From: an uncultured Methanobacteriaceae archaeon
GTDB taxonomy: Archaea; Methanobacteriota; Methanobacteria; Methanobacteriales; Methanobacteriaceae
DNA: 64,000 nucleotides
Direction of reading: 5' to 3'
Assembly (NCBI GenBank): GCA_963845285.1
Contig: CAWJRO010000016.1
Span: 53,908-117,907 of the forward strand
Shown: positions 1 to 64,000 of the stretch, piece by piece
Numbering within the stretch: the first letter of the stretch is position 1
Layout of the letters: the number at the start of each line of letters is the position of its first letter
Notes under the pieces: model-generated
What the model was told of the DNA's origin: nothing
Database searches by the model: none
The model's input: the letters and a program-made list of their open reading frames with translations, nothing else
Position numbers and translations under genes: made by a program

Positions 1-842
1 ATGGATGTACAGGTAAAGGAAATGATCAGTTCAGATTTGAATCAACCATAAGATCAGAATCATCATGCAACGTAATAGCCCCAGTAAGAGATTTAAACCT
101 CACAAGAACTGAGGAAATGGAATATGCAAAGTCTAACAACATACCACTTCAGTCTGACAAGCTTTACAGTATCGATGAGAACGTTTGGGGAAGATCAATA
201 GAAGGAGACATCCTCGAAGACCCTATGGTAGAAATACCTGAAGATGCTTTTGCATGGACACGTTCAAGTGACGATGCACCAGATGAAGCCCAGGTAGTTG
301 AGATGGAATTTGAAAATGGTGTTCCAGTGGCCCTTGACGGTAAAAAAATGACACCCCTTGAGATCATCAAGGAGTGCAACCGAATAGCAGGCATGCACGG
401 CATTGGAAGAGTTGACATGCTTGAGGACAGGATAATTGGCCTTAAATCCAGGGAAAACTACGAAACACCCGGCGCAATTTTCATAATAACCGCTCACAAA
501 GCCCTTGAGCAGATGACGCTCACCAGAGAAGAGCTTAAATTCACTGAAATTGTTTCACAAACCTATTCTGAGCTTGTTTACAATGGATTATGGCACGAGC
601 CCTTGCGAGAAGACCTTGACCACCTTGTAGATAACATGCAAAAACGTGTGACAGGTGTTGTCAAACTAAGGCTTCACAAAGGCGGAATGAGAATTTTAGG
701 TCGTAAATCTCCTTGCAGCCTCTACAGTCAGGAAGCTGTGTCCTTTGAAGACAAGGAACTGGATCAGCGCGAAATGGCAGGCATGGTTAAAAATTATGGT
801 TTACAGGCAGCATGCTTCCAGAAAATGCGTAAAAATGAGTGA
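1..842 (+). CDS. argG: argininosuccinate synthase, C-terminal part (5' end lies outside the window)
   Basis: The frame is open from position 3. It translates to [13 protein letters not shown]... and continues into the 241-aa ORF ([10 protein letters not shown]... [13 protein letters not shown]), the conserved ArgG C-terminal region. Stop at 842. Confidence 0.9.
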
Positions 843-1170
843 AGTGAGATAAAAAAATAAATAGGATAAAATGGGATCATTTTATGGTTTTACCCCTAAA
901 ATCAAATCCTTAAAAAATCCTATTTCTTTATTAGTTCCACTTTTTTACACCATCGAACCTGAATTATTAAAATTATCTTAAGAATTGTCTATTGAATATC
1001 CTAATTTTTTTATCCCACTCTTTATTCTGAATATTTTTCTAATTTAAACTCATTTTCGTTGTAAACTGTACAAATTATTTATAAATGTAAATAGTACAAA
1101 TGAATATTATTTCTGCAATTAAATGTATCAACAATAAACTTATCAACGAATACGTGCATCAAGGATTAAC

Positions 1171-1434
1171 ATGGTCATAGAAAGTTTTTTAGTCGGAATT
1201 TTACTTGTAATACTGGTAGTAGTGGGCTTAATAATCCTTTTCAAGGCCGCCGGGATAATCATTAAGATCCTGTTACACATGGCTCTAGGATTTATACTGC
1301 TTTTCATAGTGGATTTAATTCCGTTTATCCATGTTCCCCTCAATATCATCACGATTTTGGTTGCTGGATTCGGAGGGGTTTTTGGAGTGGTGCTGCTCAT
1401 TATTTTGAGTGCTTTCGGAATTACGTGGTTATAA
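1171..1434 (+). CDS. small hydrophobic membrane protein (hypothetical)
   Basis: 87-aa ORF with 2-3 predicted TM helices, lying in an otherwise non-coding AT-rich spacer. No recognisable family. Confidence 0.35.
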   Translation: MVIESFLVGILLVILVVVGLIILFKAAGIIIKILLHMALGFILLFIVDLIPFIHVPLNIITILVAGFGGVFGVVLLIILSAFGITWL

Positions 1435-1571
1435 TATCTTATGATTATTAAAAAGACTTTTTTTACTTATTTAATTTTAAATTCTTTAAAATAAAACTTT
1501 TTTTGGATTTATAAAGTTTCATAGCTGGGGATTTTCTTCATAAATTATTTTCATAGTTTATAACTATATTT

Positions 1572-1678
1572 GAGGCTGTCTCATGATTACTTTTGACATA
1601 TGTAATTTTGCTTATTTTTGAATTTAAAGTTTTATTTGTCCTTATTTTTTTGCAAATTCTGAACTATGAGACATCCTC
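1572..1678. mobile_element. MITE (type 1) derived from the GAGGCTGTCTCATGA-TIR IS family
   Basis: 107-bp non-coding element. It begins GAGGCTGTCTCATGATTAC and ends TATGAGACATCCTC. The internal sequence is near-identical to the elements at 27992-28097 and, as reverse complement, 48522-48628. Confidence 0.75.
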
Positions 1679-1780
1679 TATTTTGAATAAAAAGAAAACT
1701 TGGTATTAATGATAAAAAAGATAATAAAAAATATAAAAAATAAAAAAATATAAAAAAGATAGATAAAAGTCAAACTCTTT

Positions 1781-3292
1781 TTAGCCCATAAAAACCTTAG
1801 GAATGAATCTTAAAAGGTCGCTTGCCAGAAAATTGTATCCATACTCAGAAGCTGCAGAATCCCCTGCCACCCCATTTATGTAAGTCCCGAGACAAGCTGC
1901 TTCAAATGCATCATGACCTTGAGCAATCAAACCTCCAACAAGACCTGCCAGAACATCTCCAGTTCCTCCAACTGTCATTCCAGGATTTCCTGTTGCATTA
2001 AACTTTACGTACTTGCCATTTGAAACCATGTCCACAGAACCTTTAAGTAAAACAACGCACCCCGAGCTTTTAGAAGCTTCTAAAACTGTTTCAACTTTGT
2101 TTTCAAAGTTTTGAGGAACATTTAAATCAAAAACTGCCTTGAACTCCGCATTATGGGGTGTTAAAACAATTTCTCTTCCTAATTTTTTGGTTGATTTTTT
2201 AATTACATTCAGATCAATAAGTTTCAAAGCATCTGCATCGATTATCAGTGGTTTTTCAATTTTGCAGACCAACTCATCCAATGCAATAGCCGTATCATCT
2301 TTTCTACCGATTCCACAACCAACAACAACAGAATCAGCACTTTTTGAAAGTTCTATTATTCCATCAACATTTTCCTGATTTATAAAATTGCCTGAAATAT
2401 GGTCTGAAAGAGTTTTTACAATTAAATCCGGAGAATAAGATCTTATTGAAGATGCAACACTTGAAGGACATGCTAAAACCGAAATATCCGCCCCTGATCG
2501 TAGAGATGACATTGCTGCAAAGGCAGGTGCTCCTGAATAATCTTTACTCCCCCCTAAAACAAGTATTCTGCCATTTTGACCTTTATGGGATGAGTCATCC
2601 CTACTTTTAAGTCTTAAAAGATCTCCTGGACCTGTAAATAACTCAGCTTCTTTAGGTATCCCGATGTCACAAATCTGCACTTTCCCCACATGTTCAATTC
2701 TAGCATTTTTAAGCCCTGTTTTTGCCTGGTGGAATGTTATTGTGCTGTCCGCAATTACTGTTTTATCAGAAACTTCACCTGTAAGGGGGTCAAGACCACT
2801 TGGAATATCAACTGCCACTTTAAAACCTTTTAAACTGTTTATAATATCAATTGCACTTGATACAGGTTCTCTAAGTTTTCCTTTTATCCCAGTTCCAAGT
2901 ATTGCATCTACAACAACACCGGCATCCATGTCTTCACCTAATTTTTTGAGCTTAGATGAATCTTCAACCACATACATTTTAAGTGGATTTAGCCCTTTAT
3001 CTATCCTTTGCAGAACATCCCAGTTTATCCGGGCTTCATCTGATTTTATCCTTGACGGGTTGCTTAAGATGAAAACTTCGACTTCAAAACCCTTGTTTAG
3101 AAGGTACCTTGCTGCCACAAATCCATCACCACCATTACCACCCGTTCCCGCGAATATTACCACTTTACACGGTTTTATTATCTCAGATATCTTATCAGCA
3201 AGGCATCTTCCAGCATTTTCCATTAAAGATAACCTTGGAATCCCTAAAGCCGCAGCATTGGTATCTACAGCCATCATGTCCTTCGGAGTCAT
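1781..3292 (-). CDS. nnr: bifunctional NAD(P)H-hydrate repair enzyme Nnr (epimerase + ADP-dependent dehydratase)
   Basis: 503 aa. The N-terminal YjeF-N ([18 protein letters not shown]) and C-terminal carbohydrate-kinase-like domain (GGTGDVLAG) are both present. Confidence 0.85.
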
Positions 3293-3368
3293 GGTATCAC
3301 TACTTATAAATTATAATTTGAATAAAAAACTATACTTTATATGATTTGGAGTTTCATATTACTATTTA

Positions 3369-4654
3369 ATGACAATTGCGAACTCCAAAAATAAATTTGA
3401 ATCTGAGAGTATTAATAATTTTCCGGATGAAGATGAGAAATTTCAAGAATTCTTAACTGTTAAAAGGATAAAACCCGCAACGATCGAAAATTATAAAGTA
3501 ACAATCCGAAAATACCACCAAGCCATTGGATTAACTCCTTCTGAGTTCATAAAGAGGCTGAAGACGAAGAAGATGACGGTATAAGACTTAAAAGACGGAA
3601 AATTAAAGGTCATCTTATTAAATACATCCAATACTTACGAAGAAACGGTTTAAAAGAGACTAGTATCAGCAACTATATGATCTATGTTAAATCATTTTAT
3701 TCCACATTTGATATTGAACTTCCGAAAATTCCCATCAAGTTGAATTCACTCCCAAAAAAAGATTATAAAGAATGGGTAAACAAGGAAGACATTAAAAAGG
3801 CCATTAAATACTCTAATCACAAATATAAAGCTATAATTATTTTAATGACATCATCAGGGATGGGATCCGCAGAAATAAGAAGTTTGACATTTGATAACTT
3901 TCTTAAATCTCTAAAAGAATATCTTAAGATTCCATTAAAAAGTCCATACAATGTAGAAGAAATCAGGAACAGCCTTCCCACCAACCAGCACATTATACCA
4001 ACATGGCACATCCAGAGAATAAAAACAGGGGAATATTATTATACATTCTCAAGTCCTGAAAGTGTTGAAGCTATTTTAGATTATTTAGAATATCGTGAAG
4101 CTAAGAATAAACCAATAATAGGATTAAAGGAACCTCTATTTATCGGGAGAAAACCAGGTGATACTCTAAACAAGTACACATTAACATCTGCTTTCCAAAA
4201 AATCAATGATGACGCAGGTTTTGAAGTAATAGGAAATAAACGCTACTTCACTAGTCATGAACTAAGACGGTTTTTTTCTGATCAAGCATTTAAAAGTGGA
4301 ATGCAAGAAAGGGACATTAAATGGTTACGTGGACAAAAACCAAGGGATACATTAAACCGTTATGTTAAACCAGACCCTCAAAACCTTAAAATAGAATACA
4401 TGGAAAAACTATTACCCTGTGTAAGTGTAGAACCCGTAAAAATCTTAGAAATAGAAGAAAACGCTTATCGTAGGTTAAGTGAACTTGAAAAAGAAAGAAT
4501 TGAAATGAAAAACGAAATTGCAGACTTAAAAGGAATAGTAGAAATGATTATTGATCCTAAAACTAAGAAATCAGAAGAATTTTTAAGTGGACGGGAAGAG
4601 TTACTAAAAAAAATAAGCTCAAATAAAGATTCAATCCTAAAAGATAGTCAATAA
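3369..4654 (+). pseudogene. tyrosine recombinase/phage-type integrase, split by a frameshift near 3560-3600
   Basis: ORF 3369-3584 encodes an N-terminal core-binding (SAM-like) domain. ORF 3677-4654 encodes the catalytic domain (R...HELRR...NRYV). The downstream reading frame is already open from 3530 and overlaps the first ORF, so one frame change restores a single ~420-aa integrase. Confidence 0.7.
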
Positions 4655-5114
4655 TCTACTTTTTTTATTTTTCCTTCTTAATTTATCATATTTAATCAAG
4701 TATTCCCGATATTTTGTTGGATTTAACAATCTTCAGGTCTCCCCAAAAAAATTAATCAATGCCACAAAGATCCCTATTTTTGTAAATTATATAGTAGAAA
4801 AATCAAAAAATAGATTAACGTTAATATATATTATTAATTCCAATTTAAACGCCATATAACTTATTAAACACGATTTAAGTTTTATATTAGATTTTATTAA
4901 TCCTCACCGCATAATGTTCTATTTTAAAAGGTTTCTAAACGCTATATTAACTAATTTAAGTTTAAATATCTATTCTTTTATAAAAAAGAATTTTAATCAT
5001 CTTTCATAGTATATTAAATCTGCTTAAAAGTTTTAATTTTTCAATTACACGACAATGAAAAAGTATTTATGTTATTGTAGCATTAAATATACTATAAATT
5101 AAAGCATATGGGGG

Positions 5115-5297
5115 GTGAAAACGATTAGAGTGTCAAAAACGTTTAGTATGGATTCAAAATATATATTAGAAATAGATAACGCGATTTCGAATGGATTAGC
5201 AGATAATGCATCAGATTTTGTTGAACAAGCAATTAAAAAATTTTTAGAATATGATAAAAAAGTGGATAATAAGAAAATTAAAATTTTGGGAGATTAA
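5115..5297 (+). CDS. small protein, possibly ribbon-helix-helix-like
   Basis: 60-aa ORF with a GTG start preceded by a G-rich Shine-Dalgarno-like run. Its helix-loop-helix C-terminus (SDFVEQAIKKFLE) resembles CopG/RHH regulators. It ends 13 bp before the IS left end. Confidence 0.35.
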   Translation: MKTIRVSKTFSMDSKYILEIDNAISNGLADNASDFVEQAIKKFLEYDKKVDNKKIKILGD

Positions 5298-5309
5298 TGT
5301 TGAATTTAA

Positions 5310-7074
5310 GAGGCTGACCCATAATTATATTATTTTTTTATGGTTTGTTATTATTATCTTTTTTTTATTGGCTTTTTGTGATGGTTAATTATATATTTGT
5401 GGTTATTCTAGTATTTATTATAGTGTTTGTGTTTGTTTGGAGGTTATGTTTATGGTTTTACGTGAAGATAGAATGGGTCAGACTTTTTTAGTGCCAGTAG
5501 ATTTGAAAGAGTTCATTCCAAAGAATCATATATGTTTTTTTATTGTGGATATGGTTGATCAGTTAGATTTTAGTGATCTTGAGAATAAATATCGATATAA
5601 GCCTGGTAAACCTGCTTATTCGCGACGTATGTTAATGAGAATAGTTTTAATGGCTGCTGTGGATGGTGTTTTTTCATCGAGAAAGATTATGAAACTTACA
5701 AATGAAAATTTCATTTATACGTATTTATCTGGTGTTGAATCACCAGATTTTAGGACAATTTTAAGATTTAAAATTGAAGCTAAAAAATTGATAGAAAAAG
5801 CATTTCAGGCTACTGTATTAACTGCAAAGAAATCAGGTATGCTTAATTTGGAACATATCGCCATTGACGGCACAAAAATCAAAGCAAACGCTTCTAACAA
5901 CAATAATTTAACAGAAAAAGAAATACAAACAATTAAAAAAATAATTCAAAAAGGAATTGATGTTGACAAAGAAGAAGACGAATTATACGGTGAAGACAAC
6001 GATAATGATATTAAAATGCCTTTAAATAAAGAAGAAAGAAAAAAATTGATTAAAGAAATATTTAAAGAAATGGAAGATAATGAAAGCAAGAATAAAGAAG
6101 AAAATCGACCTAAAAAATCCGCAGTCAATATTATTGAGCAAGGACTTGAAAATCCTAAGAAAACTTTGGAAAAATTAGGAAAAGTTGAAAAACAACTAAA
6201 AAAAGGAGGACAAAAATCCGTTAGCTTAACAGATCCAGATGCACGCTGGATGAAAAATAAAAAGAATAAAATAGAATTCTCATACAATTCCCAAATCAGT
6301 GTAGACCATAAATCCGGAATAATAGTCACAAACAGCGTAACACAACAACCCACAGACCACCACCAACTAATACCACAAATAAAAAAAATAATCAAAACAA
6401 CAGGACCAATACCAACTAAAACATGCATAAGTGCCGATAATGGATACTTTACACAAGACAATATGGAATACATCCATGAACAGAAATTAGATGCATATAT
6501 ACCCAACCGAAAACAAGCACATACAGCTAAAACATGTAAAAAAGATATAAACAGATTTTCTAAGCACAATTTCAAATATGATCCTCATAATAAGTTATAT
6601 ATCTGTCCAAATAATAAAAAATTATCATATCAAAAGACTTATAGATATAATAACAAAATACGAGAACAATATTACACCCATGAGTGTTTAAAATGTTCAG
6701 ATCAAACCAGCTGCGCTGGAAAGAATCGTATGAAGATAATAACTGATTATAGTGGTGATTTAGCGAGAAAGATGTTTTTAAAGATGGAAACACCTGAAGC
6801 GAAATTGGAATTTGCAAAACGCAAAGAAACCGTTGAATGGCCATTTGGGAATATAAAACAAAATTTAAAGTTCACAGAATATTATACAAGGGGATTAGAA
6901 CAAATAAGAACAGAAAACAATCTAATATGCATAGCACACAACATAAAACGAATATTTAACATAATAACAAAAAAATCCACCCAAATAATCCCAAAAAACC
7001 CAACAACCCCTATCTAAAACAAAAATCCATCCAAAAAAAAAATAATTTTACAAAAAAAATAATGACTCAGCCTC
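5310..7074 (+). mobile_element. IS element copy A (diverged member of the DUF772/DDE IS5/IS1182-like family)
   Basis: TIRs GAGGCTGACCCA (5310) and TGACTCAGCCTC (ends 7074) enclose a single 526-aa transposase ORF. Same architecture as copies B and C. Confidence 0.65.
5437..7017 (+). CDS. DDE transposase with N-terminal DUF772-type domain (IS5/IS1182-like), copy A
   Basis: MVLREDRMGQTFLVP...FIPKNHICFF... is the hallmark N-terminus of IS5/IS1182 transposases. C-terminal DDE region. About 55% identical to the 528-aa copies. Confidence 0.8.
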   Translation: MEVMFMVLREDRMGQTFLVPVDLKEFIPKNHICFFIVDMVDQLDFSDLENKYRYKPGKPAYSRRMLMRIVLMAAVDGVFSSRKIMKLTNENFIYTYLSGVESPDFRTILRFKIEAKKLIEKAFQATVLTAKKSGMLNLEHIAIDGTKIKANASNNNNLTEKEIQTIKKIIQKGIDVDKEEDELYGEDNDNDIKMPLNKEERKKLIKEIFKEMEDNESKNKEENRPKKSAVNIIEQGLENPKKTLEKLGKVEKQLKKGGQKSVSLTDPDARWMKNKKNKIEFSYNSQISVDHKSGIIVTNSVTQQPTDHHQLIPQIKKIIKTTGPIPTKTCISADNGYFTQDNMEYIHEQKLDAYIPNRKQAHTAKTCKKDINRFSKHNFKYDPHNKLYICPNNKKLSYQKTYRYNNKIREQYYTHECLKCSDQTSCAGKNRMKIITDYSGDLARKMFLKMETPEAKLEFAKRKETVEWPFGNIKQNLKFTEYYTRGLEQIRTENNLICIAHNIKRIFNIITKKSTQIIPKNPTTPI

Positions 7075-7374
7075 TTCAGTTTTAGTTTAAATATTTATTT
7101 TAATCCTAAAACCCACAAAACATTCCCTTTCTAATCATTGCCCCAAAAATTTTACTTCGTTAAATCCATATAACGAAGTAAATGTATATTCCAGGATAAC
7201 ATTTAAATACAGAACTTACTATATAAAACGCTCCCCCAATCCCACTCGTCCGATTTCTTTAGCCAGTAAAATTCAACTTATACGAATGTAAAAGAAAAAA
7301 AGCCAAAACTAAACTTTTTTTTACTATTCAACTTCAATTTTAAATGATTTTTATGAAAAATTGAATTTTAAAAT

Positions 7375-9105
7375 TTAAAACTTCCAGATATCCAGAGCTA
7401 TTTTTGCAAGTTCGGATGATCTATCTTGTATCTGTTTTTTACCCCATTCTCTTTGTTGAGACAAGTGACGATTTAATTTTAACCCACTATTTTTGAATCC
7501 ATTTGGCAAGTCCCTTTTTTCTTTAAATGTTTTATTAGAATATTCTTGGTTGTATCCAGTTAATGTTAAATTACCAATAGATTCCAAATGTTTATTCTGT
7601 ATAAATTCCCACTCTTCCCCCAAATCTTTTTTCCACTCTTTACTAATAACTTGAGGCATAATATGCTCAATTTGCATTTCACTTAATTTTACCATTTCTT
7701 TATTTTCAGGGTATCGTTCTATCTCTTCGAGTATGTATCTGAAAACTTTTTTGTAAGAAGTGCTTTCCTTTAGACACTTTCTAAACTCATTTTTCTCAGG
7801 CATACGTTGTGTTCCAGTTCCATTAGCTAATGTTTCTTTTAGAGATTGAGTTATATTAGATTTATCTAGTGACCCATATATTCTTGGGAAATATGAATTC
7901 AATGCATTTACTGGAATACCACAAACATTCCTCCTTACCACAAAAGTTTCAATTGCTTGTAAACAGTCAACAAAATCTTCTATAAAGAACTCTACATTTG
8001 GATTTTTATAATCATCATATAATTTAAGAAGCAGTGGATAAGCAGTAGTACTGTCGAGACGGTTAAATTTATCGAAATAAATTCTTAATGCATTTTCTTT
8101 CTCAGTTTTAGGGTACAAAAATTTACTATAATATTCAGCAAATCGCTTAAGTTTTTCCATTATCTTAATGACACCATCTTCAGTCATGGCATTTTTATCT
8201 AGAAACCCTTTAAATGTTGTGTATAATCTATTAAACGTTGGTAAGTTTCCATCCATAGCTAAATAATGTCTTATGAAACTATCCATTTTCTTGTCTCTGA
8301 CTTGCCTTTTACTTTCAGATTCTTTATCTCCCTCTATTAATGTATGCAAGGGTAACCATATGTTTTTATAAGATTTTTGCTGATTTTTTGGATTTAATTT
8401 CATAAATAAATAATTTCGAACTAGATCTGATTGGGTTAGTGGTACTCCTGTTCCGTTAAGGGTTTCAAATATTAAATAGGGATCATCATTTTCTTCCAAA
8501 GTGATATCAACAATTGAGAAATTAGATAAAATAGTATTTTTAATTAAGTCCAATCTTTCAATCTCATTTATTTCATTAAATTTTCCCTTAAAAAAGCTAT
8601 AAGTCTTGAAAATCCGGTTTTTTGATTCTTTGATCTCCTTTCCTTCCATAATACTAAAAAATATATTTCGATCGTTCTGAGTAGGTACTAATTTATATTT
8701 ATGATGTGGATGATGTTGATTCAGTAAGTAATAATCATCAATTTCAAACTTAGTTATGTGTTCTGGATTTAATTCTATTATCCTTTCCCTAATTGTAGCG
8801 AGTATAATATATATTGTGGTCAATCGTTGTTGTCCATCTACTACAGTAAACTCTGAAACAGTAGAAGCGCCCCCGTCTGTAAGCATCGTTACAAAAGAAC
8901 CAAAAAAGTGATGTTCCATTTTATAATAGTTAGTTTCTGTTTCTTGTATGTCCTCCCACAATCTTTCTAAATCTTTCTTCCCCCAAACGTATTCTCTTTG
9001 AAATAACGGGATTATGAATTGTTTACTTCCTTCTAAAAAGACTCGAATTTGAGTATCATTTGCTTTCATGTTCTTTCCCTCTAGATTTTTGAAATGCTTT
9101 CTCAT
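7375..9105 (-). CDS. GmrSD-like type IV (modification-dependent) restriction endonuclease, DUF262 + DUF1524 fusion
   Basis: The N-terminal ParB/DUF262 motifs FQREYVW and DGQQRLT are present. The C-terminal DUF1524 His-Me finger is present (EHIMPQ...W...HLESIGNLTL...N). 576 aa; the true start may be the internal MKANDTQI. Confidence 0.8.
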   Translation of the reverse strand: MRKHFKNLEGKNMKANDTQIRVFLEGSKQFIIPLFQREYVWGKKDLERLWEDIQETETNYYKMEHHFFGSFVTMLTDGGASTVSEFTVVDGQQRLTTIYIILATIRERIIELNPEHITKFEIDDYYLLNQHHPHHKYKLVPTQNDRNIFFSIMEGKEIKESKNRIFKTYSFFKGKFNEINEIERLDLIKNTILSNFSIVDITLEENDDPYLIFETLNGTGVPLTQSDLVRNYLFMKLNPKNQQKSYKNIWLPLHTLIEGDKESESKRQVRDKKMDSFIRHYLAMDGNLPTFNRLYTTFKGFLDKNAMTEDGVIKIMEKLKRFAEYYSKFLYPKTEKENALRIYFDKFNRLDSTTAYPLLLKLYDDYKNPNVEFFIEDFVDCLQAIETFVVRRNVCGIPVNALNSYFPRIYGSLDKSNITQSLKETLANGTGTQRMPEKNEFRKCLKESTSYKKVFRYILEEIERYPENKEMVKLSEMQIEHIMPQVISKEWKKDLGEEWEFIQNKHLESIGNLTLTGYNQEYSNKTFKEKRDLPNGFKNSGLKLNRHLSQQREWGKKQIQDRSSELAKIALDIWKF

Positions 9106-9361
9106 CTTAATTGTACTTCACTATTTTCATTAAAGAATGATTCCTCATTATTATTGTATTAAATAAATTTTAATATATAAAATAAATAGGATTTTGTAGA
9201 ATTGTAAAATCTTTTTTGAAAATGAGAGCAATAAGTAAAATATTTAGGCAAATTTTTTAAAAAACTAGGAAATAAAACTTTATACCTCGCTGAAATAATG
9301 ATAATGATTAATTAGAATACTTAATAAATTTTTTTAAAGTGAATGGGTTACCAATTTTATT

Positions 9362-10720
9362 GGCACTGTCAAAAACTTGGGGGTTGGGTGTTAAACAGTT
9401 TTTTCTGGTTTTGAATTTCTTTTCTAATGTTTATTCGTGACATTGCACCTGTTTTAATCTTCATTAACCTCTTAACACTTTTAGGAAAGGTTTTTTGAAA
9501 GCTATTCTCTATTCTGTTTGAAGTTCGTTCAATATTTCCATCTTCCAAGAATGCAAAGAAGGTTTTAAAATAAGGCACCAAAGAATCACAGATAATTGAT
9601 TGAATAACCTCTGAATAATCACTAATTTTACTTAAAATTTCGTTAAATTTCTTTCTAGCATTTTTAAAAGATTTACTCTCAAATAAACTGAATAATTCTA
9701 GTTTTTCTTTCCGTATTTTCTTTATTTCTTCTCTATTTAACTTATTTTCTCGGATATGTTTCTTTATGATTTTGTTAAAGTTTTTAAGTGTGTGAAAATA
9801 GCACCATTGGTGTTTAAACCCTAATTTTTCAATAATTGGTTTATATTTCTCATCTAAATCTGTAGTTATGGCAATTTTATTTTTATTCCTCGTATTTTGC
9901 CATAAAAACTCTTGTATATTCTTAGAATTCTCTTTAGAGTATATTTCATCAGCAACAATAATATCCTGTTTACTGTCGAATAAAGTGAATCTGTAATTCC
10001 ACACACCTTTAATTTTAACCCACTCCACATCAAAAATGTAATATCCTGAATAACGGTTTTTAGACTCGTTTTTATGGTTTTTATATCCCAGTATCCAGTT
10101 TTCAATTGTTTGTTGTGAAATATTGACTCCTGTGTCTTTTTTAACTTTATAAGCAATACTTCGCACTGATCCAAAGAATAAACCCACTAATTCAATACAT
10201 CTACTCTTAAAATCATGCGTGAAATTGCTATTATCCTCAACAACTTCCGAAATATCCGTATTGAATTTTTTACCACATTTTTTACATTTATAACTTTGAA
10301 TTTCTGTTTTAACAACGCCTTTATCATAAAAATAAAGTGTTCTTTCGTTAACTCCATTTTTAATCACAAATTTACTGAAACACTCCGGACAAAAAGGTTT
10401 AAACATCTCAATATGGAAAATATTCTTTTTAAACCATTTATGTAACGTTCTAGATACCTTATAATCATTTGGAAGTGATTTTAATTGGTTTTCAACATAT
10501 TTTGACAAATCTTCACAAAAGTAGGAAAGTTTATAACCTTGATCAAACAAACCATTAATTGGAGCAAGTGTTTTTCTTTTTAGCATAGAAAATACTATGC
10601 TCCCTCTTATTATAAAAGTTTTTAGGTTTTTGTTTTAGAAAATAATGGGTTTTAACAGGAATAGAAAAAATTGTTTATCGAAACACAAATTTCAAAACCC
10701 CCCAAGTTTTTGACAGTGTC
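9362..10720 (-). mobile_element. IS6-family insertion sequence with 8-bp target-site duplication
   Basis: Ends are GGCACTGTCAAAAACTTGGGGG (9362) and CCCCCAAGTTTTTGACAGTGTC (ends 10720), a ~22-bp TIR starting with the IS26-like GGCACTGT. The flanking direct repeat ATTTTATT (9354-9361 and 10721-10728) is an 8-bp TSD. Confidence 0.8.
9369..10586 (-). CDS. IS6-family DDE transposase with N-terminal zinc-finger extension
   Basis: The core motif D-x-E-W-V-K-I-K-G-x-W-x-Y (FDVEWVKIKGVWNYRF) matches the IS6 DETYVKIKGxWxYLYRAID signature. CxxC...CxxC zinc ribbon in the N-terminus. 405 aa. Confidence 0.75.
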   Translation of the reverse strand: MLKRKTLAPINGLFDQGYKLSYFCEDLSKYVENQLKSLPNDYKVSRTLHKWFKKNIFHIEMFKPFCPECFSKFVIKNGVNERTLYFYDKGVVKTEIQSYKCKKCGKKFNTDISEVVEDNSNFTHDFKSRCIELVGLFFGSVRSIAYKVKKDTGVNISQQTIENWILGYKNHKNESKNRYSGYYIFDVEWVKIKGVWNYRFTLFDSKQDIIVADEIYSKENSKNIQEFLWQNTRNKNKIAITTDLDEKYKPIIEKLGFKHQWCYFHTLKNFNKIIKKHIRENKLNREEIKKIRKEKLELFSLFESKSFKNARKKFNEILSKISDYSEVIQSIICDSLVPYFKTFFAFLEDGNIERTSNRIENSFQKTFPKSVKRLMKIKTGAMSRINIRKEIQNQKKLFNTQPPSF

Positions 10721-10929
10721 ATTTTATTTAAGTCCTCAAACTCTTTTTTTAAAAGTTGCTTTATAAATTTATATTACTCTATTTCTTTTAAATTAATTTT
10801 AATAATAAATCAAGATAAAAAAATATGTATAAACAAATGTAAAAGTGATATCATGTTAAAACAGGCACCTACTACTAAAAGAGATAAAAATTCGTTTATA
10901 ATGCATTTTTTGATATATCCGAAAAAAAT

Positions 10930-11139
10930 ATGAGTGAAACCCATTACAATCGTTTAAAATGGTATAATATCTATGATAATAGTAAAATTAATGTAAGTAT
11001 TAAGACCAATAGTACTTCTGGAGCTTTTATTGATGTTACTGTAAAATATACTCCGGAATTACCGCATGAACTTGATAAATTAATAGAAAAACATGAAAAA
11101 GAATTTCAGGAGTTTTATAAGGAGAGTATGAGTTATTAA
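10930..11139 (+). CDS. hypothetical protein
   Basis: 69-aa ORF between two IS elements. No recognisable domain. Confidence 0.3.
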   Translation: MSETHYNRLKWYNIYDNSKINVSIKTNSTSGAFIDVTVKYTPELPHELDKLIEKHEKEFQEFYKESMSY

Positions 11140-11350
11140 CCTTCAAAATTTCATAAAATGGTTTATAATCTTGATGATTTAATTAAGTAGATGACAAATT
11201 AAAATGAGTAAAAGCTGATCTAATCATTATATGTAAACTTCGTAATATAGAAGTTTAACGAAGTTAGATATTTTAGATATTTAATTTAAATATAAAACTC
11301 AAAAAAGTATATAAAAACCATCTAACATAGGTACTCGCAGGTGGTTAAAC

Positions 11351-11518
11351 ATGGAAAATGAACAAAAAATGAAACAAATGAACCTGAAACTAACAGAAAA
11401 ACAACTTGATCTTTTGGAACAGCTCTCAAATTCAATGGGAAATGTTAGTAAATCAGATCTAATTAGAATAGCCATAACAGAATATATTATGAAATATAAT
11501 GATTTGTTGAAAGCATAA
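11351..11518 (+). CDS. ribbon-helix-helix (CopG/Arc family) DNA-binding protein
   Basis: 55-aa ORF missing from the supplied track (shorter than 60 aa). Translation MENEQKMKQMNLKLTEKQLDLLEQLSNSMGNVSKSDLIRIAITEYIMKYNDLLKA gives a beta-strand followed by two helices. Its stop is 1 bp before the TSD of the adjacent IS. Confidence 0.6.
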   Translation: MENEQKMKQMNLKLTEKQLDLLEQLSNSMGNVSKSDLIRIAITEYIMKYNDLLKA

Positions 11519-11526
11519 ATATGAAA

Positions 11527-12773
<1,247 letters not shown>

Positions 12774-13128
12774 ATATGAAATAGATTAAATTATTCAATT
12801 TATCTTATTTTACCATTTTTAAATTTTTTTTTCTAATATGTTCATAATCGTCTACTTATTTTATAACATTTTAAAGAGTTTTTAGAGGAATTATAATCTT
12901 AAATAATATTTAACCTTTTTTTTATTGCTATTTAAAAACATAATCTTTATAAGGAATATAGTAATACAATTGAATTGTAAGTAAATCTTTTTAGAAGATA
13001 TTTACTTGCTAATAATTAATAGGAGGAATTTAAATGTAATAAAAGTCTTTCTAAGTTTTATCGAAGATCAGTTTTTATATTTAGTTAAATACCCCCATAA
13101 TTTTAACAAATTATATTGAAGGTGAATC

Positions 13129-16100
13129 ATGAATAAAACAAGAAAAGGTTTAATTTTTATGGGTTTTCTCATGTTATTGATCCTTGTCATGGGGCCTGTT
13201 TCGGCGGTTAGTTTGAATAGTAGTGATATGGCCTTGGCTTCTTCAGGTATTAAAAATTATACTGAAGCAAATGGTAATATCCCAAGTTATGTGGACGTTA
13301 ATGGTAAAAATAGTACAACACCTTCTTTTTTAAAAAGTTTAACCACATATACAGTGGAACTTAATTCAGGCTCAACTGCACCAGTAGATATAGCTACAGG
13401 TGTGAATACGGCTCCTAATCCTTCTGGATCGACAACAGGTAAAATTTATAAGGACGAATATGTTGACATGGCTAGCCGTGCTAGTAATTTTATAACTACA
13501 AATGGATATGCTCCAAATTATTCCAGAAGCAGCCTTGGAAATATACGTTATGAATCATTGGTCTATGCCTATTCAAAGATAATAAATTATTATGCCCTGA
13601 ACGGAGCCTTACCTAATTATGTAACAGTAGTTTGCTATTCCGGTACAAGTTCAACAGGTATAACCTTAGATAACATTCCACCTACTATAACCTGTGACCT
13701 TGCTCCAGGTACATATGACAATTTGAAAAATGTGACTTTAACAGCATCAGATAACATTGATATTAATCCTATAGTTTACTACAGCTCGGACAATGGTACA
13801 ACATGGAGTAACCAGGTTAAAACTGTTACATTAAATCTTAAATCAGGGTTAACCAATTTAAAGTACTATGCACAAGATGCATCAGGCAATATAGGTACAA
13901 CACAAACAGCAGTTTATACAATCAATTCAAACACAACCCCACCAACAACCCTCACAAATGAAGATTTACAGGATTTAGCAGGATCTGTGCAGTCCTACGT
14001 AGAAACAGTTCACCAGCTACCCGGCAACATGACCACATCAAATACAACAGTTAACATGTCCCAATTTTTAGAACTTGCAGCTACAGCAGTTACTAACATC
14101 AACAACAACGTAACTACATCAATCTCATTAGAGAACTATTATCCGGCGTCTAATCCCTTAGAAACCATAAAAAGCAATGGAAATCTTAATAAAACAGATT
14201 ATATAAATCTTGCAAGCAGTGTTAAAACTTTTATGGATTCTAATGGACGAGCACCAGATTACCAGACAATTAATTTGGGAAACATAAGATATGAATCATT
14301 AATATATACTTTCGCCCAGATTTTAAACTCCTACAAAGTAGCAAAGGTCTTACCAAATTTTGTTACAATCAGGCCTTGGACAACCATTGCAAACAACAGC
14401 ACCGTGTTTGTAACCATGGATCAGATAAGAAATGCAGCTGATACAGTACAATCTTACGTAGAAACCAATCATCAACTACCAGACCATGTAGTTATCTCTG
14501 AATCTGATGTCAGTATGCCACAATTCCTGAAACTCGAAACAACATACTTAACAAATGCCAATGACAACCTTTACCAATCTATTGTTCTGCAAAATTATGG
14601 TACAGCTTCCAACCCCTACGAAAGTATCACAGGCGGAAATCTTAACAAAACAGATTATTTGAGCGCTGCAAGTGCTTTAAACACATTTATGGATACTAAT
14701 GGATTTGCACCAAATTATAAAACAAGTATACGAGGTTATATCCGCTATGAATCCCTGGTTTACATGTACGCTGAAATAATTAACTCAGCAAGCGAAAATA
14801 CATGTTTACCCAACTATATTACCCTCACGCCATGGACAACTGTTACAAACACGAACACCGTATTTTTAACCATGAACCAAATAAAAACAGCATCATCATC
14901 TCTGAAACTCTATGTAGAATCCCATCATGCACTCCCAGCAAATGTAAACATTTCTGGAAGGCTAATAAGCACACCTCAATTCTTGAAACTTGAAATCTTA
15001 TCATTAAGAAATATTTACTCAAGATTGTACCAATCCATTGTTCTTGAAAGTTATAACGCAGCTTCTAATCCTTCTGAAACAGTAACAAGCGGAAAGATCA
15101 ACTATGAAAACTACATGACTGTTGCAGACAATATTGATTCTTTTATGAACTCCAATGGTCAGGCACCAAACTACGCACAAACTTCACAAGGTCAAATGCG
15201 TTTTGAATCCTTAGTTTACATGTACGCCCAGATCTTGAACTATTACAACATGAACAAAGAACTTCCAATTTATTTGACTGTTGATCCGTGGAGTGTTGTT
15301 TCAAATTCGAACACAGTAACATTCAACATAGATCAGATAATCAGTGGAGCCGAAACCGTAAAAACTTATGTGGAAACCAATCATGCACTTCCAAGCAGTA
15401 TAACTGTATCAGGAACCACTTTAAGCATGCCACAGTTTCTGAGACTTGCAACCACAACGCTACACAATATAAACAAAGATTACGTAGGGCAGATCGTCCT
15501 ACAAAATTATAACTTGCCAACAGACACATCAGAAACCCTCACAGGCGGAAATTTCAACAAAACAGAATATTTAGATCTTGCAATGAAAGTTGAGTACTTC
15601 ATGTACAACAATGGGCGAGCACCCAACTTCCAAAATAGTACTCTTGGAAACATACGCTACCAATCATTAATCTACATGTACAGTCAAATTTTAAGCTCTT
15701 ACAAAGCAAATAATTACACACTACCCGAATTTATCACAATAAAACCATGGACAACCGTTTCAAACACAAACACAGTGTTCTTAAACACAGAACAATTAGA
15801 AAACGCAACAAAAACTTTGAAACAATATGTAGAAACCAATCACACACTTCCAAGTAATGTAACAGTTTCAGGAGTTCAAGTAACCATGCCACAGTTTTTA
15901 GAACTTCTAAATCAAGCTGTGGTAAATATAAACGGAAAGTTAAATGCAACAATTATTCTGGGAAACTACAATACAGCTTCCAACCCATCAGAAACAGTAA
16001 CAGGAGGAAATCTTAACACTACAACTTACATCAACCTTGCAAACGATATAATCAAATCCATGAATTCCAATGGTAAAGCACCTGATTATCAGACAACCAG

Positions 16101-19100
16101 TATTGGAAACATACGTTTTGAATCTTTGGTCTACACTTATTCCTTAATATTAGTCTACTACAATGAAAATGGAAATTTACCTGAAAATATCACCGTAACT
16201 CCATGGTCAACCATATCCAATACAAACACAAGCTTTTTCACAGTAAAACAGTTAGAAGATGCAGCAAAAACAGTACAAAATTATGTGGAAACTAACCATC
16301 AATTACCAAACACTGTTACAATCTCTGGAACTAATGTTAACATGTCTGAGTTCCTACAGATGGCAACTGCAGCAGTTTTAAACATAGACGATTCTTTATA
16401 CACATCAATTGCGCTTAAAAATTCAAGTATAGCTTCCAACCCCTCAGAAACCATCACAAAACAAGGAAACATTAACCAATCAGATTACACAAACTTGGCA
16501 AGCAACATAATCAGTTATATGAACTCTAATGGAAAAGCACCCGATTATCAAACAACTAACATTGGAAATATTAGATATGAAACTCTTGTTTACATGTACA
16601 GTCAGATATTAAGTTCTTACAATGCAACAAGTACACTACCGCAGTTTGTCACTGTAAATCAATGGACTGTTGTTTCAAATTCAAGCACGGTGTTTGTAAC
16701 AGCAGACGAGATAAAAAATGCATCTGAAACTCTCAAACAATATGTGGAAACCAATCATCAACTTCCAAGCAGCGTCAACATCTCAGGAAGACAAATAACA
16801 GTGCCACAGTTCCTTAAACTCTCAACTAACTCAGTTATAAACATTGAAAGCTACCTGAATACCTCAATAATTTTAGGCAATGTTGGAGCACCAAACAGTA
16901 ATTCAACAGAAAATATAACAATCGGAACAATAGATAACGACGAATTCGTGGACATAGCAACCACAATAAACACATATATAAATTCCAACGGAACGGTACC
17001 AAACAATGTTTCAAACACCAGTTTAGGAAGCAATATAGGCTATGAATCCCTTGTTTACATGTTTGCTAAGATCATGACATATTATAATGCAACAGAACAT
17101 GCCCCAGATAAGGTTTCGGTTGTGCCATGGATTGCAATGTCCAATCCAAATGGAACCTTCAACTTCAGAACCCATGAAACATACAATAGCATACAAACAG
17201 CTTTAGATGACGCAGACACAGTAAGCGGTGACACAATATGGCTAGAAAAAAATAACTACTCAGAAAACGTAGTAATAAACAAAAAAATTACCATAAAACC
17301 CCTATCAGGAAACGTAACAATCCAAGCTTTAAACCTTAACCTACCCATCTTCACAATAAATGAAGGTGGAAACGGCACAACAATACAGGACCTCATCATA
17401 AACGGTTCCACAAACAACATTGCCATATATATCAACAGCTCCACAGCCAACCAGATCTTGGGAAACAACATAACAAACAGCAGTAATGGCATATACTTGT
17501 ACAACTCTACAGAAACCGTAATATCCGGAAACAACATATTAAACAATCTAAACGGCGTACTCATCACTACAGGATCTGAAAATGAGGTATCCAGCAACAA
17601 AATAACCTCAAACAACTTTGCAGGAATCAAAATCCAAAATTCTACTAATAACAAAATTTACAGTAACAACTTATCCAATAACCAAGACGGAATCCGTCTA
17701 GAAAGCTCTTCAGCAGAGATTCACTTCAACAGCATAGTGGGAAACAGCAGATACAGATTATACAGTGAAAGTAACAGTACAGTTAACGCAACCAACAACT
17801 GGTGGGGCTCTAATAATCCAAATACATCCTTAAATAATCCAACTGATATTTACAATGCTGGAGGAACCGTAAACTACAACCCATGGTTAGTACTTTCTAT
17901 AAACGGACTCACAGATCGCTCAGACCGCAACAGCACATATTACAACTACATTATAACTGCAGACGTAACCCACAACAACCAGGGAAACGACACATCGCCA
18001 GATGGCAGTATACCTGATGATACACCAATCAACTTTAACTCAACCTTGGGAACACTTAACAGCACAGGATCCACCAAAAAAGGTAAAGTAGAACTCAAAC
18101 TTACCAACACAACAGCAGGAACAGCAGATGTTTCAGCAACCATCAATAACCAAACAGTTGCCACAACAATCAACGTAACAAACGTTAACGTACTGGGAGT
18201 GTACAACACCAGAACTCACGAAAGCTTCGCCACCATACAAGCAGCTATAGATAATGTTGACACCCATGACGGGGACATTTTAACATTAAACGAAGGAAAG
18301 TACACAGAAAATGTTGCTGTTAACAAGAAACTCACCATACAACCAGTTACAGGAGCGAACGTAACAGTTAATGCAAAAGACTCAGATAAAAGCGTTTTCG
18401 TAATAAACAACGAAGGAAGCGGATCAACAATACAAGGACTCAACATAATCAGCTCTGGAGACTCATACGGCATATCCTTAAGCCATTCATATAACAACAA
18501 TATCAACAACAACACCACATCTAACGGTAACAGGGGAATTTACGTATACACATCAGGAAACAACATCATAACAGAAAACATCATAAAAGAGGGTTACTAT
18601 GGAATAGTTCTCTACAACTCAACTAACAACAACTTATCAGGAAACACCGTGAAATACAATGAAAATGGAATATACCTTTTTAACTCCAATTACAACACAA
18701 TAAATGGAAATACAATATCTGACAATTATTATGGAAGCTACTTTTACCATTCCAATAACAACAAAATAAGTGAAAACAAATTAAAAGGTAACTGGGTAGG
18801 TATTTACCTTTATGATACCCACAACAACAGCGTAACTGGAAACAACCTCACAGACAACGGGGCTGGAATCACCTATTATAACTCTCTCAGCACCACAATC
18901 TCCGGAAACAATTTCACAAACAACTGGCTTACAGATACATCAATCATAGATTCTGGTAAAATGGTGATGGCCACTACCACTTACAGTTGCGGACCTGCAG
19001 CCCTAGCAACAATCCTAAAAAGCTTGGGAATTTACACCACAGAAGCTGAAATCGCCAAATTAGCAGGAACAGACGAAACAGGGACCAGTCTCTACGGACT

Positions 19101-19911
19101 GAAAACAGCAGCACAAAATAAGGGAACAACCGCAATAGGAGCAAAATTAACCATAGATCAACTTAAACCCAATTACATTGTAGTTCTAACCATAAATAAT
19201 GTCAAACACTTCGAAGTTGTACAGAACATAACTAACACCACAATTTACCTCTTCGACCCAAACCTTGGAAACATAGAAATGTCAATAACAAAATTCAATG
19301 AGATCTACACAGGAGTAGCACTCCTAATCAATGAACAACCACCAGCAAATACCACAACATTAACTGATGATGAAATGAAGAACATCAAAGGAAACTGGCA
19401 TTATATAACAATTAGAAATTCTTATTGGGTACCGGGTTATTGTTATATAACCTGGAAAAGAGTAACGGGTAGTTTTCTTGTACCATACGTCTACGTAACA
19501 TGGGTGCCAACTTACAACTGGGGTCCAATCCATTTAGGATATTATGCAGCTCATATAGGTTGGTATAGGGTAACCTATGGATTTTCAATACCAATAGTTC
19601 ACTACGTACCTGGTCACAGAGCATATTACTATACTTACATAAAAGTTCCGGATTATAATGACGTACCTCAAGTCAAGCAGTCTTATAAATGGGAAGGAAC
19701 AGCTATAGTCAAAAAACGTATTTACTATAGTAAATACATAATTGGAGGAAGTATAGGAATTTATGGTACTTTATTGGCCCCGTTAGCTGGTAAAGGCATA
19801 GTTGGTCTAGGTGGAGGTGCTTTTGGAATTGATGGACTTTGGACAGGTTTAAATGAATATGCATCACATTTAAATGAAATTGGCTCACAAGGATGGATAG
19901 ATCCAAAATAA
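13129..19911 (+). CDS. giant adhesin-like surface protein: signal peptide, ~9 pseudomurein-binding-type repeats, parallel beta-helix repeats, C39-like cysteine peptidase domain
   Basis: 2260 aa with an N-terminal signal peptide. About nine ~150-aa repeats (…QSYVETNHQLP…MPQFL…ASNPSET…GNIRYESLVYMY…), typical of Methanobacteriales adhesin-like proteins. Between 17.2 and 18.9 kb there are PbH1-type NNxxxxNxxGI(Y/V)L repeats. A C39-like block has SCGPAALATIL...Cys and HFEVV His. A Tyr/Trp-rich C-terminus follows. An upstream purine-rich GAAGGTGA motif and TATA-like box are present. Confidence 0.85.
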   Translation: MNKTRKGLIFMGFLMLLILVMGPVSAVSLNSSDMALASSGIKNYTEANGNIPSYVDVNGKNSTTPSFLKSLTTYTVELNSGSTAPVDIATGVNTAPNPSGSTTGKIYKDEYVDMASRASNFITTNGYAPNYSRSSLGNIRYESLVYAYSKIINYYALNGALPNYVTVVCYSGTSSTGITLDNIPPTITCDLAPGTYDNLKNVTLTASDNIDINPIVYYSSDNGTTWSNQVKTVTLNLKSGLTNLKYYAQDASGNIGTTQTAVYTINSNTTPPTTLTNEDLQDLAGSVQSYVETVHQLPGNMTTSNTTVNMSQFLELAATAVTNINNNVTTSISLENYYPASNPLETIKSNGNLNKTDYINLASSVKTFMDSNGRAPDYQTINLGNIRYESLIYTFAQILNSYKVAKVLPNFVTIRPWTTIANNSTVFVTMDQIRNAADTVQSYVETNHQLPDHVVISESDVSMPQFLKLETTYLTNANDNLYQSIVLQNYGTASNPYESITGGNLNKTDYLSAASALNTFMDTNGFAPNYKTSIRGYIRYESLVYMYAEIINSASENTCLPNYITLTPWTTVTNTNTVFLTMNQIKTASSSLKLYVESHHALPANVNISGRLISTPQFLKLEILSLRNIYSRLYQSIVLESYNAASNPSETVTSGKINYENYMTVADNIDSFMNSNGQAPNYAQTSQGQMRFESLVYMYAQILNYYNMNKELPIYLTVDPWSVVSNSNTVTFNIDQIISGAETVKTYVETNHALPSSITVSGTTLSMPQFLRLATTTLHNINKDYVGQIVLQNYNLPTDTSETLTGGNFNKTEYLDLAMKVEYFMYNNGRAPNFQNSTLGNIRYQSLIYMYSQILSSYKANNYTLPEFITIKPWTTVSNTNTVFLNTEQLENATKTLKQYVETNHTLPSNVTVSGVQVTMPQFLELLNQAVVNINGKLNATIILGNYNTASNPSETVTGGNLNTTTYINLANDIIKSMNSNGKAPDYQTTSIGNIRFESLVYTYSLILVYYNENGNLPENITVTPWSTISNTNTSFFTVKQLEDAAKTVQNYVETNHQLPNTVTISGTNVNMSEFLQMATAAVLNIDDSLYTSIALKNSSIASNPSETITKQGNINQSDYTNLASNIISYMNSNGKAPDYQTTNIGNIRYETLVYMYSQILSSYNATSTLPQFVTVNQWTVVSNSSTVFVTADEIKNASETLKQYVETNHQLPSSVNISGRQITVPQFLKLSTNSVINIESYLNTSIILGNVGAPNSNSTENITIGTIDNDEFVDIATTINTYINSNGTVPNNVSNTSLGSNIGYESLVYMFAKIMTYYNATEHAPDKVSVVPWIAMSNPNGTFNFRTHETYNSIQTALDDADTVSGDTIWLEKNNYSENVVINKKITIKPLSGNVTIQALNLNLPIFTINEGGNGTTIQDLIINGSTNNIAIYINSSTANQILGNNITNSSNGIYLYNSTETVISGNNILNNLNGVLITTGSENEVSSNKITSNNFAGIKIQNSTNNKIYSNNLSNNQDGIRLESSSAEIHFNSIVGNSRYRLYSESNSTVNATNNWWGSNNPNTSLNNPTDIYNAGGTVNYNPWLVLSINGLTDRSDRNSTYYNYIITADVTHNNQGNDTSPDGSIPDDTPINFNSTLGTLNSTGSTKKGKVELKLTNTTAGTADVSATINNQTVATTINVTNVNVLGVYNTRTHESFATIQAAIDNVDTHDGDILTLNEGKYTENVAVNKKLTIQPVTGANVTVNAKDSDKSVFVINNEGSGSTIQGLNIISSGDSYGISLSHSYNNNINNNTTSNGNRGIYVYTSGNNIITENIIKEGYYGIVLYNSTNNNLSGNTVKYNENGIYLFNSNYNTINGNTISDNYYGSYFYHSNNNKISENKLKGNWVGIYLYDTHNNSVTGNNLTDNGAGITYYNSLSTTISGNNFTNNWLTDTSIIDSGKMVMATTTYSCGPAALATILKSLGIYTTEAEIAKLAGTDETGTSLYGLKTAAQNKGTTAIGAKLTIDQLKPNYIVVLTINNVKHFEVVQNITNTTIYLFDPNLGNIEMSITKFNEIYTGVALLINEQPPANTTTLTDDEMKNIKGNWHYITIRNSYWVPGYCYITWKRVTGSFLVPYVYVTWVPTYNWGPIHLGYYAAHIGWYRVTYGFSIPIVHYVPGHRAYYYTYIKVPDYNDVPQVKQSYKWEGTAIVKKRIYYSKYIIGGSIGIYGTLLAPLAGKGIVGLGGGAFGIDGLWTGLNEYASHLNEIGSQGWIDPK

Positions 19912-19963
19912 TTAGGATTTATTTATTTTTTTATTTTTTTTAAGGTATAGGAGATGGTTTATA

Positions 19964-20293
19964 GTGTTAAATGTGAAAAATAGGGTATTGTTATGGATTC
20001 TTTTGTTGGTAGTGTGTTTGATAAACTTTTTTAGTTCTAAAATTATGATTTTTGCAAATGGTGCTTTAATGATTTGTGCGATATCTTTCATTATTTTGGA
20101 TTCTGTGGATGAAAATTATCATGGAAAATTATCAATGGGAATTGCTTTTTTACTTTTATTATATGTTTTAATTTGGATTTTACTGAATAAAATAACTGCA
20201 GAAGTGTTAATTGCTTTAATAATTTTGGTTTTTTATATAATTATCAGGATCTTAATGTTTTTAGATATAATTCCAAAAAATATTTTAAATTAA
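19964..20293 (+). CDS. small membrane protein (hypothetical)
   Basis: 109-aa ORF with 3 predicted TM helices, immediately downstream of the adhesin gene. A GGAG motif is upstream. Confidence 0.4.
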   Translation: MLNVKNRVLLWILLLVVCLINFFSSKIMIFANGALMICAISFIILDSVDENYHGKLSMGIAFLLLLYVLIWILLNKITAEVLIALIILVFYIIIRILMFLDIIPKNILN

Positions 20294-20847
20294 TTAACGT
20301 TCTAGGGGATATATTTCCTTATATTTTTTCTTTTTCTTCTTTTCCAAGTGTGGAACAAGAAAAAAAATTTCTACAAACGGATTGAAAAAAATCCATTTCA
20401 GATTCCATATCCGTTTTCTGTTACACCAAATGTCTTATTTTAACAACATTGAATTTATTAACATTAAACGGAAAAGGATAGATTAATACACATCTAAAAC
20501 CAAATAATCAGATAGATCTAGTTAAATAAAAGGTAAAAATGTGATTAATATTAAAGATCATAAAAGTATGTTTATAGGACATGTAAAGTAAAGAAAAAAG
20601 TTCTATCTATAAATTATAAAACAAATTATATTTAATAATAACTTTTAAGACAGTTTTAAATTTGAGATAAACTTAAAAATTTAAAAGTATTATGGAGACC
20701 TTCATGAAAATATTAAAATTGTAAGTATTGAAATATCAAATGTGAATTTACCAATTGAAATTCCATTTAAAAAGTGTAGATTCATTCAGTTTACACCAAT
20801 GACTAAAAAAAAGTTGTAGATTTAATTTTATACAAGGATCTTATCCC

Positions 20848-22800
20848 TTGAAAAATGGTGATCTTGTGCGTCCACCATACTTACCAATAGTACCCGAAAA
20901 AATTCCAGAAACATCCTATTTACTGGCATTATACGCCTTAATAGGCGTGGTCCTATTAATAGCCTACGGCATTATTGGATCCACTTATATAATGGATTTA
21001 GATCCGATCAATGCCCTTTATTTCACTGTACAGACCATAGCAACCGTGGGTTTTGGTGATATCAAACCTATAACTCCTATCCAAAAGATTTTTACCGTGA
21101 CTCTGGTTCTTGGAGGAGTAGGATTACTTGCATACGCATTTACATTAACAATAACGGTGGTTACAATGGCAGTTGAAGAAATCACATCTGGCGCTAAACA
21201 AAGGCGACTGATAGCCGCTACAAAAGACCATTTCGTCCTCTGCGGCTATGGAAGAGTAGGTGGCGCTGTCCATAAAGAGCTTAAAAAAAGAAATAGAAAT
21301 GTAATAATAATTGAAAGGAATAAAGACATAGTTGAAAAGGAGTTATGGGAAGATCCTGATGTTCTGGCCATTCCTGGCGATGCCACAGATGAAAACGTGA
21401 TGATAGAATCAGGTATAAAAAAAGCCCGTGGAGTTATAATAACAACAGGAGACGATGTTGACAACCTTTTCATAACATTAACAGCAAGGGAGCTGCATCC
21501 TGAGATATGGATAGTCACAAGGGCCAGTAAAAAGGAGAATATCCGCAGATTATACCGTTCAGGTGCTGATAAGGTCATATCCCCCGAGGCAAGTGGAGCT
21601 GAAGATATTTATTTTGCTGCAATGGAACCCACCATAATGAAGATCACCGAGATACACGGTGTTGCAGATATAAAAAAGGAAGCAGAGATCATCCTGAAAC
21701 ACGGCTGCACCCTTGAAAACATAGAGTACCATCTGCCTGAATTCAAGGAACCTCTTGCAAGAAAGATTGGAGTGTCCAAAATAAACCAACTGAACAGATT
21801 TTTAAGCAGTTTAGAACGTGACATAAACCGAAAAAAATCTTTAGAGAAAATATATGAATCTGTAAGTGGAATTCACTCCCACTGGATCTCAGGACCTACA
21901 AAAGAAAGTTTGGATAAAGTTGCTGAGGAACTTAAAAAAGAGGGATTTTTACTTGGCATCAACCTCAATGAAGAAGAGATAAAAGATGCTGTGAAAAAGC
22001 ATGGAAAACTCGTTGAGGTGGTCTTAAAACCTGAGATGAAGATCACAGAAATCCACGATGTTACAGACATACGGGAAGAAGCTGAAGTCATTCTGAAACA
22101 CGGCTGCACCCTTGAAAACATAGAATATTACCTACCCGGGTTCCATGAACCATTAAAAAGAAAGGTTGGTCTTTCAGAGGTAAATGACATGGACAGGTTT
22201 TTAAAACATTTAAATCAGGATTCTGCACGAATGGATGCTCTTGAAAGACTTTACACAATTTCAGGAGGGGGAATTCATTCACACAAGATCTCCGGGCCAG
22301 ACACCAAAAGTCTCGATAAAATCGAATTTGAATTAACTAAAAAAGGATTTCTTTTAGGTTTGAACCTCTCGCACAATGAGATACTGGAGAAAATTCGGGA
22401 GTATGGAAGGGTCAGTGAAATGCTCATGAAACATGATGTCGGCATTATCGATGACAAACGTGTGATAGTAGAGTTAGGCGGTCGAGTACTCGATTCAAAA
22501 CATTATCTTCCAGGTGTAAGACAGGTTGTAACCAGAAAACTCTATTTGAAAAATAAGGAAGATCTTAAAAGGTGTGAAGAGGAGTACAACAAACCCGATG
22601 CAAGAAGGTCTTTAACAGCCCTCTATGAAATATCGCGACACATACATTCCCATACAATTTCAGCTCCAGATGTTAAGACCATTAAAAAGATAGAAAAAGC
22701 TCTTGATAAACAGAGCATACTTTTAGGTGTTGATCTGCCCGAAGATGAAATATGGAAAATCGTTGAAAGTGAGAATTCCAAAGAATTCTGTGTGGAATAA
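20848..22800 (+). CDS. MthK-like K+ channel: 2TM pore (TVGFGD) + RCK/TrkA-N domain + three tandem ~125-aa repeats of an unknown domain
   Basis: M1-P-M2 with selectivity filter TVGFGD. Rossmann motif [12 protein letters not shown]. The C-terminal half carries three copies of a module with conserved [22 protein letters not shown] and GFLLG-NL segments. The first two copies are also near-identical at the DNA level (around 21690 and 22085). Confidence 0.8.
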
Positions 22801-22910
22801 TTCCATATTTCTTGGTTATTCTTATTTTTAAAAAATCCACTTTAAAAAATCAGTTCTCATTGATAATATAGGAATATAAAACTTTAATTGTAAATTTCTT
22901 GAAAATTTAA

Positions 22911-24671
22911 GAGGCTGTCTCATGATTGACTTTTTTTTGGATTTTCTTTTCTGATTTTTTTCCTTTTAAGGGTTATATTTATATTTAAGGTGTTACTATA
23001 TTTTATTTAGAGATTTATAGTTTTTTGGTGGTGTTTTTTATGGCTTTGAGAGAAGATAGGATTGGTCAGACTTGGTTGGTGCCTAGGCGTGTTATGGATT
23101 TTATTCCGGAAAATCATATTTGTTATTTTATTGCTAATTTGGTGGAAGAGTTAGATTTTAAAAAAATAGACCAGAGATACAGGTGCACTAAGGGTAAGGC
23201 AGCTTATTCTCGCCGAATGTTATTGAGAGTGGTTATTATGGCTTCGGTTGATGGTGTGTTTTCATCTAGGCGGGTTGCAAGGCTTGCGGAGGAAAATGTG
23301 ATTTATATGTATCTTTCAGGTATGGATAAGCCGGATTTCCATACAATTTGCAGATTTAAAATCGAATGCAGCAAACAAATTGAAGAAGCGTTTGAAATGA
23401 CTGTGAATGTTGCTAAAAATATGGATATGGTTCAATTGAACCATATCGCAATAGATGGTACTAAAATCAAAGCTAACGCTTCCCCAGCTAATCTAATTAA
23501 TCAAAAAGAAATACATACAGTTCGTCAGATATTAAAAAAAGGAATAAAAACCGACAAGAAAGAAAACAAAATTTACGGCAATAAAAGAGGTGACGAAATA
23601 CCACCAGAACTAACCAACCGTAAAAAAGTCCACGAAATAATCCAAAAACTAAAAAACCAAACCAAAACCACTAATGAAAATAATGCTCCTAAAGAGGAGA
23701 ATAAGCTGCATAGATCTTCAGTTAAGCTTCTGGAACGGGCCTGTTCCGGTAGTCCGGAAAAGGATCGTGTTTTGAAAAAATTGGATCATGCTGAAAGGGA
23801 GTTAGAAAAGACACCACAAAAGACTGTTAGTTTAACAGACCCTGAATCACGGTGGATGATGAATAAAAAGAATCGAATGGAACTTTCATATAATATGCAA
23901 ATCGCAGTGGATTATGATTCAGGAATCATACTCGCCAGCACCATAACACAAGACCCTACAGACCACCACCAACTAATACCACAAATAGAACAAATACAAG
24001 AAACAATAGGACCCTTACCCAATTATACAAAGATTAGCGCAGATAACGGGTATTTTACACAAACAAATCTACAATATCTAGAAGAAAATGGATTAGATGG
24101 TTACATACCTAACAGAAAACAGGCACATAAACATAAAAACAAGTTAAAAAAGGATAAACTATTTTCCAAGTACAATTTCAAATATAATCATGTCGAAGAC
24201 ATTTATATTTGTCCAAATAACAGAAAATTAACTTATAAAAAGACATATGAGTATAATAACACTTGTATGCGCCAATATTATTGTAATGATTGTTTAAAAT
24301 GTTCATATCAGACATTATGTGCTGGTAAGAATCGTTTTAGGATTATAACTGATTATGGTGGTGTTTTATCAAAGCGTATGGCTTTGAAAATGGAAACAAA
24401 TCAAGGCAAGGAAGAGTTTGGTAAACGAAAACAGACCGTTGAATGGCCATTTGGGAATATAAAAGAGAATTTAAGATACACAGAGTTCCTAACACGCGGC
24501 ATGAACGGAATAAAAACAGAAAAAAACCTAATTAACATCTCACATAACATAAAAAGAATCTATAATCATAATAATTCTAAAATAAATAGGCAAAATCAAA
24601 TAAATACCTGAAAAAAGAGGATTTTTTATAAAAACTTAAAAAATTAAAAACTTAATTCATGAGACAACCTC
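22911..24671 (+). mobile_element. IS element copy B (IS5/IS1182-like, 1761 bp)
   Basis: Left TIR GAGGCTGTCTCATGATTGAC at 22911. Right end TCATGAGACAACCTC at 24671. Identical to copy C over its whole length. Confidence 0.85.
23025..24611 (+). CDS. DDE transposase (DUF772 N-terminal domain, IS5/IS1182-like), copy B
   Basis: 528 aa. [15 protein letters not shown]...[10 protein letters not shown]... with C-terminal DDE and CxxC region. Confidence 0.85.
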
Positions 24672-24723
24672 TTTAAAAATAAAAAAATATTAAAAATAGA
24701 AAAATGTAGGTATTAAAGAATAC

Positions 24724-25626
24724 TTAGAAAAGTTCATGAAGCTGTATGTGGCATTTACCCAAATTTCCACCGTAATTTCCTGCACATATCTGTTTAACGC
24801 CTGGAACTTTAACAGCTGCATTTATTCCTGCTTTCATTGCTTTTTTTATAGCAGCTTCATCCAGACCGTCTATAACTATCTCGAAGATTCCACTTACATC
24901 TGAAGGTATCTCACATGCTGGACACTCATCACGAAGTGTTGGACAGAAGTTTTCATTGGTTGTTGCGTGCATGAATTTGTACTTTGTTGAACCTACTTTC
25001 GAACCGGATGCAACAATTCCACCAGGGAATGGTGTTATAACACCTTCAACTGAACTTATGGCACTTACTGCAACATCAGCAGCTACAAGGGCAGATGTCT
25101 GGTTTTCAGCCATTATAAAGAAGTTTCCGCCGGCCACTCCTTTTTGGAACCCAACTGCTTCTTCTACAATAAATTCTCCAGACATTATAGGGATTGAGTA
25201 AACTGTTCTTCCTGCAATTTCTAATTTTTTCTCGTATCCGTCTCCAAAAAATTTCAATTTTTGACCTAGTTTGCTTTTTTCTGCATCTTCAGCCATTGCA
25301 TCAAAAACTGCGGTTGTTGGAGCTGTTAAAACACACTGACCTATTCTATCCATGATCTGCTTTTCGAGTTCTTTTTTCTGAGGGTGGCATATCATTATGG
25401 TGTAGCCTGGCCTTCCATCTGGTGTTTCAGTTGGTGGGACGTAGCTGTCTATTCCTGCCTCAGATGGACATCCTATAACTGAAGAACCAAAACCTGTGGC
25501 TTCTGTTGCAGCTATTTTTGCAAATTTTTTTGTAGCTGCAGTGATTAGCAACCTTGAAATCTTTATGCTAAATGCTTCTGCAAAGTTATCTTCTATTTTT
25601 ACTCCGTTTATTTCCATGATTATCAC
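24724..25626 (-). CDS. ftr: formylmethanofuran--tetrahydromethanopterin N-formyltransferase
   Basis: [56 protein letters not shown] is the conserved Ftr N-terminus. 300 aa. Marker of a methanogen. Confidence 0.9.
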
Positions 25627-25795
25627 CGTCTTGATCGTAGTTTAAGAGGAGTTATAAATTTTTCCATTTAAATTTTAGATGATTAAGTAAATATTATTGC
25701 CTTAATTCCAAAATATAGGTAATTTAAACCCTTTTTTTACATTTAAGATATTTTAATTCTATAAAAGAAACATTTTCAATTTTTTATAGATTCGT

Positions 25796-25902
25796 GAGGC
25801 TGTCTCATAGTTTTAAATTTGCAAAAAAATAATAGTAAACAGAGCTTTAAATTCAAAAATAATGAAAATTATAGAAGTAACAAATAATCATGAGACAGTT
25901 TC
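25796..25902. mobile_element. MITE (type 2) with IS-family TIRs
   Basis: Begins GAGGCTGTCTCATAG and ends TCATGAGACAGTTTC. Internal sequence about 90% identical to the element at 38561-38668. Confidence 0.7.
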
Positions 25903-26080
25903 TTCAGTTTTAAAAAATACTTAAAAATCAAAGAAAAATTAAAAATCAAATATATGATGAAAATAGTCAATAAGAATAATAAGATATATTAGTAAAAGTT
26001 TAAAACCAAAATTAAATCAATTTTAAACCGCGAATTTATTTAAATTAGTGAAGCTTACGACCCATTATTTTTAAGTGCAA

Positions 26081-27103
26081 TTAAAGTTCATCCGAGAATT
26101 TTTCCATGACCCCCGTTCCAAAGTAGGGCAATACAGCCATCCCTATAACGGAAGTCATCCAAAAGGATATTAATCGTTCAACAATGGTTGCAGCAGCACT
26201 TATCGATGGTGGAACACCTGCTATGGAATACAGTAAGATCATTATGCCGTCAACCGCACCCAAACCACCCGGAAGTAACGGGATCATTCCAATGAGGGTT
26301 GCAATTACAAATACGGATGCTATTACCCCCAGTGAGACATGGGTCCCAAATGCTGAAAACACCACATAAACCCTTAAAATTTCAAATAACCAGATTATAA
26401 AAGATAGTGGAAGTCCATACATTAAAACGTTCCTGTCTTTTATCATGATCCTTATGCTGTCTTGAAATCCTCTCATTGCATTTATTGCCTTATTCTCGAT
26501 TTTTGGGTGTTCTTTTCGGGAGAACCTTTTTATTACCCTAACCATCCAAAGGGTTATCTTTTTTCCCGCCCCCTCATTCAAACACATATAAAGTATGACA
26601 AAAAAAGCTATTAAAAGGACAATTAAAGATATTATGAGCGCTAAAACTATCCATTCAGCTAATTTAAAATATAAAACTGTATAAATTATTGCTATTATTG
26701 CCAAAATCACGAACGGAAACGTATCAAGACCCCTATCAGCTATCACGGTCGCAAAGGCATTTTCCATTGGGGAGTTTGAATACTTACCAAGTATGTATGC
26801 CCTTACAGGTTCTCCACCACCTCGAGCACTCGGTGTGAGGTTGTTGATTGCAAGTCCCACCATTAACATTGGCAGAACATGCCGTTTTTTAGCGAAGATC
26901 CCAAGGGCATTGATGGTTATAGACCACCTTTCAGTCCAGAGAAGGTAGCCTCCAATTTGTATAAGAACTGCAAGGGCAACGTACCATGGATTTGCAAGTA
27001 CAATTGCACTTTCTATTTGGCCGGGGCCTATGAACATGACCATTAATGCAAGTATTCCAATTCCTATCAGGAACAGTAGAAGAGTTTTATGTTTCATGTG
27101 CAT
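26081..27103 (-). CDS. UPF0104/flippase-like polytopic membrane protein
   Basis: 340 aa, about 8 TM helices, conserved basic loops. Resembles the lysylphosphatidylglycerol-synthase-TM/UPF0104 family. Confidence 0.6.
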
Positions 27104-27405
27104 CCTTCAATTTTAAATAAATTTAATAAAAATATTCAATTTATTAATACAAATTAACTTCTATTACCATTAAGTTTCTATTGATTAGCTTTTTAAAGAT
27201 TCCCTAACAATTTAGTACCTAAAAAATATTTGGTTCCAAGAAATTTATTTTAATGAAAATATTATTTTTGTTCTATGAATCTTCTATTAATTCTTATCTG
27301 TGTTCAATTCTCTTAAGTTTTTAGAGATTAAATAATTTAAGTTTATTGAAGTTTTTAAATTCAATTCTTTAAAGTTAACTTTTTTGAATTTTTTAGATGT
27401 TAAAA

Positions 27406-27888
27406 TTAAAGGTGCACCACTTCATAATTCAAGAGAACAGGATCAAATAAAACCACAGTTTCATCGCCTGAAACATAACCACATGTCTCACCAGGGTTTA
27501 TAATCATAGTTTTTCCATTTATTACATCTAATTTATGGGTGTGCCCCCTTACTAAAACGTCGTATTTGCCACTTAGGGCCAGTGCATCAACAATAGATTC
27601 ATTTGTGCCATGGATAATTGCAATACTTTTTTCATTAACTGAAATTTCCTTAAAATCTTCAAGAGGACATATTTCTCTGTAAGCTTTTTTGAGACCATCC
27701 CTCTCACCGTCGTTATTTCCAAAAATAGCAACGAGTCTAGAGTTGAGTTTCTGAAATTCACCAGCTGTAAATGGAGCTATTAAATCTCCAGCATGTATTA
27801 CAAGCTCAACTTTTTCTTTATTGAATATTTTAACTGCCTTTCGGATTGAATCCAAATTATCATGGGTATCTGCCATTATACCTATCAT
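27406..27888 (-). CDS. metallophosphoesterase, MJ0936/YfcE family
   Basis: [11 protein letters not shown]...VIHAGD...GNND...GHTH motifs of the calcineurin-like phosphoesterase family. 160 aa. Confidence 0.85.
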
Positions 27889-27991
27889 AATATTAATATC
27901 TCTATTTTAATGTTAATAATTTTTATTGAACCAGTTTATTGGACCTATTCAATGGATTTTAATAGATTGAGTTAACTTTTTTTAATTTTAA

Positions 27992-28097
27992 GAGGGTGTC
28001 TCATGATTACTTTTGACATGGGTAATTTTGCTTATTTTCGAGTTTAAAACCTTATTTGTCCTTATTTTTTGCAGATTTTGAATTATGAGACAACCTC
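27992..28097. mobile_element. MITE (type 1) with IS-family TIRs
   Basis: GAGGGTGTCTCATGATTAC...AATTATGAGACAACCTC. About 90% identical to the MITE at 1572. Flanked by TTTAA on both sides. Confidence 0.75.
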
Positions 28098-28383
28098 TTT
28101 AAATCTAAATTTAAATAATTTTTATAAATAAAACAATTCAATCATTTGAATCAGTGGATCGGATTTTTCAATTCTTTAAAGTCCAATTCCAGATATATAA
28201 TACGCGAGTTTTGGATTGAAGATGATTAAAACATTCCAAAAAATTAAACACATTTAGTTTAGGGGAATCAACAGTGATAATGAATCAAAGTGAAATCTAC
28301 GGGATCTGTGATCTATAAGTAAAGTATCGAAAAAATAAAAAAATGGTTGGGCTTGTTAATTCCCCCTAATTCACATGAATAAC

Positions 28384-28869
28384 TTAATCTTCCTCAAGGA
28401 AACTAAATATACCTGTTATAACCAACCAGATACCTATTAATATTCCTAGATATATTGGGCTGAAGGCGTAGGTTCCAAGTATTATGTAAATGATACCAAG
28501 GATGATTCCTAAAACTCCACCCCATACTCTATGTTTCTGTTCCATTCCTCCAAGCAGTGAAATTACACCTGCTATAACCATCAGGATACCTGCAAGGTAA
28601 AGTACAATTCCTGATATAAAGCTGATTAAAGCTGGATTGAAAATTAATGCAAATGCAAATATCAGTGCTATAATTCCAAGTATCACGTACAATATTCCAA
28701 CTGTTTTACTTGATTCCATCTCCATTATACCTGCAAGCAGGAACCAAATTGCCAGTATCAGCACTGCAAATCCTGCAAGAACACTGACTGCGACTACACC
28801 AGCAAGTGGGAATGCAATGATTATGAGACCTAATATTATAGCTATAAGACCTGTAACCATATTTTTCAT
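28384..28869 (-). CDS. HdeD/DUF308 family membrane protein
   Basis: 161 aa with six short TM segments and internal repeats. Paralogue of the ORF at 38017-38511. Confidence 0.6.
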   Translation of the reverse strand: MKNMVTGLIAIILGLIIIAFPLAGVVAVSVLAGFAVLILAIWFLLAGIMEMESSKTVGILYVILGIIALIFAFALIFNPALISFISGIVLYLAGILMVIAGVISLLGGMEQKHRVWGGVLGIILGIIYIILGTYAFSPIYLGILIGIWLVITGIFSFLEED

Positions 28870-29108
28870 ACACGATCCCCTCCAATATTTTTTTCCAAAA
28901 GTCCTATTTCAAAGTTTTTAACAAGCCCACTAACACTAATTATTATGTATTATTGATAAAATGTCCATATTAATTTTACTATATTTTTTTTCGAGATTTT
29001 AGAGGTAAATTTTACTACCTTAAAAAATCAGGTGCTATAAAACAGTACAGAGATTGATAAAAAATAGTAGAAAATAGTATAATAAAATAGTAAGAGTAAA
29101 AGTTTCCA

Positions 29109-29954
29109 TTATTCGTATCGCACAGCGTTACCTATCACATTTACCATTATGGTGCTTCCTTTGAGTCCCCCAATATCACTGTAATCAATATGGACTTCAA
29201 TAATGGCATTGGCACCACAGGATTTTGCTTCTTCATCCATTTGTTTCAAAGCCCTTTTAATTGCCTTTTGAAGTTCCCTACCATGATCCAAATTTTTTCT
29301 ATTCAAACTGTCTTTCAGACCGTGGATATTTATTTCATTCTCTTCCATCAATGCTTGACCATTTACAACTCCCAAATATTCAATAATTTTCTTTCCTTGG
29401 ATATTAGGGGTGTTTATCATCATCATACTCCACATATTCGGACTTATTGATTCATCAAAGTCTTTTAATTGTGTTGTTTTTTCTACAACATTATTTTTTC
29501 CCAGTTTGTTAAGTATTTTGGCCATTAAATTGCCAACATATCCTAAAAAATAGGTTATAGCTCCTAAAAACACCACAAATAGTAAATAATTTACTAGTAT
29601 CGGGAATGCTGCTTGGAATGCTAGCGCTAATCCTCCAAGGGTGAATAAGTTGAGGGTTATTGGATTTTCAGGTAGCACCCATCCCCATAAGTTTATGCTG
29701 ATAAAAAGTAAAATCGCACTTATAGCTCCAGTTGACTTGCCATAAGTTCTTTTTGCCATATACGTTTCAATAAATCCTGCTATTAATGGGGATATAATAT
29801 ATGCAATGTTAAATCCAAAAATCTCCAGATGACCGTACACACAAATGACAGCCGATGACAATCCAACAACCGTACCTATAACCACCGAAGCTATACCCCA
29901 ACGCTTGTTAACAATACTATGGGTTATTGAAGATAAAGACGCGTTTCTTTCCAT
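29109..29954 (-). CDS. membrane-anchored YbjQ/UPF0145 domain protein
   Basis: N-terminal 4-5 TM helices. The C-terminal ~100 aa (…YLGVVNGQ…GANAIIEVHIDYSDIGG…GNAVRYE) match the UPF0145 fold. Confidence 0.65.
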   Translation of the reverse strand: MERNASLSSITHSIVNKRWGIASVVIGTVVGLSSAVICVYGHLEIFGFNIAYIISPLIAGFIETYMAKRTYGKSTGAISAILLFISINLWGWVLPENPITLNLFTLGGLALAFQAAFPILVNYLLFVVFLGAITYFLGYVGNLMAKILNKLGKNNVVEKTTQLKDFDESISPNMWSMMMINTPNIQGKKIIEYLGVVNGQALMEENEINIHGLKDSLNRKNLDHGRELQKAIKRALKQMDEEAKSCGANAIIEVHIDYSDIGGLKGSTIMVNVIGNAVRYE

Positions 29955-30086
29955 GATTGACCCTAAATCCTTAATTAAATTTAATTTAAATGCGTTGATT
30001 AACTTGACATCAGCATCAAGAAAACTTTAATTCGGTTATAACTACTTATTTTTATAAGGTATTTTTTAATAGTTTTTAATCAAACC

Positions 30087-30419
30087 TTAAGATTGTTCTT
30101 CATATTTTACAGCAGTTCCTGTCACTGTTACCATAATTGTGTTCCCCATGGTTCCTCCGAGGTTGTTATACTTGATTCGAACCCCTATAACTGCATTAGC
30201 CCCTTTTGAATCTGCTTTTTCATTCATACTTTCCAGAGCTAGATCCCTGGCCTTTTTAATTTCAAGTTCATAGGTAGAAGTTCTACCACCAACAACATCC
30301 CTGACACCTGAAAATAGGTCTTTGTAAACGTTTGCCCCTAAAAGGGATTCTCCTGTCACTAATCCAAAGTACTGAACGATCTTTTTATTTTCGATGTTTG
30401 GTGTAGTTAATACCAGCAT
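30087..30419 (-). CDS. YbjQ/UPF0145 family protein
   Basis: 110 aa. …[10 protein letters not shown]…[20 protein letters not shown]…GTAVKYE, a canonical stand-alone UPF0145 domain. Confidence 0.75.
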
Positions 30420-30906
30420 TTCAAGTCCTCCATAACAAACTTAAAACTTTATTATTTTAGAAATTTATTATCTGTTTTTGTTTATTTATATTATGTCATT
30501 AGAATTTTATATACCATATATAAAGATATTAAAAAATATTTTTGGCGTTTGTAGAATATAAAATGAGTCTATAAACGATACAAAGGAATAAATGAAATTA
30601 TTATAAAAAATTAATTATAGAAAAATTATAAAAATACTGGATCTGGTCAAGTTGAAATAAGTTAAAAAAATTAAAAAAGCATTTATTAGGATTGGAATGC
30701 TATAAATATCAATATTATAACTGAATATAATGGATACACAATTATATTAGGACATATAATGAAAATAGGATTTTAATGATTATATTTCCTTTAAAATTCG
30801 ATTTTAACAGCTTTATTTTAAGATTTTTCTTCATTATTGCAAACATTTATATAGTATCGAAACAAACGGTATTTAAGGCCATTTGGCCGAATAAGGAAGT
30901 GATGAA

Positions 30907-31146
30907 TTGTTTGGAAATAATTACGACAGAGATAATAGCTACGGCAATAAAGGAAATTCTGCTCCTATTAATGTAGGAGAAGAATACGAAGTAAAAATTG
31001 AAGATGTTGGAAGAGATGGAGACGGAATTGCTCGAATTGAAGGTTTTGTTATATTTGTAACAGGAGCTAAAGTAGGCGACGAAGTTAAAATCAAAATTAA
31101 CTCTACAAGAAGAAACTTTGCCTTTGCAGAAATTGTAGAAGATTAA
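30907..31146 (+). CDS. TRAM-domain protein (small OB-fold RNA-binding protein)
   Basis: [39 protein letters not shown] is a TRAM domain. 79 aa; the start is uncertain. Confidence 0.7.
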
Positions 31147-31600
31147 ATTGAATTTGAATTGCGAAATTTTATTCCTGAAAATTAAATTTTATAATTTAAA
31201 CTTTTCATGAATATTATTTATTTTATTATTTTAAACTTTATTATTTTAAACTGAAATTAACCTTATTCTAAAGAAATTACCTTATTTAAATTACTTTATT
31301 TATCTAAAATTAACTTATTATAATCCCAAATACTCCTTCTTAAGATTAACTTTAATTCTAAACTTATTTTAACCCAACTTACCTGGAAAATTAAAATCAT
31401 TTAATTTAGTTCAGAATTATTAAAATCATTTAATTTAAAATTATTAAAATTCTTTTCATATTTTTAATATTAATTATTACCCATCTTCATGTTCTATTTT
31501 AAAAAAAACTATGGTTTATAATTAGGTTAATAGAAAGTTCACACATATAATAAACTAAAAAATTTAAATAATAACCACATGAACATGATAATATGGAGGT

Positions 31601-32395
31601 TTGAGAATGGACTTAGTGACTCTTTTTATTGTAGGTATTGTGATTTTAATTATTTTAGGACTTTCAATTCGTATAGTGAACCAGTATGAACGAGGGGTTG
31701 TTTTCCGCCTAGGAAAAGTTATTGGACTTAAAGAACCGGGTTTAAGGCTCATTATTCCCCTGGTGGACAGAATGGTGAAAGTTTCCCTGAGGATCGTTAC
31801 CATGCCAATTCCTGCCCAGAGGATCATAACCAAAGACAACGTTTCTGTAGATATTGCTGCAGTGGCTTACTTCAAGGTTGTTGACGCTATGAATTCTGTT
31901 ATAGTGATTGAAAACTACAACAGAGCCGTTAACCAGATATCCCAAACCACGGTGAGAAGTGTTATAGGACAGTTTTCCCTTGACGAGGTCTTATCAGACA
32001 CGCCAAAGATAAACGAAAAGATCAAAGAGATCATAGACTCCCACAGTGAACCATGGGGTATAAAAGTCACTGCTGTTGAAATAAAAGATATAAAACTACC
32101 TGAAACTATGAAAAGGGCAATAGCAAAACAAGCTGAAGCTGAAAGGGAAAAAAGAGCCAAGATCATCACATCAGAGGGTGAATTTGAATCTGCTGCTAAG
32201 CTTGGAGACGCTGCAGATATTATATCTAATCATCCTGTTGCACTTCAACTGCGTAATCTGCAGGTTTTAAGTGAGATATCCGTTGAAAAGAATTCCACAA
32301 TAGTGTTCCCTGCTCAACTTATGACCACCATAAACGAGATCAAAGAATTTATGGCCGAAGAAAGTTTGGATAGAGAAGAAAAAAGGAAGAGATAA
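31601..32395 (+). CDS. SPFH/band-7 (stomatin/prohibitin-like) membrane protein
   Basis: N-terminal TM helix followed by a PHB domain ([11 protein letters not shown]...) and a C-terminal coiled-coil with EAERE. 264 aa. Confidence 0.85.
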
Positions 32396-32606
32396 AAAAG
32401 TGATTTGGGAACTTACGCAATATGAAAATCTCAAAGACTTTTATATTTCTTTTATTCCCATTTATTTCTTTTAAATAGTTAGTGCAAGCAGTTTATCTAA
32501 TTAATATGAGATCAGAAGGAAGGATCTGTTTTACACATGTTTATTAAGGAGAATCGGAATAAGACTAACTTTATATTTCATGTCATTAATTAGGTAATAT
32601 GATACT

Positions 32607-34040
32607 ATGATGGGATACTTAAGAAAGAAGGATTTTTTTTTAATATTTAAGAATCTGGGAACAGTAATGGAAGGTATAGGGGTCATTGTGCTCATACCTC
32701 TGATTGTAGCTTTGATCTACAACGAACGCACTTATTTAAGTTTCCTTTTGCCTTCTTTATTTTCACTAATTATTGGATACACCTTAAGAAAATTTTTTCC
32801 AGGTACCGGTAACTTAAGGCTCAAACACGGCATGATAATAGCAGCCTTAGCCTGGCTGTGGGCAGCATTTATTGGAAGCCTTTGCCTCATATACTCGACA
32901 GATATGAGTTTTCTGCATGCATACTTCGAGAGCATGTCTGCATGGACAGGAAGCGGATTCACAATGTACACAAACGTTGAAATACTTCCAAAATCCATAC
33001 TATTTTTAAGAAGCCTCGAACAATGGGTTGGGGGTCTTGGAGTTGTAATTTTAGTTATAGGCATACTTATAAGACCCGGAACTGCTGCTGCAAGGTTGTA
33101 CAAAGCAGAAGCACGTGAAGAAAAGATAAAACCCAGCATAGTAAACACAGTCAAAACAATATGGTGGATATACCTTTTTTACACAGTCCTGGGAATAGTT
33201 TTATATGTGGCTGCAGGTATGTCCATTTTCGACGCCATAAACAACTGCTTCACCAACCTTTCAACTGGTGGTATGTCCATCAAAAATAACAACATTGGAG
33301 CTTACAACAGCAACATCATAACTATGATAACAATCGTACTGATGACCATAGGAGGTACAAGCTTCCTTGTGCATTACAAAGCAATTAAAGGCAAAGCAAT
33401 TGATGTATTTAAAGATATACAATTTCAGGCAATGATCGTGTTGGTTTCAATTTTTTCAATACTTCTTTTTGTAAATGCACATTTCACATCTCTTAACTCT
33501 GTTTTTTACGTTGTATCCGCCATGAGCTGTACCGGTTCAAACACTTTACCTGTCAGTGCAATGGCTGCATGGGGAGACTATGCAAAGGTGATACTTGCTA
33601 TCTGTATGATTATTGGTATGGCAGCAGGTTCCACATCCGGTGCCATAAAACTCATAAGGATTGTAACCCTCTTTAAAGGTATTTACTGGGAGATCATGAA
33701 GATTGTATCCCCTGAAGGCACTGTTATACGAAGAAAAATATCTGGAAAGTCTGTTACAGATGCAGAGATAAAAGAGGCAGGAAGCTATACATTTTTATAC
33801 TTGCTCTTCATATTCATTACGTGGCTCATTTTCATGCAATATGGATACGGTGGAGTGGACTCCCTCTTTGAGATCACATCTGCACAGGGAAATGTAGGGC
33901 TATCTGTAGGAATTACAGGCCCCACAATGCCTTCCATCCCAGAGATATTCCTCATATTCAGCATGTGGATTGGAAGAATCGAGATCATTCCGGCACTGGT
34001 TCTGTTTAAGGTTGGAATAGATCTATTCAAAAGATTTTAA
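32607..34040 (+). CDS. trkH: Trk/Ktr-type K+ uptake transporter membrane subunit
   Basis: 477 aa polytopic protein with four M-P-M repeats and the glycine-containing pore motifs (TGGMS, GNVGLS) typical of TrkH/KtrB. Confidence 0.85.
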   Translation: MMGYLRKKDFFLIFKNLGTVMEGIGVIVLIPLIVALIYNERTYLSFLLPSLFSLIIGYTLRKFFPGTGNLRLKHGMIIAALAWLWAAFIGSLCLIYSTDMSFLHAYFESMSAWTGSGFTMYTNVEILPKSILFLRSLEQWVGGLGVVILVIGILIRPGTAAARLYKAEAREEKIKPSIVNTVKTIWWIYLFYTVLGIVLYVAAGMSIFDAINNCFTNLSTGGMSIKNNNIGAYNSNIITMITIVLMTIGGTSFLVHYKAIKGKAIDVFKDIQFQAMIVLVSIFSILLFVNAHFTSLNSVFYVVSAMSCTGSNTLPVSAMAAWGDYAKVILAICMIIGMAAGSTSGAIKLIRIVTLFKGIYWEIMKIVSPEGTVIRRKISGKSVTDAEIKEAGSYTFLYLLFIFITWLIFMQYGYGGVDSLFEITSAQGNVGLSVGITGPTMPSIPEIFLIFSMWIGRIEIIPALVLFKVGIDLFKRF

Positions 34041-34134
34041 TAGTTCAAAAACAAGGCAATAAAAAGATGTTAAAGTTATTCATTTTTCTTTTAAACTAAA
34101 TAAAAATTCTAGTAATATCAATTAAAAAAAAAAG

Positions 34135-34794
34135 GTGAATATTATGTATGTAGTTATAATGGGCGGCGGAAGGGTAGGACTGCGCCTTGCTTCCTCATTA
34201 GTCACAGCAGGGATCGATGTCACCCTCATTGAAAACGATTCAAGTTTATGTGGTAATGCGGCTGCTGAACTTGATGCACTCGTTATCTGTGGAAACGGAA
34301 CCGATGTAAAAACTCTTGAAGAGGCCAATATAAGCGATGCAGATGTTTTCGTAGCAGCCACAGGAAATGATGAAGTTAATTTACTCTCATGTATCCTTGT
34401 CAAGGATTACAATATCAAAAAAGTTATTGCAAGAGTCAGCAACCCCGACCATGAAGAAGCATTCAAAAAGGTGGGTATAGATGACGTTATAAGCCCAGAA
34501 CTTACAGCTGCAAGTTACCTTGAAAAGCTCATAACCAGACCAAAAATAGCAGACCTGGTAGTTATCGGGAAGGGAAATGCAGAGATCCTGGACATAAGAG
34601 TTACAAATAACAAAGTTGTCAACAAGAAAATAGGAGAGTTAAGCCCAACAGACAATTATATAATAGCTGCGATATACAAAAACGGTGAAATAAATATTCC
34701 AAAAGAAGATATGATGCTGACACTCGGCGATAGAATATTTGTTCTCGTGAAAAATCCTGCAGTGAAGGCAACTGCTAAACTTTTCACCAAATAA
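34135..34794 (+). CDS. trkA: Trk system NAD-binding subunit (RCK N + C domains)
   Basis: [14 protein letters not shown] Rossmann motif plus a TrkA-C domain. 219 aa. Immediately downstream of trkH. Confidence 0.85.
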
Positions 34795-35122
34795 TAGTGA
34801 TACTAAATTTTGAAGTAAAAATAAAAGTTGGTTTAGTTTACTTTTTTGATAACTAACCAGTTTTAACTTCATAAAAGGTTCAATTACAACGATTTATAAC
34901 TTAATTCATTATAATCCTTTCAATGATTAATAAACTTTATTTAATTATTTTTTTTGAAAATTTAAGACTTTTTTTAATATATAACTGTTTTTAACATATA
35001 ACTGTTAACCTGATTAATCTTTAACTTCCAGTTTTAATAAGCCCTTGAGAATATGTGAAAAAAAGATTTGACAACAGTCACTCAATAAAAAGTTTTAATA
35101 AACTGCAAACACGAGAATATAC

Positions 35123-36061
35123 ATGGATTTAATAACCCATTTTATTGTTCCCTATGCAATTTTAACCCTAGTAAAAAGTAGACACAAACTTGAAGGGGCT
35201 TTTGGAGGGATATCTCTCGATTTTGATACTCTTATAGTTTGGATAGGGATACTTTCACCTGAACTTTTTATCTTCAGCCACAGAGGCATAACCCACTCAT
35301 TCATCTTTGGATTTGTAACTTCAGTAATTTTCCTCTACGTTTTATCAAGAAAACAGGTGAATGGATTCATCAGTAGAATTATACATCGAAATATTAAGGT
35401 GGAATTCACCAAAGCCAGCGTCATGGTGGTTTATTTTGGGGCATTAACCCATCTTTTCCTGGATTTTTTAACAACCAAGGGCATTCCACTTTTATATCCC
35501 TTTTCCATCACAAGGTTCAGTGCCGAACTTTACAATTCCGTGGATATACTCACAATGTGCCTTGCCCTGGCAGTGCTTTTAATTTTATACCTTAAAATAA
35601 ACCCTCAGTACAAAAAAGCAGCTTTATACTCATTTGTTATTATATTGATAGCAATCGGAGGTATCAGGGCCTACGAAAAGATGGATGTTCTCAATCAAGC
35701 ACAGACATTTGAGGGTAACTACACCAATATAACTGCATATCCCACATCTAACATATTTCAATGGTATGTTGTGGAAAACAACCCCAAACAAAGTAGTTAC
35801 AAGGTTTTTGAGTATGATACCCTGAAAGGTAGTGTGTACGATTCAAAAACTGTGTCTCCCCTCACAATAACCAACGGATCCTACATATCGGGTTTGGACG
35901 CTGTTAAAACTGCCGATACACTTCCTGAAGTGGCGAGGTTGAAATGGAATTCTTACTACACATTTTTAAATGCTGAGCATTCATCCAACTGGAATATAAC
36001 TTACTTCGATATTTTGCCTTCCTACAACAACAATAACCTGACTGTCAGCGTGCAGGGATAG
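35123..36061 (+). CDS. membrane-bound metal-dependent hydrolase-like protein (YdjM/DUF457-like N-terminus) with extracellular C-terminal domain
   Basis: 312 aa. The N-terminal ~180 aa have multiple TM segments and conserved His residues (HFIVPY, HRGITHS). The C-terminal domain is soluble. Confidence 0.5.
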   Translation: MDLITHFIVPYAILTLVKSRHKLEGAFGGISLDFDTLIVWIGILSPELFIFSHRGITHSFIFGFVTSVIFLYVLSRKQVNGFISRIIHRNIKVEFTKASVMVVYFGALTHLFLDFLTTKGIPLLYPFSITRFSAELYNSVDILTMCLALAVLLILYLKINPQYKKAALYSFVIILIAIGGIRAYEKMDVLNQAQTFEGNYTNITAYPTSNIFQWYVVENNPKQSSYKVFEYDTLKGSVYDSKTVSPLTITNGSYISGLDAVKTADTLPEVARLKWNSYYTFLNAEHSSNWNITYFDILPSYNNNNLTVSVQG

Positions 36062-36151
36062 TTTAGTTTCTATGAGCCTGGTTTCTATTTTTTTGATACT
36101 TCTTTCCAATTTTAGAAAAAAGGAATTATTTCACTGTTTTATCTAGAAAAA

Positions 36152-37912
36152 GAGGCTGTCTCATGATTGACTTTTTTTTGGATTTTCTTTTCTGATTTTT
36201 TTCCTTTTAAGGGTTATATTTATATTTAAGGTGTTACTATATTTTATTTAGAGATTTATAGTTTTTTGGTGGTGTTTTTTATGGCTTTGAGAGAAGATAG
36301 GATTGGTCAGACTTGGTTGGTGCCTAGGCGTGTTATGGATTTTATTCCGGAAAATCATATTTGTTATTTTATTGCTAATTTGGTGGAAGAGTTAGATTTT
36401 AAAAAAATAGACCAGAGATACAGGTGCACTAAGGGTAAGGCAGCTTATTCTCGCCGAATGTTATTGAGAGTGGTTATTATGGCTTCGGTTGATGGTGTGT
36501 TTTCATCTAGGCGGGTTGCAAGGCTTGCGGAGGAAAATGTGATTTATATGTATCTTTCAGGTATGGATAAGCCGGATTTCCATACAATTTGCAGATTTAA
36601 AATCGAATGCAGCAAACAAATTGAAGAAGCGTTTGAAATGACTGTGAATGTTGCTAAAAATATGGATATGGTTCAATTGAACCATATCGCAATAGATGGT
36701 ACTAAAATCAAAGCTAACGCTTCCCCAGCTAATCTAATTAATCAAAAAGAAATACATACAGTTCGTCAGATATTAAAAAAAGGAATAAAAACCGACAAGA
36801 AAGAAAACAAAATTTACGGCAATAAAAGAGGTGACGAAATACCACCAGAACTAACCAACCGTAAAAAAGTCCACGAAATAATCCAAAAACTAAAAAACCA
36901 AACCAAAACCACTAATGAAAATAATGCTCCTAAAGAGGAGAATAAGCTGCATAGATCTTCAGTTAAGCTTCTGGAACGGGCCTGTTCCGGTAGTCCGGAA
37001 AAGGATCGTGTTTTGAAAAAATTGGATCATGCTGAAAGGGAGTTAGAAAAGACACCACAAAAGACTGTTAGTTTAACAGACCCTGAATCACGGTGGATGA
37101 TGAATAAAAAGAATCGAATGGAACTTTCATATAATATGCAAATCGCAGTGGATTATGATTCAGGAATCATACTCGCCAGCACCATAACACAAGACCCTAC
37201 AGACCACCACCAACTAATACCACAAATAGAACAAATACAAGAAACAATAGGACCCTTACCCAATTATACAAAGATTAGCGCAGATAACGGGTATTTTACA
37301 CAAACAAATCTACAATATCTAGAAGAAAATGGATTAGATGGTTACATACCTAACAGAAAACAGGCACATAAACATAAAAACAAGTTAAAAAAGGATAAAC
37401 TATTTTCCAAGTACAATTTCAAATATAATCATGTCGAAGACATTTATATTTGTCCAAATAACAGAAAATTAACTTATAAAAAGACATATGAGTATAATAA
37501 CACTTGTATGCGCCAATATTATTGTAATGATTGTTTAAAATGTTCATATCAGACATTATGTGCTGGTAAGAATCGTTTTAGGATTATAACTGATTATGGT
37601 GGTGTTTTATCAAAGCGTATGGCTTTGAAAATGGAAACAAATCAAGGCAAGGAAGAGTTTGGTAAACGAAAACAGACCGTTGAATGGCCATTTGGGAATA
37701 TAAAAGAGAATTTAAGATACACAGAGTTCCTAACACGCGGCATGAACGGAATAAAAACAGAAAAAAACCTAATTAACATCTCACATAACATAAAAAGAAT
37801 CTATAATCATAATAATTCTAAAATAAATAGGCAAAATCAAATAAATACCTGAAAAAAGAGGATTTTTTATAAAAACTTAAAAAATTAAAAACTTAATTCA
37901 TGAGACAACCTC
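36152..37912 (+). mobile_element. IS element copy C (identical to copy B)
   Basis: Same TIRs (GAGGCTGTCTCATGA at 36152, TCATGAGACAACCTC ending 37912). The 1761 bp are identical to 22911-24671, including the upstream leader. Flanked by (G)AAAAA on both sides. Confidence 0.85.
36266..37852 (+). CDS. DDE transposase (IS5/IS1182-like), copy C
   Basis: 528 aa, identical to the ORF at 23025-24611. Confidence 0.85.
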
Positions 37913-38016
37913 GAAAAAATAATAAAAAAATAATAATTTTTATATGTTCTAATCATCAAAATTATCTACTATAAAAACATGGGGTTATCGGGACCATCTT
38001 TGATGGGGGGGATTGA

Positions 38017-38511
38017 ATGATGAAAAATGGTGCTATTGGTATTTTAGCCATAATATTAGGTTTAATAGTTATGGCATTCCCACTTGCAGGTGTCATAACC
38101 GCAAGTTTTATTGCAGGATTCGCAGTTATTATGATAGCTATCTGGCTACTTATATCCAGCATAGTTCAATTCGATTCAAACAAAACAGTAGGCATTCTTA
38201 ACCTGATAATCGGCATCCTTGCCTTGATTGTGGGCATAGGATTAATATTTAACCCGGTTCTTTTCAGCTTTTTAACAGCAATCGTTCTTTACCTTGCAGG
38301 TATCTTCTTATTAGTTTCAGGTATAATCTCGCTGATTCCAGGAATGGAAAACAAGAAATCATTATGGTCCGGTATTTCCAGCATAATACTGGGTATTTTA
38401 TACATAATAATAGGAATTTACGCCTTTAACCCACTTTATCTTGGAGTGTTGATAGGAGTCTGGTTAATAGTTAGTGGAGTATTCCTATTTTTAGACACAA
38501 GTATGGAATAA
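38017..38511 (+). CDS. HdeD/DUF308 family membrane protein (paralogue)
   Basis: 164 aa. Aligns along its whole length with the ORF at 28384-28869 (…GLIAIILGLIIIAFPLAGV… vs …GILAIILGLIVMAFPLAGV…). Confidence 0.6.
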   Translation: MMKNGAIGILAIILGLIVMAFPLAGVITASFIAGFAVIMIAIWLLISSIVQFDSNKTVGILNLIIGILALIVGIGLIFNPVLFSFLTAIVLYLAGIFLLVSGIISLIPGMENKKSLWSGISSIILGILYIIIGIYAFNPLYLGVLIGVWLIVSGVFLFLDTSME

Positions 38512-38560
38512 GAAAAATTAACCGATAACCCATATCCAAATTTTTTTATTTATCTATCAA

Positions 38561-38668
38561 GAGGCTGTCTCATAGTTCAAAATTTGTAAAAAAAATAATA
38601 GTAAATAAAGCTTTAAATTCAAAAATAATGAAAATTATATAGATCACAAATAATCATGAGACAGCTTC
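38561..38668. mobile_element. MITE (type 2) with IS-family TIRs
   Basis: GAGGCTGTCTCATAGTTC...AATCATGAGACAGCTTC. ATCAA is present on both flanks. Confidence 0.7.
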
Positions 38669-38685
38669 ATCAATTAAAAAAAGGT

Positions 38686-39315
38686 TTAAAATCCTTTTAA
38701 AGATTTATATGCCATTTTAATGTGAATTGAACCGTTATTAGTGCAGGGGCCGTGTCCTGGGAGAAGGTATTCAACATCAAGTTTGCTGAGTCTGGTAAGG
38801 GACTCCCTCATATCGTTCATGTTGCCACCGAGATCTGTACGGCCAAAGCTACCATTTGCAAAGATTGTATCTCCAGATATGAGGTTTTTACCATCGTAAA
38901 GACAGATTCCACCCGCCGTGTGACCAGGAGTGTGTAAAACCTCAAAATCATGGATTTTGTCGCCTTCTTCCAGTTTCAGGTCAACTTTCAGTCCCTCAAT
39001 GGATTTTCCGAACATATGGGCAACAGTTGCATCATTATCACCTTTTTCAAGAATTAATGCATCTTCCCTGTGCATTGCAACTTTAAGATCCAGGTACCTG
39101 TTTCCCCCAATATGGTCGTAGTGGTTGTGGGTGTTCACAATCATGGATAAGTCCTCAGGGTTTAAACCAGCTTTTTTAATGGAATCCGTGATATATTGAA
39201 TGTTATCTCCAGTTCCTGTGTCAACTATGATATCATCAAAGACGTAGACATTCGAATCTGAGCCCATTCCCTCTATCATGAGGATGTCGTTGATTTTTTT
39301 CAATGTTATCACCAT
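38686..39315 (-). CDS. MBL-fold metallo-hydrolase
   Basis: HNHYDHIGG zinc-binding motif plus the downstream His/Asp ligands. 209 aa. Confidence 0.85.
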   Translation of the reverse strand: MVITLKKINDILMIEGMGSDSNVYVFDDIIVDTGTGDNIQYITDSIKKAGLNPEDLSMIVNTHNHYDHIGGNRYLDLKVAMHREDALILEKGDNDATVAHMFGKSIEGLKVDLKLEEGDKIHDFEVLHTPGHTAGGICLYDGKNLISGDTIFANGSFGRTDLGGNMNDMRESLTRLSKLDVEYLLPGHGPCTNNGSIHIKMAYKSLKGF

Positions 39316-39528
39316 AATATTAATTCAAAATCTCTAGTATTAAAACTTCAATATTTTAAGGATTTTTTAAAGGTTGATTTAAGATCCGTCTGTTTTCAAT
39401 GCAAAATTTTAAAGATCTTTTTTAAAGATTAACAACCGCATAATTTAAATATAATGTTTAAATTATCTTTTTAAACTCATAAATCTTTTTTAGAATTAGT
39501 AAAATTAGAAATAACTGGTAAGAATGAG

Positions 39529-39672
<144 letters not shown>

Positions 39673-39711
39673 ATCCTACAAATACACCACATAAATGTGG
39701 TTTTAAATTCT

Positions 39712-39788
<77 letters not shown>

Positions 39789-39886
39789 TTAGTTATAAAG
39801 TTACGTTTTGTTTATATTTAAACCTTACGGAGGGATTTATGTAATTTATATGGAATTTAAGAATTTTTATGCATTTATTATGCAAA

Positions 39887-40267
39887 TTAACTTACAATTG
39901 TTATTTCACTTGCAGTAGCCTCTGGAGGGTAAGATGACATTACAGGTCCCACAAAACGGATCTCAACATTTTTTCCAGATTTAATGTGGTCATATGATGA
40001 AGCAACTTGTTTATTCCCATCTTGTTGGAATATATGGGTTTCATTTGTTATTTTAACAGATACATTTAGATTCCGATTGCCCTTCATCACAACCCCCTGA
40101 ACGAGTATTGAGTTAGGCGAATCTAAAGTGGGTTGTGGGCTGTTCTGACAGACACCAATAATTTGACCTTTCATATCCACAGAAGTGCCACCTGTTGCAC
40201 ATAAAACACCAAATACAACCCCCAAAAACATGAAAAATAGTAATGCAACCAGTGTGATAACCTTCAT
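39887..40267 (-). CDS. small secreted/lipo-protein (hypothetical)
   Basis: The start was moved to the internal MKVITLVALLFFMFLGVVFGVLCATGG (signal peptide with a Cys), with a GGGGAAG Shine-Dalgarno-like motif upstream. Beta-rich mature part of about 100 aa. Confidence 0.5.
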   Translation of the reverse strand: MKVITLVALLFFMFLGVVFGVLCATGGTSVDMKGQIIGVCQNSPQPTLDSPNSILVQGVVMKGNRNLNVSVKITNETHIFQQDGNKQVASSYDHIKSGKNVEIRFVGPVMSSYPPEATASEITIVS

Positions 40268-40536
40268 TTCTTCCCCTTCTAAATGATGTTTAAGCTTGAA
40301 ATTTTCCAGACTTGAAATTTGTCTTAAATCTATATCAATACTTTTAATTGTAATCTGCAATCTTATATTTTATAAATTATTCTATAAATCATTGTTGGAA
40401 CCAACTAACTCATTACAATTTATTTTATATTATTATTTAAAGATCAAGGTGTAAATCAACTACACTAAAATTCTCTCTAAAAAAATATATGTGATTTCAG
40501 ACACATATTAATATAAAAATAAGGGAGGTTAATATC

Positions 40537-40788
40537 ATGGTCTGGGATCCTGTAACCTTACTGAACCTTATATTCTGCGTAATAATAGTAATTCTTGGAT
40601 ATTGGGTTTATAGGAAAAAAGAAAATATTATGGCCATCTACATTGCCATAGCTTTCGGTCTTTTTGGTATTTCACATTTTGCAATACTTTTAGGCTCTCC
40701 AAGTTCTGCGGTTTCACTTCTTGTGATAAGGACACTTGGATATCTAGTTGTCATATTTGCATTGTATAAGGCAGCTTTTGGACGTTGA
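40537..40788 (+). CDS. small two-TM membrane protein (hypothetical)
   Basis: 83-aa ORF with a GGGAGG Shine-Dalgarno-like motif 6 bp upstream of the ATG. Confidence 0.45.
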   Translation: MVWDPVTLLNLIFCVIIVILGYWVYRKKENIMAIYIAIAFGLFGISHFAILLGSPSSAVSLLVIRTLGYLVVIFALYKAAFGR

Positions 40789-40992
40789 TACCAAAAATTG
40801 GGTTATATTAAATTTTAACCCATTAAATTAGCTTTGCTTTTAAATTCCCTGTTTTTGAAAAAAAATAATTCCCTGATCTAAACCCCAATATACTCATTTC
40901 TATTATGTTCCTTCCTAATAAATTCTATTATGTTCCTTCCTAATAAATCATTTAATTCCATCTACTTACATCCTACGTTGTTAAATTAATGA

Positions 40993-41805
40993 TTAAAATT
41001 TAGAATTCCTTTTTAAGACTTCATGTTTACCTATAGTGGTTTTGAAAAGCTTATCAAACACAGAGGGCAGATCTCTTTCTAAAACTTTTAACCCTTCCTC
41101 TGTAATACCTCCAGGAGTAGCAACCCTCGATATAATATCTTCAACCCCCATATTTTCTTCATATAAAAGTTTTGAAGTTCCATAAAAGGTTTTTATAACC
41201 ATTTTTTCCGTTTCCTGCATTGAAAAACCACTGATTCTTGATCCTGCCTCCGCAAACTTCAGAAGAACCAACGCCAGGAATGCAGGAGAACAGCTAGTGA
41301 GATTTGTTGCTGCCTCCAGATCTTCTTCATTAATGATCTTAACATCCCCAATGGCCCCGAAGATCTTAGCCACAAATTCAGCATCTTTAATATTAACATC
41401 ATGGCTGTGACAGACCAGTGAAATTCCTTCACCTACTTTTGACGTTATTGTGGGAATAACCTTGCTTATCTTTCCTGGAAAAATATCTGCAACATCCTCT
41501 AATGACAAGCCTGCTGATATATAAATAACATGAACATCTTTCATGAAAAATTTATTTATTTCTTTTATTACTCCTTTTAAATCATCAGTACCAACAAAAA
41601 TAAAGATTTTACGGCATTTTTGAGCCAAATCCATGTTATTATGAGCTATTTCAACTTCAGGATATTCCTTTTTTAAATCTACCAATTTAGACTCTGTTTT
41701 CGTTGTTATGATAACTTCTTCAGGATGAAGAACCCCAGAAAATAAAATTCCATTTATTATCATGCTGCCCATGCTGCCGTATCCTATAAAACCTATTTTT
41801 TCCAA
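40993..41805 (-). CDS. proC: pyrroline-5-carboxylate reductase
   Basis: GFIGYGSMGSMII NADP-binding motif plus the conserved ProC C-terminal dimerisation domain. 270 aa. Confidence 0.9.
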   Translation of the reverse strand: MEKIGFIGYGSMGSMIINGILFSGVLHPEEVIITTKTESKLVDLKKEYPEVEIAHNNMDLAQKCRKIFIFVGTDDLKGVIKEINKFFMKDVHVIYISAGLSLEDVADIFPGKISKVIPTITSKVGEGISLVCHSHDVNIKDAEFVAKIFGAIGDVKIINEEDLEAATNLTSCSPAFLALVLLKFAEAGSRISGFSMQETEKMVIKTFYGTSKLLYEENMGVEDIISRVATPGGITEEGLKVLERDLPSVFDKLFKTTIGKHEVLKRNSKF

Positions 41806-41821
41806 TTAAATCCCCCCAATA

Positions 41822-42131
41822 TCATTTAAAACATACAATATGGTTTCAATATCTTCCTTCATGCCGTAACCCTGAAGAAGTTATAAAAGAAACTTTGTCT
41901 GGTTTAACGATTCCCAGGATATGTCTATGGAGGTTATTTCAGCTTCAGGACTGTTTTTAGCCAGTGTAATTGTTTGAGCTCCCACACACATCCAGCTTCT
42001 AGAACTTTGCTCCCATGAGGGTAAGCTGTATCTGAGTGCAGTATTCCTGTCAAAGTATCAGCTTGATTGGTAAGCCTGTGGGCTTCCCTATTTGAATACC
42101 CATGCACATATTTTATAGTAAACCCTCCCAA
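41822..42131 (-). pseudogene. remnant of a class I SAM-dependent methyltransferase (frameshifted, truncated)
   Basis: One frame gives ...HGSKVLEAGCVWELKQ. The adjacent frame continues GCGVGAQTITLAKNSPEAEITSIDIS, which is methyltransferase motif I. Local GC content is visibly higher than the surroundings. Confidence 0.5.
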
Positions 42132-42730
42132 ATCCGTTCATCTACAAGTATTTCCATGAGTTCATCAACAGTTTTAACACCTTTAAATGATTCTGTAACT
42201 ACTTCAAGTGGTTCGCTGTATATTCCAGGATAATCCACTTCTTCAAGATCTGAAACTGGAAATGCGAGTTTTTCTGTATCCAATGAAAACTGAGCATCCA
42301 CATCTTCCCTGTTGCCCCGAGCATCCAATCTGTGCCAGCCCCCATCCAGAAATACTGCATTCAAACCATGCAATATGTAACCATCTTCATGAGTAAGTTT
42401 TTGATAACAGAACCCAGTGGGTATTTCAAGAAAACGCAGCAGGGCTGCCAAAAGGTTGGATTTTGCAAAACATAAACCCTGACCCTCTTTCAAAACTTCT
42501 GATGCCTTAAAAGTCACTATTTGCCCACCAATATCAAGTGAATGGGGCAGTTCATCCCTGACAAATTCATAGATGTTTTTAACCATTTCAATCCGGTTTT
42601 GAGAGTTTATGGATAATTCTAGTGCCTTTTTCTGTATATTAGGATCGTAATAGTCAATGATCTGTGAATGTGCAATATATCCTGTGATATCATCTTCCAT
42701 TTGTACAAGCTGCACTTTAAAAACCTCCAA
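42113..42730 (-). CDS. transglutaminase-like cysteine protease domain protein
   Basis: GQGLCFAKSNLLAALLR (catalytic Cys), ...HGLNAVFLDGGWHRLDARGN (His/Asp). 205 aa. Confidence 0.8.
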   Translation of the reverse strand: MEVFKVQLVQMEDDITGYIAHSQIIDYYDPNIQKKALELSINSQNRIEMVKNIYEFVRDELPHSLDIGGQIVTFKASEVLKEGQGLCFAKSNLLAALLRFLEIPTGFCYQKLTHEDGYILHGLNAVFLDGGWHRLDARGNREDVDAQFSLDTEKLAFPVSDLEEVDYPGIYSEPLEVVTESFKGVKTVDELMEILVDERIWEGLL

Positions 42731-42802
42731 AAAAATGTTAGTTATACATCTACAATGAGTATAATTAAATCTTAATAAAAATTAGATAAAAATCTCTGAA
42801 TT

Positions 42803-42825
42803 TTCACACCAAAACAGACACCCTG
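42803..42825. repeat. solo terminal repeat of the IS4/5-like element (same sequence as 12751-12773)
   Basis: TTCACACCAAAACAGACACCCTG matches the right TIR of the IS at 11527-12773. No partner TIR or transposase nearby. Confidence 0.5.
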
Positions 42826-42857
42826 TTTCTTAATCATTTCCTTCAGAATTTAGTTAG

Positions 42858-43388
42858 TCAGATTCTCATCTTTTCAACCAGTTTAATCACTTTATCAGGG
42901 TTTCTGGTTGAAAATATAAACTCTCTGAATTTCTTATTTTTAAGCAAAACTGTAAGTTGAGATGTTTGTGGAACTGTGTAAGCAAGCCGCCTTTTGCCTT
43001 TAGATTTTTCAAAACGTATGCCCCAGCCACCATAGGTCCACAAGGGGACTTCTTCCTTGTAGCACCTTTCAATGTTTTCCCACGTCACCTTGTAGCTTAA
43101 AACCCCAAATCGCACTGATAGAAACTCAGAAGTTAATTTAAGAGTCATAAAACTGAAATTAAGTGTGAAAAGTAAGAATAAAATAAATATCAATCCCAAT
43201 AGCCATGTTGGGGCTCTATTATCACCTAAAGGCCCTATAACTATTTGGTAGACAGTTAAAACCATGAAAAGTATTGTGAAAATTGTAAAAATTAGGGTTG
43301 ACCATTTTGAGAACAGTTTTTCTTCATAAAGAGTGTTAGGTTCCATTTTTACACGTTCACCAATATTTATTATTTTAGATCTTAACAC
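42858..43388 (-). CDS. membrane protein with bacterial PH-like domain (hypothetical)
   Basis: 176 aa. Two TM helices followed by a beta-rich domain (…YTVPQTSQLTVLLKNKK…). Confidence 0.4.
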   Translation of the reverse strand: MLRSKIINIGERVKMEPNTLYEEKLFSKWSTLIFTIFTILFMVLTVYQIVIGPLGDNRAPTWLLGLIFILFLLFTLNFSFMTLKLTSEFLSVRFGVLSYKVTWENIERCYKEEVPLWTYGGWGIRFEKSKGKRRLAYTVPQTSQLTVLLKNKKFREFIFSTRNPDKVIKLVEKMRI

Positions 43389-43426
43389 ATGATTTAATTA
43401 CACCCCTATTTAAAGACCTGCAAGAT

Positions 43427-44097
43427 CTATTTAAAGACACTGTACTGTAACCAGACAAAATTGGCCTTCAAATTTTCAACCTTAACCAACACGGGTTGAA
43501 CCTTGCTTCCTCCAGAGGGGTTTAGTTCTGATGCAGGAAAGATAGAACTTGAAGATTTGCCCCCCACAAGTTCTGGATGTATCAATACATTAACTTCATC
43601 CACAAGTCCTTCTCGGAAAAGTACACCGTTGAGTACGCCCCCACTGTCAACTCTCAAGGATTTAACTCCAAATTGGACGTTTAATTCATTTAAAGCAGCC
43701 CCCAGATCAACTTTCTGGTATCCTATCACCATGTGCTTTAGGTACCTTTCTTCCAGAAAGTCCAGGTATTCTTGAGGTGTGGATCTGGAGCATAAAACCA
43801 GAATGTCCCTAAAATAGGGCATCTCACGCACTTCATTCCAGACACGAATCTGACCCTTACTATCTGGAACTACAAGAAGAGGTCTTTCATCTTCTGGATC
43901 TATCTGAGGCTCTTCACCCTCTCCTCGAACTTCTTCAGTTGAGCATTTAACTCTGCCAGTACAGTGTTACTCCCCATTAAAACAGCATCTAACTCCCATT
44001 TGGAAGCTATTTCATTATACAACTCTTTATCCACATCCAAACCAATTGTGCGCCCATCTAAACTGACTGCATCGTATACAATAACCCGCGGTATCAT
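43427..44097 (-). pseudogene. dihydrofolate-reductase-like RibD_C family reductase, interrupted by one frameshift (~43930-43950)
   Basis: N-terminal ORF MIPRVIVYDAVSLDGRTIG...DAVLMGSNTVL and C-terminal ORF ...REMPYFRDILVLCS...GGVLNGVLF. The connecting segment reads through in a third frame (EEPQIDPEDERPLLVVPDSKGQIRVWNEV). Confidence 0.6.
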
Positions 44098-44361
44098 ATC
44101 TCTATCCCCCTTTGAAATACAAAAACATCTTCCTTTAATAAAATTTGGGATGAATTAGTTATTGTATTTTTTGCGAAAATTATATTTCAAAAAATATAAA
44201 GAAGAACTATCTCAACTAAGGTAGGAGCTGCAATATAAACAAGATTTATCCAAATTTAATGCTTAATGAGTTTAATTTTCTTAAATTTGTTGTTACTAAG
44301 ATTATTTTTCAAATTGAAGGATAAATAGGTTATTTTTCAAATTTTGGATAAAAAGCGTCAT

Positions 44362-44784
44362 TTAGTTTTTAATTGGAGATCTAACTGAAATCAGATTTTC
44401 AATGTCTGTTAAATCCATATCTGGCGTCACTTTCAGGTAAAACCATTTACCTTCACGGATAGGATTTGTCTCTTCGATGATTTTCTCAGTACCTGATGCA
44501 AGATCCAGTTTCAAAGCATTTTGAACCTCTTTGCCGTTGAGGATGATTTGAACCATAAATTCGTTGTTTCCAGGATACATTGAAATCAACACGCGGCCGA
44601 ATTTGCGATATCTAATTGCCCAACCAAAGTTCTTACCATAAAACTTGAATTCACCCGTAATTTTGTAGTTATCTTCAATAAAACTTATCAACTCATCCCA
44701 GAGTGGTTTAACCGCAGATAATGTTTCGAAAATCTCTTCTTCTGCAGGTTCGTGCATTTTATCTGTAAATGTTCCTTTGCTCAT
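44362..44784 (-). CDS. conserved hypothetical protein (DUF3788-like)
   Basis: 140 aa. KNFGWAIRYRKFGRVLISMYPGNNEFMVQIILNGKE block. Confidence 0.45.
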   Translation of the reverse strand: MSKGTFTDKMHEPAEEEIFETLSAVKPLWDELISFIEDNYKITGEFKFYGKNFGWAIRYRKFGRVLISMYPGNNEFMVQIILNGKEVQNALKLDLASGTEKIIEETNPIREGKWFYLKVTPDMDLTDIENLISVRSPIKN

Positions 44785-44873
44785 TTATTCACCTGAAATT
44801 ATTTTTGTAGAATTTTGAATAAATATTGAAGGATAATTAATAGGTTGAAAGGTTAGTATGGATTTTCAAGGCA

Positions 44874-45707
44874 TTATTTTTTCAGTAACTGGTTTAAATC
44901 TTCAACAGGGTATAAAAAGCCCTTTTCAGCAATTCCAGTAAGATCATCATCTTTAAGATGGTTCAATGCATTTTTAATCGCTGCAAGACTTGAATATATC
45001 AACAGATTTGGTAAACTAACCCGTTCAACTCCTGATTTCTTCAAATCATCTAGAGAAAAGTTATTTATGTTGTAAGGCATTCCTGCAGCCACACTCAAAG
45101 GTCCTTTAACCTCTTTTTTGAGGGTTTTAACCTCTTCAAGTGTTTCAACATAAGTTACAAAGGTTAAATCTGCACCCGCATCCAGGTACTGGTTAGCACG
45201 TTCCACTACAAGGTTTAAGGCATCTTCCCTGTTGTTCATTGATTTCAATGCATCTGTACGGCCGTTAATGATGAAATCCGGGTTTTCAGATTCTGCAACT
45301 TCCTTTGCTGCATGTATCTTTTCTACCATGCTCTCTGAGGGGATGATCCCTACTCCATTTCTTCCCAGAATCTGGTCTTCCAGGTTCAACCCTGCCACAC
45401 CTGTATCCATGAACTGGTGAACTGTTTCTTTCACCACCTTTGCATCTCCATATCCATCTTCAGCATCAGCCATAACTGGGACATCAACGGCTTCCATGAT
45501 TTTACGAGTTATTTCCAGGTTTTTATCCCTTGAGATATCAATTTCCTTTAGGCGTGCTGCTGCAATTGAAAAGCTGTAACCTGAACACTGCACAGCTTTG
45601 AAACCTGCATTCTCGATCATTCGAGCACTTATTGGATCGTAGGCATCTGGCATTATCAGGGTTTCTCCATAATTTAGAAGTTCTTTAAGCTCTTTACTTT
45701 TGTTCAT
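44874..45707 (-). CDS. isocitrate lyase/PEP mutase superfamily enzyme (methylisocitrate lyase / carboxyvinyl-carboxyphosphonate phosphorylmutase-like)
   Basis: 277 aa TIM-barrel. LIMPDAYDPISARM...GYSFS...EDGYG...NLED motifs. Confidence 0.8.
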   Translation of the reverse strand: MNKSKELKELLNYGETLIMPDAYDPISARMIENAGFKAVQCSGYSFSIAAARLKEIDISRDKNLEITRKIMEAVDVPVMADAEDGYGDAKVVKETVHQFMDTGVAGLNLEDQILGRNGVGIIPSESMVEKIHAAKEVAESENPDFIINGRTDALKSMNNREDALNLVVERANQYLDAGADLTFVTYVETLEEVKTLKKEVKGPLSVAAGMPYNINNFSLDDLKKSGVERVSLPNLLIYSSLAAIKNALNHLKDDDLTGIAEKGFLYPVEDLNQLLKK

Positions 45708-45897
45708 AAAAACACTCCATCCCTACTTAAAACAGATAACTCTGCTATAACCAACACTTCATAGTCCTCAGTGGTTAAACTATCATTTCTACTGAAATTC
45801 CCAAGTGATCTTTCATCCTTTATCCAGCCCTTATCTTAAATATTTTAGCTGGATTAAATTTAAAACACCATGAATCCACTTTGACTGCATTTAATAG

Positions 45898-46200
45898 TTA
45901 AAAAAGATCATCACCACTTTGATGGTCGAATGCAGGATGTAGATCGAAACGTACAGCCCCCACCAGTGCTTTCCCTTTCACAGCCTTGGCAATTCTGGCT
46001 GTTCCTTCATTTCCAAACCCAGCACATAGTTCAATGGCTGTTACCCCTTCTGCTACCAGTTTTAGGGCAACTTCTTCTGCTTCGTCGTAGTTTTTCACTC
46101 CAACCACCGAAAGTTCAACAACTGGTGAATCAATTACTGCGCTGTGTTTGTTAAAATCGTTTTCCGGTGCAACAAATATGAATGCGGCTTTAGTTGACAT
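45898..46200 (-). CDS. conserved hypothetical protein
   Basis: 100-aa ORF with good coding character. No confident family. Confidence 0.45.
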   Translation of the reverse strand: MSTKAAFIFVAPENDFNKHSAVIDSPVVELSVVGVKNYDEAEEVALKLVAEGVTAIELCAGFGNEGTARIAKAVKGKALVGAVRFDLHPAFDHQSGDDLF

Positions 46201-46758
46201 GATCTTTTATTTAATCAACATCTGCTAAATAAAGTATCCATAAGGTTATTCATGATCAGGTGATCAACTACTGGTTTAAGCTCAGGTTTTATTTCGATTG
46301 CAATAATGAATATGTAACTGTTTAGTTTATGCAAATGTAGTTTAGAATTTCCAGCTTAGATCATTTTTAAAAGCCGTGAATCCAATGTCTTTCAACCCAT
46401 TTATGGTTTTCAGTGCCAGTTTTATGTCACCTATCTGACAGTGCTTTTAGTTGTATTTAGCCATAAATGGAATGGAAATGAATCATTTGATAGTCATAAT
46501 TCTGTGAGGATATTATCTAAAAATTTCTGAGAATTTCTATTAACCTTTATTTGCTGTTGATATTATGTTTGGAAATAGTTTTATGATATTTATTAACGAC
46601 TTAATTGATTTATTAATGGCCAATAATTGTCTTAAATGAAGTATTTATTTGTGATAACTAAATTATAATTTTTAATATTAGTAAATTTTAGAGGTTTTTA
46701 GAAATTCTCTTCTATTGTTTCTTAAAATTTTATTAAAAAAGAATCTTGGTTGGGGGGG

Positions 46759-47547
46759 TTATTTTAACAGGAAAACTTCTTCTGGCAGAGCTTCGTTGGT
46801 TATCCATCTTCTTAAAACCTTATTGAAGAGTTCGGGGTATTCTAAATTCCACATATGTCCCACTTTAGGGGCGGTTATTGCCTTGGCGTTTGGTAAAACT
46901 TTGATCAGATCTTCAGCTGATTCTTTTATGACTTTGTACTCCTTCTCACCGACCATCACCAGTACAGGAACATCTACCTTTTCTAACCGCGAGGGCATCT
47001 GGAAGAGCATGTTCTCGTGCAATATTCTGTCCAGAGAGTCTGGTCTGATTAGGCGTGTGGATTCCTTAAAATCTTTAAAATAACTTTTGGATATGTTGTA
47101 GGTTCTCATATTGGCCTTTATGAAAAAATCTGTATCTTTTACAGGTGCATATACCTTGAAAGTATAATCCAAAAGTTTTAGCATTGCTTCAGTATAAGGG
47201 ATGTTGTGGACAAGGGTTCCACTGATTAACACGTGATCTACCACTTCAGGAGCTGTACTGAGAATTTCCAAAATTAACTGCCCGCCCAGTGATATTCCCA
47301 CAAGATGAGCCCGTCCTCCGTGAGCACGAGTTCTTATAATATCAACCACCATCTCAGCAGCACTTTTCATGGTGAAAGGTTTTACATCCACACTTTTTCC
47401 ATGTTCAGGAAGGTCAGGGATCAACAGATGGTAGTCTTTAAATACTTCAAGCTGTTCTGTCCACATCCAGCCAGATATTCCACCACCGTGGAGGAATATG
47501 ATGGTTTCACTGTTTTCCTGGCCCCTCTCTTCAACGTACAAATTCAT
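46759..47547 (-). CDS. alpha/beta-fold hydrolase
   Basis: IIFLHGGG...GISLGG nucleophile elbow (G-x-S-x-G). 262 aa. Confidence 0.85.
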
Positions 47548-47741
47548 GATTATGCTTGTTTTTAATTAAATTTAAGTTTATTTTTAATATTCATTGGATT
47601 TTCTTTACCCAAATTTTTAGGACATACTTATCAAATTTATTGAACATTCCCTTTAATCATTCATGGCACAACTCTTTGTTGAATAAATAAAATGAAAAAA
47701 TAAAGAGTTTTTTTATGTGATGGCTACGATGTTCATCTTTT

Positions 47742-48308
47742 TCAACTTAATTTTTTAATTAAAGTAGCCACATTAAAACCAAACTTCCTTATAGCCTTCA
47801 TTCCCTCCTTATCATCCTGCACTTCTCCAGGTGCCCATCCAAAAACCATATTCCAACTATTTGAACCTGGAACAATCATATCATTAATGAAAAAGAACAT
47901 TAACATTTCTTGTATAGTAGATGTGTGACCGCCTCTACGTGCAACTGCTACAGGGCCGCCAATTTTCCCTGATAAAAAATCATCATTAGATCCTGAGACC
48001 ATTCCTATTCTCTGCAACGCTGACATCATGTCTCCACGTGCAGTTCCAAAATAAACTGGTGTCCCCACAATAAAACCTTCAGATTCTCTAATTTTATTTA
48101 TAATATCGTTTAATCCGTCATTAATGCTGCATTCATTCAATTCATCACATTTTTTACAAGCAACGCATGATTTGATATCTTTACCTGCAAATGATATTAT
48201 TTCCGCTTTTAAACCTTCCTTCTCTATTACATTAGCACATTCCTCTAAAACTTGATATGTATTACCATTTGGACGTGGACTGGCACATAATAACAGAACT
48301 TTTTTCAT
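47742..48308 (-). CDS. iron-sulfur flavoprotein / NADPH-dependent FMN reductase family
   Basis: Flavodoxin-like fold (LLLCASPRPNGNT). Compact Cys cluster CVACKKCDELNEC typical of archaeal Isf proteins. 188 aa. Confidence 0.75.
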   Translation of the reverse strand: MKKVLLLCASPRPNGNTYQVLEECANVIEKEGLKAEIISFAGKDIKSCVACKKCDELNECSINDGLNDIINKIRESEGFIVGTPVYFGTARGDMMSALQRIGMVSGSNDDFLSGKIGGPVAVARRGGHTSTIQEMLMFFFINDMIVPGSNSWNMVFGWAPGEVQDDKEGMKAIRKFGFNVATLIKKLS

Positions 48309-48521
48309 ATAACTTCACCTCTTAAACTTATTTGTGTTCCATTTATCTTTATTTGGACTTGAATTAATTGCTATTACTCTCATTGTTTTTCTGATGAGCA
48401 ACTGCACAATTCAATTCTTGTAACAAATGCCATGATGTTCAGCAGAGTTTTAAAAACTGCAGAATGGATCAAAACCCTTGAATAACTCCTATATTAAATA
48501 TACTGTATTTTCAGGTTATGT

Positions 48522-48628
48522 GAGGTTGTCTCATAATTCAAAATCTGCAAAAAAATAAGGACAAATAAGGTTTTAAACTCGAAAATAAGCAAAATTACAC
48601 ATGTTAAAAGTAATCATGAGACACCCTC
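48522..48628. mobile_element. MITE (type 1, inverted orientation)
   Basis: GAGGTTGTCTCATAATTC...AATCATGAGACACCCTC. Reverse complement of the 27992-28097 element. ATGT on both flanks (4-bp TSD). Confidence 0.75.
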
Positions 48629-48876
48629 ATGTATTAAAAAAATAAATATTTTCTTAGGAGGGATTGCACCTATGGTAATGCAAATAATAATGATTATGTA
48701 TTTAATATAAAATAATGAACACACAAATATAGTCTCAGCTAACAATTCAGAGATTGTTTTGGAAACATTTAAAATTGAAATAAAATTTGTAGAATCATTT
48801 CAAACCCATTAATTATTCATTAATATGAATTACTTTAAAGAAAAAAAGGCAGATCAGTCTTAATGAGGTTATATAA

Positions 48877-49776
48877 ATGTTGTATGGAATTGTGGATATT
48901 GGTTCAAACACAGTTAGATTGAATGTTTATCGTTATGAAAATAATGAGATAAGCCTTATGTTTTCAAAAAAAGAAAATTTAGGTTTAGTCTTTTATATAA
49001 AGAAAGAAAAATTGACTGATGAGGGTATTGAAAAATTGGTTTCTGTTCTTAAAGAAATGAAAAATGATTTAGACTATCTCAAAATAAAAAATTACAGCTT
49101 CTTTTCTACTGCTTCATTGAGAAATATTCAAAACCGTGCTGATGTTGTTCAAATTATTGAAGATAAAGTCCATACTGAAATTGATGTGTTATCTGGTGAG
49201 GAAGAGGGAACATTAAGCTTTTGTGGATCTATTTCTACTATTAAAAATGATAACGGGATTTTAATTGATGTGGGTGGGGGCAGTATTGAAATCGTGCTTT
49301 TTAAAAATAGAAAAATAAAGAAAACATACAGTATTCCTATTGGTTCTTTAAAAATTTATAACAATTATGTTTCTGAGCTGATACCTACCGAAGAAGAGAG
49401 TAATTTGATTAAAGAAAAAATATACTCTAAATTAGATAAAATTGGTTTTAATGAAAAGAAAATTCTTTTTATGTGTGGTGTGGGTGGAAATATTCGTACC
49501 ATTGAAAAAATGTTAGTGGATTTACATTTACATGATAATAAAGGCGATTTAGTAGATGTTAAATTATTAAAACAACTTAAAAAGGAATTGAACCATAATA
49601 ATAAAGATACCTATAACAAAATATTACATGTTAAACCATCAAGAATCCATACTCTAGTCCCCTCTTTGATAATAGTTGAATCAATTGTTTCTTATTTTGG
49701 ATGTGAAGAACTGCAAATCAGTAACTTTAGTGTTAGGGAAGGCTATTTATTTAGAAAGATGTTAAATAGGTGTTAA
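48877..49776 (+). CDS. ppx: Ppx/GppA family exopolyphosphatase
   Basis: YGIVDIGSNTVRLNVY and ...IDVGGGSIE actin-like ATPase motifs. 299 aa. Its stop is 2 bp before the ppk start. Confidence 0.85.
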   Translation: MLYGIVDIGSNTVRLNVYRYENNEISLMFSKKENLGLVFYIKKEKLTDEGIEKLVSVLKEMKNDLDYLKIKNYSFFSTASLRNIQNRADVVQIIEDKVHTEIDVLSGEEEGTLSFCGSISTIKNDNGILIDVGGGSIEIVLFKNRKIKKTYSIPIGSLKIYNNYVSELIPTEEESNLIKEKIYSKLDKIGFNEKKILFMCGVGGNIRTIEKMLVDLHLHDNKGDLVDVKLLKQLKKELNHNNKDTYNKILHVKPSRIHTLVPSLIIVESIVSYFGCEELQISNFSVREGYLFRKMLNRC

Positions 49777-49777
49777 A

Positions 49778-51910
49778 ATGTCTGAAAATGACTATAGTTT
49801 CACCCAAAACCGTGAGTTATCCTGGTTAAGATTTAATGATCGTGTTTTAGAAGAAGCAGAGGATACTTCTGTTCCCCTATTAGAACGTTTGAAGTTCGTG
49901 TCAATTTTTACAAGTAATTTAGATGAATTTTATATGATTCGATGTGGAAGTTTATATGATCTATCCCTCATCGATGGGAATTACGTTGATAATAAAACCG
50001 GTTTAAGTGCACAAGATCAGCTGGATGCTATCTATGATAGGTCCAAATTCTTATATGAACGTAGAGATGAAGTATTTAAATCTGTCAATTCTCTCCTAAA
50101 AGAGCAGGGCATTTATGATTTGGATTTTGAGGATTTGACTAAAAGTGAAACTAAATTTATTAATAAATATTTCTTCAATTATATTTTTCCAGTTTTATCT
50201 CCCCAAATCATCGATGTTCAACATCCCTTTCCTCACCTATTAAACAAATCCTTAAATGTTATGTGTATAGTGAAAGATAAAGAGGGCAAAAATTTATATG
50301 GACTTATTCCTATCCCTTCTTCTTTACCTAAGATTGTTTATTCCCCCAAAGATGGAATGCGTTTTATTTTGATAGAAAAAATAATATATGAATATGCTAA
50401 TGAAATCTTTTCAAATTATCAAATAGAATTTAAAACCATTGCCTCTGTGACTAGAAATGCAGATATTACTTTATCTAATTCTCAAATTGATGAAGATGAA
50501 GATTACAGAGGACACATGAAAAAAATTTTAAAGAAAAGAACTCGTTTAGCACCAATAAGATTAGAATTCTACAAATATTCTGACTCAAAATTAACAGAAT
50601 TTTTATCTGATCAACTAAATCTTCAAAAAAATCAGGTACAAATCTCTAATACTCCTTTAGATATGATTTATGTATCTGAATTATATGAACATATTAAAGA
50701 TGTAAATCTACTAACCTTTCATAAATTATCCTTTAATCCCTACTATCCCAAAATACCAAAAACTCTTAAAGAAGGAAATCTTATTTCTCAGTTAAAAAAG
50801 AGAGAAATCTTACTTTTTTATCCCTATGAATCTATGAAACCCTTTTTAAACCTATTGAAAGAAGCAGCTAATGATAAAAACGTGATATCCGTCCAAATTA
50901 CAATTTACAGACTAGCTCAGTCTTCATCAGTGATAAAATATTTATTAGAAGCATGCGAAAATGGAAAAAATGTGACTGTTTTAATTGAACTTAGAGCCAG
51001 ATTCGATGAAGAGAGGAATATTCATTATGCGGGTTTATTAGAAGAAGCAGGTTGTAGGGTTTTGTACGGGTTTGGAGAGTATAAAGTTCATTCAAAAATT
51101 TGTTTAATTAAGCGAAAAGAAAAGAATAAAATTCAATATATTACTCAATTAGGAACTGGTAATTACAATGAAAAAACCTGTAAATTATACACTGATTTAA
51201 GTTTTATCACCACAAATCATGTAATTGGCGAAGATGCAATGTTATTCTTCACAAACATGGCAATTTCTAATTTAAATGGTGAGTATAAAAAGTTGTTCGT
51301 TGCTCCTTTTGGATTAAAACCTAAATTAATCGAAAAAATTAATGTGGAAATAGAAAATGCCAAGAATAATCGTCCAGCCAATATTATCCTGAAAATGAAT
51401 TCTTTAACAGATAGGGAACTAATTGACATGCTAAGTAAAGCTTCTAATGCAGGTGTGAAAATTAGATTGATAGTTAGGGGTATTTGTTGTTTAGTTCCGG
51501 GATTACCTGGTAAAACTGAAAATATAGAGGTCATTAGTATTGTAGGTAGGTTCTTAGAGCACGCCAGGATTTATTGTTTTGGTACTGGAAAAGACATTTC
51601 AATATATTTATCCAGTGCCGATTTAATGACAAGAAATACTGAAAAACGGGTTGAAATTACTTTTCCTATTGAAAATTTAATTTTAAAGAAAAAAATTATC
51701 CATATATTAGATATTATGCTTAATGACAATGTTAAAGCTAGAAAAATTAATGATAAAGGAGAATATGAAAGAGTTATTAGAAGTGTTGATTTAATTGATT
51801 CTCAATATTATTTTACGCAGGATGATCTCTCACAATTTGAAGAAAACCAGATTGTAGAAGAATCATTTTTCTCTAAACTAAAAAATTTATTTAAAACGAG
51901 TGGAAAATAG
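49778..51910 (+). CDS. ppk: polyphosphate kinase 1
   Basis: RELSWLRFNDRVLEEAED N-terminus. Two PLD-like HKD-containing C-terminal domains. 710 aa. Confidence 0.9.
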   Translation: MSENDYSFTQNRELSWLRFNDRVLEEAEDTSVPLLERLKFVSIFTSNLDEFYMIRCGSLYDLSLIDGNYVDNKTGLSAQDQLDAIYDRSKFLYERRDEVFKSVNSLLKEQGIYDLDFEDLTKSETKFINKYFFNYIFPVLSPQIIDVQHPFPHLLNKSLNVMCIVKDKEGKNLYGLIPIPSSLPKIVYSPKDGMRFILIEKIIYEYANEIFSNYQIEFKTIASVTRNADITLSNSQIDEDEDYRGHMKKILKKRTRLAPIRLEFYKYSDSKLTEFLSDQLNLQKNQVQISNTPLDMIYVSELYEHIKDVNLLTFHKLSFNPYYPKIPKTLKEGNLISQLKKREILLFYPYESMKPFLNLLKEAANDKNVISVQITIYRLAQSSSVIKYLLEACENGKNVTVLIELRARFDEERNIHYAGLLEEAGCRVLYGFGEYKVHSKICLIKRKEKNKIQYITQLGTGNYNEKTCKLYTDLSFITTNHVIGEDAMLFFTNMAISNLNGEYKKLFVAPFGLKPKLIEKINVEIENAKNNRPANIILKMNSLTDRELIDMLSKASNAGVKIRLIVRGICCLVPGLPGKTENIEVISIVGRFLEHARIYCFGTGKDISIYLSSADLMTRNTEKRVEITFPIENLILKKKIIHILDIMLNDNVKARKINDKGEYERVIRSVDLIDSQYYFTQDDLSQFEENQIVEESFFSKLKNLFKTSGK

Positions 51911-51948
51911 TAAATTTCCACTCACAAAGAAGCTTTATTGGCCGAAAA

Positions 51949-52413
51949 TTAGAATATCACACTGAATTTACGAATCAAATCCCCTATCTTTTTATCCCTA
52001 CTTTTGTTCCAGACCACGATGTCTGTTCCAACTATGGTTCCTCCCTTGGATTGGCAGATCTTTTTCATCTTGCCAATGGCCTGATTTCCACCTGTCCAGT
52101 TAAATGGGACGCCCTTGGTTACAAAAAGAGCTATATTTTTACTTTGAAGTGATGGAATCTGCTCTAGATAAGCCTTCATTGCGGGTGCCAGGGAAAATGC
52201 ATGTACCGGCGATCCGAATATCAATGCATCGTACTTTTCCACATCAGGTAGAGTTTCGAATTTAATATCCTTTGAACCGGGATGCACTTCGCCTGAGGGT
52301 ACGACTCTTTCTATTTCAACTTCTTTTCCCTTTTCTTGAAGCTTTTCCTGGAGTTTCTGGGCCACAGAATACGTATGTTCAGTTTGGGAATACACTAAAA
52401 TTCCTATTTTCAT
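51949..52413 (-). CDS. flavodoxin
   Basis: MKIGILVYSQTEHTY...FGSPV FMN-binding motifs. 154 aa. Confidence 0.8.
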   Translation of the reverse strand: MKIGILVYSQTEHTYSVAQKLQEKLQEKGKEVEIERVVPSGEVHPGSKDIKFETLPDVEKYDALIFGSPVHAFSLAPAMKAYLEQIPSLQSKNIALFVTKGVPFNWTGGNQAIGKMKKICQSKGGTIVGTDIVVWNKSRDKKIGDLIRKFSVIF

Positions 52414-52607
52414 ACCAAATCCTCCTACATGTTCGATCTGCTCTATTTATTGAAACTTGGCCGCACTTAAATGATTTTATGAGATATAAATGTTAAGAAG
52501 ATACTATGAATGGATTTCTTCATTAATTTCTGATTCTGAACTCCTGATTCCGAGCTCTTCTCAAACTACATATTATAATATGAGCTTTTTAATTAAAATA
52601 TAATACT

Positions 52608-52961
52608 ATGAAAATAATTTACATCGAATGTGATGAAAAATCTCTGGACTCGATCCAGCCATTGTGGGATAAATTGAGACAGCACCACCACAAAAAATCA
52701 GAGAACTTTCGTGAACATTACAAGGATTTTGATTTCCAGGAGCGAAAGGAAACCCTGCTTAAAAAGTTTGCAGGGGGTTCTTTAAGGGTTGACCTTGCAA
52801 AAGATATTTCTGAAGACCGGGTTGTTGGTTACTGTGTGAGCTCAATATTCTCTGAAATGGAAGGAGAAGTTGATTTTATCTACGTTGAAGAAGAGTATAG
52901 ATCAAATGGTATATGGGGCTCTTTCCATGCTGTTTTTTCTCGATCATTCTTATCTTCCTAG
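52608..52961 (+). pseudogene. GNAT-family N-acetyltransferase, C-terminally truncated (motif B region missing)
   Basis: 117 aa. The ORF ends right after a degenerate motif A (VEEEYRSNGIWG). The next 3.5 kb are the inserted minus-strand cassette. Confidence 0.55.
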
Positions 52962-53044
52962 AATGACAAACCTTTTCACAAGTTCCGCAACTGAATAATT
53001 TAAATCTGATAAAAATTAATATCATAAAGTCTATATTACTAAGC

Positions 53045-54409
53045 TTAAAAATACATAGCGCACTTTTTTCTATTCTTTCTACTTCTTGTTTTTTTAATTT
53101 GGGATAAGGATCTATTTAAAGGAGATAACTGCACATCATTGAAATCTTTATTAAGTCTAAGATATTGTATATTTGATAAATATTTAGGAGGTTCAACATC
53201 ATCAATAACAATTGGAATAATATTCATTTTTCCATCTAAAGCCCTAATTATGGCTTGTTCACTTTCTTTCCTAACCCATTCAGACTTTATGGAGTTTTCT
53301 GATGAAACAATAATCATGCAATCCGAATTCTCAATTGCTTCAGAAATTTTTTGGGTTAATATAGTGCCAGATTTTATTTGTTCCTCTGCTAACCATGGAG
53401 AATAACCATTTTGTCTTAAAAATTCTGCAATACGCCTCAATAATTTTATATCTTGGAAAGAACCACTAATAAATACTTTTATTTTGTCTTGTTCACTGTC
53501 GGGATATGGCTTTATCTCATCTTCTTCCCTATTAACTTGTATAGTAAGTTCTCGTAAAAATTCAGTTACTTGTGTATGATTTATGTCCTTTTTGTATTCT
53601 AATACTTCTAATCTTTTATCTAAAGCAAATCTACGTCTTTCTATAGGATTCATCGTTCCAGAAGGTAATAAAATATAATGTTTTTCTAATGTCCTTGAGT
53701 AAATCGACGCTAATTTATCGAGAATATTATTTAAATCTGGATCATCACCACTAAAGCCTACAAAGATAACTGTGTGAGTAGAGAACAATGTTTCAATAAA
53801 CTGCTTATACCCCGGAGTTCTAAAAAGTAAATCTTGGTAATCTCTACTTCCAAGTACAATAGTAGAAGGTCTATCAAAATGACCATGTAACTTAAATATA
53901 AAAAAATCGTCTCGCTGTAAAATCTGATGTCTTTCGACTAAATCTTCCTGTGTGAATACCATTGGGAGCCTTCCTTCTTCCTCAATTGAATAAGCTCCTT
54001 CAATTAATGAATCATAATTAGTCGTTAAAATAGCCCTGAAAGGAATATGTGGTAATAAACGATGTGTTTCAGATGGAAGAACTAATTTATCCCTAAAAAT
54101 TGAATTAAGGAATTTACCCATGATAGAAACTCCTACCCTATCCTGAAGTTCTTGGGCGGCCATGATAAAATTGCCTTTTTTAATCATATCCCTAATAAAT
54201 TCAGGATCATCCCAAAACTCAACTTTTTTTAAAATTGCATAATCCAACAATTCAGTTAAAAATTTTTCCCAATTTGGTAACCGTCGCATATTTGATCTAG
54301 TTACTTTAGAAGAGAGACCAGAACCAACAAAAAGAATACATTTATTTGATTTCAACGAATCAATTATTTCTGGAGGAATTATGCCTTCAAATTTAGATTC
54401 TTTTTCCAT
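53045..54409 (-). CDS. SIR2-like (DHS-like NAD-binding, SIR2_2 type) - TIR domain fusion protein; predicted NAD+-degrading defence effector
   Basis: 454 aa. N-terminal domain: ILFVGSGLS, TTNYDSLIE (conserved Asn), FKLHGHFDRP (conserved His) and IFVGFSGDDPDL match the ThsA/DSR-type SIR2 signature. C-terminal ~140 aa: KVFISGSF..., ...AIENSDCMIIVSSENSIKSEWVRKESEQAI is a TIR domain. Confidence 0.75.
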   Translation of the reverse strand: MEKESKFEGIIPPEIIDSLKSNKCILFVGSGLSSKVTRSNMRRLPNWEKFLTELLDYAILKKVEFWDDPEFIRDMIKKGNFIMAAQELQDRVGVSIMGKFLNSIFRDKLVLPSETHRLLPHIPFRAILTTNYDSLIEGAYSIEEEGRLPMVFTQEDLVERHQILQRDDFFIFKLHGHFDRPSTIVLGSRDYQDLLFRTPGYKQFIETLFSTHTVIFVGFSGDDPDLNNILDKLASIYSRTLEKHYILLPSGTMNPIERRRFALDKRLEVLEYKKDINHTQVTEFLRELTIQVNREEDEIKPYPDSEQDKIKVFISGSFQDIKLLRRIAEFLRQNGYSPWLAEEQIKSGTILTQKISEAIENSDCMIIVSSENSIKSEWVRKESEQAIIRALDGKMNIIPIVIDDVEPPKYLSNIQYLRLNKDFNDVQLSPLNRSLSQIKKTRSRKNRKKCAMYF

Positions 54410-54448
54410 TTAAATCCCTTTACACATATTTAAAGATAAATTAATAAT

Positions 54449-56356
54449 TTAAATTTTTTCCCAATTCTTATAAATGGTTTCATTTTCATTTTTTTCCATT
54501 ACATTTATTGAAGCACAATTTTTATTAATTATCATATACCCCGTGGCTTCATGGACTTTGTTAATAGTTGGAGATACAACATTAGAGTTATATTCAGTAA
54601 TATGTTCAATTTTTATTTTATAAGTTCCAACTAATTTTTCAACAGTTCCTTCAATCTTTATAGATCTATATTTAGTAAGTTCTTCAGAATTTGAATTAGA
54701 AATAATCCATTCTTCAGAGTCTTTGGACTTTATCATTTTTTGATTGACTTTAAAAGTGTTTTCATCTTCATTATATCTTAAATTCAAATTTCCCCAAGGA
54801 GTTTCCCAATTGCCTTCAAGTTTATCTTTAATTACATGATTATTATCTAAAAAAGCTTCCGAATATTTAACTCGGAATTCTCTTTCATTTTCAGCTTCAA
54901 CTAATATTTCTCTTTCTTTATTATCTTCATTTTCTAATATTTGTTTTAGTCTATTTTTAGCATTACCAATATTTCCATGAACATCTACTCCTTCATTAGA
55001 AAGTTCATTGGCATTATCAATTTCATTCTTTGCATCTTGAATAAATCCTTTATCTAAATATTTCTGAGCAATATTAGCCATTGCAAGAGTTACATTATGT
55101 TCTTTTGCTTTAAAATAACTTTTTATACTCTTTCCGGGAATATCAAGAGCACCATATTGGACACCTAAGTTGTTTAATCCCATAGGTGATTCTATTGCAT
55201 TTGTAAGCTTTTTATAGTGGAGTAAAGATAATTTTTGATGATTTTTGTGGCTATATTGATAAGCTAAATTAAATCTTAAATCTGTATCCGACGGATCTAT
55301 ATCTAGTGCCATTTCTCCATAAATGAAAAATTTATCTAAATCATTACATCTTTTTGACACTCTTGCTAGCATAGAGAGAATTTTAGCTTTATTTTCTTCA
55401 AATATATCTTTATATAAAATTTCGGAAATCAGATCAATAGCTTCTTTACATTTACCATCAAAAATTAAGCACGAAGCAGCTTTATTGTAACATTCAATAA
55501 TTAATTCTTTCTCTTTTTCATCGTTAATATCGTATAAATCTTTCATAATTAAAAATTGCTCTTTAGATTTCTTATATTCTCCCATATCATAATATCTATT
55601 AGCCAAATGTGATATAACTGCAGGATTATCTTTATTAATATTAACATGCCTTATTAATTTTTTAAATGCAGTTGAATCACCTATTTCATGGCAACATCTT
55701 AAAACAAATGCATTTATAATGGGTTTTTCATCATTAGAAAGAATAGGTTCAAGTTCGTCAGTGTATATCTCTTGAACTTTCTCATAATCCTTTTCATTCT
55801 TTATTGCATTAAATAACTTCTCAAAAGCTTCATCTTTTCCCTCTTTGATATTATTTATCGTTCCAGTTTCTTCGGCAATATCCTCCTTTAATTCTATATC
55901 TCCGGAAATTGACTCCAATTGTTCTTCTTTTAATGAATGGATTATTTCATTTAGTTTAATAAATGCTTCATCTAAAGAGTTTCTATTGAAATAAACCAAC
56001 TCCAAATCGCCTTGAAGTTCTGGAAATTTGTAAATTGTCTTTTTTTCTTCTTTCTCGACTAATAATATTAATCCTTTTTTATTCCCTATTGCAAACCCCG
56101 ATTCCTGAATAACCCAATTAGATGTAGTATAATATTCTTTATCCCCAGTTAAACACTCAATTTTTTTATCAAATGTAAATATGCCTATGAATATATCATT
56201 ATTCAAAATTCTTTCCTTGACTTTACTAGCGATAGATTTATTTTGAGCTTTTTCACCAGTTTGATATTCTATATCTGTTGTACCTATGAATTTGAGTATT
56301 TTATTAATAACTTCCATATCTCCATCAGCAAAACTATGCCCTATAAACGCTTTCAA
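54449..56356 (-). CDS. TIR-like (ThsB/DUF1863-like flavodoxin fold) - TPR-like repeats - C-terminal beta-rich domain protein
   Basis: 635 aa. N-terminal ~105 aa have KAFIGHSFADGD...IFIGIFT...SNWVIQESGFAIG..ILLVEK, the TIR-like pattern phi-F-I-x-x-S...S-x-W-V-x-x-E. The middle has helical TPR-like repeats (YYDMGEYKKSKEQF, AYQYSHKNHQKLSLLHY). The C-terminal 150 aa have no recognisable family. The gene is 39 bp from the SIR2-TIR gene. Confidence 0.6.
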   Translation of the reverse strand: MKAFIGHSFADGDMEVINKILKFIGTTDIEYQTGEKAQNKSIASKVKERILNNDIFIGIFTFDKKIECLTGDKEYYTTSNWVIQESGFAIGNKKGLILLVEKEEKKTIYKFPELQGDLELVYFNRNSLDEAFIKLNEIIHSLKEEQLESISGDIELKEDIAEETGTINNIKEGKDEAFEKLFNAIKNEKDYEKVQEIYTDELEPILSNDEKPIINAFVLRCCHEIGDSTAFKKLIRHVNINKDNPAVISHLANRYYDMGEYKKSKEQFLIMKDLYDINDEKEKELIIECYNKAASCLIFDGKCKEAIDLISEILYKDIFEENKAKILSMLARVSKRCNDLDKFFIYGEMALDIDPSDTDLRFNLAYQYSHKNHQKLSLLHYKKLTNAIESPMGLNNLGVQYGALDIPGKSIKSYFKAKEHNVTLAMANIAQKYLDKGFIQDAKNEIDNANELSNEGVDVHGNIGNAKNRLKQILENEDNKEREILVEAENEREFRVKYSEAFLDNNHVIKDKLEGNWETPWGNLNLRYNEDENTFKVNQKMIKSKDSEEWIISNSNSEELTKYRSIKIEGTVEKLVGTYKIKIEHITEYNSNVVSPTINKVHEATGYMIINKNCASINVMEKNENETIYKNWEKI

Positions 56357-56466
56357 TAAAATTCCTCCAATAAACCTAAATATGACATCTATTTTTATTA
56401 TTAATAAAATATTACAATCAAATGGATATATAAAATATTATTTGAAGGAATTATTATGGAAATAGT

Positions 56467-56648
56467 TTACATTGAAAGAAAATGAAAAAAGACTTGGACT
56501 TGATTCAGTTTTGTGGATAAATTGAGACAGCACCACACAAAATCAGAGAACTTTTGTGACTATTATAAAGATTTTCCAAAAGGGAAGAAAACCTGCTTAA
56601 AAATTTGCAGGAGTTTATTTAAAGGGTTGACCTTGTAGAAAAAGTCAT
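56467..56648 (+). repeat. degenerate direct repeat of the 5' end of the GNAT gene (right boundary of inserted cassette)
   Basis: About 80% identical to 52620-52805 (…GGATAAATTGAGACAGCACCAC…TCAGAGAACTTT…CTGCTTAAAAA…TTTAAAGGGTTGACCTTG…), but with indels that destroy the reading frame. Confidence 0.7.
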
Positions 56649-56842
56649 AAAGAACTATTTTACCTGATTAAATCATTCCATTCCTTTTTAATTGAGTCTT
56701 TAGAATTTTTCACATATCCCGAATGAATCTTTTAAAATCCAATTTTTCTCCCTACTTTTTTAACATCATAAAATTCATTACTCATAATGTATTAATATAA
56801 TAGTAGAAGAATAACGAACAAAATTGAATAAAGGGGGATAAC

Positions 56843-57193
56843 ATGAGTTTTGTAGAAATTGCCACAACAGATGAATTAATGGATGGTAATATGAAAATGA
56901 CGAGTGTTTCCGGGCGTGAAATCCTTTTAGCAAGAGTAGGAGATAATTATTACAGTGCAGATAATCGCTGTCCACATATGGGCGGTAATCTATCAACTGG
57001 TAAACTTGAAGGAACAGTTTTGACCTGCCCTAAACATCACAGTCAATTTGATCTTACCGACGGCCATGTGATCCGCTGGACAGACTGGTCTGGACTTAAA
57101 TTATCCATAGGTAAACTATCAAAATCACCCCAGCCTCTTAAGACTTATGAAGTTAAAATAGATAACGATAAAATTCTTGTTGACGTGAAATAG
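56843..57193 (+). CDS. Rieske [2Fe-2S] domain protein
   Basis: CPHMGGNL...CPKHHSQF, the two CxH boxes of a Rieske ferredoxin. 116 aa. Confidence 0.85.
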   Translation: MSFVEIATTDELMDGNMKMTSVSGREILLARVGDNYYSADNRCPHMGGNLSTGKLEGTVLTCPKHHSQFDLTDGHVIRWTDWSGLKLSIGKLSKSPQPLKTYEVKIDNDKILVDVK

Positions 57194-57387
57194 CTATAAA
57201 CCAGATTTTTTAACTTGAAAACTTTTATGTATTCTCTCGTCCATTAATCCCTTTTTTTGTGGAAAATCAACTTCCAACATGTATTAAGTAGTTCTAGAAA
57301 TGATCTGCAACTTATTAATAAAATACCAAGATAAGAGTTAATTAAATATGGTATTAGGCATATATAAACAGGTATAGAGGTGTTAAC

Positions 57388-57606
57388 ATAAGCAAAACAG
57401 TAATAATATTAGCGTTACTGCTGGTTTTGGGAACTGTCTTTATAGCTGGTTGTACTACCACAACCCAAAATAACACAAGCGGAATGGGGCAAAATAAAAG
57501 TCCAACTACCGCAGGGTATAGTATAGGACAAATAGTTAACATTGAATCTGTAAATAGTGAAATTATAAGCATTGCATATGAAACAGTGCAAATAGAGTAT
57601 CCATAG
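57388..57606 (+). CDS. small lipoprotein (apparent non-AUG start)
   Basis: The frame encodes (I)SKTVIILALLLVLGTVFIAGCTTTTQNN…, a textbook signal peptide plus lipobox. No in-frame ATG/GTG/TTG lies upstream of it after the TAG at 57355. The ATA at 57388 is preceded by AGAGGTG with 5-nt spacing. Confidence 0.4.
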   Translation: MSKTVIILALLLVLGTVFIAGCTTTTQNNTSGMGQNKSPTTAGYSIGQIVNIESVNSEIISIAYETVQIEYP

Positions 57607-57790
57607 AAAGAATCAAAAGATCTGGAAATTAACAATATCTAAATAACCTCAAAAATAACCTCAAAATTTCTTTCTTTTTAATTTAAACCAGTTCATGAAA
57701 TCTTAAAAACGTATGTAGGCCATTACAGATAATGTAATGGCCCTTTTTTACAATATTCAACGTTTAATCAACAGAAATTCTAAAACCCTA

Positions 57791-58471
57791 TTATCTGTCT
57801 TTATTCATCTTTCCATTTTTGATGATGTTACCATCCCTCATTTCAATGATTTCATCTGCAAATTCAGCTGATTCCTTGTTGTGGGTTACAACAACAATGG
57901 TAACACCTTCCTTCCGGTTCAGATCCTGGAGTATCTGCATTATTGCATTGGCATTTTTTGTGTCCAGTTCTCCGGTGGGTTCATCTGCAAAAACAATTGA
58001 GGGATTGTTTATGAGAGCTCTGGCTATAACAACCCTCTGTTGTTCACCACCTGAAAGCTGTCCTGGACGTTTATCGTACTTACCTTCCAAACCCATTTTA
58101 TCCATTAATTTTTTTGCCTTCTCTGAATCCTCATCTATCATTGGTAGCATTACGTTTTCCAGGGCCGTAAGCTGTGCCATGAGGTTGAACCTCTGGAATA
58201 CAAAGCCTATTTCATTTCTTCGAAGATGTGCCTGTTCTTTTGAGGATAATCTACTTGTATCCTTTCCTTTTATCCTGAAAGTGCCCTCCGTAGGCATGTC
58301 CAGTATCCCAGCAACATGCAGGAAGGTTGATTTCCCAGATCCAGAAGGACCCATCACTGCCGTGAAAGAACCCTGCTTTAAAGTCAGATCCAAACCTGAG
58401 AGGGCATTTACTTCCTCATCTCCTATTTTATAGGTCTTCCAAACATCGTTGAATTCTATTAAACTACTCAT
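57791..58471 (-). CDS. ABC transporter ATP-binding protein (MacB/LolD-like)
   Basis: Walker [10 protein letters not shown], signature LSGGEQQRV, Walker [13 protein letters not shown]. 226 aa. Confidence 0.9.
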
Positions 58472-59513
58472 CTCTCAAAGCCTCCACAACGTTCAATTTT
58501 GAAGCATGTCTTGCAGGGTAAACTCCTGCCAGGATGCTTAAAAGTGTTGATCCAATAATTACACTTGCAATAAGCCATAACGGCATCATTTGAGATATAT
58601 AATCCGTGACATTAAGAGCGTTGGCAGCTGCAATTATACCAATTATACCAATGATGACCCCTATTATCGCACCGAAAAATCCTAAAATGCCTGCTTCAAA
58701 GAGTGTGCTTCCCATTATTTCACCATTGGTAAATCCAATAGCTTTTAATACACCTAACTCTTTTGTTCTTTCCATTACGCTTATGAACATCGTATTTATA
58801 ACACTTATTATTCCCACAAGAAGTCCAACACTTGCAATCAAGCCTGCAAAGAGCATTGATTTATCAACCATGTCCTGAACTTCAGAAACCTTTTCAGATT
58901 TGGTTTGGGATGAAATTCCAGTTATATTATTTTGAACTTCCGCACCCACTGTTTTTGGGTCTCCGTTTGTTTTAGCCGTAATTGCACTTACCTTGTTGTC
59001 TGCCATATGTTTTGCAACGGCCTGATCTATGTAGATAGTCTCACCATTTTCTTTGGCTATTCCAGTTACTGTCAGCTCCTGATCTTTGACCTTAACCTTA
59101 CTTCCAGCAGTGCAGCCCAATTTACCCGCAATTCCACTATCAAGAACAACTCCGGAAGTACCATTTTTTAGCTTAAGCTGTTTCCATTGGTTTGTTCCCT
59201 CAATAGTCACATCATTGCCATTTATAGTTTCCTGGAACGCCGTGAATTCAGTTATATTGTAAAGTTTGGGATAACTTTCCACCTTTGAAGCTGTTTGATT
59301 GTCCATCAAGGATAATCCGCTGCTGGATGCAGGGGATATGGTAACATCATACATCAACGAGCTTGTCTCGTCTTTCATAACAGAAGTGGCACCTGCAGTT
59401 ATTCCCACAAGTACAACAATAGTTGCCACACCAATGATTATTCCAAGCATGGTGAGGGCACTTCTGAGCTTTCTCCTGCGAATGTTGTTAAATGCAAGTT
59501 TATAAAGATTCAT
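58464..59513 (-). CDS. ABC transporter permease, FtsX/MacB family
   Basis: N-terminal TM helix, periplasmic/extracellular domain, then a C-terminal 3-TM FtsX domain. Overlaps the ATPase gene by 8 bp. Confidence 0.85.
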
Positions 59514-60039
59514 TTTAACACCTCAATCAGTTTTCTACTCAAGTTTTTTATGTTCATAACACAACACGTATTAATTAACAGATTTAACCCGATAATTCAC
59601 GTTTTTAAAATAATTTAGAATACAATTTATATTTAAAATTGTATTTTACCATGTGTTGCTTACATATCTACTTATTAAAACACTTAAAAATAGTTTTTCC
59701 AAGATTAAACCTTTTTTCCCACTAAATTCCCCAAAAATTAAGTATTTTTTTCCGCTATTTTTCAACTAAATTCCCCCTAAATTCCATACAATTTACACCC
59801 AAATCCAAAAAAATCAGTGATGAAAATAGGGTAATAAAACTGAAAATGTGGTTAAAAAATTTAAAAAAAGAGGAAATTTTTGATTATATTTAAAAAAATA
59901 GAAAAAATTAAAATTCAACTGATTTCATGAAAAAATGGTTATGCATCATAGTTAATGTGGTCAAAATGAGCTTAACAAATCTCTAAAAATAGAAAGTAAC
60001 TAATCTACTTATGAAAACATGAAATTAGTTATAGCCAGA

Positions 60040-60342
60040 TTATTTGTTATTATAACTATCTCCCAATTCATCCCAAATCGTCAAGAAAGTATCGTAATTT
60101 TCTTCCATTGTATCTGAAAGGAAATATAACGCACCATACTTTTTACCAGTAGAAGTAACGATATTATTTTCTTCCAAAACATCAATATGATGCTTTACAG
60201 TTTTATAATTAAGAGACAACCTTTCAGCAAGTTGATTAGCGTTATATGGTCTGTTATTTAATTCATCCACTATCCTAGCACGGTTTGTTCCGCCTTTAGT
60301 GCCAGCTAAGATTCCCCAAAGAAATTTTTTCATCGAAGGCAT
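60040..60342 (-). CDS. winged-helix transcriptional regulator (ArsR-like)
   Basis: 100 aa. [43 protein letters not shown] helix-turn-helix. Confidence 0.55.
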
Positions 60343-60355
60343 TGTATCCCTCTAT

Positions 60356-60958
60356 CTATTCTGGACCTATGTTCCGTCCTTTTATAATCCTCAAATTTAA
60401 TCTTAAATATTTAATTCCTAGAGTATAGAACCATTTAGCAACGTATACCATGATTACCACCCAACCCGTGCCCAAAACTGTTAAACCGATACCTCCAAAT
60501 ATCATTAGTAAAGTGCCCAAAATTCCTCCACTTACAGGTAAATGGATAGTATGTGGAAAAATCAGCTGCAGCAAAGGTGAGAACATTGCTAAAATCCCTA
60601 TAAAAATCACACCCACCCCTAGAGCAAATAAAACCATTATAATCGCTGCGATTCCTAAAGCAGGTATTGCTACGAATATCATGTTAAAAAGTCCTAATCC
60701 TGCCGTCGCCAACACTGCTTCAATTACACTAGTTGCTGACTGTTCATTTTCAGCTTTAGTAATCATATATTCTACATTAATTTGTTTTGCAACTGTTTTT
60801 GGATCCCCTAAGGCTCTTGAAAGTTCTTCTTCTGTCCTACCATTTTCTAAGCCAATTCTGAAGTGTTCTTTATAATCTGAAAGTATATCATTTCTATCAT
60901 CTTTTGGCATGTTTTTTAGTAGTTTAGTAAGTTTTTCAAGATATTCCTCTTTATTCAT
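60356..60958 (-). CDS. DUF1700-type membrane protein (putative membrane sensor partner of PadR)
   Basis: Start moved to the internal [33 protein letters not shown] (DUF1700 N-terminal helix). C-terminal 4 TM helices. Overlaps the PadR stop by 8 bp. Confidence 0.6.
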
Positions 60959-61295
60959 CCTTAAATTCCTCCAAAGCATCAGCAGTTTTAGGATACAGTA
61001 ACTTATTGACACCCGCAGAAAAGTTATCCCATTCTGCAACTAGTTTTTCTTTTTTTTGTTTTCCTAAGTCCGTAATTCTGTAATACTTTCTTGAAGGACC
61101 CTCTTGGGACTCTTTCAGGTACGAAGTCAATAGACCCTCCTTTTTCAGCCTTTTTAGGAGAGGGTAAATAGTACCTTCCGAAATTGAAATGTTCTTTGAG
61201 ATTTCATAGACCATTTCATAACCGTAGCAGTCTTTTTTGTCAAGTGTCGCCAGAACACAAAGTTCCAGCACCCCCTTCTTAAATTGAGCATTCAT
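60951..61295 (-). CDS. PadR-family transcriptional regulator
   Basis: [21 protein letters not shown]...[16 protein letters not shown]...[10 protein letters not shown] is a canonical PadR wHTH. 114 aa. Confidence 0.85.
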
Positions 61296-61498
61296 AGTAT
61301 CACTGTATCTTTACAAGGTACTGTATATTGCAAGGTACTATTTATAATTTTGTGGTTGTATTTTTGTAAGCAAGATGATCCACTTTCCTTGAAGATCATC
61401 CTAAAATGAACCCAATCAGATTTTTTAAAATATTTCCTTAAGCTTTAAAATATTTCCTTAAGCTGGAATTATTCTTAAAATGATTAAAACTTAAATTA

Positions 61499-62116
61499 TT
61501 AAAGCAAACACTCCATACCCCATGTTCCATCCTTTCCCTCGTCCAAACCAAACCATTTAAATCTTTTCTCACCGCAAACTTTGAAACTGTGTTTCTCATA
61601 CCATTGTTTGGCTTTCTTGTTGTAAAAGAGCACATCCAATAACATTCTTTTACAGTTCTTTTCCCGGGCAACTTTAAATGATTCCTTTAAAAGGAATGTT
61701 CCAATTCCACCACCCCTTATATTGGGATCAACGGCTATGTTGCCTATATAAAAATCATCCCCTCCAATACTGGAGGCTGAAATCCTGTCGAAGATTGGTT
61801 TGACAAGGATCATCTTCACAAAATCAGCACCCCCAATGTTACCTGCGTAAATCCTGGCCTCCTCAAGAAATTTTATCTCATCTCCCCTGAAGGCCGTTAA
61901 AATTCCCATAACATCACCGGAATCATCTTCTGCCACATGGATATGTTCGTAGCCGTAGCAGTTTTTTCCGGCTTTTATGATTTTTTGAAGTTTTAGCAGA
62001 GCTTTTTCTCGGTCTTTATCGAAGAAAATTTTGAATAGGTCTTTATCTGTTTCATAGATCAACTCTGAAACCAGTTGCAGGTCGTGGACGTTTGTATCAA
62101 GTTTTTTAAGTTCCAT
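61499..62116 (-). CDS. GNAT-family N-acetyltransferase
   Basis: 205 aa. GNIAVDPNIRGGGIGTFLL motif A. Paralogue of the next gene. Confidence 0.8.
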   Translation of the reverse strand: MELKKLDTNVHDLQLVSELIYETDKDLFKIFFDKDREKALLKLQKIIKAGKNCYGYEHIHVAEDDSGDVMGILTAFRGDEIKFLEEARIYAGNIGGADFVKMILVKPIFDRISASSIGGDDFYIGNIAVDPNIRGGGIGTFLLKESFKVAREKNCKRMLLDVLFYNKKAKQWYEKHSFKVCGEKRFKWFGLDEGKDGTWGMECLL

Positions 62117-62390
62117 TATTTCACATCAATAAAATTGTTTAAAGTATATGAATTGGTTAAAATATCTGAACTGTTTAGGTATCTGATTTATTTAACTAAA
62201 ATAAGTTAAGCTGTTAATTTTGTTTTTAAGCACTGATATTTATTTTTTCTTTCAATCTGAAGATAAGCATTGCTAACCCGATTCAATTTAGTAATAATAA
62301 AATAAAATATTTCGTACCTTAGGGAGTTACAGCATGTATCTCATCCTTAAGGCCAAATAAATAGTTATACTTTTTTTTAAGCTTGTTGGT

Positions 62391-63002
62391 TTACAGTACG
62401 TATTCCATTCCAAAGGTTCCCTCGTTTATTCCAAATTTTTTAGCGCTTTTTTGCCCGCATATTCTGAAACCATGCTGTTCGTACCATGAAATAACCTGCT
62501 TGTTGCTAAAAAGGACATCCAAGAATATTTTGTCACACCCCATCTTTTTTGCATCTTCTTTCGCCTTTTGGAGAAGTTTAGTTCCTATTCCATCACCGCG
62601 AAGATCGGGATCAACGGCTATGTTTCCTATGTAATAATCCTTATGTTGTATATCCGCAAATGCAATCATCTTATCAATCACAGGTTTAACTATGATTAGC
62701 TTCAAGAAATCAAAGAAATTCACTGCACGGAAATATGACTTCACTTCCTCATTACGTTTTACATCTTCTCCTTTGAAGGCTGTGAGAATTCCCAGTACTT
62801 CTTGGTTGCCATTGGATGCAATTTTAATGTGTTCATGTCCGTAAGGATTTTTACCAGTTTCTACAATACTTTGAAGTTTTTCAATAGCTTTTTCCTTATC
62901 TCTATCCAGAACAGCTAAAAATAGGTCTTCATCTGTTTCATAAATTAATTCTGAGACTTTTTTAGTGTCATGATTGTTTATATTCAGTTTTTGAATCTTC
63001 AT
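62391..63002 (-). CDS. GNAT-family N-acetyltransferase (tandem paralogue)
   Basis: 203 aa. GNIAVDPDLRGDGIGTKLL. About 50% identical to the ORF at 61499-62116. Confidence 0.8.
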   Translation of the reverse strand: MKIQKLNINNHDTKKVSELIYETDEDLFLAVLDRDKEKAIEKLQSIVETGKNPYGHEHIKIASNGNQEVLGILTAFKGEDVKRNEEVKSYFRAVNFFDFLKLIIVKPVIDKMIAFADIQHKDYYIGNIAVDPDLRGDGIGTKLLQKAKEDAKKMGCDKIFLDVLFSNKQVISWYEQHGFRICGQKSAKKFGINEGTFGMEYVL

Positions 63003-63157
63003 CCATTACACTGTCCTCTCCATTAATTCATTATATACTATATCATTCAGAAAGATTAATTGTTTTGTACCTCAAAACCTTCAGTAAATTATTACATTTA
63101 TAAGTTTCGATCAGTCAAAGCAAATTATATACTCCACAGGAATATAAATAGAAGATT

Positions 63158-64000
63158 ATGGAAACCAAAAGATTCGTGCTTCTGGACATAGACTACATCA
63201 CAGAAGGCGATAAAGCTGTTATAAGATTATTTGGGAAAATTAAAGGTGATGAAGAAGGTAAATCAATAATAGTTCTTGATAAAAACTTCAAACCCTACAT
63301 ATACGTCGTTCCAGAGGATCATGAGGCCTGTGTAGATGATTTAAACGAACTTGAAGTTGAATCAGTCAATTGGGTTCGTAAAAATGACAATGGTCATGAT
63401 GAAGACTTTTTGAAGGTTATATTAAACCATCCACAGGATGTACCAAAATTAAGGGACACTATAAGGGGTTTAGGATCTGTAGAGGACATCCGGGAACATG
63501 ACATACCATTTTACCGCCGTTACCTTGTAGATAAAGGAATATTTCCAATGTCTGAAGTTGAAGTGGATGGTAAGTGCCTGACCGGAGATGATGTCAAATT
63601 TTCCTGTGAAAAGGCAGTTTGCATTTTCCAGATGGATGGAGAACCACGCCCCATTGAATCAGAGTTTCCTGAACTCAAGATCCTGAGCTTTGATATTGAG
63701 GTGAGAAATCCCAAGGGCATGCCTCAGGCAGAAGTTGATGAGATCATCATGATAAGCCTTTCAAGCAACCAGGGTCTTGAGAAGGTCATTTCAACCGCAG
63801 AATCATCACTTGATTTTGTTGAAACAGTTAAAACTGAGACAAAGATGCTTGAAAGATTTGTGGAAATTGTGAAATCAGAAAATCCGGACCTTCTGATTGG
63901 GTACAACTCAGACAACTTCGACCTGCCTTACATAAGAGATAGAGCTGCCAAACTCGGTGTGATCTTGAACATGGGTACAGACGGTTCACAGCTCAAATTT
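63158..64000 (+). CDS. polB: family B DNA polymerase, N-terminal/3'-5' exonuclease region (3' end lies outside the window)
   Basis: The ORF is open from ATG 63158 to the window end. Exo I LSFDIE and Exo [12 protein letters not shown] motifs are present. It is absent from the ORF track because no stop falls inside the window. Confidence 0.85.

What the first reader, a model, noticed from the sequence alone, without database searches (positions are those of the whole stretch)
1572..48628. One IS family present as 3 full copies plus 5 non-autonomous MITEs sharing its terminal repeats
Full elements at 5310-7074 (diverged), 22911-24671 and 36152-37912 (identical) all end in GAGGYTGTCTCATGA / TCATGAGACARCCTC. 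Five ~107-bp elements carry the same ends but no ORF: 1572-1678, 25796-25902, 27992-28097, 38561-38668 and 48522-48628. They fall into two internal-sequence types (three plus two). Several have 4-5-bp flanking direct repeats (ATGT, ATCAA, TTTAA). This is a MITE family mobilised in trans by the resident transposase and indicates ongoing transposition activity in this genome.
Basis: seen in the sequence. Interest (0 to 1): 0.6.

Follow-up and report, generated by a model that had tools for sequence, protein, structure and literature searches.

The report
IS1182 insertion sequences with cognate MITEs
A methanogen (Methanobacteriaceae) genome segment carries two identical copies of an intact IS1182-family jumping gene, one diverged cousin, and five 107-bp gene-less mini-elements that share the active element's end sequences; this is an ordinary transposon-plus-MITE arrangement.

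Summary
IS_B (22911-24671) and IS_C (36152-37912) are 100% identical 1761-bp IS1182-family elements with 14/15 terminal inverted repeats and 5-6-bp target duplications. Five 106-108-bp ORF-less elements share those ends (17 nt left, 13 nt right). Four have 4-5-bp duplications and all are intergenic.

One detail is wrong. The element at 5310-7074 (IS_A) is a different IS1182 member (56% aa identity). Its ends are GAGGCTGACCCATAA / GAGGCTGAGTCATTA, not the quoted motif, and it has no duplication.

The mini-elements' interior is unrelated to the IS, so they are classic IR-only MITEs, not deletion derivatives.

Two more identical IS_B copies and three more MITEs lie on contigs of one ENA metagenome. 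Single MITE copies occur in two other assemblies, one labelled Methanobacteriaceae. A syntenic relative (~80% nt identity) lacks all insertions.

The identical IS copies point to recent IS activity. The MITE copies differ by 3-26%, and several have mutated ends or duplications, so ongoing MITE movement is not shown.

IS1182-derived MITEs are already described in archaea (ISMac2 in Methanosarcina acetivorans). This is a new member of a known kind, of low interest.

The parts
22911..24671 (+). IS_B: intact 1761-bp IS1182-family insertion sequence. IRL is GAGGCTGTCTCATGA and IRR is GAGGTTGTCTCATGA (14/15). TSD is TTTAA at 22906-22910 and 24672-24676.
23040..24611 (+). IS_B transposase gene: 523 aa from the ATG, or 528 aa from the upstream TTG at 23025. 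It covers positions 5-487 of the 488-position IS1182 profile.
   Evidence: NF033551, 376 bits vs cutoff 270; identical to P0253
36152..37912 (+). IS_C: second copy, 100% identical to IS_B. TSD is GAAAAA at 36146-36151 and 37913-37918. The transposase gene is at 36281-37852.
5310..7074 (+). IS_A: a different 1765-bp IS1182-family element. Ends are GAGGCTGACCCATAATTA / GAGGCTGAGTCATTATTT, with no TSD. The transposase ORF is 5437-7017 (526 aa; likely start 5452) and is 56% identical to that of IS_B.
   Evidence: (99.4% identical to P0049)
1572..1678 (+). MITE M1, 107 bp, subtype A. TSD is TATTT at 1567-1571 and 1679-1683. It is intergenic, upstream (on the + strand) of the 3' end of the YjeF-type gene 1781-3292(-).
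27992..28097 (+). MITE M3, 106 bp, subtype A (97% identical to M5). TSD is TTTAA at 27987-27991 and 28098-28102. It lies between the Metallophos and DUF308 genes.
48522..48628 (-). MITE M5, 107 bp, subtype A, in the opposite orientation. The 4-bp TSD is ATGT at 48518-48521 and 48629-48632. It lies between the divergent FMN-reductase and Ppx/GppA genes.
25796..25902 (-). MITE M2, 107 bp, subtype B. One terminal repeat is mutated (GAAAC...) and there is no clean TSD (ttcgt / ttcag). It lies between the LPG-synthase and Ftr genes.
38561..38668 (-). MITE M4, 108 bp, subtype B. TSD is ATCAA at 38556-38560 and 38669-38673. It lies between the convergent DUF308 and metallo-beta-lactamase genes, 648 bp from IS_C.

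Best explanation
The window comes from a pseudomurein-type methanogen (family Methanobacteriaceae). It holds an intact IS1182-family insertion sequence in two identical copies (IS_B/IS_C), a second and more distant IS1182-family element (IS_A), and five copies of a ~107-bp MITE family.

Each MITE is a non-coding cassette bounded by the same ~15-bp terminal inverted repeats as IS_B.

Inferred mechanism:
- The 523-aa DDE transposase of IS_B binds the GAGGNTGTCTCAT termini and cuts there.
- It integrates the excised or copied segment into AT-rich intergenic DNA with staggered cuts, which repair turns into 4-6-bp (mostly 5-bp) duplications.
- The MITE offers the same termini, so it is (or was) moved in trans by the same enzyme.

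Shown:
- family assignment and intact transposase;
- shared termini;
- shared duplication length and target type;
- multiple copies;
- recent IS amplification.

Inferred:
- the transposition chemistry;
- trans-mobilisation itself;
- which IS variant originally amplified the MITE.

The MITE copies are diverged, so most insertions predate the current IS burst.
For: - **Family:** NCBIfam IS1182 equivalog scores are 376 and 391 bits against a cutoff of 270, near full length. Pfam finds DUF772 + DDE_Tnp_1 + DDE_Tnp_1_6.
- **Catalytic motifs:** AIDGT, ADNGY and VEWPFGNIK are conserved in both transposases. This is read from the alignment; calling them DDE-motif blocks rests on general knowledge of IS5/IS1182 enzymes.
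- **Shared ends:** the MITE left end equals IS_B IRL for 17/17 nt, then ACTTTT after a 1-nt indel. The MITE right end equals IS_B IRR for 13/13 nt. The motif occurs 13 times against 0.17 expected.
- **Fit to IS_A:** IS_A's ends fit the MITE ends less well (10/13).
- **Duplications:** IS copies have TTTAA, GAAAAA, TTAAAT and TAATA. MITEs have TATTT, TTTAA, ATCAA, TATTA, ATGT and AATAAA.
- **Chance level for duplications:** an exact 5-bp match has chance probability 0.002-0.007 per site. Four or more of 8 MITEs gives P about 1e-7.
- **MITE interior:** it is homologous among MITE copies but shows no significant similarity to IS_B (P = 0.08-0.47 against shuffles).
- **More copies elsewhere:** two further 100% identical IS_B copies and three more MITEs lie on contigs L008 and L009 of metagenome ERZ25039477.
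- **Other lineages:** MITE homologues occur in a Methanobacteriaceae MAG (L001) and in a 2.36-Mb metagenome contig (L010).
- **Absence in relatives:** syntenic loci L005-L007 of a related species (~80% nt, Ftr 92% aa) have no IS_B, IS_C or any MITE.
- **Precedent:** archaeal MITEs often share fewer than 20 nt of IR with their partner IS. This includes two MITE families assigned to the IS1182-family element ISMac2 (PMC3852290).
Against: - No transposition event was observed, and no precise empty site could be reconstructed. The relative's intergenic DNA is too diverged to align.
- MITE copies differ by 3-26%, and none are identical.
- M2, L8a and L9 have mutations in the terminal repeats. M2, L8a and L1 have imperfect duplications.
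- The MITE right end departs from IS_B IRR after position 13 (AG/AA instead of GA). The present IS_B may therefore not be the original or optimal partner.
- Duplication length varies from 4 to 6 bp.
- The genome-wide copy number is unknown. The source genome is not in the contig index, and pattern scans of public collections found only two other loci.
Confidence: 0.82

Rival explanations
1. The MITEs are fossils. An earlier or different IS1182-clade element with better-matching right ends amplified them, and the resident IS_B can no longer move them. The shared 13-17 nt would reflect common descent of the termini, not a current functional partnership.
For: - MITE copies are 74-97% identical, whereas four IS_B copies are 100% identical.
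- Several terminal repeats and duplications have decayed.
- The MITE right end diverges from IS_B IRR after nt 13.
- The IRL GAGGCTGTCTCATGATTGA is conserved across IS relatives whose transposases are 76-94% identical. Many clade members could therefore have been the partner.
- MITE homologues occur in two other assemblies, L001 (a Methanobacteriaceae MAG) and L010. This argues for an old family.
Against: - M1, M3, M4 and M5 keep intact termini and perfect duplications.
- M3 and M5 are 97% identical.
- The syntenic loci of the ~80%-identical relative lack the MITEs, so the insertions postdate that split.
- IS_B's own IRL and IRR agree with each other only over the first 15 nt. The enzyme probably needs no more than the region the MITE retains, apart from positions 14-15 on the right.
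Confidence: 0.14
2. The 107-bp units are host repeats: a hairpin-forming regulatory or structural element, or a preferred IS target like the inverted-repeat targets replaced by IS1272, another IS1182-family member. On this reading the IS ends resemble them because the IS captures or replaces such structures.
For: - IS1272 is reported to target inverted-repeat structures without making duplications (PMC5678879).
- Each of the four identical IS_B copies lies 146-1124 bp from a MITE.
- The units fold into a terminal stem with z-scores of about -3.
- The central block AATTTTGCTTATTTTTGAATTTAAAGC is better conserved than its surroundings.
Against: - The MITEs have their own 4-6-bp duplications of the same length as the IS's.
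- No IS copy is nested in or replaces a MITE. All IS_B copies have clean duplications in unrelated AT-rich DNA.
- The predicted structure is only the terminal-repeat stem, with no conserved internal helix.
- There is no Rfam match.
- The units occur in both orientations relative to neighbouring genes.
- The IS-MITE proximity is only marginally beyond chance once both are restricted to intergenic spacers.
Confidence: 0.03
3. The short elements are independent internal-deletion derivatives of IS_B or IS_A.
For: They share termini with IS_B.
Against: - All copies share one homologous ~75-nt interior (89% mean column identity).
- That interior has no significant match anywhere in IS_B and gives no BLAST hit beyond the first 24 nt.
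- Independent deletions would leave different IS-derived interiors.
Confidence: 0.01

Closest known systems
MITEs assigned to ISMac2 (IS1182 family) in Methanosarcina acetivorans (Kamoun et al. 2013, PMC3852290, Table 4)
   Same: - Archaeal (methanogen) host.
- The partner IS belongs to the IS1182 family.
- Short non-coding elements with terminal inverted repeats like the IS.
- A short duplication (4 bp) for one of the two families.
- Multiple copies (14 and 7).
- Similarity to the IS limited to the ends.
   Different: - Different order of methanogens (Methanosarcinales vs Methanobacteriales).
- Larger elements (160/169 bp vs 106-108 bp).
- Longer repeats (25-26 nt vs about 15-17 nt).
IS1182 family insertion sequences (ISfinder family; NCBIfam NF033551)
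   Same: - Transposase matches the family profile above its cutoff over nearly its full length.
- DUF772 N-terminal plus DDE_Tnp_1/DDE_Tnp_1_6 catalytic region.
- Length of about 1.76 kb, terminal inverted repeats, and short duplications.
   Different: - Best public matches: IS_B/C is 94% aa identical to P0001, and 91% to a protein named from a Methanobacterium paludis MAG. IS_A is 99.4% identical to P0049.
- No ISfinder name could be checked, because there is no ISfinder access.
- IS_A lacks a duplication.
IS1272 of Staphylococcus (IS1182 family) with its proposed inverted-repeat-replacing insertion mode (PMC5678879)
   Same: Same IS family, and an association between the IS and short inverted-repeat structures in the genome.
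   Different: Here both the ISs and the short elements make ordinary 4-6-bp duplications in non-repeat AT-rich DNA. No IS replaces a short element. The canonical mode therefore fits, not IR replacement.

Membership tests
IS1182 family (IS_B/IS_C and IS_A) | Transposase scores above the curated cutoff of the IS1182 family profile over its full length | tested here: met
   NF033551 gives 376.4 bits (IS_B, profile positions 5-487 of 488) and 391.5 bits (IS_A, 4-487 of 488) against a cutoff of 270. All other IS-family profiles score far below their cutoffs.
IS1182 family (IS_B/IS_C and IS_A) | DDE catalytic domain with the DUF772 N-terminal region | tested here: met
   (run on IS_A): PF05598, PF01609 and PF13751 all score above gathering. 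The same three domains are precomputed for IS_B homologues. Conserved blocks AIDGT / ADNGY / VEWPFGNIK are visible. Assigning them as D, D and E is by analogy and was not tested.
IS1182 family (IS_B/IS_C and IS_A) | Single-ORF element of about 1.3-2 kb, bounded by terminal inverted repeats and short target duplications | tested here: met
   Sizes are 1761 and 1765 bp. IS_B repeats match 14/15. Duplications of 5-6 bp flank all four identical IS_B copies. IS_A has imperfect repeats and no duplication. The family size range is from memory of ISfinder.
MITE (miniature inverted-repeat transposable element) | Small size and no coding capacity | tested here: met
   The elements are 106-108 bp. No ORF of 100 aa or more overlaps them, and an element of this size cannot encode a transposase.
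MITE (miniature inverted-repeat transposable element) | Terminal inverted repeats matching those of an autonomous IS in the same genome | tested here: met
   17/17 nt at the left end and 13/13 nt at the right end against IS_B. The motif is enriched 13 vs 0.17 expected.
MITE (miniature inverted-repeat transposable element) | Flanking target-site duplications of the same length as the partner IS | tested here: met
   Exact 5-bp repeats at M1, M3, M4 and L9; 4 bp at M5; 6 bp at L8b; 4/5 at L8a and L1; none at M2. P is about 1e-7 by chance. The IS makes 5-6 bp.
MITE (miniature inverted-repeat transposable element) | Multiple dispersed copies with a homologous interior | tested here: met
   Five in the window, three on L008/L009, and one each on L001 and L010. 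The genome-wide count was not obtainable.
MITE (miniature inverted-repeat transposable element) | Mobilised in trans by the partner's transposase; insertion polymorphism or empty sites | tested here: inconclusive
   The syntenic loci of a related species lack all insertions. At ~80% identity the spacers cannot be aligned to show precise empty sites. No conspecific genome was found. Mobilisation itself is not testable with these tools.
ISMac2-derived MITE families of M. acetivorans | Sequence homology to those MITEs or to ISMac2 ends | not tested
   Only the published table was read, and no sequences were available. Element size and repeat length differ.

The most novel reading that the evidence does not exclude
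The 107-bp family may be more than junk. Its central block (AATTTTGCTTATTTTTGAATTTAAAGC) holds a TATA-like TTTAAA and oligo-T runs. It is conserved across three Methanobacteriaceae-type assemblies, better than the neighbouring internal segments. The family could therefore act as a portable archaeal promoter/terminator module. Alternatively it could mark sites where the IS_B transposase preferentially lands, since all four identical IS_B copies sit 146-1124 bp from a MITE. It may also be the first MITE family described for Methanobacteriales: no report was found in the searchable library, and a 2024 review cites Methanobacterium thermoautotrophicum as unusual for lacking MITEs.
Probability: 0.08. 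Interest if true: 0.4.

Novelty: new member of a known kind. Interest (0 to 1): 0.2.

Why it matters
- It documents an active IS1182-family element and a cognate MITE family in a Methanobacteriaceae methanogen. MITEs have hardly been reported for this group. A 2024 review (PMC10969869) notes that Methanobacterium thermoautotrophicum lacks them, and no paper in the searchable library links IS1182 or MITEs to Methanobacteriales.
- For annotation, the five MITEs should be masked as repeats, and IS_A should be named separately from IS_B/C.
- The identical IS copies are likely points of assembly breakage and rearrangement in MAGs of this lineage.
- Biologically this is the expected behaviour of a DDE insertion sequence and opens no new question.

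Tried and rejected
- **Exact-protein look-ups.** Look-ups for the window's Ftr, the 528-aa ORF, P0249 (identical to the window Ftr) and P0049 (99.4% identical to the IS_A transposase) all returned 'not on record'. The source contig and further IS_A copies could not be fetched.
- **Precise empty sites.** MAFFT alignment of the M2 spacer against L005/L006 gave no interpretable gap, because the intergenic DNA is too diverged at ~80% genome identity. No conspecific genome exists in the Ftr cluster.
- **Internal-deletion origin.** Local alignments of the MITE interior against IS_B ends and the whole IS were not better than shuffles. Rejected.
- **Composite transposon IS_C + DUF308 gene + M4.** Rejected. 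Each element has its own duplication, and the DUF308 gene is only a 57% paralogue of 28384-28869.
- **Extended flank homology between IS_B copies.** This was suggested by megablast overhangs. It turned out to be AT-rich low-complexity sequence plus the duplications.
- **Structured RNA.** No Rfam family matched, and folding gives only the terminal stem.
- **Bacterial promoter/terminator scan.** Uninformative for an archaeon.
- **Viral carriage.** No match to the MITE pattern or the IS left end in viral contigs.
- **Pattern scan hits.** L002 and L011 are chance matches in a Bacteroidales sequence.
- **Filee et al. 2007 review.** The review of archaeal ISs is not held in the library.

Full report
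**Check of the observation**

- A search for GAGGYTGTCTCATGA with up to two mismatches gives 13 hits, against 0.17 expected from shuffles. These are both ends of the elements at 22911-24671 and 36152-37912, both ends of four short elements, and the left end of a fifth. The fifth element's right end has three mismatches.
- The two long elements are identical over 1761 bp.
- They align end to end with 89% mean column identity.
- A profile built from them finds no further copy in the 64 kb.
  - Its ends are GAGGCTGACCCATAATTA and GAGGCTGAGTCATTATTT.
  - It has no flanking direct repeat.
  - Its transposase is 56% identical to that of the other two, and its DNA is 69-74% identical to theirs.
  - It is a second insertion sequence of the same family.

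**What the long elements are**

- Both transposases match the NCBIfam IS1182 equivalog far above its cutoff: 376 and 391 bits against 270, covering essentially the whole profile.
- Pfam run on IS_A finds DUF772, DDE_Tnp_1 and DDE_Tnp_1_6. The same three domains are precomputed for IS_B homologues.
- The blocks AIDGT, ADNGY and VEWPFGNIK are conserved between the two proteins. By analogy with IS5/IS1182 enzymes these are taken as the catalytic D, D and E regions. This is established knowledge and was not tested here.
- The IS_B ORF from its ATG (523 aa) is identical to database protein P0253, which is recorded on 10 contigs.
- Two of those contigs were retrievable: L008 and L009, from ENA assembly ERZ25039477. 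Each carries a 100% identical 1761-bp IS_B at a different locus.
- All four identical copies have perfect duplications: TTTAA, GAAAAA, TTAAAT and TAATA.
- Diverged relatives in the same metagenome (94% and 91% DNA identity; L003, L004) keep the left end GAGGCTGTCTCATGATTGA and make 5-bp duplications. So do ISs whose transposases are 76-88% identical (L012-L015).
- IS_B is therefore an intact, recently amplified IS1182-family element.

**What the short elements are**

- In a common orientation, the left end equals IS_B IRL over 17/17 nt, then ACTTTT after a one-base indel.
- The right end equals IS_B IRR over 13/13 nt.
- Position 5 varies (C/T/G/A), just as it differs between IS_B's own two ends.
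- IS_A's ends fit less well (10/13).
- The ~75-nt interior is shared among the short elements. It has no significant similarity to any part of IS_B (P = 0.08-0.47 against shuffles).
- They are therefore not deletion derivatives. They are MITEs of the type that share only the terminal repeats with their partner.
- Kamoun et al. describe exactly this as typical for archaeal MITEs. Their list includes two MITE families assigned to the IS1182-family element ISMac2 of Methanosarcina acetivorans (PMC3852290).
- Duplications flank M1 (TATTT), M3 (TTTAA), M4 (ATCAA) and M5 (ATGT). M2 has none.
- Three further copies occur on L008 and L009: one with an exact 5-bp repeat, one with a 6-bp repeat, and one matching at 4 of 5 positions.
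- An exact 5-bp flanking match has a chance probability of 0.002-0.007 per site in this sequence. Four or more of eight gives P of about 1e-7.
- All five window copies are intergenic and occur in both orientations.
- Folding predicts only the terminal-repeat stem, and no Rfam family matches.

**Host and distribution**

- The window encodes formylmethanofuran:H4MPT formyltransferase (24724-25617, minus strand) and a 2260-aa protein with pseudomurein-binding repeats. At about 33% G+C, this places it in Methanobacteriales/Methanobacteriaceae.
- Its Ftr is identical to P0249 and 92% identical to a cluster from fermentation and digester metagenomes. The next hits are at 76% or less.
- Exact-pattern scans for the MITE found very few loci:
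  - one genuine copy in the species-representative genome collection (L001, a Methanobacteriaceae MAG);
  - one in the JGI metagenomes (L010, on a 2.36-Mb contig, with a degraded right end);
  - none in viral contigs.
- The family is thus narrow in distribution and appears to be expanded in this organism. The true genome-wide copy number could not be obtained.

**Age and activity**

- Syntenic loci from the 92%-Ftr relative (L005-L007, about 80% nucleotide identity in genes) keep the gene order. They contain no IS_B, IS_C or MITE.
- For example, the Ftr-to-TrkA-like spacer is 79 bp there, against 1.9 kb here. The insertions are therefore lineage-specific.
- Precise empty sites cannot be reconstructed because the spacers do not align. 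No conspecific genome was found.
- The IS_B copies are identical, but the MITE copies are 74-97% identical to each other.
- Several MITEs have mutated terminal repeats (M2 GAAAC; L8a; L9) or decayed duplications.
- The evidence therefore supports a recent burst of the IS and an older, possibly still mobilisable, MITE population. It does not show ongoing MITE transposition.

**Rivals considered**

- *Fossil MITEs* amplified by another member of the IS clade remain plausible. The right end departs from IS_B IRR after position 13.
- *A host repeat or IS target*, in the manner of the inverted-repeat-replacing insertion proposed for IS1272 (PMC5678879), is unlikely. The MITEs have their own duplications, and no IS is nested in one.
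- *Independent deletion derivatives* are excluded by the shared, IS-unrelated interior.
- The proximity of every identical IS_B copy to a MITE (146-1124 bp) is noted. It is only marginally beyond what two intergenic-restricted elements would show.

**Verdict**

- This is an ordinary transposon landscape: two IS1182-family insertion sequences, one of them recently active, and a cognate 107-bp MITE family.
- The kind is well known, including for IS1182 in archaea.
- The members appear undescribed, and the Methanobacteriaceae host is a small extension of the known range.
- No paper in the library links IS1182 or MITEs to this group. One review notes that Methanobacterium thermoautotrophicum lacks MITEs (PMC10969869).
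- Interest is low.

Noticed in passing
window 3300-20850: About 17.5 kb is absent from the syntenic relatives L005-L007, where the YjeF-type and TrkA/ion-channel genes are about 80 bp apart. The island carries a tyrosine integrase (3677-4654), IS_A, a GmrSD type IV restriction enzyme (7375-9105, minus strand) and two further transposase-like genes. It also carries a 2260-aa surface protein with pseudomurein-binding repeats, a beta-helix and a C39 peptidase domain (13129-19911), which contains 456-bp internal repeats.
   Followed up: partly
window 9369-10586 (-) and 11540-12593 (-): Two more transposase-like genes. One is a 405-aa zinc-finger protein with only weak IS66/ISH6/IS6 profile hits, all below cutoff. 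The other is a DDE_Tnp_1 (IS4/IS5-like) transposase that appears split into 217-aa and 120-aa ORFs. Element boundaries were not determined.
   Followed up: partly
window 52683-56640: Direct repeats of about 120 bp (52683-52802 and 56528-56640, 74-85% identical) bracket two genes. One is a 454-aa protein with a Dsr2-like sirtuin N-terminus and a TIR domain (53045-54409, minus strand). The other is a 635-aa protein with no family match (54449-56356, minus strand). This may be an inserted anti-virus defence islet.
   Followed up: no
window 39529-39672 (-) and 39716-39789 (-): Rfam's tRNA model matches a 144-nt stretch that ARAGORN did not call, presumably an intron-containing archaeal tRNA. It lies next to tRNA-Cys(GCA).
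   Followed up: no
window 22911-25902 and 36152-38668; L008 2907-5017; L009 6730-8744: Each of the four identical IS_B copies has a MITE within 146-1124 bp, and in L008 and L009 within the same spacer. A rough Poisson estimate made by hand from the MITE density gives a combined P of about 0.004. The signal weakens to marginal once both elements are restricted to intergenic DNA. It could reflect shared preference for long AT-rich spacers or local attraction.
   Followed up: partly
window 38017-38511 (+): An extra DUF308 membrane-protein gene sits between IS_C and M4, at a site that is a 171-bp spacer in the relatives. It is a 57% paralogue of 28384-28869, the gene next to M3. Each flanking element has its own duplication, so this is not a composite transposon.
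   Followed up: yes
L008 55-942 and 1639-2526; L004 9613-11374: L008 shows a tandem duplicate of an FeS-assembly/AAA_17 gene pair just upstream of a MITE and IS_B, which could be real or an assembly artefact. The L004 copy of the IS (91% DNA identity) has a frameshifted transposase, so it is a decayed copy.
   Followed up: no

Follow-up and report, generated by a model that had tools for sequence, protein, structure and literature searches.

A predicted RCK-type K+ channel of a Methanobacteriaceae archaeon with three tandem 3H domains in place of the RCK C-lobe

Work by Jiang et al. in 2002 reportedly showed that the M107 product of the K+ channel MthK is soluble and assembles together with the tethered domains. 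KtrA and TrkA are soluble proteins that form separate subunits of transporters and have an RCK-C domain, which in some family members is the site for c-di-AMP. The roles of R16, D36 and E125 of KtrA have been described (PMC6957272). In B. halodurans NiaR, the metal and niacin ligands are H83, E91, H150 and H152, and NiaR crystals contained Ni in the T. maritima protein and Zn in the B. halodurans protein (PMC7713382). NiaR responds to niacin as its signal, with the metal as a cofactor at full occupancy, and the H152A mutation removes the metal and abolishes NiaR function (PMC7713382). 2-Phosphoglycerate kinase has been named as another carrier of the 3H domain (PMC2330245), and a passage of the same 2008 article already mentions fusions of 3H with TrkA-module proteins, for which it cites Anantharaman et al. 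2001. In this study, we analysed a gene whose predicted product joins an MthK-like pore and Rossmann domain to three 3H domains. The gene lies on a 64-kb stretch of DNA, which we refer to as the window.

Coding frame, pore, putative internal start and Rossmann domain

The ORF at 20848..22800 on the forward strand is uninterrupted and encodes 650 aa, and the gene is intact. Residues are numbered along this 650-aa ORF, counted from the TTG at 20848. In orthologous loci, the position of V7 was occupied only by ATG, GTG or TTG, with a conserved Shine-Dalgarno sequence in front. In the window this sequence is GGTGAT at 20857..20862 (+), bases that the 650-aa ORF reads as the codons N-G-D. The same element (GGTGAT or GGTGATT in most), with a 3-nt spacer, stood ahead of a start-capable codon in 29 orthologous loci. 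Because only start codons occur at V7 in orthologues and the Shine-Dalgarno sequence upstream is conserved, translation probably starts at GTG 20866 rather than at TTG 20848, a point new in this analysis. The CDS of the channel subunit would then be 20866..22800 (+), encoding 644 aa. With 95% identity, the protein matched a "3H domain-containing protein" of Methanobacterium paludis. It is an orthologue of an already annotated family of three catalogued domains, and channels of this kind have been annotated in numerous methanogen genomes. Two antisense ORFs, 21609-21824 and 21873-22121, begin with the same 11 residues. We rejected them as genes: they are short, unsupported mirror images of the repeat, by-products of it as the preliminary description had proposed.

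The pore domain lies at 20908..21189 (+). Residues 36-106 matched Pfam Ion_trans_2 with 45.5 bits (cut-off 22.5 bits; E 7e-12), and the AF2 model placed TM1 at 21-47, the pore helix at 53-66 and TM2 at 77-114. The selectivity filter TVGFGD occupies residues 66-71 (21043-21060, +), and orthologue filters read GFGD or GYGD. Judged by its sequence, the gene product is an RCK-type 2-TM K+ channel with an intact filter, as had been proposed.

A putative second start lies at the end of TM2, where a GGTGG (21156-21160) precedes the ATG of Met107 (21166-21168; whole element 21156..21168, +). Met107 was invariant in orthologues. Across 26 orthologous genes, 2 of 195 four-fold degenerate sites were fully conserved; both are G, one being the last base of codon 103 and the other that of codon 104, and they make up the motif GGTG. 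Methanothermobacter keeps the motif though residue 103 differs (tcG GTG GTT ACA ATG and gcG GTG GTT GCC ATG). This pattern suggests a second start that would give a soluble 544-aa protein of RCK-N and three 3H domains, which is new in this analysis; some other nucleotide-level constraint could in principle account for the conserved GGTG. An exact correspondence between Met107 and MthK M107 was considered and rejected. MthK M107 aligns with R119, 12 residues downstream of Met107, and the shared number is a coincidence. At residue 121, most orthologues have Met and the window has CTG (Leu); the evidence of a conserved ribosome-binding site concerns Met107 only.

The pore is followed by an RCK-N (TrkA-N) Rossmann domain at residues ~127-250 (21226..21597, +). 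Pfam matched TrkA_N at residues 129-246 (E 1.9e-33, 115.7 bits against a 23.8-bit cut-off), and the best PDB sequence match of the domain was GsuK RCK2 (E 4e-24). Residues 14-252 matched GsuK, MthK and KtrA in the PDB by sequence, and a whole-protein Foldseek search placed MthK and GsuK on top. The results showed a GxGxxG motif (G133-Y-G-R136-V-G138) and alignment of KtrA R16, D36 and E125 with R136, E156 and E247, so that residues matching the KtrA site for nucleotide and cation cofactor are all there; R136, E156 and E247 were invariant in orthologues. The MthK Ca2+ ligands D184, E210 and E212 are replaced by T199, R225 and S227 in the alignment. By sequence, then, the MthK Ca2+ ligands are absent and the KtrA-type nucleotide-site residues are present, an observation new in this analysis. 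The earlier label "MthK-like" is right for the pore and the Rossmann fold but not for the Ca2+ site. From the three aligned residues and the GxGxxG motif, we infer that RCK-N would bind an adenine nucleotide.

A Pfam search of the protein gave no TrkA_C match even at E ≤ 1. In the AF2 model, the first 3H domain begins at residue ~262, straight after one helix (251-262). The AF2 models had pLDDT values of 80 and 82 and pTM values of 0.47 and 0.58, which leave the domain arrangement uncertain. A TrkA-C domain in disguise was considered and rejected, given the missing TrkA_C profile match and a repeat-region fold search that returned NiaR, not RCK-C. The proposal that RCK-C is replaced by a three-copy module is borne out, with three tandem repeats at 262-650.

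The 3H repeats, their predicted sites and their history

The module consists of three tandem repeats of ~130 aa each: repeat 1 at residues 262-394 (21631..22029, +), repeat 2 at 395-527 (22030..22428, +) and the divergent repeat 3 at 528-650 (22429..22797, +). Repeat 1 includes a beta-alpha extension of ~30 aa (GFLLGINL...). Pfam matched PF02829 (3H) in three stretches with 198.9 bits against a 25-bit cut-off (E 1.3e-59), the best being residues 269-368 in repeat 1. With an HMM built here, the repeats scored 173, 172 and 143 bits, and a search with it found no further 3H copy or second 3H gene in the 64-kb window. Repeat 1 as a single phmmer query matched NiaR (9EBR/1J5Y) at E 4e-5. When the AF2 model of residues 255-650 was searched against PDB structures with Foldseek, the only matches at E ≤ 1e-3 were 1J5Y (2.7e-6), 7CV0 and 9EBR, all of them NiaR. 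By profile and modelled fold, the repeats are the catalogued 3H domain PF02829, the effector domain of NiaR, of which crystal structures exist; the preliminary description had called the module uncharacterised, and the profile search contradicts this. Pfam found no HTH or winged-helix domain in the protein, whose N-terminus is the channel pore.

In an alignment, the NiaR residues H83, E91, H150 and H152 map to H270, E278, H343 and H345 in repeat 1, to H403, E411, H477 and H479 in repeat 2, and to H529, D536, H600 and H602 in repeat 3, where Asp replaces Glu. None of the 12 predicted metal ligands varied among 25 Methanobacterium orthologues or within a set of eight sequences that included Methanothermobacter proteins. 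The 3H module is very probably a binding site for a metal, a small ligand or both. Every repeat contains an IHSH motif, with HSH at residues 343, 477 and 600. A binding site formed by His-Ser-His and a Cys had been suggested: the HxH part aligns with two metal-coordinating histidines of NiaR (PMC7713382), whereas C287 and C420 align with V100 of B. halodurans NiaR, a non-ligand position.

We then compared the niacin pocket of B. halodurans NiaR (M88, L92, V105, Y112', L119, F130, M134, L141 and L142) with the repeats. Repeats 1 and 2 have a similar hydrophobic residue at seven of the nine positions (I275, I292, F299, I307, F318, L322 and I335 in repeat 1, and likewise their equivalents in repeat 2), while L92 is replaced by A/S and L141 by R/K. 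An invariant Arg (R467, repeat 2) or a Lys, Arg or Ser (residue 334) is added at the pocket. In repeat 3, most of the positions are replaced by polar but conserved residues (K537, S550, C576 and Y580).

Repeats 1 and 2 shared 56% of their residues, and over aligned codons their DNA identity was 62.6%, the best ungapped DNA stretch being 169 nt at 74%. Repeat 3 was 33-39% identical to both. Tandem Repeats Finder reported no array inside the gene. The claim that repeats 1 and 2 are near-identical at the DNA level does not survive these values. The segments described as strictly conserved are so in repeats 1 and 2 and not in repeat 3, which reads SILLGVDL for GFLLGxNL. Methanothermobacter orthologues, 61-64% identical, have the same three-repeat architecture, and the triplication is therefore older than the split of the two genera. 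A recent duplication, as previously claimed, or an assembly artefact is ruled out by the low DNA identity of repeats 1 and 2 and by the architecture conserved across genera. Members of the family are present in Methanothermobacter thermautotrophicus as well, the archaeon from which MthK comes.

Related channels of ~365-391 aa (P0126, P0136, P0139, P0147 and P0151) consist of Ion_trans_2, TrkA_N and one 3H, so 3H recurrently sits in the RCK-C position. P-loop kinase-3H proteins (NCBIfam PRK12338; P0142) carry a 3H domain that shares 39% identity with a portion of the repeat region. The gene nnr (NAD(P)HX repair, YjeF_N + Carb_kinase) was the divergent neighbour in 28 of 31 Methanobacteriaceae loci, also in Methanothermobacter; in the window it lies 17 kb away because of an insertion.

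Proposed gating by nucleotide and 3H ligand

The reading that we favour, and consider probable, is that a nucleotide at RCK-N and a metal-dependent small ligand at 3H together gate the K+ channel. The protein would form a tetrameric 2-TM K+ channel of the RCK-regulated class (MthK, GsuK, Kch), with three 3H domains replacing the RCK-C lobe. RCK-N would bind an adenine nucleotide (ATP/ADP or NAD(H)) and make a gating ring beneath the pore. A divalent metal in each 3H would help to bind a small anionic or aromatic metabolite, as in NiaR, and 3H occupancy would alter the ring conformation, which in turn would act on the opening of the inner gate. Repeats 1 and 2 may pair as an intramolecular pseudo-dimer, because they keep the NiaR-like hydrophobic pocket, including a Phe where NiaR has Tyr112' from the partner subunit. 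Repeat 3, with its different, polar and conserved pocket, may sense another signal or serve assembly. The Met107 start would supply a soluble RCK-N-3H protein co-assembling with the tethered domains, as in MthK. Our literature search found no experiment on a 3H-bearing channel, and no paper joining "3H domain" with "potassium channel", RCK or "ion channel".

The preliminary description had read the repeats as an undescribed domain, born of a recent internal duplication and serving as a novel type of sensor for gating. The repeats do exist, contain conserved histidines and stand in for RCK-C, but the strong PF02829 match, the sequence and fold matches to NiaR crystal structures, the name "3H domain-containing protein" that NCBI already gives to orthologues, and the 3H-TrkA-module fusions mentioned in the passage of PMC2330245 (citing Anantharaman et al. 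2001) all argue against novelty; the 62.6% DNA identity of repeats 1 and 2 and the shared architecture of Methanothermobacter argue against recency. We regard this reading as highly improbable. The 3H domains might instead sense free divalent metal (Ni2+, Zn2+ or Co2+), the metal itself gating the channel as Ca2+ does in MthK. Every repeat has a complete, invariant set of His, acidic residue and His-x-His, the NiaR crystals held Ni or Zn and metal loss in H152A abolished function (PMC7713382), and with the MthK Ca2+ site missing, another cation site could replace it. In NiaR, however, niacin is the signal and the metal a cofactor at full occupancy (PMC7713382), and the hydrophobic pocket kept beside the metal in repeats 1 and 2 would be needless for pure metal sensing, which makes gating by metal alone rather unlikely.

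The 3H domains could also be mainly structural, a metal-stabilised scaffold for ring assembly, with the nucleotide at RCK-N as the sole physiological signal. The full, invariant set of KtrA-type nucleotide and cofactor residues would fit this, as would the loss of the NiaR-type pocket in repeat 3 and the channel-specific beta-alpha extension after each 3H, which is absent from NiaR and kinase-linked 3H and suggests an assembly role. Yet two genera share all 12 ligand residues and most pocket residues without change, a stronger constraint than a scaffold needs, and 3H is an effector-binding domain in NiaR; we find a purely structural role fairly improbable. A narrower proposal names the ligand as niacin or another NAD-pathway metabolite, the channel coupling K+ flux to NAD status. 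It draws on homology with the NiaR niacin site, whose pocket is largely retained in repeats 1 and 2, on the dinucleotide-binding type of the Rossmann domain, and on nnr as divergent neighbour in 28/31 Methanobacteriaceae loci and in Methanothermobacter. Against it, the nnr synteny is confined to one family and may be mere inheritance, nnr is 17 kb off in the window, two pocket positions differ, R467 or the Lys/Arg/Ser at residue 334 is added, and P-loop kinases unrelated to NAD also carry 3H. We judge this proposal quite unlikely.

For gating by nucleotide and 3H ligand, one candidate ligand is a pyridine carboxylate from the NAD pathway, which would agree with nnr as a conserved divergent neighbour. 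The other is a phosphoglycerate-type anion, which would match both the occurrence of 3H domains on 2-phosphoglycerate-kinase-like proteins and the invariant Arg that repeat 2 has in its pocket. A link between cDPG and K+ through the 2-phosphoglycerate kinase-3H proteins is a low-probability idea, because M. paludis, a relative of the host, is mesophilic and cDPG has been reported from (hyper)thermophilic methanogens. In the most extended form of gating by nucleotide and 3H ligand, which we think doubtful, an intracellular metabolite would gate the channel through as many as 24 3H sites in one assembly, each containing a metal (three in each of four tethered and four soluble subunits), together with the nucleotide at RCK-N. 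If true, metabolite gating via 3H would be a modality undescribed for any K+ channel, tying methanogen K+ homeostasis to central metabolism.

The residual value of the locus is as an experimental target, since no 3H-regulated K+ channel appears characterised in our literature search. Channels of M. thermautotrophicus have, in our view, proved tractable, and the sequence offers the His-x-His motifs, the KtrA-type nucleotide-site residues and the putative internal start as handles. The identity of the ligand would reveal how methanogens link K+ flux to metabolism. It would also give a function to archaeal 3H domains, of which only the bacterial NiaR case is understood.

Comparison with known systems

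As in MthK (PDB 1LNQ, 6OLY and others), an RCK Rossmann domain comes after a 2-TM pore whose filter reads TVG(Y/F)GD. An alignment of the two proteins covers residues 14-247 (E 2.5e-23), corresponding to MthK residues 7-232, and MthK is the best fold match. A possible further likeness is the putative internal start at the end of TM2, which would yield a soluble regulatory subunit (M107 in MthK). Unlike in MthK, the Ca2+ ligands D184, E210 and E212 give way to T199, R225 and S227, and three 3H domains take the place of the RCK C-lobe; MthK in turn lacks the GxGxxG motif.

With KtrA, TrkA and GsuK the protein shares GxGRxG, the acidic residue ending beta-2 and the intra-dimer Glu (KtrA R16, D36 and E125). 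None of the three has a 3H domain, and GsuK differs further in having two full RCK domains per subunit. The single-3H K+ channels have the same order of Ion_trans_2, TrkA_N and 3H and the same post-3H extension, with one 3H instead of three and degenerate filters in P0147 and P0151. The kinase-3H proteins, unlike the channel, are soluble enzymes.

The repeats share with NiaR/YrxA (1J5Y, 7CV0, 7CV2 and 9EBR) the same Pfam domain and four metal/ligand residues per repeat, of which the Glu is an Asp in repeat 3. Repeats 1 and 2 largely retain the hydrophobic pocket of NiaR, whereas the pocket of repeat 3 differs. In contrast to NiaR, the protein has three tandem 3H copies instead of one, an insertion of 5-6 residues in the second helix region and a beta-alpha extension of ~30 residues after each 3H. 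[quoted passage not shown]

Domain architecture and identity of the repeats

The channel gene occupies an uninterrupted open reading frame on the plus strand (20848..22800, 650 aa), whose residue numbering is used throughout. Pfam searches identified Ion_trans_2 at residues 36-106 (E 7e-12) and TrkA_N at residues 129-246 (E 1.9e-33), and TrkA_C gave no Pfam match in the protein even at E <= 1. The selectivity filter TVGFGD lies at residues 66-71, and the C-terminal part consists of three tandem repeats, R1 (residues 262-394), R2 (395-527) and R3 (528-650), so the channel architecture in the preliminary description was correct. Its central claim, that the repeated domain was uncharacterised, failed its own refutation test: three stretches matched the Pfam 3H domain PF02829 (E 1.3e-59; 198.9 bits, cut-off 25), the module that binds the effector in the bacterial niacin-responsive repressor NiaR (YrxA). 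With one repeat as query, the search retrieved T. maritima NiaR (9EBR and 1J5Y, E ~4e-5) and, more weakly, B. halodurans NiaR (7CV0, E 0.11). The AlphaFold2 model of residues 255-650 (pLDDT 82.4) matched only 1J5Y, 7CV0 and 9EBR in the PDB at E <= 1e-3, all of them NiaR.

Protein identity between R1 and R2 was 56%, and their DNA identity over aligned codons was 62.6%; R3 was 33-39% identical to either. The best ungapped DNA repeat in the gene was 169 nt at 74%, and Tandem Repeats Finder detected no array within it. These values contradict the earlier statements that R1 and R2 are near-identical in DNA, that they arose by recent duplication, and that all three motifs are strictly conserved in all three copies. 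The repeated antisense ORFs reported with them simply mirror the repeat.

The 3H domain has been in Pfam and the literature since 2001, a passage of PMC2330245 (citing Anantharaman et al. [quoted passage not shown] Our literature search found no functional study of any 3H-bearing channel, and the gating ligand of these channels is a testable question.

Distribution and genomic neighbourhood

The window protein was 95% identical to a Methanobacterium paludis "3H domain-containing protein", and the same three Pfam domains recurred in over 120 full-length proteins related to it at 71-95% identity. Thirty species-level genomes, bearing the label Methanobacterium, Methanobacteriaceae or, in one case, Methanobacteriota, encoded the channel, as did Methanothermobacter tenebrarum and M. 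thermautotrophicus. Searched against 1.84 billion library representatives, the repeat region gave only 51 matches, comprising one full-length triple-3H cluster, fragments, several single-3H channels of ~365-391 aa and one P-loop kinase with 3H at its C-terminus. Some single-3H relatives (P0147, P0151) had degenerate filters (CSGYGY; TGVGCANP) and kept TrkA_N and the 3H histidines. Such sequences suggest a wider family that may include non-selective or non-conducting members.

The gene order argG(+), nnr(-), channel(+), ftr(-), LPG_synthase_TM(-), Metallophos_2(-) and, further on, trkH and trkA was conserved in Methanobacterium and Methanothermobacter. The divergently transcribed nnr (1781-3292, minus strand; YjeF_N + Carb_kinase, bifunctional NAD(P)H-hydrate repair) was a conserved neighbour in both genera among the compared loci (L001-L034), adjoining the channel gene in 28 of 31 related loci. 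The TrkH K+ transporter gene (32607-34040, plus strand) lies ~10 kb downstream of the channel, followed by trkA (34135-34794, plus strand; TrkA_N + TrkA_C). This pair also occurred near the channel in three Methanothermobacter loci (L031, L033 and L034), indicating that K+ transport genes are grouped here in a conserved neighbourhood.

In the window, a ~17-kb insertion (3400-20500; GC 31.3%, whole window 33%) carrying mobile and defence genes separates nnr from the channel gene, which is untouched. It contains a phage-type integrase (3677-4654), DDE/IS66-like transposases (5437-7017, 9369-10586 and 11540-12193), a GmrSD restriction endonuclease (7375-9105) and a giant secreted surface protein of 2260 aa (13129-19911, plus strand). 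In the latter, numerous pseudomurein-binding repeats (PMBR) occur together with NosD/beta-helix repeats, and a Peptidase_C39 domain lies towards the C-terminus (residues 1944-2070); it is unusual to find this bacteriocin-processing type of peptidase on an adhesin-like protein that binds pseudomurein. Between this gene and the channel lies a very hydrophobic 109-aa ORF (19964-20293, plus strand) with about three predicted TM segments and no Pfam match; its absence from the syntenic loci examined makes it a probable part of the insertion.

An IS element of ~1.79 kb occurs twice (22909-24693 and 36150-37936) at 99.7% identity; both copies encode a DDE transposase of 528 aa (DUF772 + DDE_Tnp_1_6) and have terminal inverted repeats of approximately AAGAGGCTGTCTCATGA / TCATGAGACAACCTCTT. 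One copy has inserted between channel and ftr, 109 nt past the channel stop codon, and a diverged relative was found at about 6210-6967 (75% over 773 nt). Two DUF308 membrane-protein paralogues of 160 and 164 aa lie at 28384-28869 (minus strand) and 38017-38511 (plus strand), the second directly after the second IS copy.

Main and putative internal translation starts

Across 29 orthologous loci, the V7 codon position was only ATG, GTG or TTG and was preceded by GGTGAT plus three bases, with no conservation further upstream. This conserved start codon and Shine-Dalgarno sequence (20857-20862, plus strand) place the real start of the channel, probably, at GTG 20866, giving 644 aa.

A putative internal start lies at the invariant Met107 (ATG 21166-21168, plus strand), with GGTGG upstream (21156-21160, plus strand) at the same spacing as at the main start. 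When 26 orthologous genes were aligned by codon, the 195 four-fold degenerate sites had a mean major-allele frequency of 0.62, and G was the commonest base at only 5.6% of them. Full conservation was seen at only two of them, where codons 103 and 104 each end in G, creating GGTG. In Methanothermobacter, residue 103 is Ser or Ala, and the DNA still reads tcG GTG GTT ACA ATG or gcG GTG GTT GCC ATG. These comparisons are good evidence that an internal ribosome-binding site precedes Met107, from which a putative soluble 544-aa RCK-N + 3x3H protein would be made. MthK, a Ca2+-gated K+ channel, reportedly has its own M107 start (Jiang et al. 2002), supplying a soluble product that completes the octameric gating ring. 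The shared number is coincidental; Met107 is not the positional equivalent, as MthK M107 aligns with R119. What the present analysis adds is modest: a corrected start codon and a conserved internal start.

Relation to MthK, KtrA and NiaR

Residues 14-247 aligned with MthK (E 2.5e-23), and the full-length model (pLDDT 80) gave MthK and GsuK as best fold matches. As the MthK Ca2+ ligands D184, E210 and E212 are replaced by T199, R225 and S227, Ca2+ gating of the MthK kind would not be expected. The Rossmann domain carries GYGRVGG and aligned most closely with the nucleotide-dependent RCK proteins GsuK (RCK2) and KtrA. KtrA R16, D36 and E125, which bind ATP phosphates, ribose and the divalent cation bridging two ATPs (PMC6957272), align with R136, E156 and E247, all invariant in orthologues. 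Given these residues and the motif, RCK-N is most likely nucleotide-dependent.

In B. halodurans NiaR, Zn is coordinated by E91, H150 and H152, the niacin carboxylate is bound by H83 and the metal, and the ring sits in a hydrophobic pocket (PMC7713382). By alignment, H83/E91/H150/H152 correspond to H270/E278/H343/H345 in R1, H403/E411/H477/H479 in R2 and H529/D536/H600/H602 in R3. All twelve residues were invariant in 25/25 Methanobacterium orthologues and in an eight-sequence set including Methanothermobacter proteins (61-64% identity). R1/R2 largely retain the NiaR-type pocket (I275/I408, I292/I425, F299/F432, I307/V440, F318/F451, L322/L455, I335/L468), with two changes: NiaR L92 is A/S, and L141 is K/R/S in R1 and an invariant R467 in R2. 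R3 has a different yet conserved set (K537, S550, C576, Y580).

We propose that the subunits form a tetrameric K+ pore and that a cytoplasmic RCK-N assembly bearing the 3H domains would control its inner gate. RCK-N would bind and respond to adenine nucleotide, and every 3H domain would carry a divalent metal that, as in NiaR, assists the binding of a small anionic ligand. Binding of that ligand would alter the ring and hence the gate. The sequence comparisons establish the domain identities, the conservation of the ligand residues, the loss of the Ca2+ site and a conserved internal Shine-Dalgarno motif; the binding of nucleotide and metal, the identity of the ligand, the stoichiometry of the ring and the sense of regulation are inferred. 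Alternatively, the 3H domains might sense metal directly, or their role might be purely structural. They might also be specifically niacin/NAD-linked sensors, which agrees with the conserved nnr neighbour, but synteny confined to a single family is weak evidence.

Relative to NiaR, every channel repeat has an insertion of 5-6 residues that interrupts its second helix, plus an extension of ~30 residues forming a strand and a helix (G-F/L-L-L-G-x-N/D-L...); these explain why the repeat unit is ~130 aa against 97 for Pfam 3H. NiaR and the kinase-linked 3H domains lack this extension, whereas the single-3H channels share it.

Follow-up and report, generated by a model that had tools for sequence, protein, structure and literature searches.

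From bacteria to plants and animals, antiviral immunity relies centrally on SIR2 and TIR modules that deplete NAD+. In type I Thoeris, the SIR2 effector ThsA carries a SLOG/STALD receiver for 3'cADPR, and the gene next to it supplies a TIR-family domain. Type VIII Thoeris is composed of a ThsB TIR protein and of ThsI, described as 'CMP hydrolase + TPR', which are the same as BcTir and BcTpr of Bacillus cereus; in ThsI/BcTpr a MilB-like domain (E86) is followed by TPR, and the protein acts with the adjacent TIR gene via cADPR. That TPR arrays serve as sensors was reportedly predicted by Burroughs and Aravind in 2020. Other defenses are single proteins. DSR1/DSR2 (~1000-1200 aa) and SpbK combine a NADase domain with a region that controls its activation, and act by abortive infection via NAD+ depletion. 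E. coli TIR-II, an experimentally validated and widespread single-protein defense with no obligatory partner, joins an N-terminal TIR-family domain to TPR (PMC11350192).

The cassette described here lies in a window of 64,000 nucleotides (the whole stretch of DNA that was analyzed) and joins antiviral domains of known NAD-destroying types into combinations that have not been described. The original prediction held that the arrangement was new and that its two genes formed one conserved Thoeris-like system. The first of these claims has stood: PADLOC v2 and NCBIfam returned only partial, single-domain matches, the SIR2-TIR fusion is absent from the literature searched, and neither of the two architectures has an entry in PADLOC v2, NCBIfam or Pfam, or a description in that literature. 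The second lacks support in the loci sampled. We propose to read the cassette as a small defense islet, acquired horizontally and made up of two independent single-protein abortive-infection genes targeting NAD+ or nucleotides. We give this reading about an even chance, and two separate one-gene defenses are the most likely arrangement because each gene is found without its neighbor in other genomes.

The cassette and its flanks

As predicted, two ORFs separated by 39 bp occupy positions 53045-56356; both lie on the minus strand, and the SIR2-TIR gene that had been numbered first is the downstream member (gene D), with the TIR-like/TPR gene (gene U) upstream of it (Table 1). Gene U starts with TTG, with a GGAGG ribosome-binding site ahead. 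The spacer contains no run of five or more T and has a TTTAAATA element that precedes the gene D ATG by about 21 nt; a T5 run follows the gene D stop codon. This arrangement is compatible with co-transcription of the two genes, and an internal archaeal promoter would also be possible. A scan with sigma-70 promoter and intrinsic terminator models, which are uninformative for an archaeon, detected no promoter enrichment.

Table 1. Positions of the two genes, their domains and the flanking repeats in the window
Feature	Position	Strand	Description
Gene U (upstream member)	54449..56356	-	635 aa; TIR-like / TPR / long helix / beta-barrel; ORF list
Gene U TIR-like N-glycosidase domain	55916..56356	-	residues 1-147
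Gene U TPR solenoid	54992..55876	-	residues 161-455, ~18 helices
Gene U long conserved helix	54848..54976	-	residues 461-503; model secondary structure
Gene U C-terminal beta-barrel	54452..54829	-	residues 510-635; 8-stranded, up-and-down, calycin-like
Intergenic spacer U/D	54410..54448	-	39 bp, read directly
Gene D (downstream member)	53045..54409	-	454 aa; SIR2-TIR fusion, ATG start; ORF list, Pfam
Gene D SIR2 NADase domain	53525..54370	-	residues ~14-295; ThsA/FAM118/KomC type
Gene D C-terminal TIR domain	53090..53491	-	residues ~307-440; SEWVRKE motif
3'-truncated GNAT acetyltransferase ORF	52604..52961	+	left direct-repeat copy; Acetyltransf_1 22 bits
Degenerate copy of GNAT 5' region	56452..56635	+	right direct-repeat copy; in-frame stops

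The cassette had been thought to be inserted into a GNAT gene. Two GNAT copies do flank it, but both correspond to the 5' part of the gene and are directly repeated, with the cassette between them; they are not two halves of one interrupted gene that has a target-site duplication. The left ORF, read at 52608-52961, matches positions 15-76 of the 116 in the Acetyltransf_1 profile (Pfam), and the right copy aligns to 52604-52797 over 197 bp with 78% identity (E 1.5e-36). GC content is 27-31% within the cassette and 38-41% in the flavodoxin, GNAT, Rieske and ABC genes around it. Horizontal acquisition, which was part of the original prediction, is supported by this low GC content and by the flanking repeats. 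The host, foreseen to be a methanogen, is a Methanobacterium: its ppk shares 91% identity with the Methanobacterium paludis counterpart.

Domains and catalytic residues of the two proteins

Both domains expected in gene D were recovered. The SIR2 domain scores 115 bits with SIR2_2 (Pfam) and 105 bits with the PADLOC ThsA1 model, its catalytic residues are N131 (codon 54017-54019) and H175 (codon 53885-53887), and PDB profile matches include ThsA (6lhx, E 3.7e-24), FAM118B and KomC. The C-terminal domain matches TIR_2 (84.7 bits), TIR (49.3) and ThsB_TIR (26.6) in Pfam, and 7uxr, AbTIR and Cat1 in the PDB, with E382 (codon 53264-53266) at the position of the catalytic Glu. In an alignment of 27 family members, the GSG, TTNYD (N131) and LHGH (H175) motifs and the TIR Glu are all invariant. 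Full-length homologs (more than 100, with 37-68% identity) are found in archaea and bacteria; a Bacteroidota-type subfamily of SIR2-TIR proteins has lost E382. Because N131 and H175 are invariant even there, the alignments point to SIR2 as the probable effector of gene D, with the TIR-derived domain as a putative regulatory or assembly module. In the plasmid collection and among IMG/VR viral contigs, gene D has only distant SIR2 matches, those on plasmids with at most 30% identity. Some relatives are annotated as 'SIR2 family NAD-dependent protein deacylase' in database records.

Gene D resembles type I Thoeris in its ThsA-type SIR2 domain, with Asn and His conserved, and in having a TIR-family domain in the adjoining gene, but it has a TIR domain with an intact Glu where ThsA has its receiver. 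The PADLOC ThsA profile aligns over the SIR2 part only (positions 12-306 of 478), which bears out the predicted loss of SLOG, and neither gene U nor gene D has a match to SLOG, Macro or another known TIR-signal receiver (Pfam, PADLOC). The fusion poses the question of what job the TIR domain does in this place, and the answer could tell whether prokaryotic TIR domains act as assembly or as receiver modules. DSR1/DSR2 and SpbK offer a likeness as single NADase proteins. However, gene D has a second NADase-type domain in place of the large C-terminal sensor of DSR1/DSR2, no recognizable sensor domain was detected in it (Pfam), and its matches to Dsr1/Dsr2 are weak and confined to the SIR2 domain (NCBIfam Dsr2 68.5 bits, cut-off 1400).

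The N-terminal domain of gene U had been described as a ThsB/DUF1863-like TIR. It is indeed TIR-like, its profile aligning with that of the gene D TIR (hhalign probability 95.4%, E 1.7e-8) with the SxWVxxE motifs matched, but the type is another. Its score with PF10137 (CAP12/PycTIR-type TIR; Pfam) is 24.1 bits, against a cut-off of 24.7, and within the family PF10137 matches 24 of 27 members and TIR_2 matches 7 of 27; the domain is thus best matched by the CAP12/PycTIR type and not by DUF1863/ThsB_TIR. A PDB sequence search with its profile returned nothing significant. Within the invariant motif SNWVIQESG of this domain, E85 (codon 56102-56104) is the putative catalytic Glu. The TPR array and the beta-rich C-terminal domain, both anticipated, are visible in a confident AlphaFold model (pLDDT 86). 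The TPR solenoid is a candidate sensor or scaffold and the barrel a candidate small-ligand or protein-binding module, while the long helix between them (motif KEKEIL.EAEKER.FRVKYSEAF, with E477, E481, L485, E491 and R495 conserved) may be a coiled-coil or oligomerization element. Full-length homologs share 36-55% identity, and the family comprises 985 representatives of clusters at 50% identity (E<=1e-30), nearly all of 620-670 aa; this rigid, full-length architecture counts for a stand-alone role. The protein has no match in the plasmid collection and no relative among IMG/VR viral contigs.

The two genes might instead be a functional Thoeris-like signaling pair, as first proposed. On infection, the TIR of gene D or gene U would make an NAD+-derived signal (e.g. 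a cADPR isomer), which would be received by the TPR/beta-barrel of gene U, or by the gene D TIR replacing SLOG, and NAD+ depletion would follow. Consistent with such a scheme, the catalytic residues are all intact in both genes, and PF10137-type TIRs are typically signal-activated effectors (Pfam description). Moreover, gene U is laid out like ThsI, with a putative glycosidase-fold domain that has a Glu near residue 85, TPR after it and a TIR-bearing gene beside it, an analogy that may count against independence of the two genes. Against the scheme stand the lack of any known TIR-signal receiver and the lack of a TPR-S (PF20308) match in gene U at E<=1 (Pfam), whereas plasmid ThsI scores 64.5 bits on PF20308. 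The ThsI of an E. coli IncP plasmid was also tried as a homolog of gene U and rejected (hhalign probability 1.4%, no BLASTP match). Gene U further differs from ThsI in an N-terminal domain that is nearer to TIR (PF10137) than to MilB by sequence, and in the extra C-terminal helix and beta-barrel. The TIR that adjoins gene U is fused to SIR2, and gene U itself matches no PADLOC ThsB model. Its barrel is no more similar to Cap15 than to designed barrels and streptavidin, and the likeness to CBASS Cap15 is generic to the fold; unlike Cap15, gene U has no transmembrane segment and no CD-NTase nearby.

For gene U standing alone, E. coli TIR-II may be the closest functional analog, as it is similar in architecture and solitary occurrence. 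Gene U differs from it in the CAP12/PycTIR-type domain, in the extra beta-barrel and in lacking the ATPase domain that about 30% of TIR-II systems carry (PMC11350192). The PDB entry 9m0n (824 aa; entered under the name 'tetratricopeptide repeat protein', with a TIR match at its N-terminus) matches the gene D TIR by sequence; among the PDB matches listed for the gene U profiles there is neither 9m0n nor any TIR-TPR structure.

Neighborhoods in other genomes and modes of action

The flanks of the gene U family contain no SIR2 or other TIR gene in 20 distinct loci (this cassette is the only one with a TIR neighbor), and no gene U-type gene is found near the SIR2-TIR family in 11 other contexts; the pair is thus never co-localized elsewhere within this sample (20 + 11 loci), which is small, and genes U and D may still cooperate in the source genome. 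Two other Methanobacterium genomes carry the genes separately, each with one of them alone, at unrelated and non-syntenic loci. The gene U and gene D families are independent in other genomes. The closest relatives of the two genes differ as well (gene D reaches 68% identity with Methanophagales-type proteins, gene U no more than 55% with its homologs), which counts for independence. Against it, the 39-bp gap, the shared strand, the absence of oligo-T and the common low-GC, repeat-flanked cassette look operon-like, and this arrangement favors the signaling pair. With both families often solitary and never found together in the other loci, we consider the signaling pair rather unlikely, and the evidence that these neighbors probably do not make up a single system keeps a false new Thoeris type out of the catalogs.

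Each of the two families has many members in both bacteria and archaea, with known defense genes in its surroundings. The neighbors of gene U relatives vary, and some are defensive (Type ISP restriction enzyme, GmrSD, Abi_2); no cyclase or CD-NTase gene lies near the family in the 20 loci, in contrast to Pycsar PycTIR and CBASS Cap12. SIR2-TIR genes occur beside Shedu (L019) and SPARTA (L109), as well as Abi_2, OLD, ApeA and MmeI, or alone among housekeeping or toxin-antitoxin genes (L018, L020, L098, L150 and L154), and are solitary in at least six contexts. One could argue that genes U and D are not antiviral but mobile NAD-dependent regulatory or metabolic enzymes, such as a protein deacylase or a nucleoside-processing enzyme; the deacylase name in some records and the several loci with housekeeping neighbors only are in line with this. 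However, the SIR2 domain of gene D is of the ThsA/DSR/KomC defense type and no canonical sirtuin, both families occur patchily among archaea and in many phyla of bacteria, known defense systems recur as neighbors, and the cassette has both a low GC content and flanking repeats, all of which makes a non-antiviral role highly improbable.

An extra TIR gene is present in the flanks of 4 of the 11 other SIR2-TIR contexts versus 0 of the 20 gene U loci (Fisher p = 0.010), which hints that SIR2-TIR may often work with a partner and would count against independence. SIR2-TIR might therefore be a common effector whose activation, independent of any diffusible messenger, comes from heterotypic TIR-TIR assembly with interchangeable adjacent TIR sensors: the TIR-TPR-barrel protein in this cassette, DUF1883-TIR or TIR-AbiTii elsewhere. 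Three different TIR partners are encoded in the same orientation as gene D or its close relatives of 58-66% identity, at distances of -4 to 125 bp, DUF1883-TIR being 125 bp upstream and TIR-AbiTii overlapping by 4 bp, and the SxW...E motif is preserved in these partners. Gene D has no recognizable sensor of its own, and the related subfamily keeps its TIR domain though the catalytic Glu is gone, and therefore a non-catalytic role of the TIR is suggested. Yet in two of these four contexts the extra TIR gene clearly belongs to another system, encoded on the opposite strand (SPARTA in one, a PycTIR-type TIR with a Macro-like gene in the other), and when same-strand partners alone are counted, significance is lost (2/11 vs 0/20, p = 0.12). 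DUF1883-TIR fits the PADLOC candidate PDC-S66 (253 bits), of a PDC-S series taken as single-gene, SIR2-TIR is frequently solitary, and the gene U family always does without a partner of this kind. Hence we regard TIR-TIR assembly as distinctly unlikely. Slightly less probable again is its full form, in which a messenger-free SIR2-TIR is recruited by adjacent TIR sensors, with the TIR replacing the SLOG of ThsA, in a prokaryotic cooperative assembly of the TLR/MyD88 style.

If the two genes are instead separate defenses, as we favor, gene U would be a self-contained sensor-effector, in which the TPR solenoid, the beta-barrel, or both detect a virus-derived protein or small molecule as the presumed trigger. 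Detection would then lead to release or assembly of the TIR-like glycosidase (E85) and to cleavage of NAD+ or nucleotides; TIR-II is the precedent for a single-protein TIR+TPR defense of this kind (PMC11350192). Gene D would be a second self-contained NADase, whose TIR-derived C-terminal domain would drive or regulate oligomerization and thereby turn on the active site of its ThsA-type SIR2 domain (N131/H175); E382 may make the TIR catalytic as well in the close clade. An analogous activation mechanism via filament formation has been reported for ThsA, Avs5 and FAM118 sirtuins (PMC12700824).

The gene U family, with about 1000 clusters at 50% identity, and the SIR2-TIR double-NADase fusion are unnamed in the libraries searched, and both are good candidates for new single-gene defense systems because they occur in archaea and bacteria among known defense genes. 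Two further neighbors of SIR2-TIR relatives were considered and rejected: the TIR gene beside P0132 as a partner, which is the TIR-APAZ of SPARTA on the opposite strand, and the small ORFs upstream of P0130 (L107) as a decayed gene U, which have no tblastn similarity to it and include only an unrelated TPR_12 fragment. In a metagenome scan with the SIR2-TIR profile, 4-5 of 80 loci were close relatives, a small share because the search patterns were generic SIR2 motifs.

Gene neighbourhoods of the two families

To describe how the two genes of the cassette are associated, we compared neighbourhoods both ways, around relatives of the upstream gene (gene U, encoding a TIR-like/TPR/helix/beta-barrel protein) and around relatives of the downstream gene (gene D, encoding a SIR2-TIR fusion). 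The TIR-TPR-barrel family was sampled at 16 loci from species-representative genomes and on 4 more distinct contigs, and at none of these 20 loci did tblastn and HMM searches of up to 8 kb of flank find a SIR2-TIR gene or any other TIR or SIR2 gene. A TIR-TPR gene is likewise absent from all 11 other SIR2-TIR contexts. The original prediction had treated the pair as one Thoeris-like two-gene system and had named separation of the genes in other genomes as the finding that would speak against it; separation is what this sample displays, and the unitary system is therefore not upheld. The sole other contig carrying both genes is a 3967-bp Logan assembly whose sequence is essentially the same as that of the window. 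Two other Methanobacterium assemblies each hold a single gene of the pair and share no synteny with the window, and the nearest relatives are unlike, with gene D reaching 68% identity (Methanophagales proteins included) and gene U at most 55%.

The immediate neighbours of TIR-TPR-barrel genes vary by locus; alongside housekeeping genes they include a Type ISP restriction enzyme, GmrSD and an Abi_2 protein. We consider a role outside defence for both genes very improbable. The SIR2-TIR contexts are listed in the table.

Positions of the features discussed (window coordinates, protein residues, or coordinates within the locus of a relative, L)
Feature	Position	Strand	Description
Gene U	54449-56356	-	635 aa; TTG start, GGAGG upstream of TTG
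Gene U, flavodoxin-like domain	residues 1-147		AlphaFold model
Gene U, TPR	residues 161-455		about 18 helices; AlphaFold model
Gene U, long helix	residues 461-503		AlphaFold model
Gene U, 8-stranded barrel	residues 515-634		AlphaFold model
Gene D	53045-54409	-	454 aa; SIR2-TIR
SIR2-TIR context L018, L020			gene alone
SIR2-TIR context L150, L154			gene alone
SIR2-TIR context L019			Shedu gene immediately upstream
SIR2-TIR context L098 (M. paludis MAG)	8001-9662		alone between NMT1-type genes; 553 aa, added C-terminal DUF3892
SIR2-TIR context L107			upstream, TPR_12 fragment only
SPARTA system of SIR2-TIR context L109	1686-4644	-	convergent SPARTA system: TIR-APAZ (461 aa), short pAgo (526 aa)
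Gene pair of SIR2-TIR context L021	5732-6969	-	divergent gene pair: PycTIR/CAP12-type TIR, then Macro-like protein
SIR2-TIR context L099-L101			same-strand DUF1883-TIR gene, 125 bp upstream
SIR2-TIR context L110			TIR-AbiTii gene, 4-bp overlap with stop codon; island with ApeA, HNH, kinase, MmeI
TIR-TPR-barrel homologue, L013 (Methanobacterium sp. fen_9)	7923-9853		broken into two ORFs, 476 and 156 aa
ThsI-ThsB pair, L155 (E. coli IncP plasmid NZ_CP147111.1)	2276-5472		type VIII Thoeris
IS1182-family copies	22909-24693; 36150-37936		direct copies, 1787 bp; 528-aa transposase each
ORF	9369-10586	-	405 aa
Very long ORF	13129-19911	+	2260 aa

The cassette and its two proteins

Both genes are present as first described, as two long minus-strand ORFs at 53045-56356 separated by 39 bp, and the N-terminus of the gene U protein, MKAFIGHSF, is the same beginning as in its homologues. 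Gene D is gene 1 of the original prediction. Because the spacer is devoid of an oligo-T run and a T5 run lies 3' of gene D, co-transcription is plausible; a TTTAAATA element within the spacer could be an internal archaeal promoter. The GC content of the cassette is 27-31%, against 38-41% for the flavodoxin, GNAT, Rieske and ABC genes beside it, and a direct repeat brackets the cassette (197 bp, 78% identity, E 1.5e-36), both in keeping with the proposed horizontal acquisition. The repeat duplicates a GNAT gene's 5' part, in one copy as a 3'-truncated ORF and in the other in degenerate form. With the same GNAT part on both flanks, the arrangement looks like recombination through a homologous GNAT segment and not like simple insertion with target duplication. 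The host is a Methanobacterium, as the neighbouring polyphosphate kinase (ppk) is 91% identical to the M. paludis protein.

The AlphaFold model of gene U (27-sequence alignment, pLDDT 86) has the four parts listed in the table. Against PF10137 (CAP12/PycTIR TIR), its N-terminal domain scores 24.1 bits, slightly below the cut-off, while 24 of 27 relatives match this family and 7 of 27 match TIR_2; profile-profile alignment pairs the domain with the TIR of gene D at 95.4% probability, placing E85 opposite E382. The family is large and uniform, with 985 representatives at 50% identity (E<=1e-30), nearly all of 620-670 aa and matching end to end, and it has no match in PADLOC or NCBIfam. The TPR region (residues 168-518) matches phage family phrog_31809, of unknown function (54.7 bits); the whole protein has no relative among IMG/VR contigs. 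The split homologue in Methanobacterium sp. fen_9 probably reflects a frameshift or pseudogenisation.

In gene D, Pfam recovers SIR2_2 (115 bits) and TIR_2 (84.7 bits). Its SIR2 domain belongs to the ThsA/FAM118/KomC type, scoring 105 bits against PADLOC ThsA1 and matching ThsA (6lhx, E 3.7e-24), FAM118B and KomC in a profile search of the PDB. The PADLOC ThsA profile aligns along the SIR2 part only, and Pfam and PADLOC profiles detect no SLOG domain; no NCBIfam model reaches its cut-off. N131 (TTNYD), H175 (HGH) and the TIR glutamate E382 (SxWxxxE) are invariant in a 27-sequence family alignment. A wider alignment includes a Bacteroidota-type subfamily of equal length in which N131 and H175 persist but the Trp and Glu of the TIR are gone. 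The SIR2 site is thus the constant enzymatic element; from these alignments, the TIR-derived domain can serve a purpose other than catalysis. The C-terminal domain of this subfamily (P0179, P0182, P0186, P0203, P0216) is no longer recognised by Pfam. The domains, horizontal acquisition, archaeal host and, for the catalogues searched, novelty of the original prediction stand, and its single two-gene system does not.

Known systems and a possible mode of action

Type I Thoeris shares its SIR2 type with gene D, but the SLOG receiver that defines that system is missing here. The nearest two-gene analogue of the layout is type VIII Thoeris, in which ThsB is paired with ThsI ("CMP hydrolase and TPR") and the signal is canonical cADPR (preprint 10.64898/2025.12.03.692087); the same system was described as BcTir/BcTpr, with a MilB-like N-terminal domain bearing E86 followed by TPR (preprint 10.1101/2023.05.26.542521). 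ThsI of the E. coli plasmid pair carries a TPR-S domain (64.5 bits), which Pfam does not find in gene U, and neither profile-profile alignment nor BLASTP detects similarity between the two proteins. Judged from such comparisons, gene U resembles ThsI in architecture and predicted fold, and not as a member of its family. Despite the parallel in layout, a genuine Thoeris-like signalling pair is rather unlikely, given the separation of the genes elsewhere. The plasmid ThsI is annotated just as "TRAFs-binding domain-containing protein", and directly beside the pair, on opposite strands, are TIR and DUF4231 genes that may form a type VII-like pair.

For gene U working alone, the best functional precedent is E. 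coli TIR-II, a single TIR and TPR protein with experimentally validated defence (PMC11350192). Full-text literature searches found no description of a SIR2-TIR fusion as a defence protein; a sirtuin phylogeny reports additional TIR, Piwi, Macro, HEAT or TPR domains on some SIR2_2 proteins (PMC12700824). The proteins of genes U and D are new variants of NAD-targeting defence kinds already known, and each gene is worth testing as a candidate single-gene system. The likeliest reading of the cassette, at about even odds, is a defence islet of two genes encoding two autonomous NADase-type abortive-infection proteins, whose triggers, substrates and assembly we infer as follows. In gene U, the TPR and barrel would act as the sensor of a viral protein or small molecule and so license the N-terminal glycosidase (E85). 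In gene D, assembly through the TIR-derived domain would switch on the SIR2 NADase, by analogy with the filament-activated sirtuins ThsA, Avs5 and FAM118 (PMC12700824).

Additional TIR genes and other elements

The most interesting open thread is the question of a partner for SIR2-TIR. Of the 11 other SIR2-TIR contexts, 4 contain an extra TIR gene, and of the 20 TIR-TPR contexts none does (Fisher p = 0.010); counting same-strand partners only gives 2/11 and 0/20 (p = 0.12), and all such cases fall in the close SIR2-TIR clade (at least 58% identity). Both same-strand partners, DUF1883-TIR (PADLOC candidate model PDC-S66, 253 bits) and TIR-AbiTii, retain the Glu at the catalytic position. These genes leave room for a model in which SIR2-TIR frequently acts alongside a variable TIR-bearing partner; the sample is too small for a decision, and two of the four cases clearly belong to separate systems. 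That SIR2-TIR is an effector recruited by TIR-TIR contact with interchangeable sensors we hold to be improbable. In L109, the short pAgo scores 416 bits against PADLOC pAgo_I, and with SPARTA beside SIR2-TIR there are therefore three NADase-type modules in 5 kb. In L021, the TIR protein (206 aa, PF10137 112 bits) and the second protein (206 aa, weak ThsA_Macro match, 19.8 bits) may, by these matches, form a minimal type II Thoeris-like pair.

Elsewhere in the window, the two IS1182-family copies are 99.7% identical and bracket about 11.5 kb that include a gene for a TrkH potassium transporter, an arrangement like that of a composite transposon. The 405-aa ORF, with weak matches to IS66, ISH6 and IS6 transposase models, is a further mobile-element gene.
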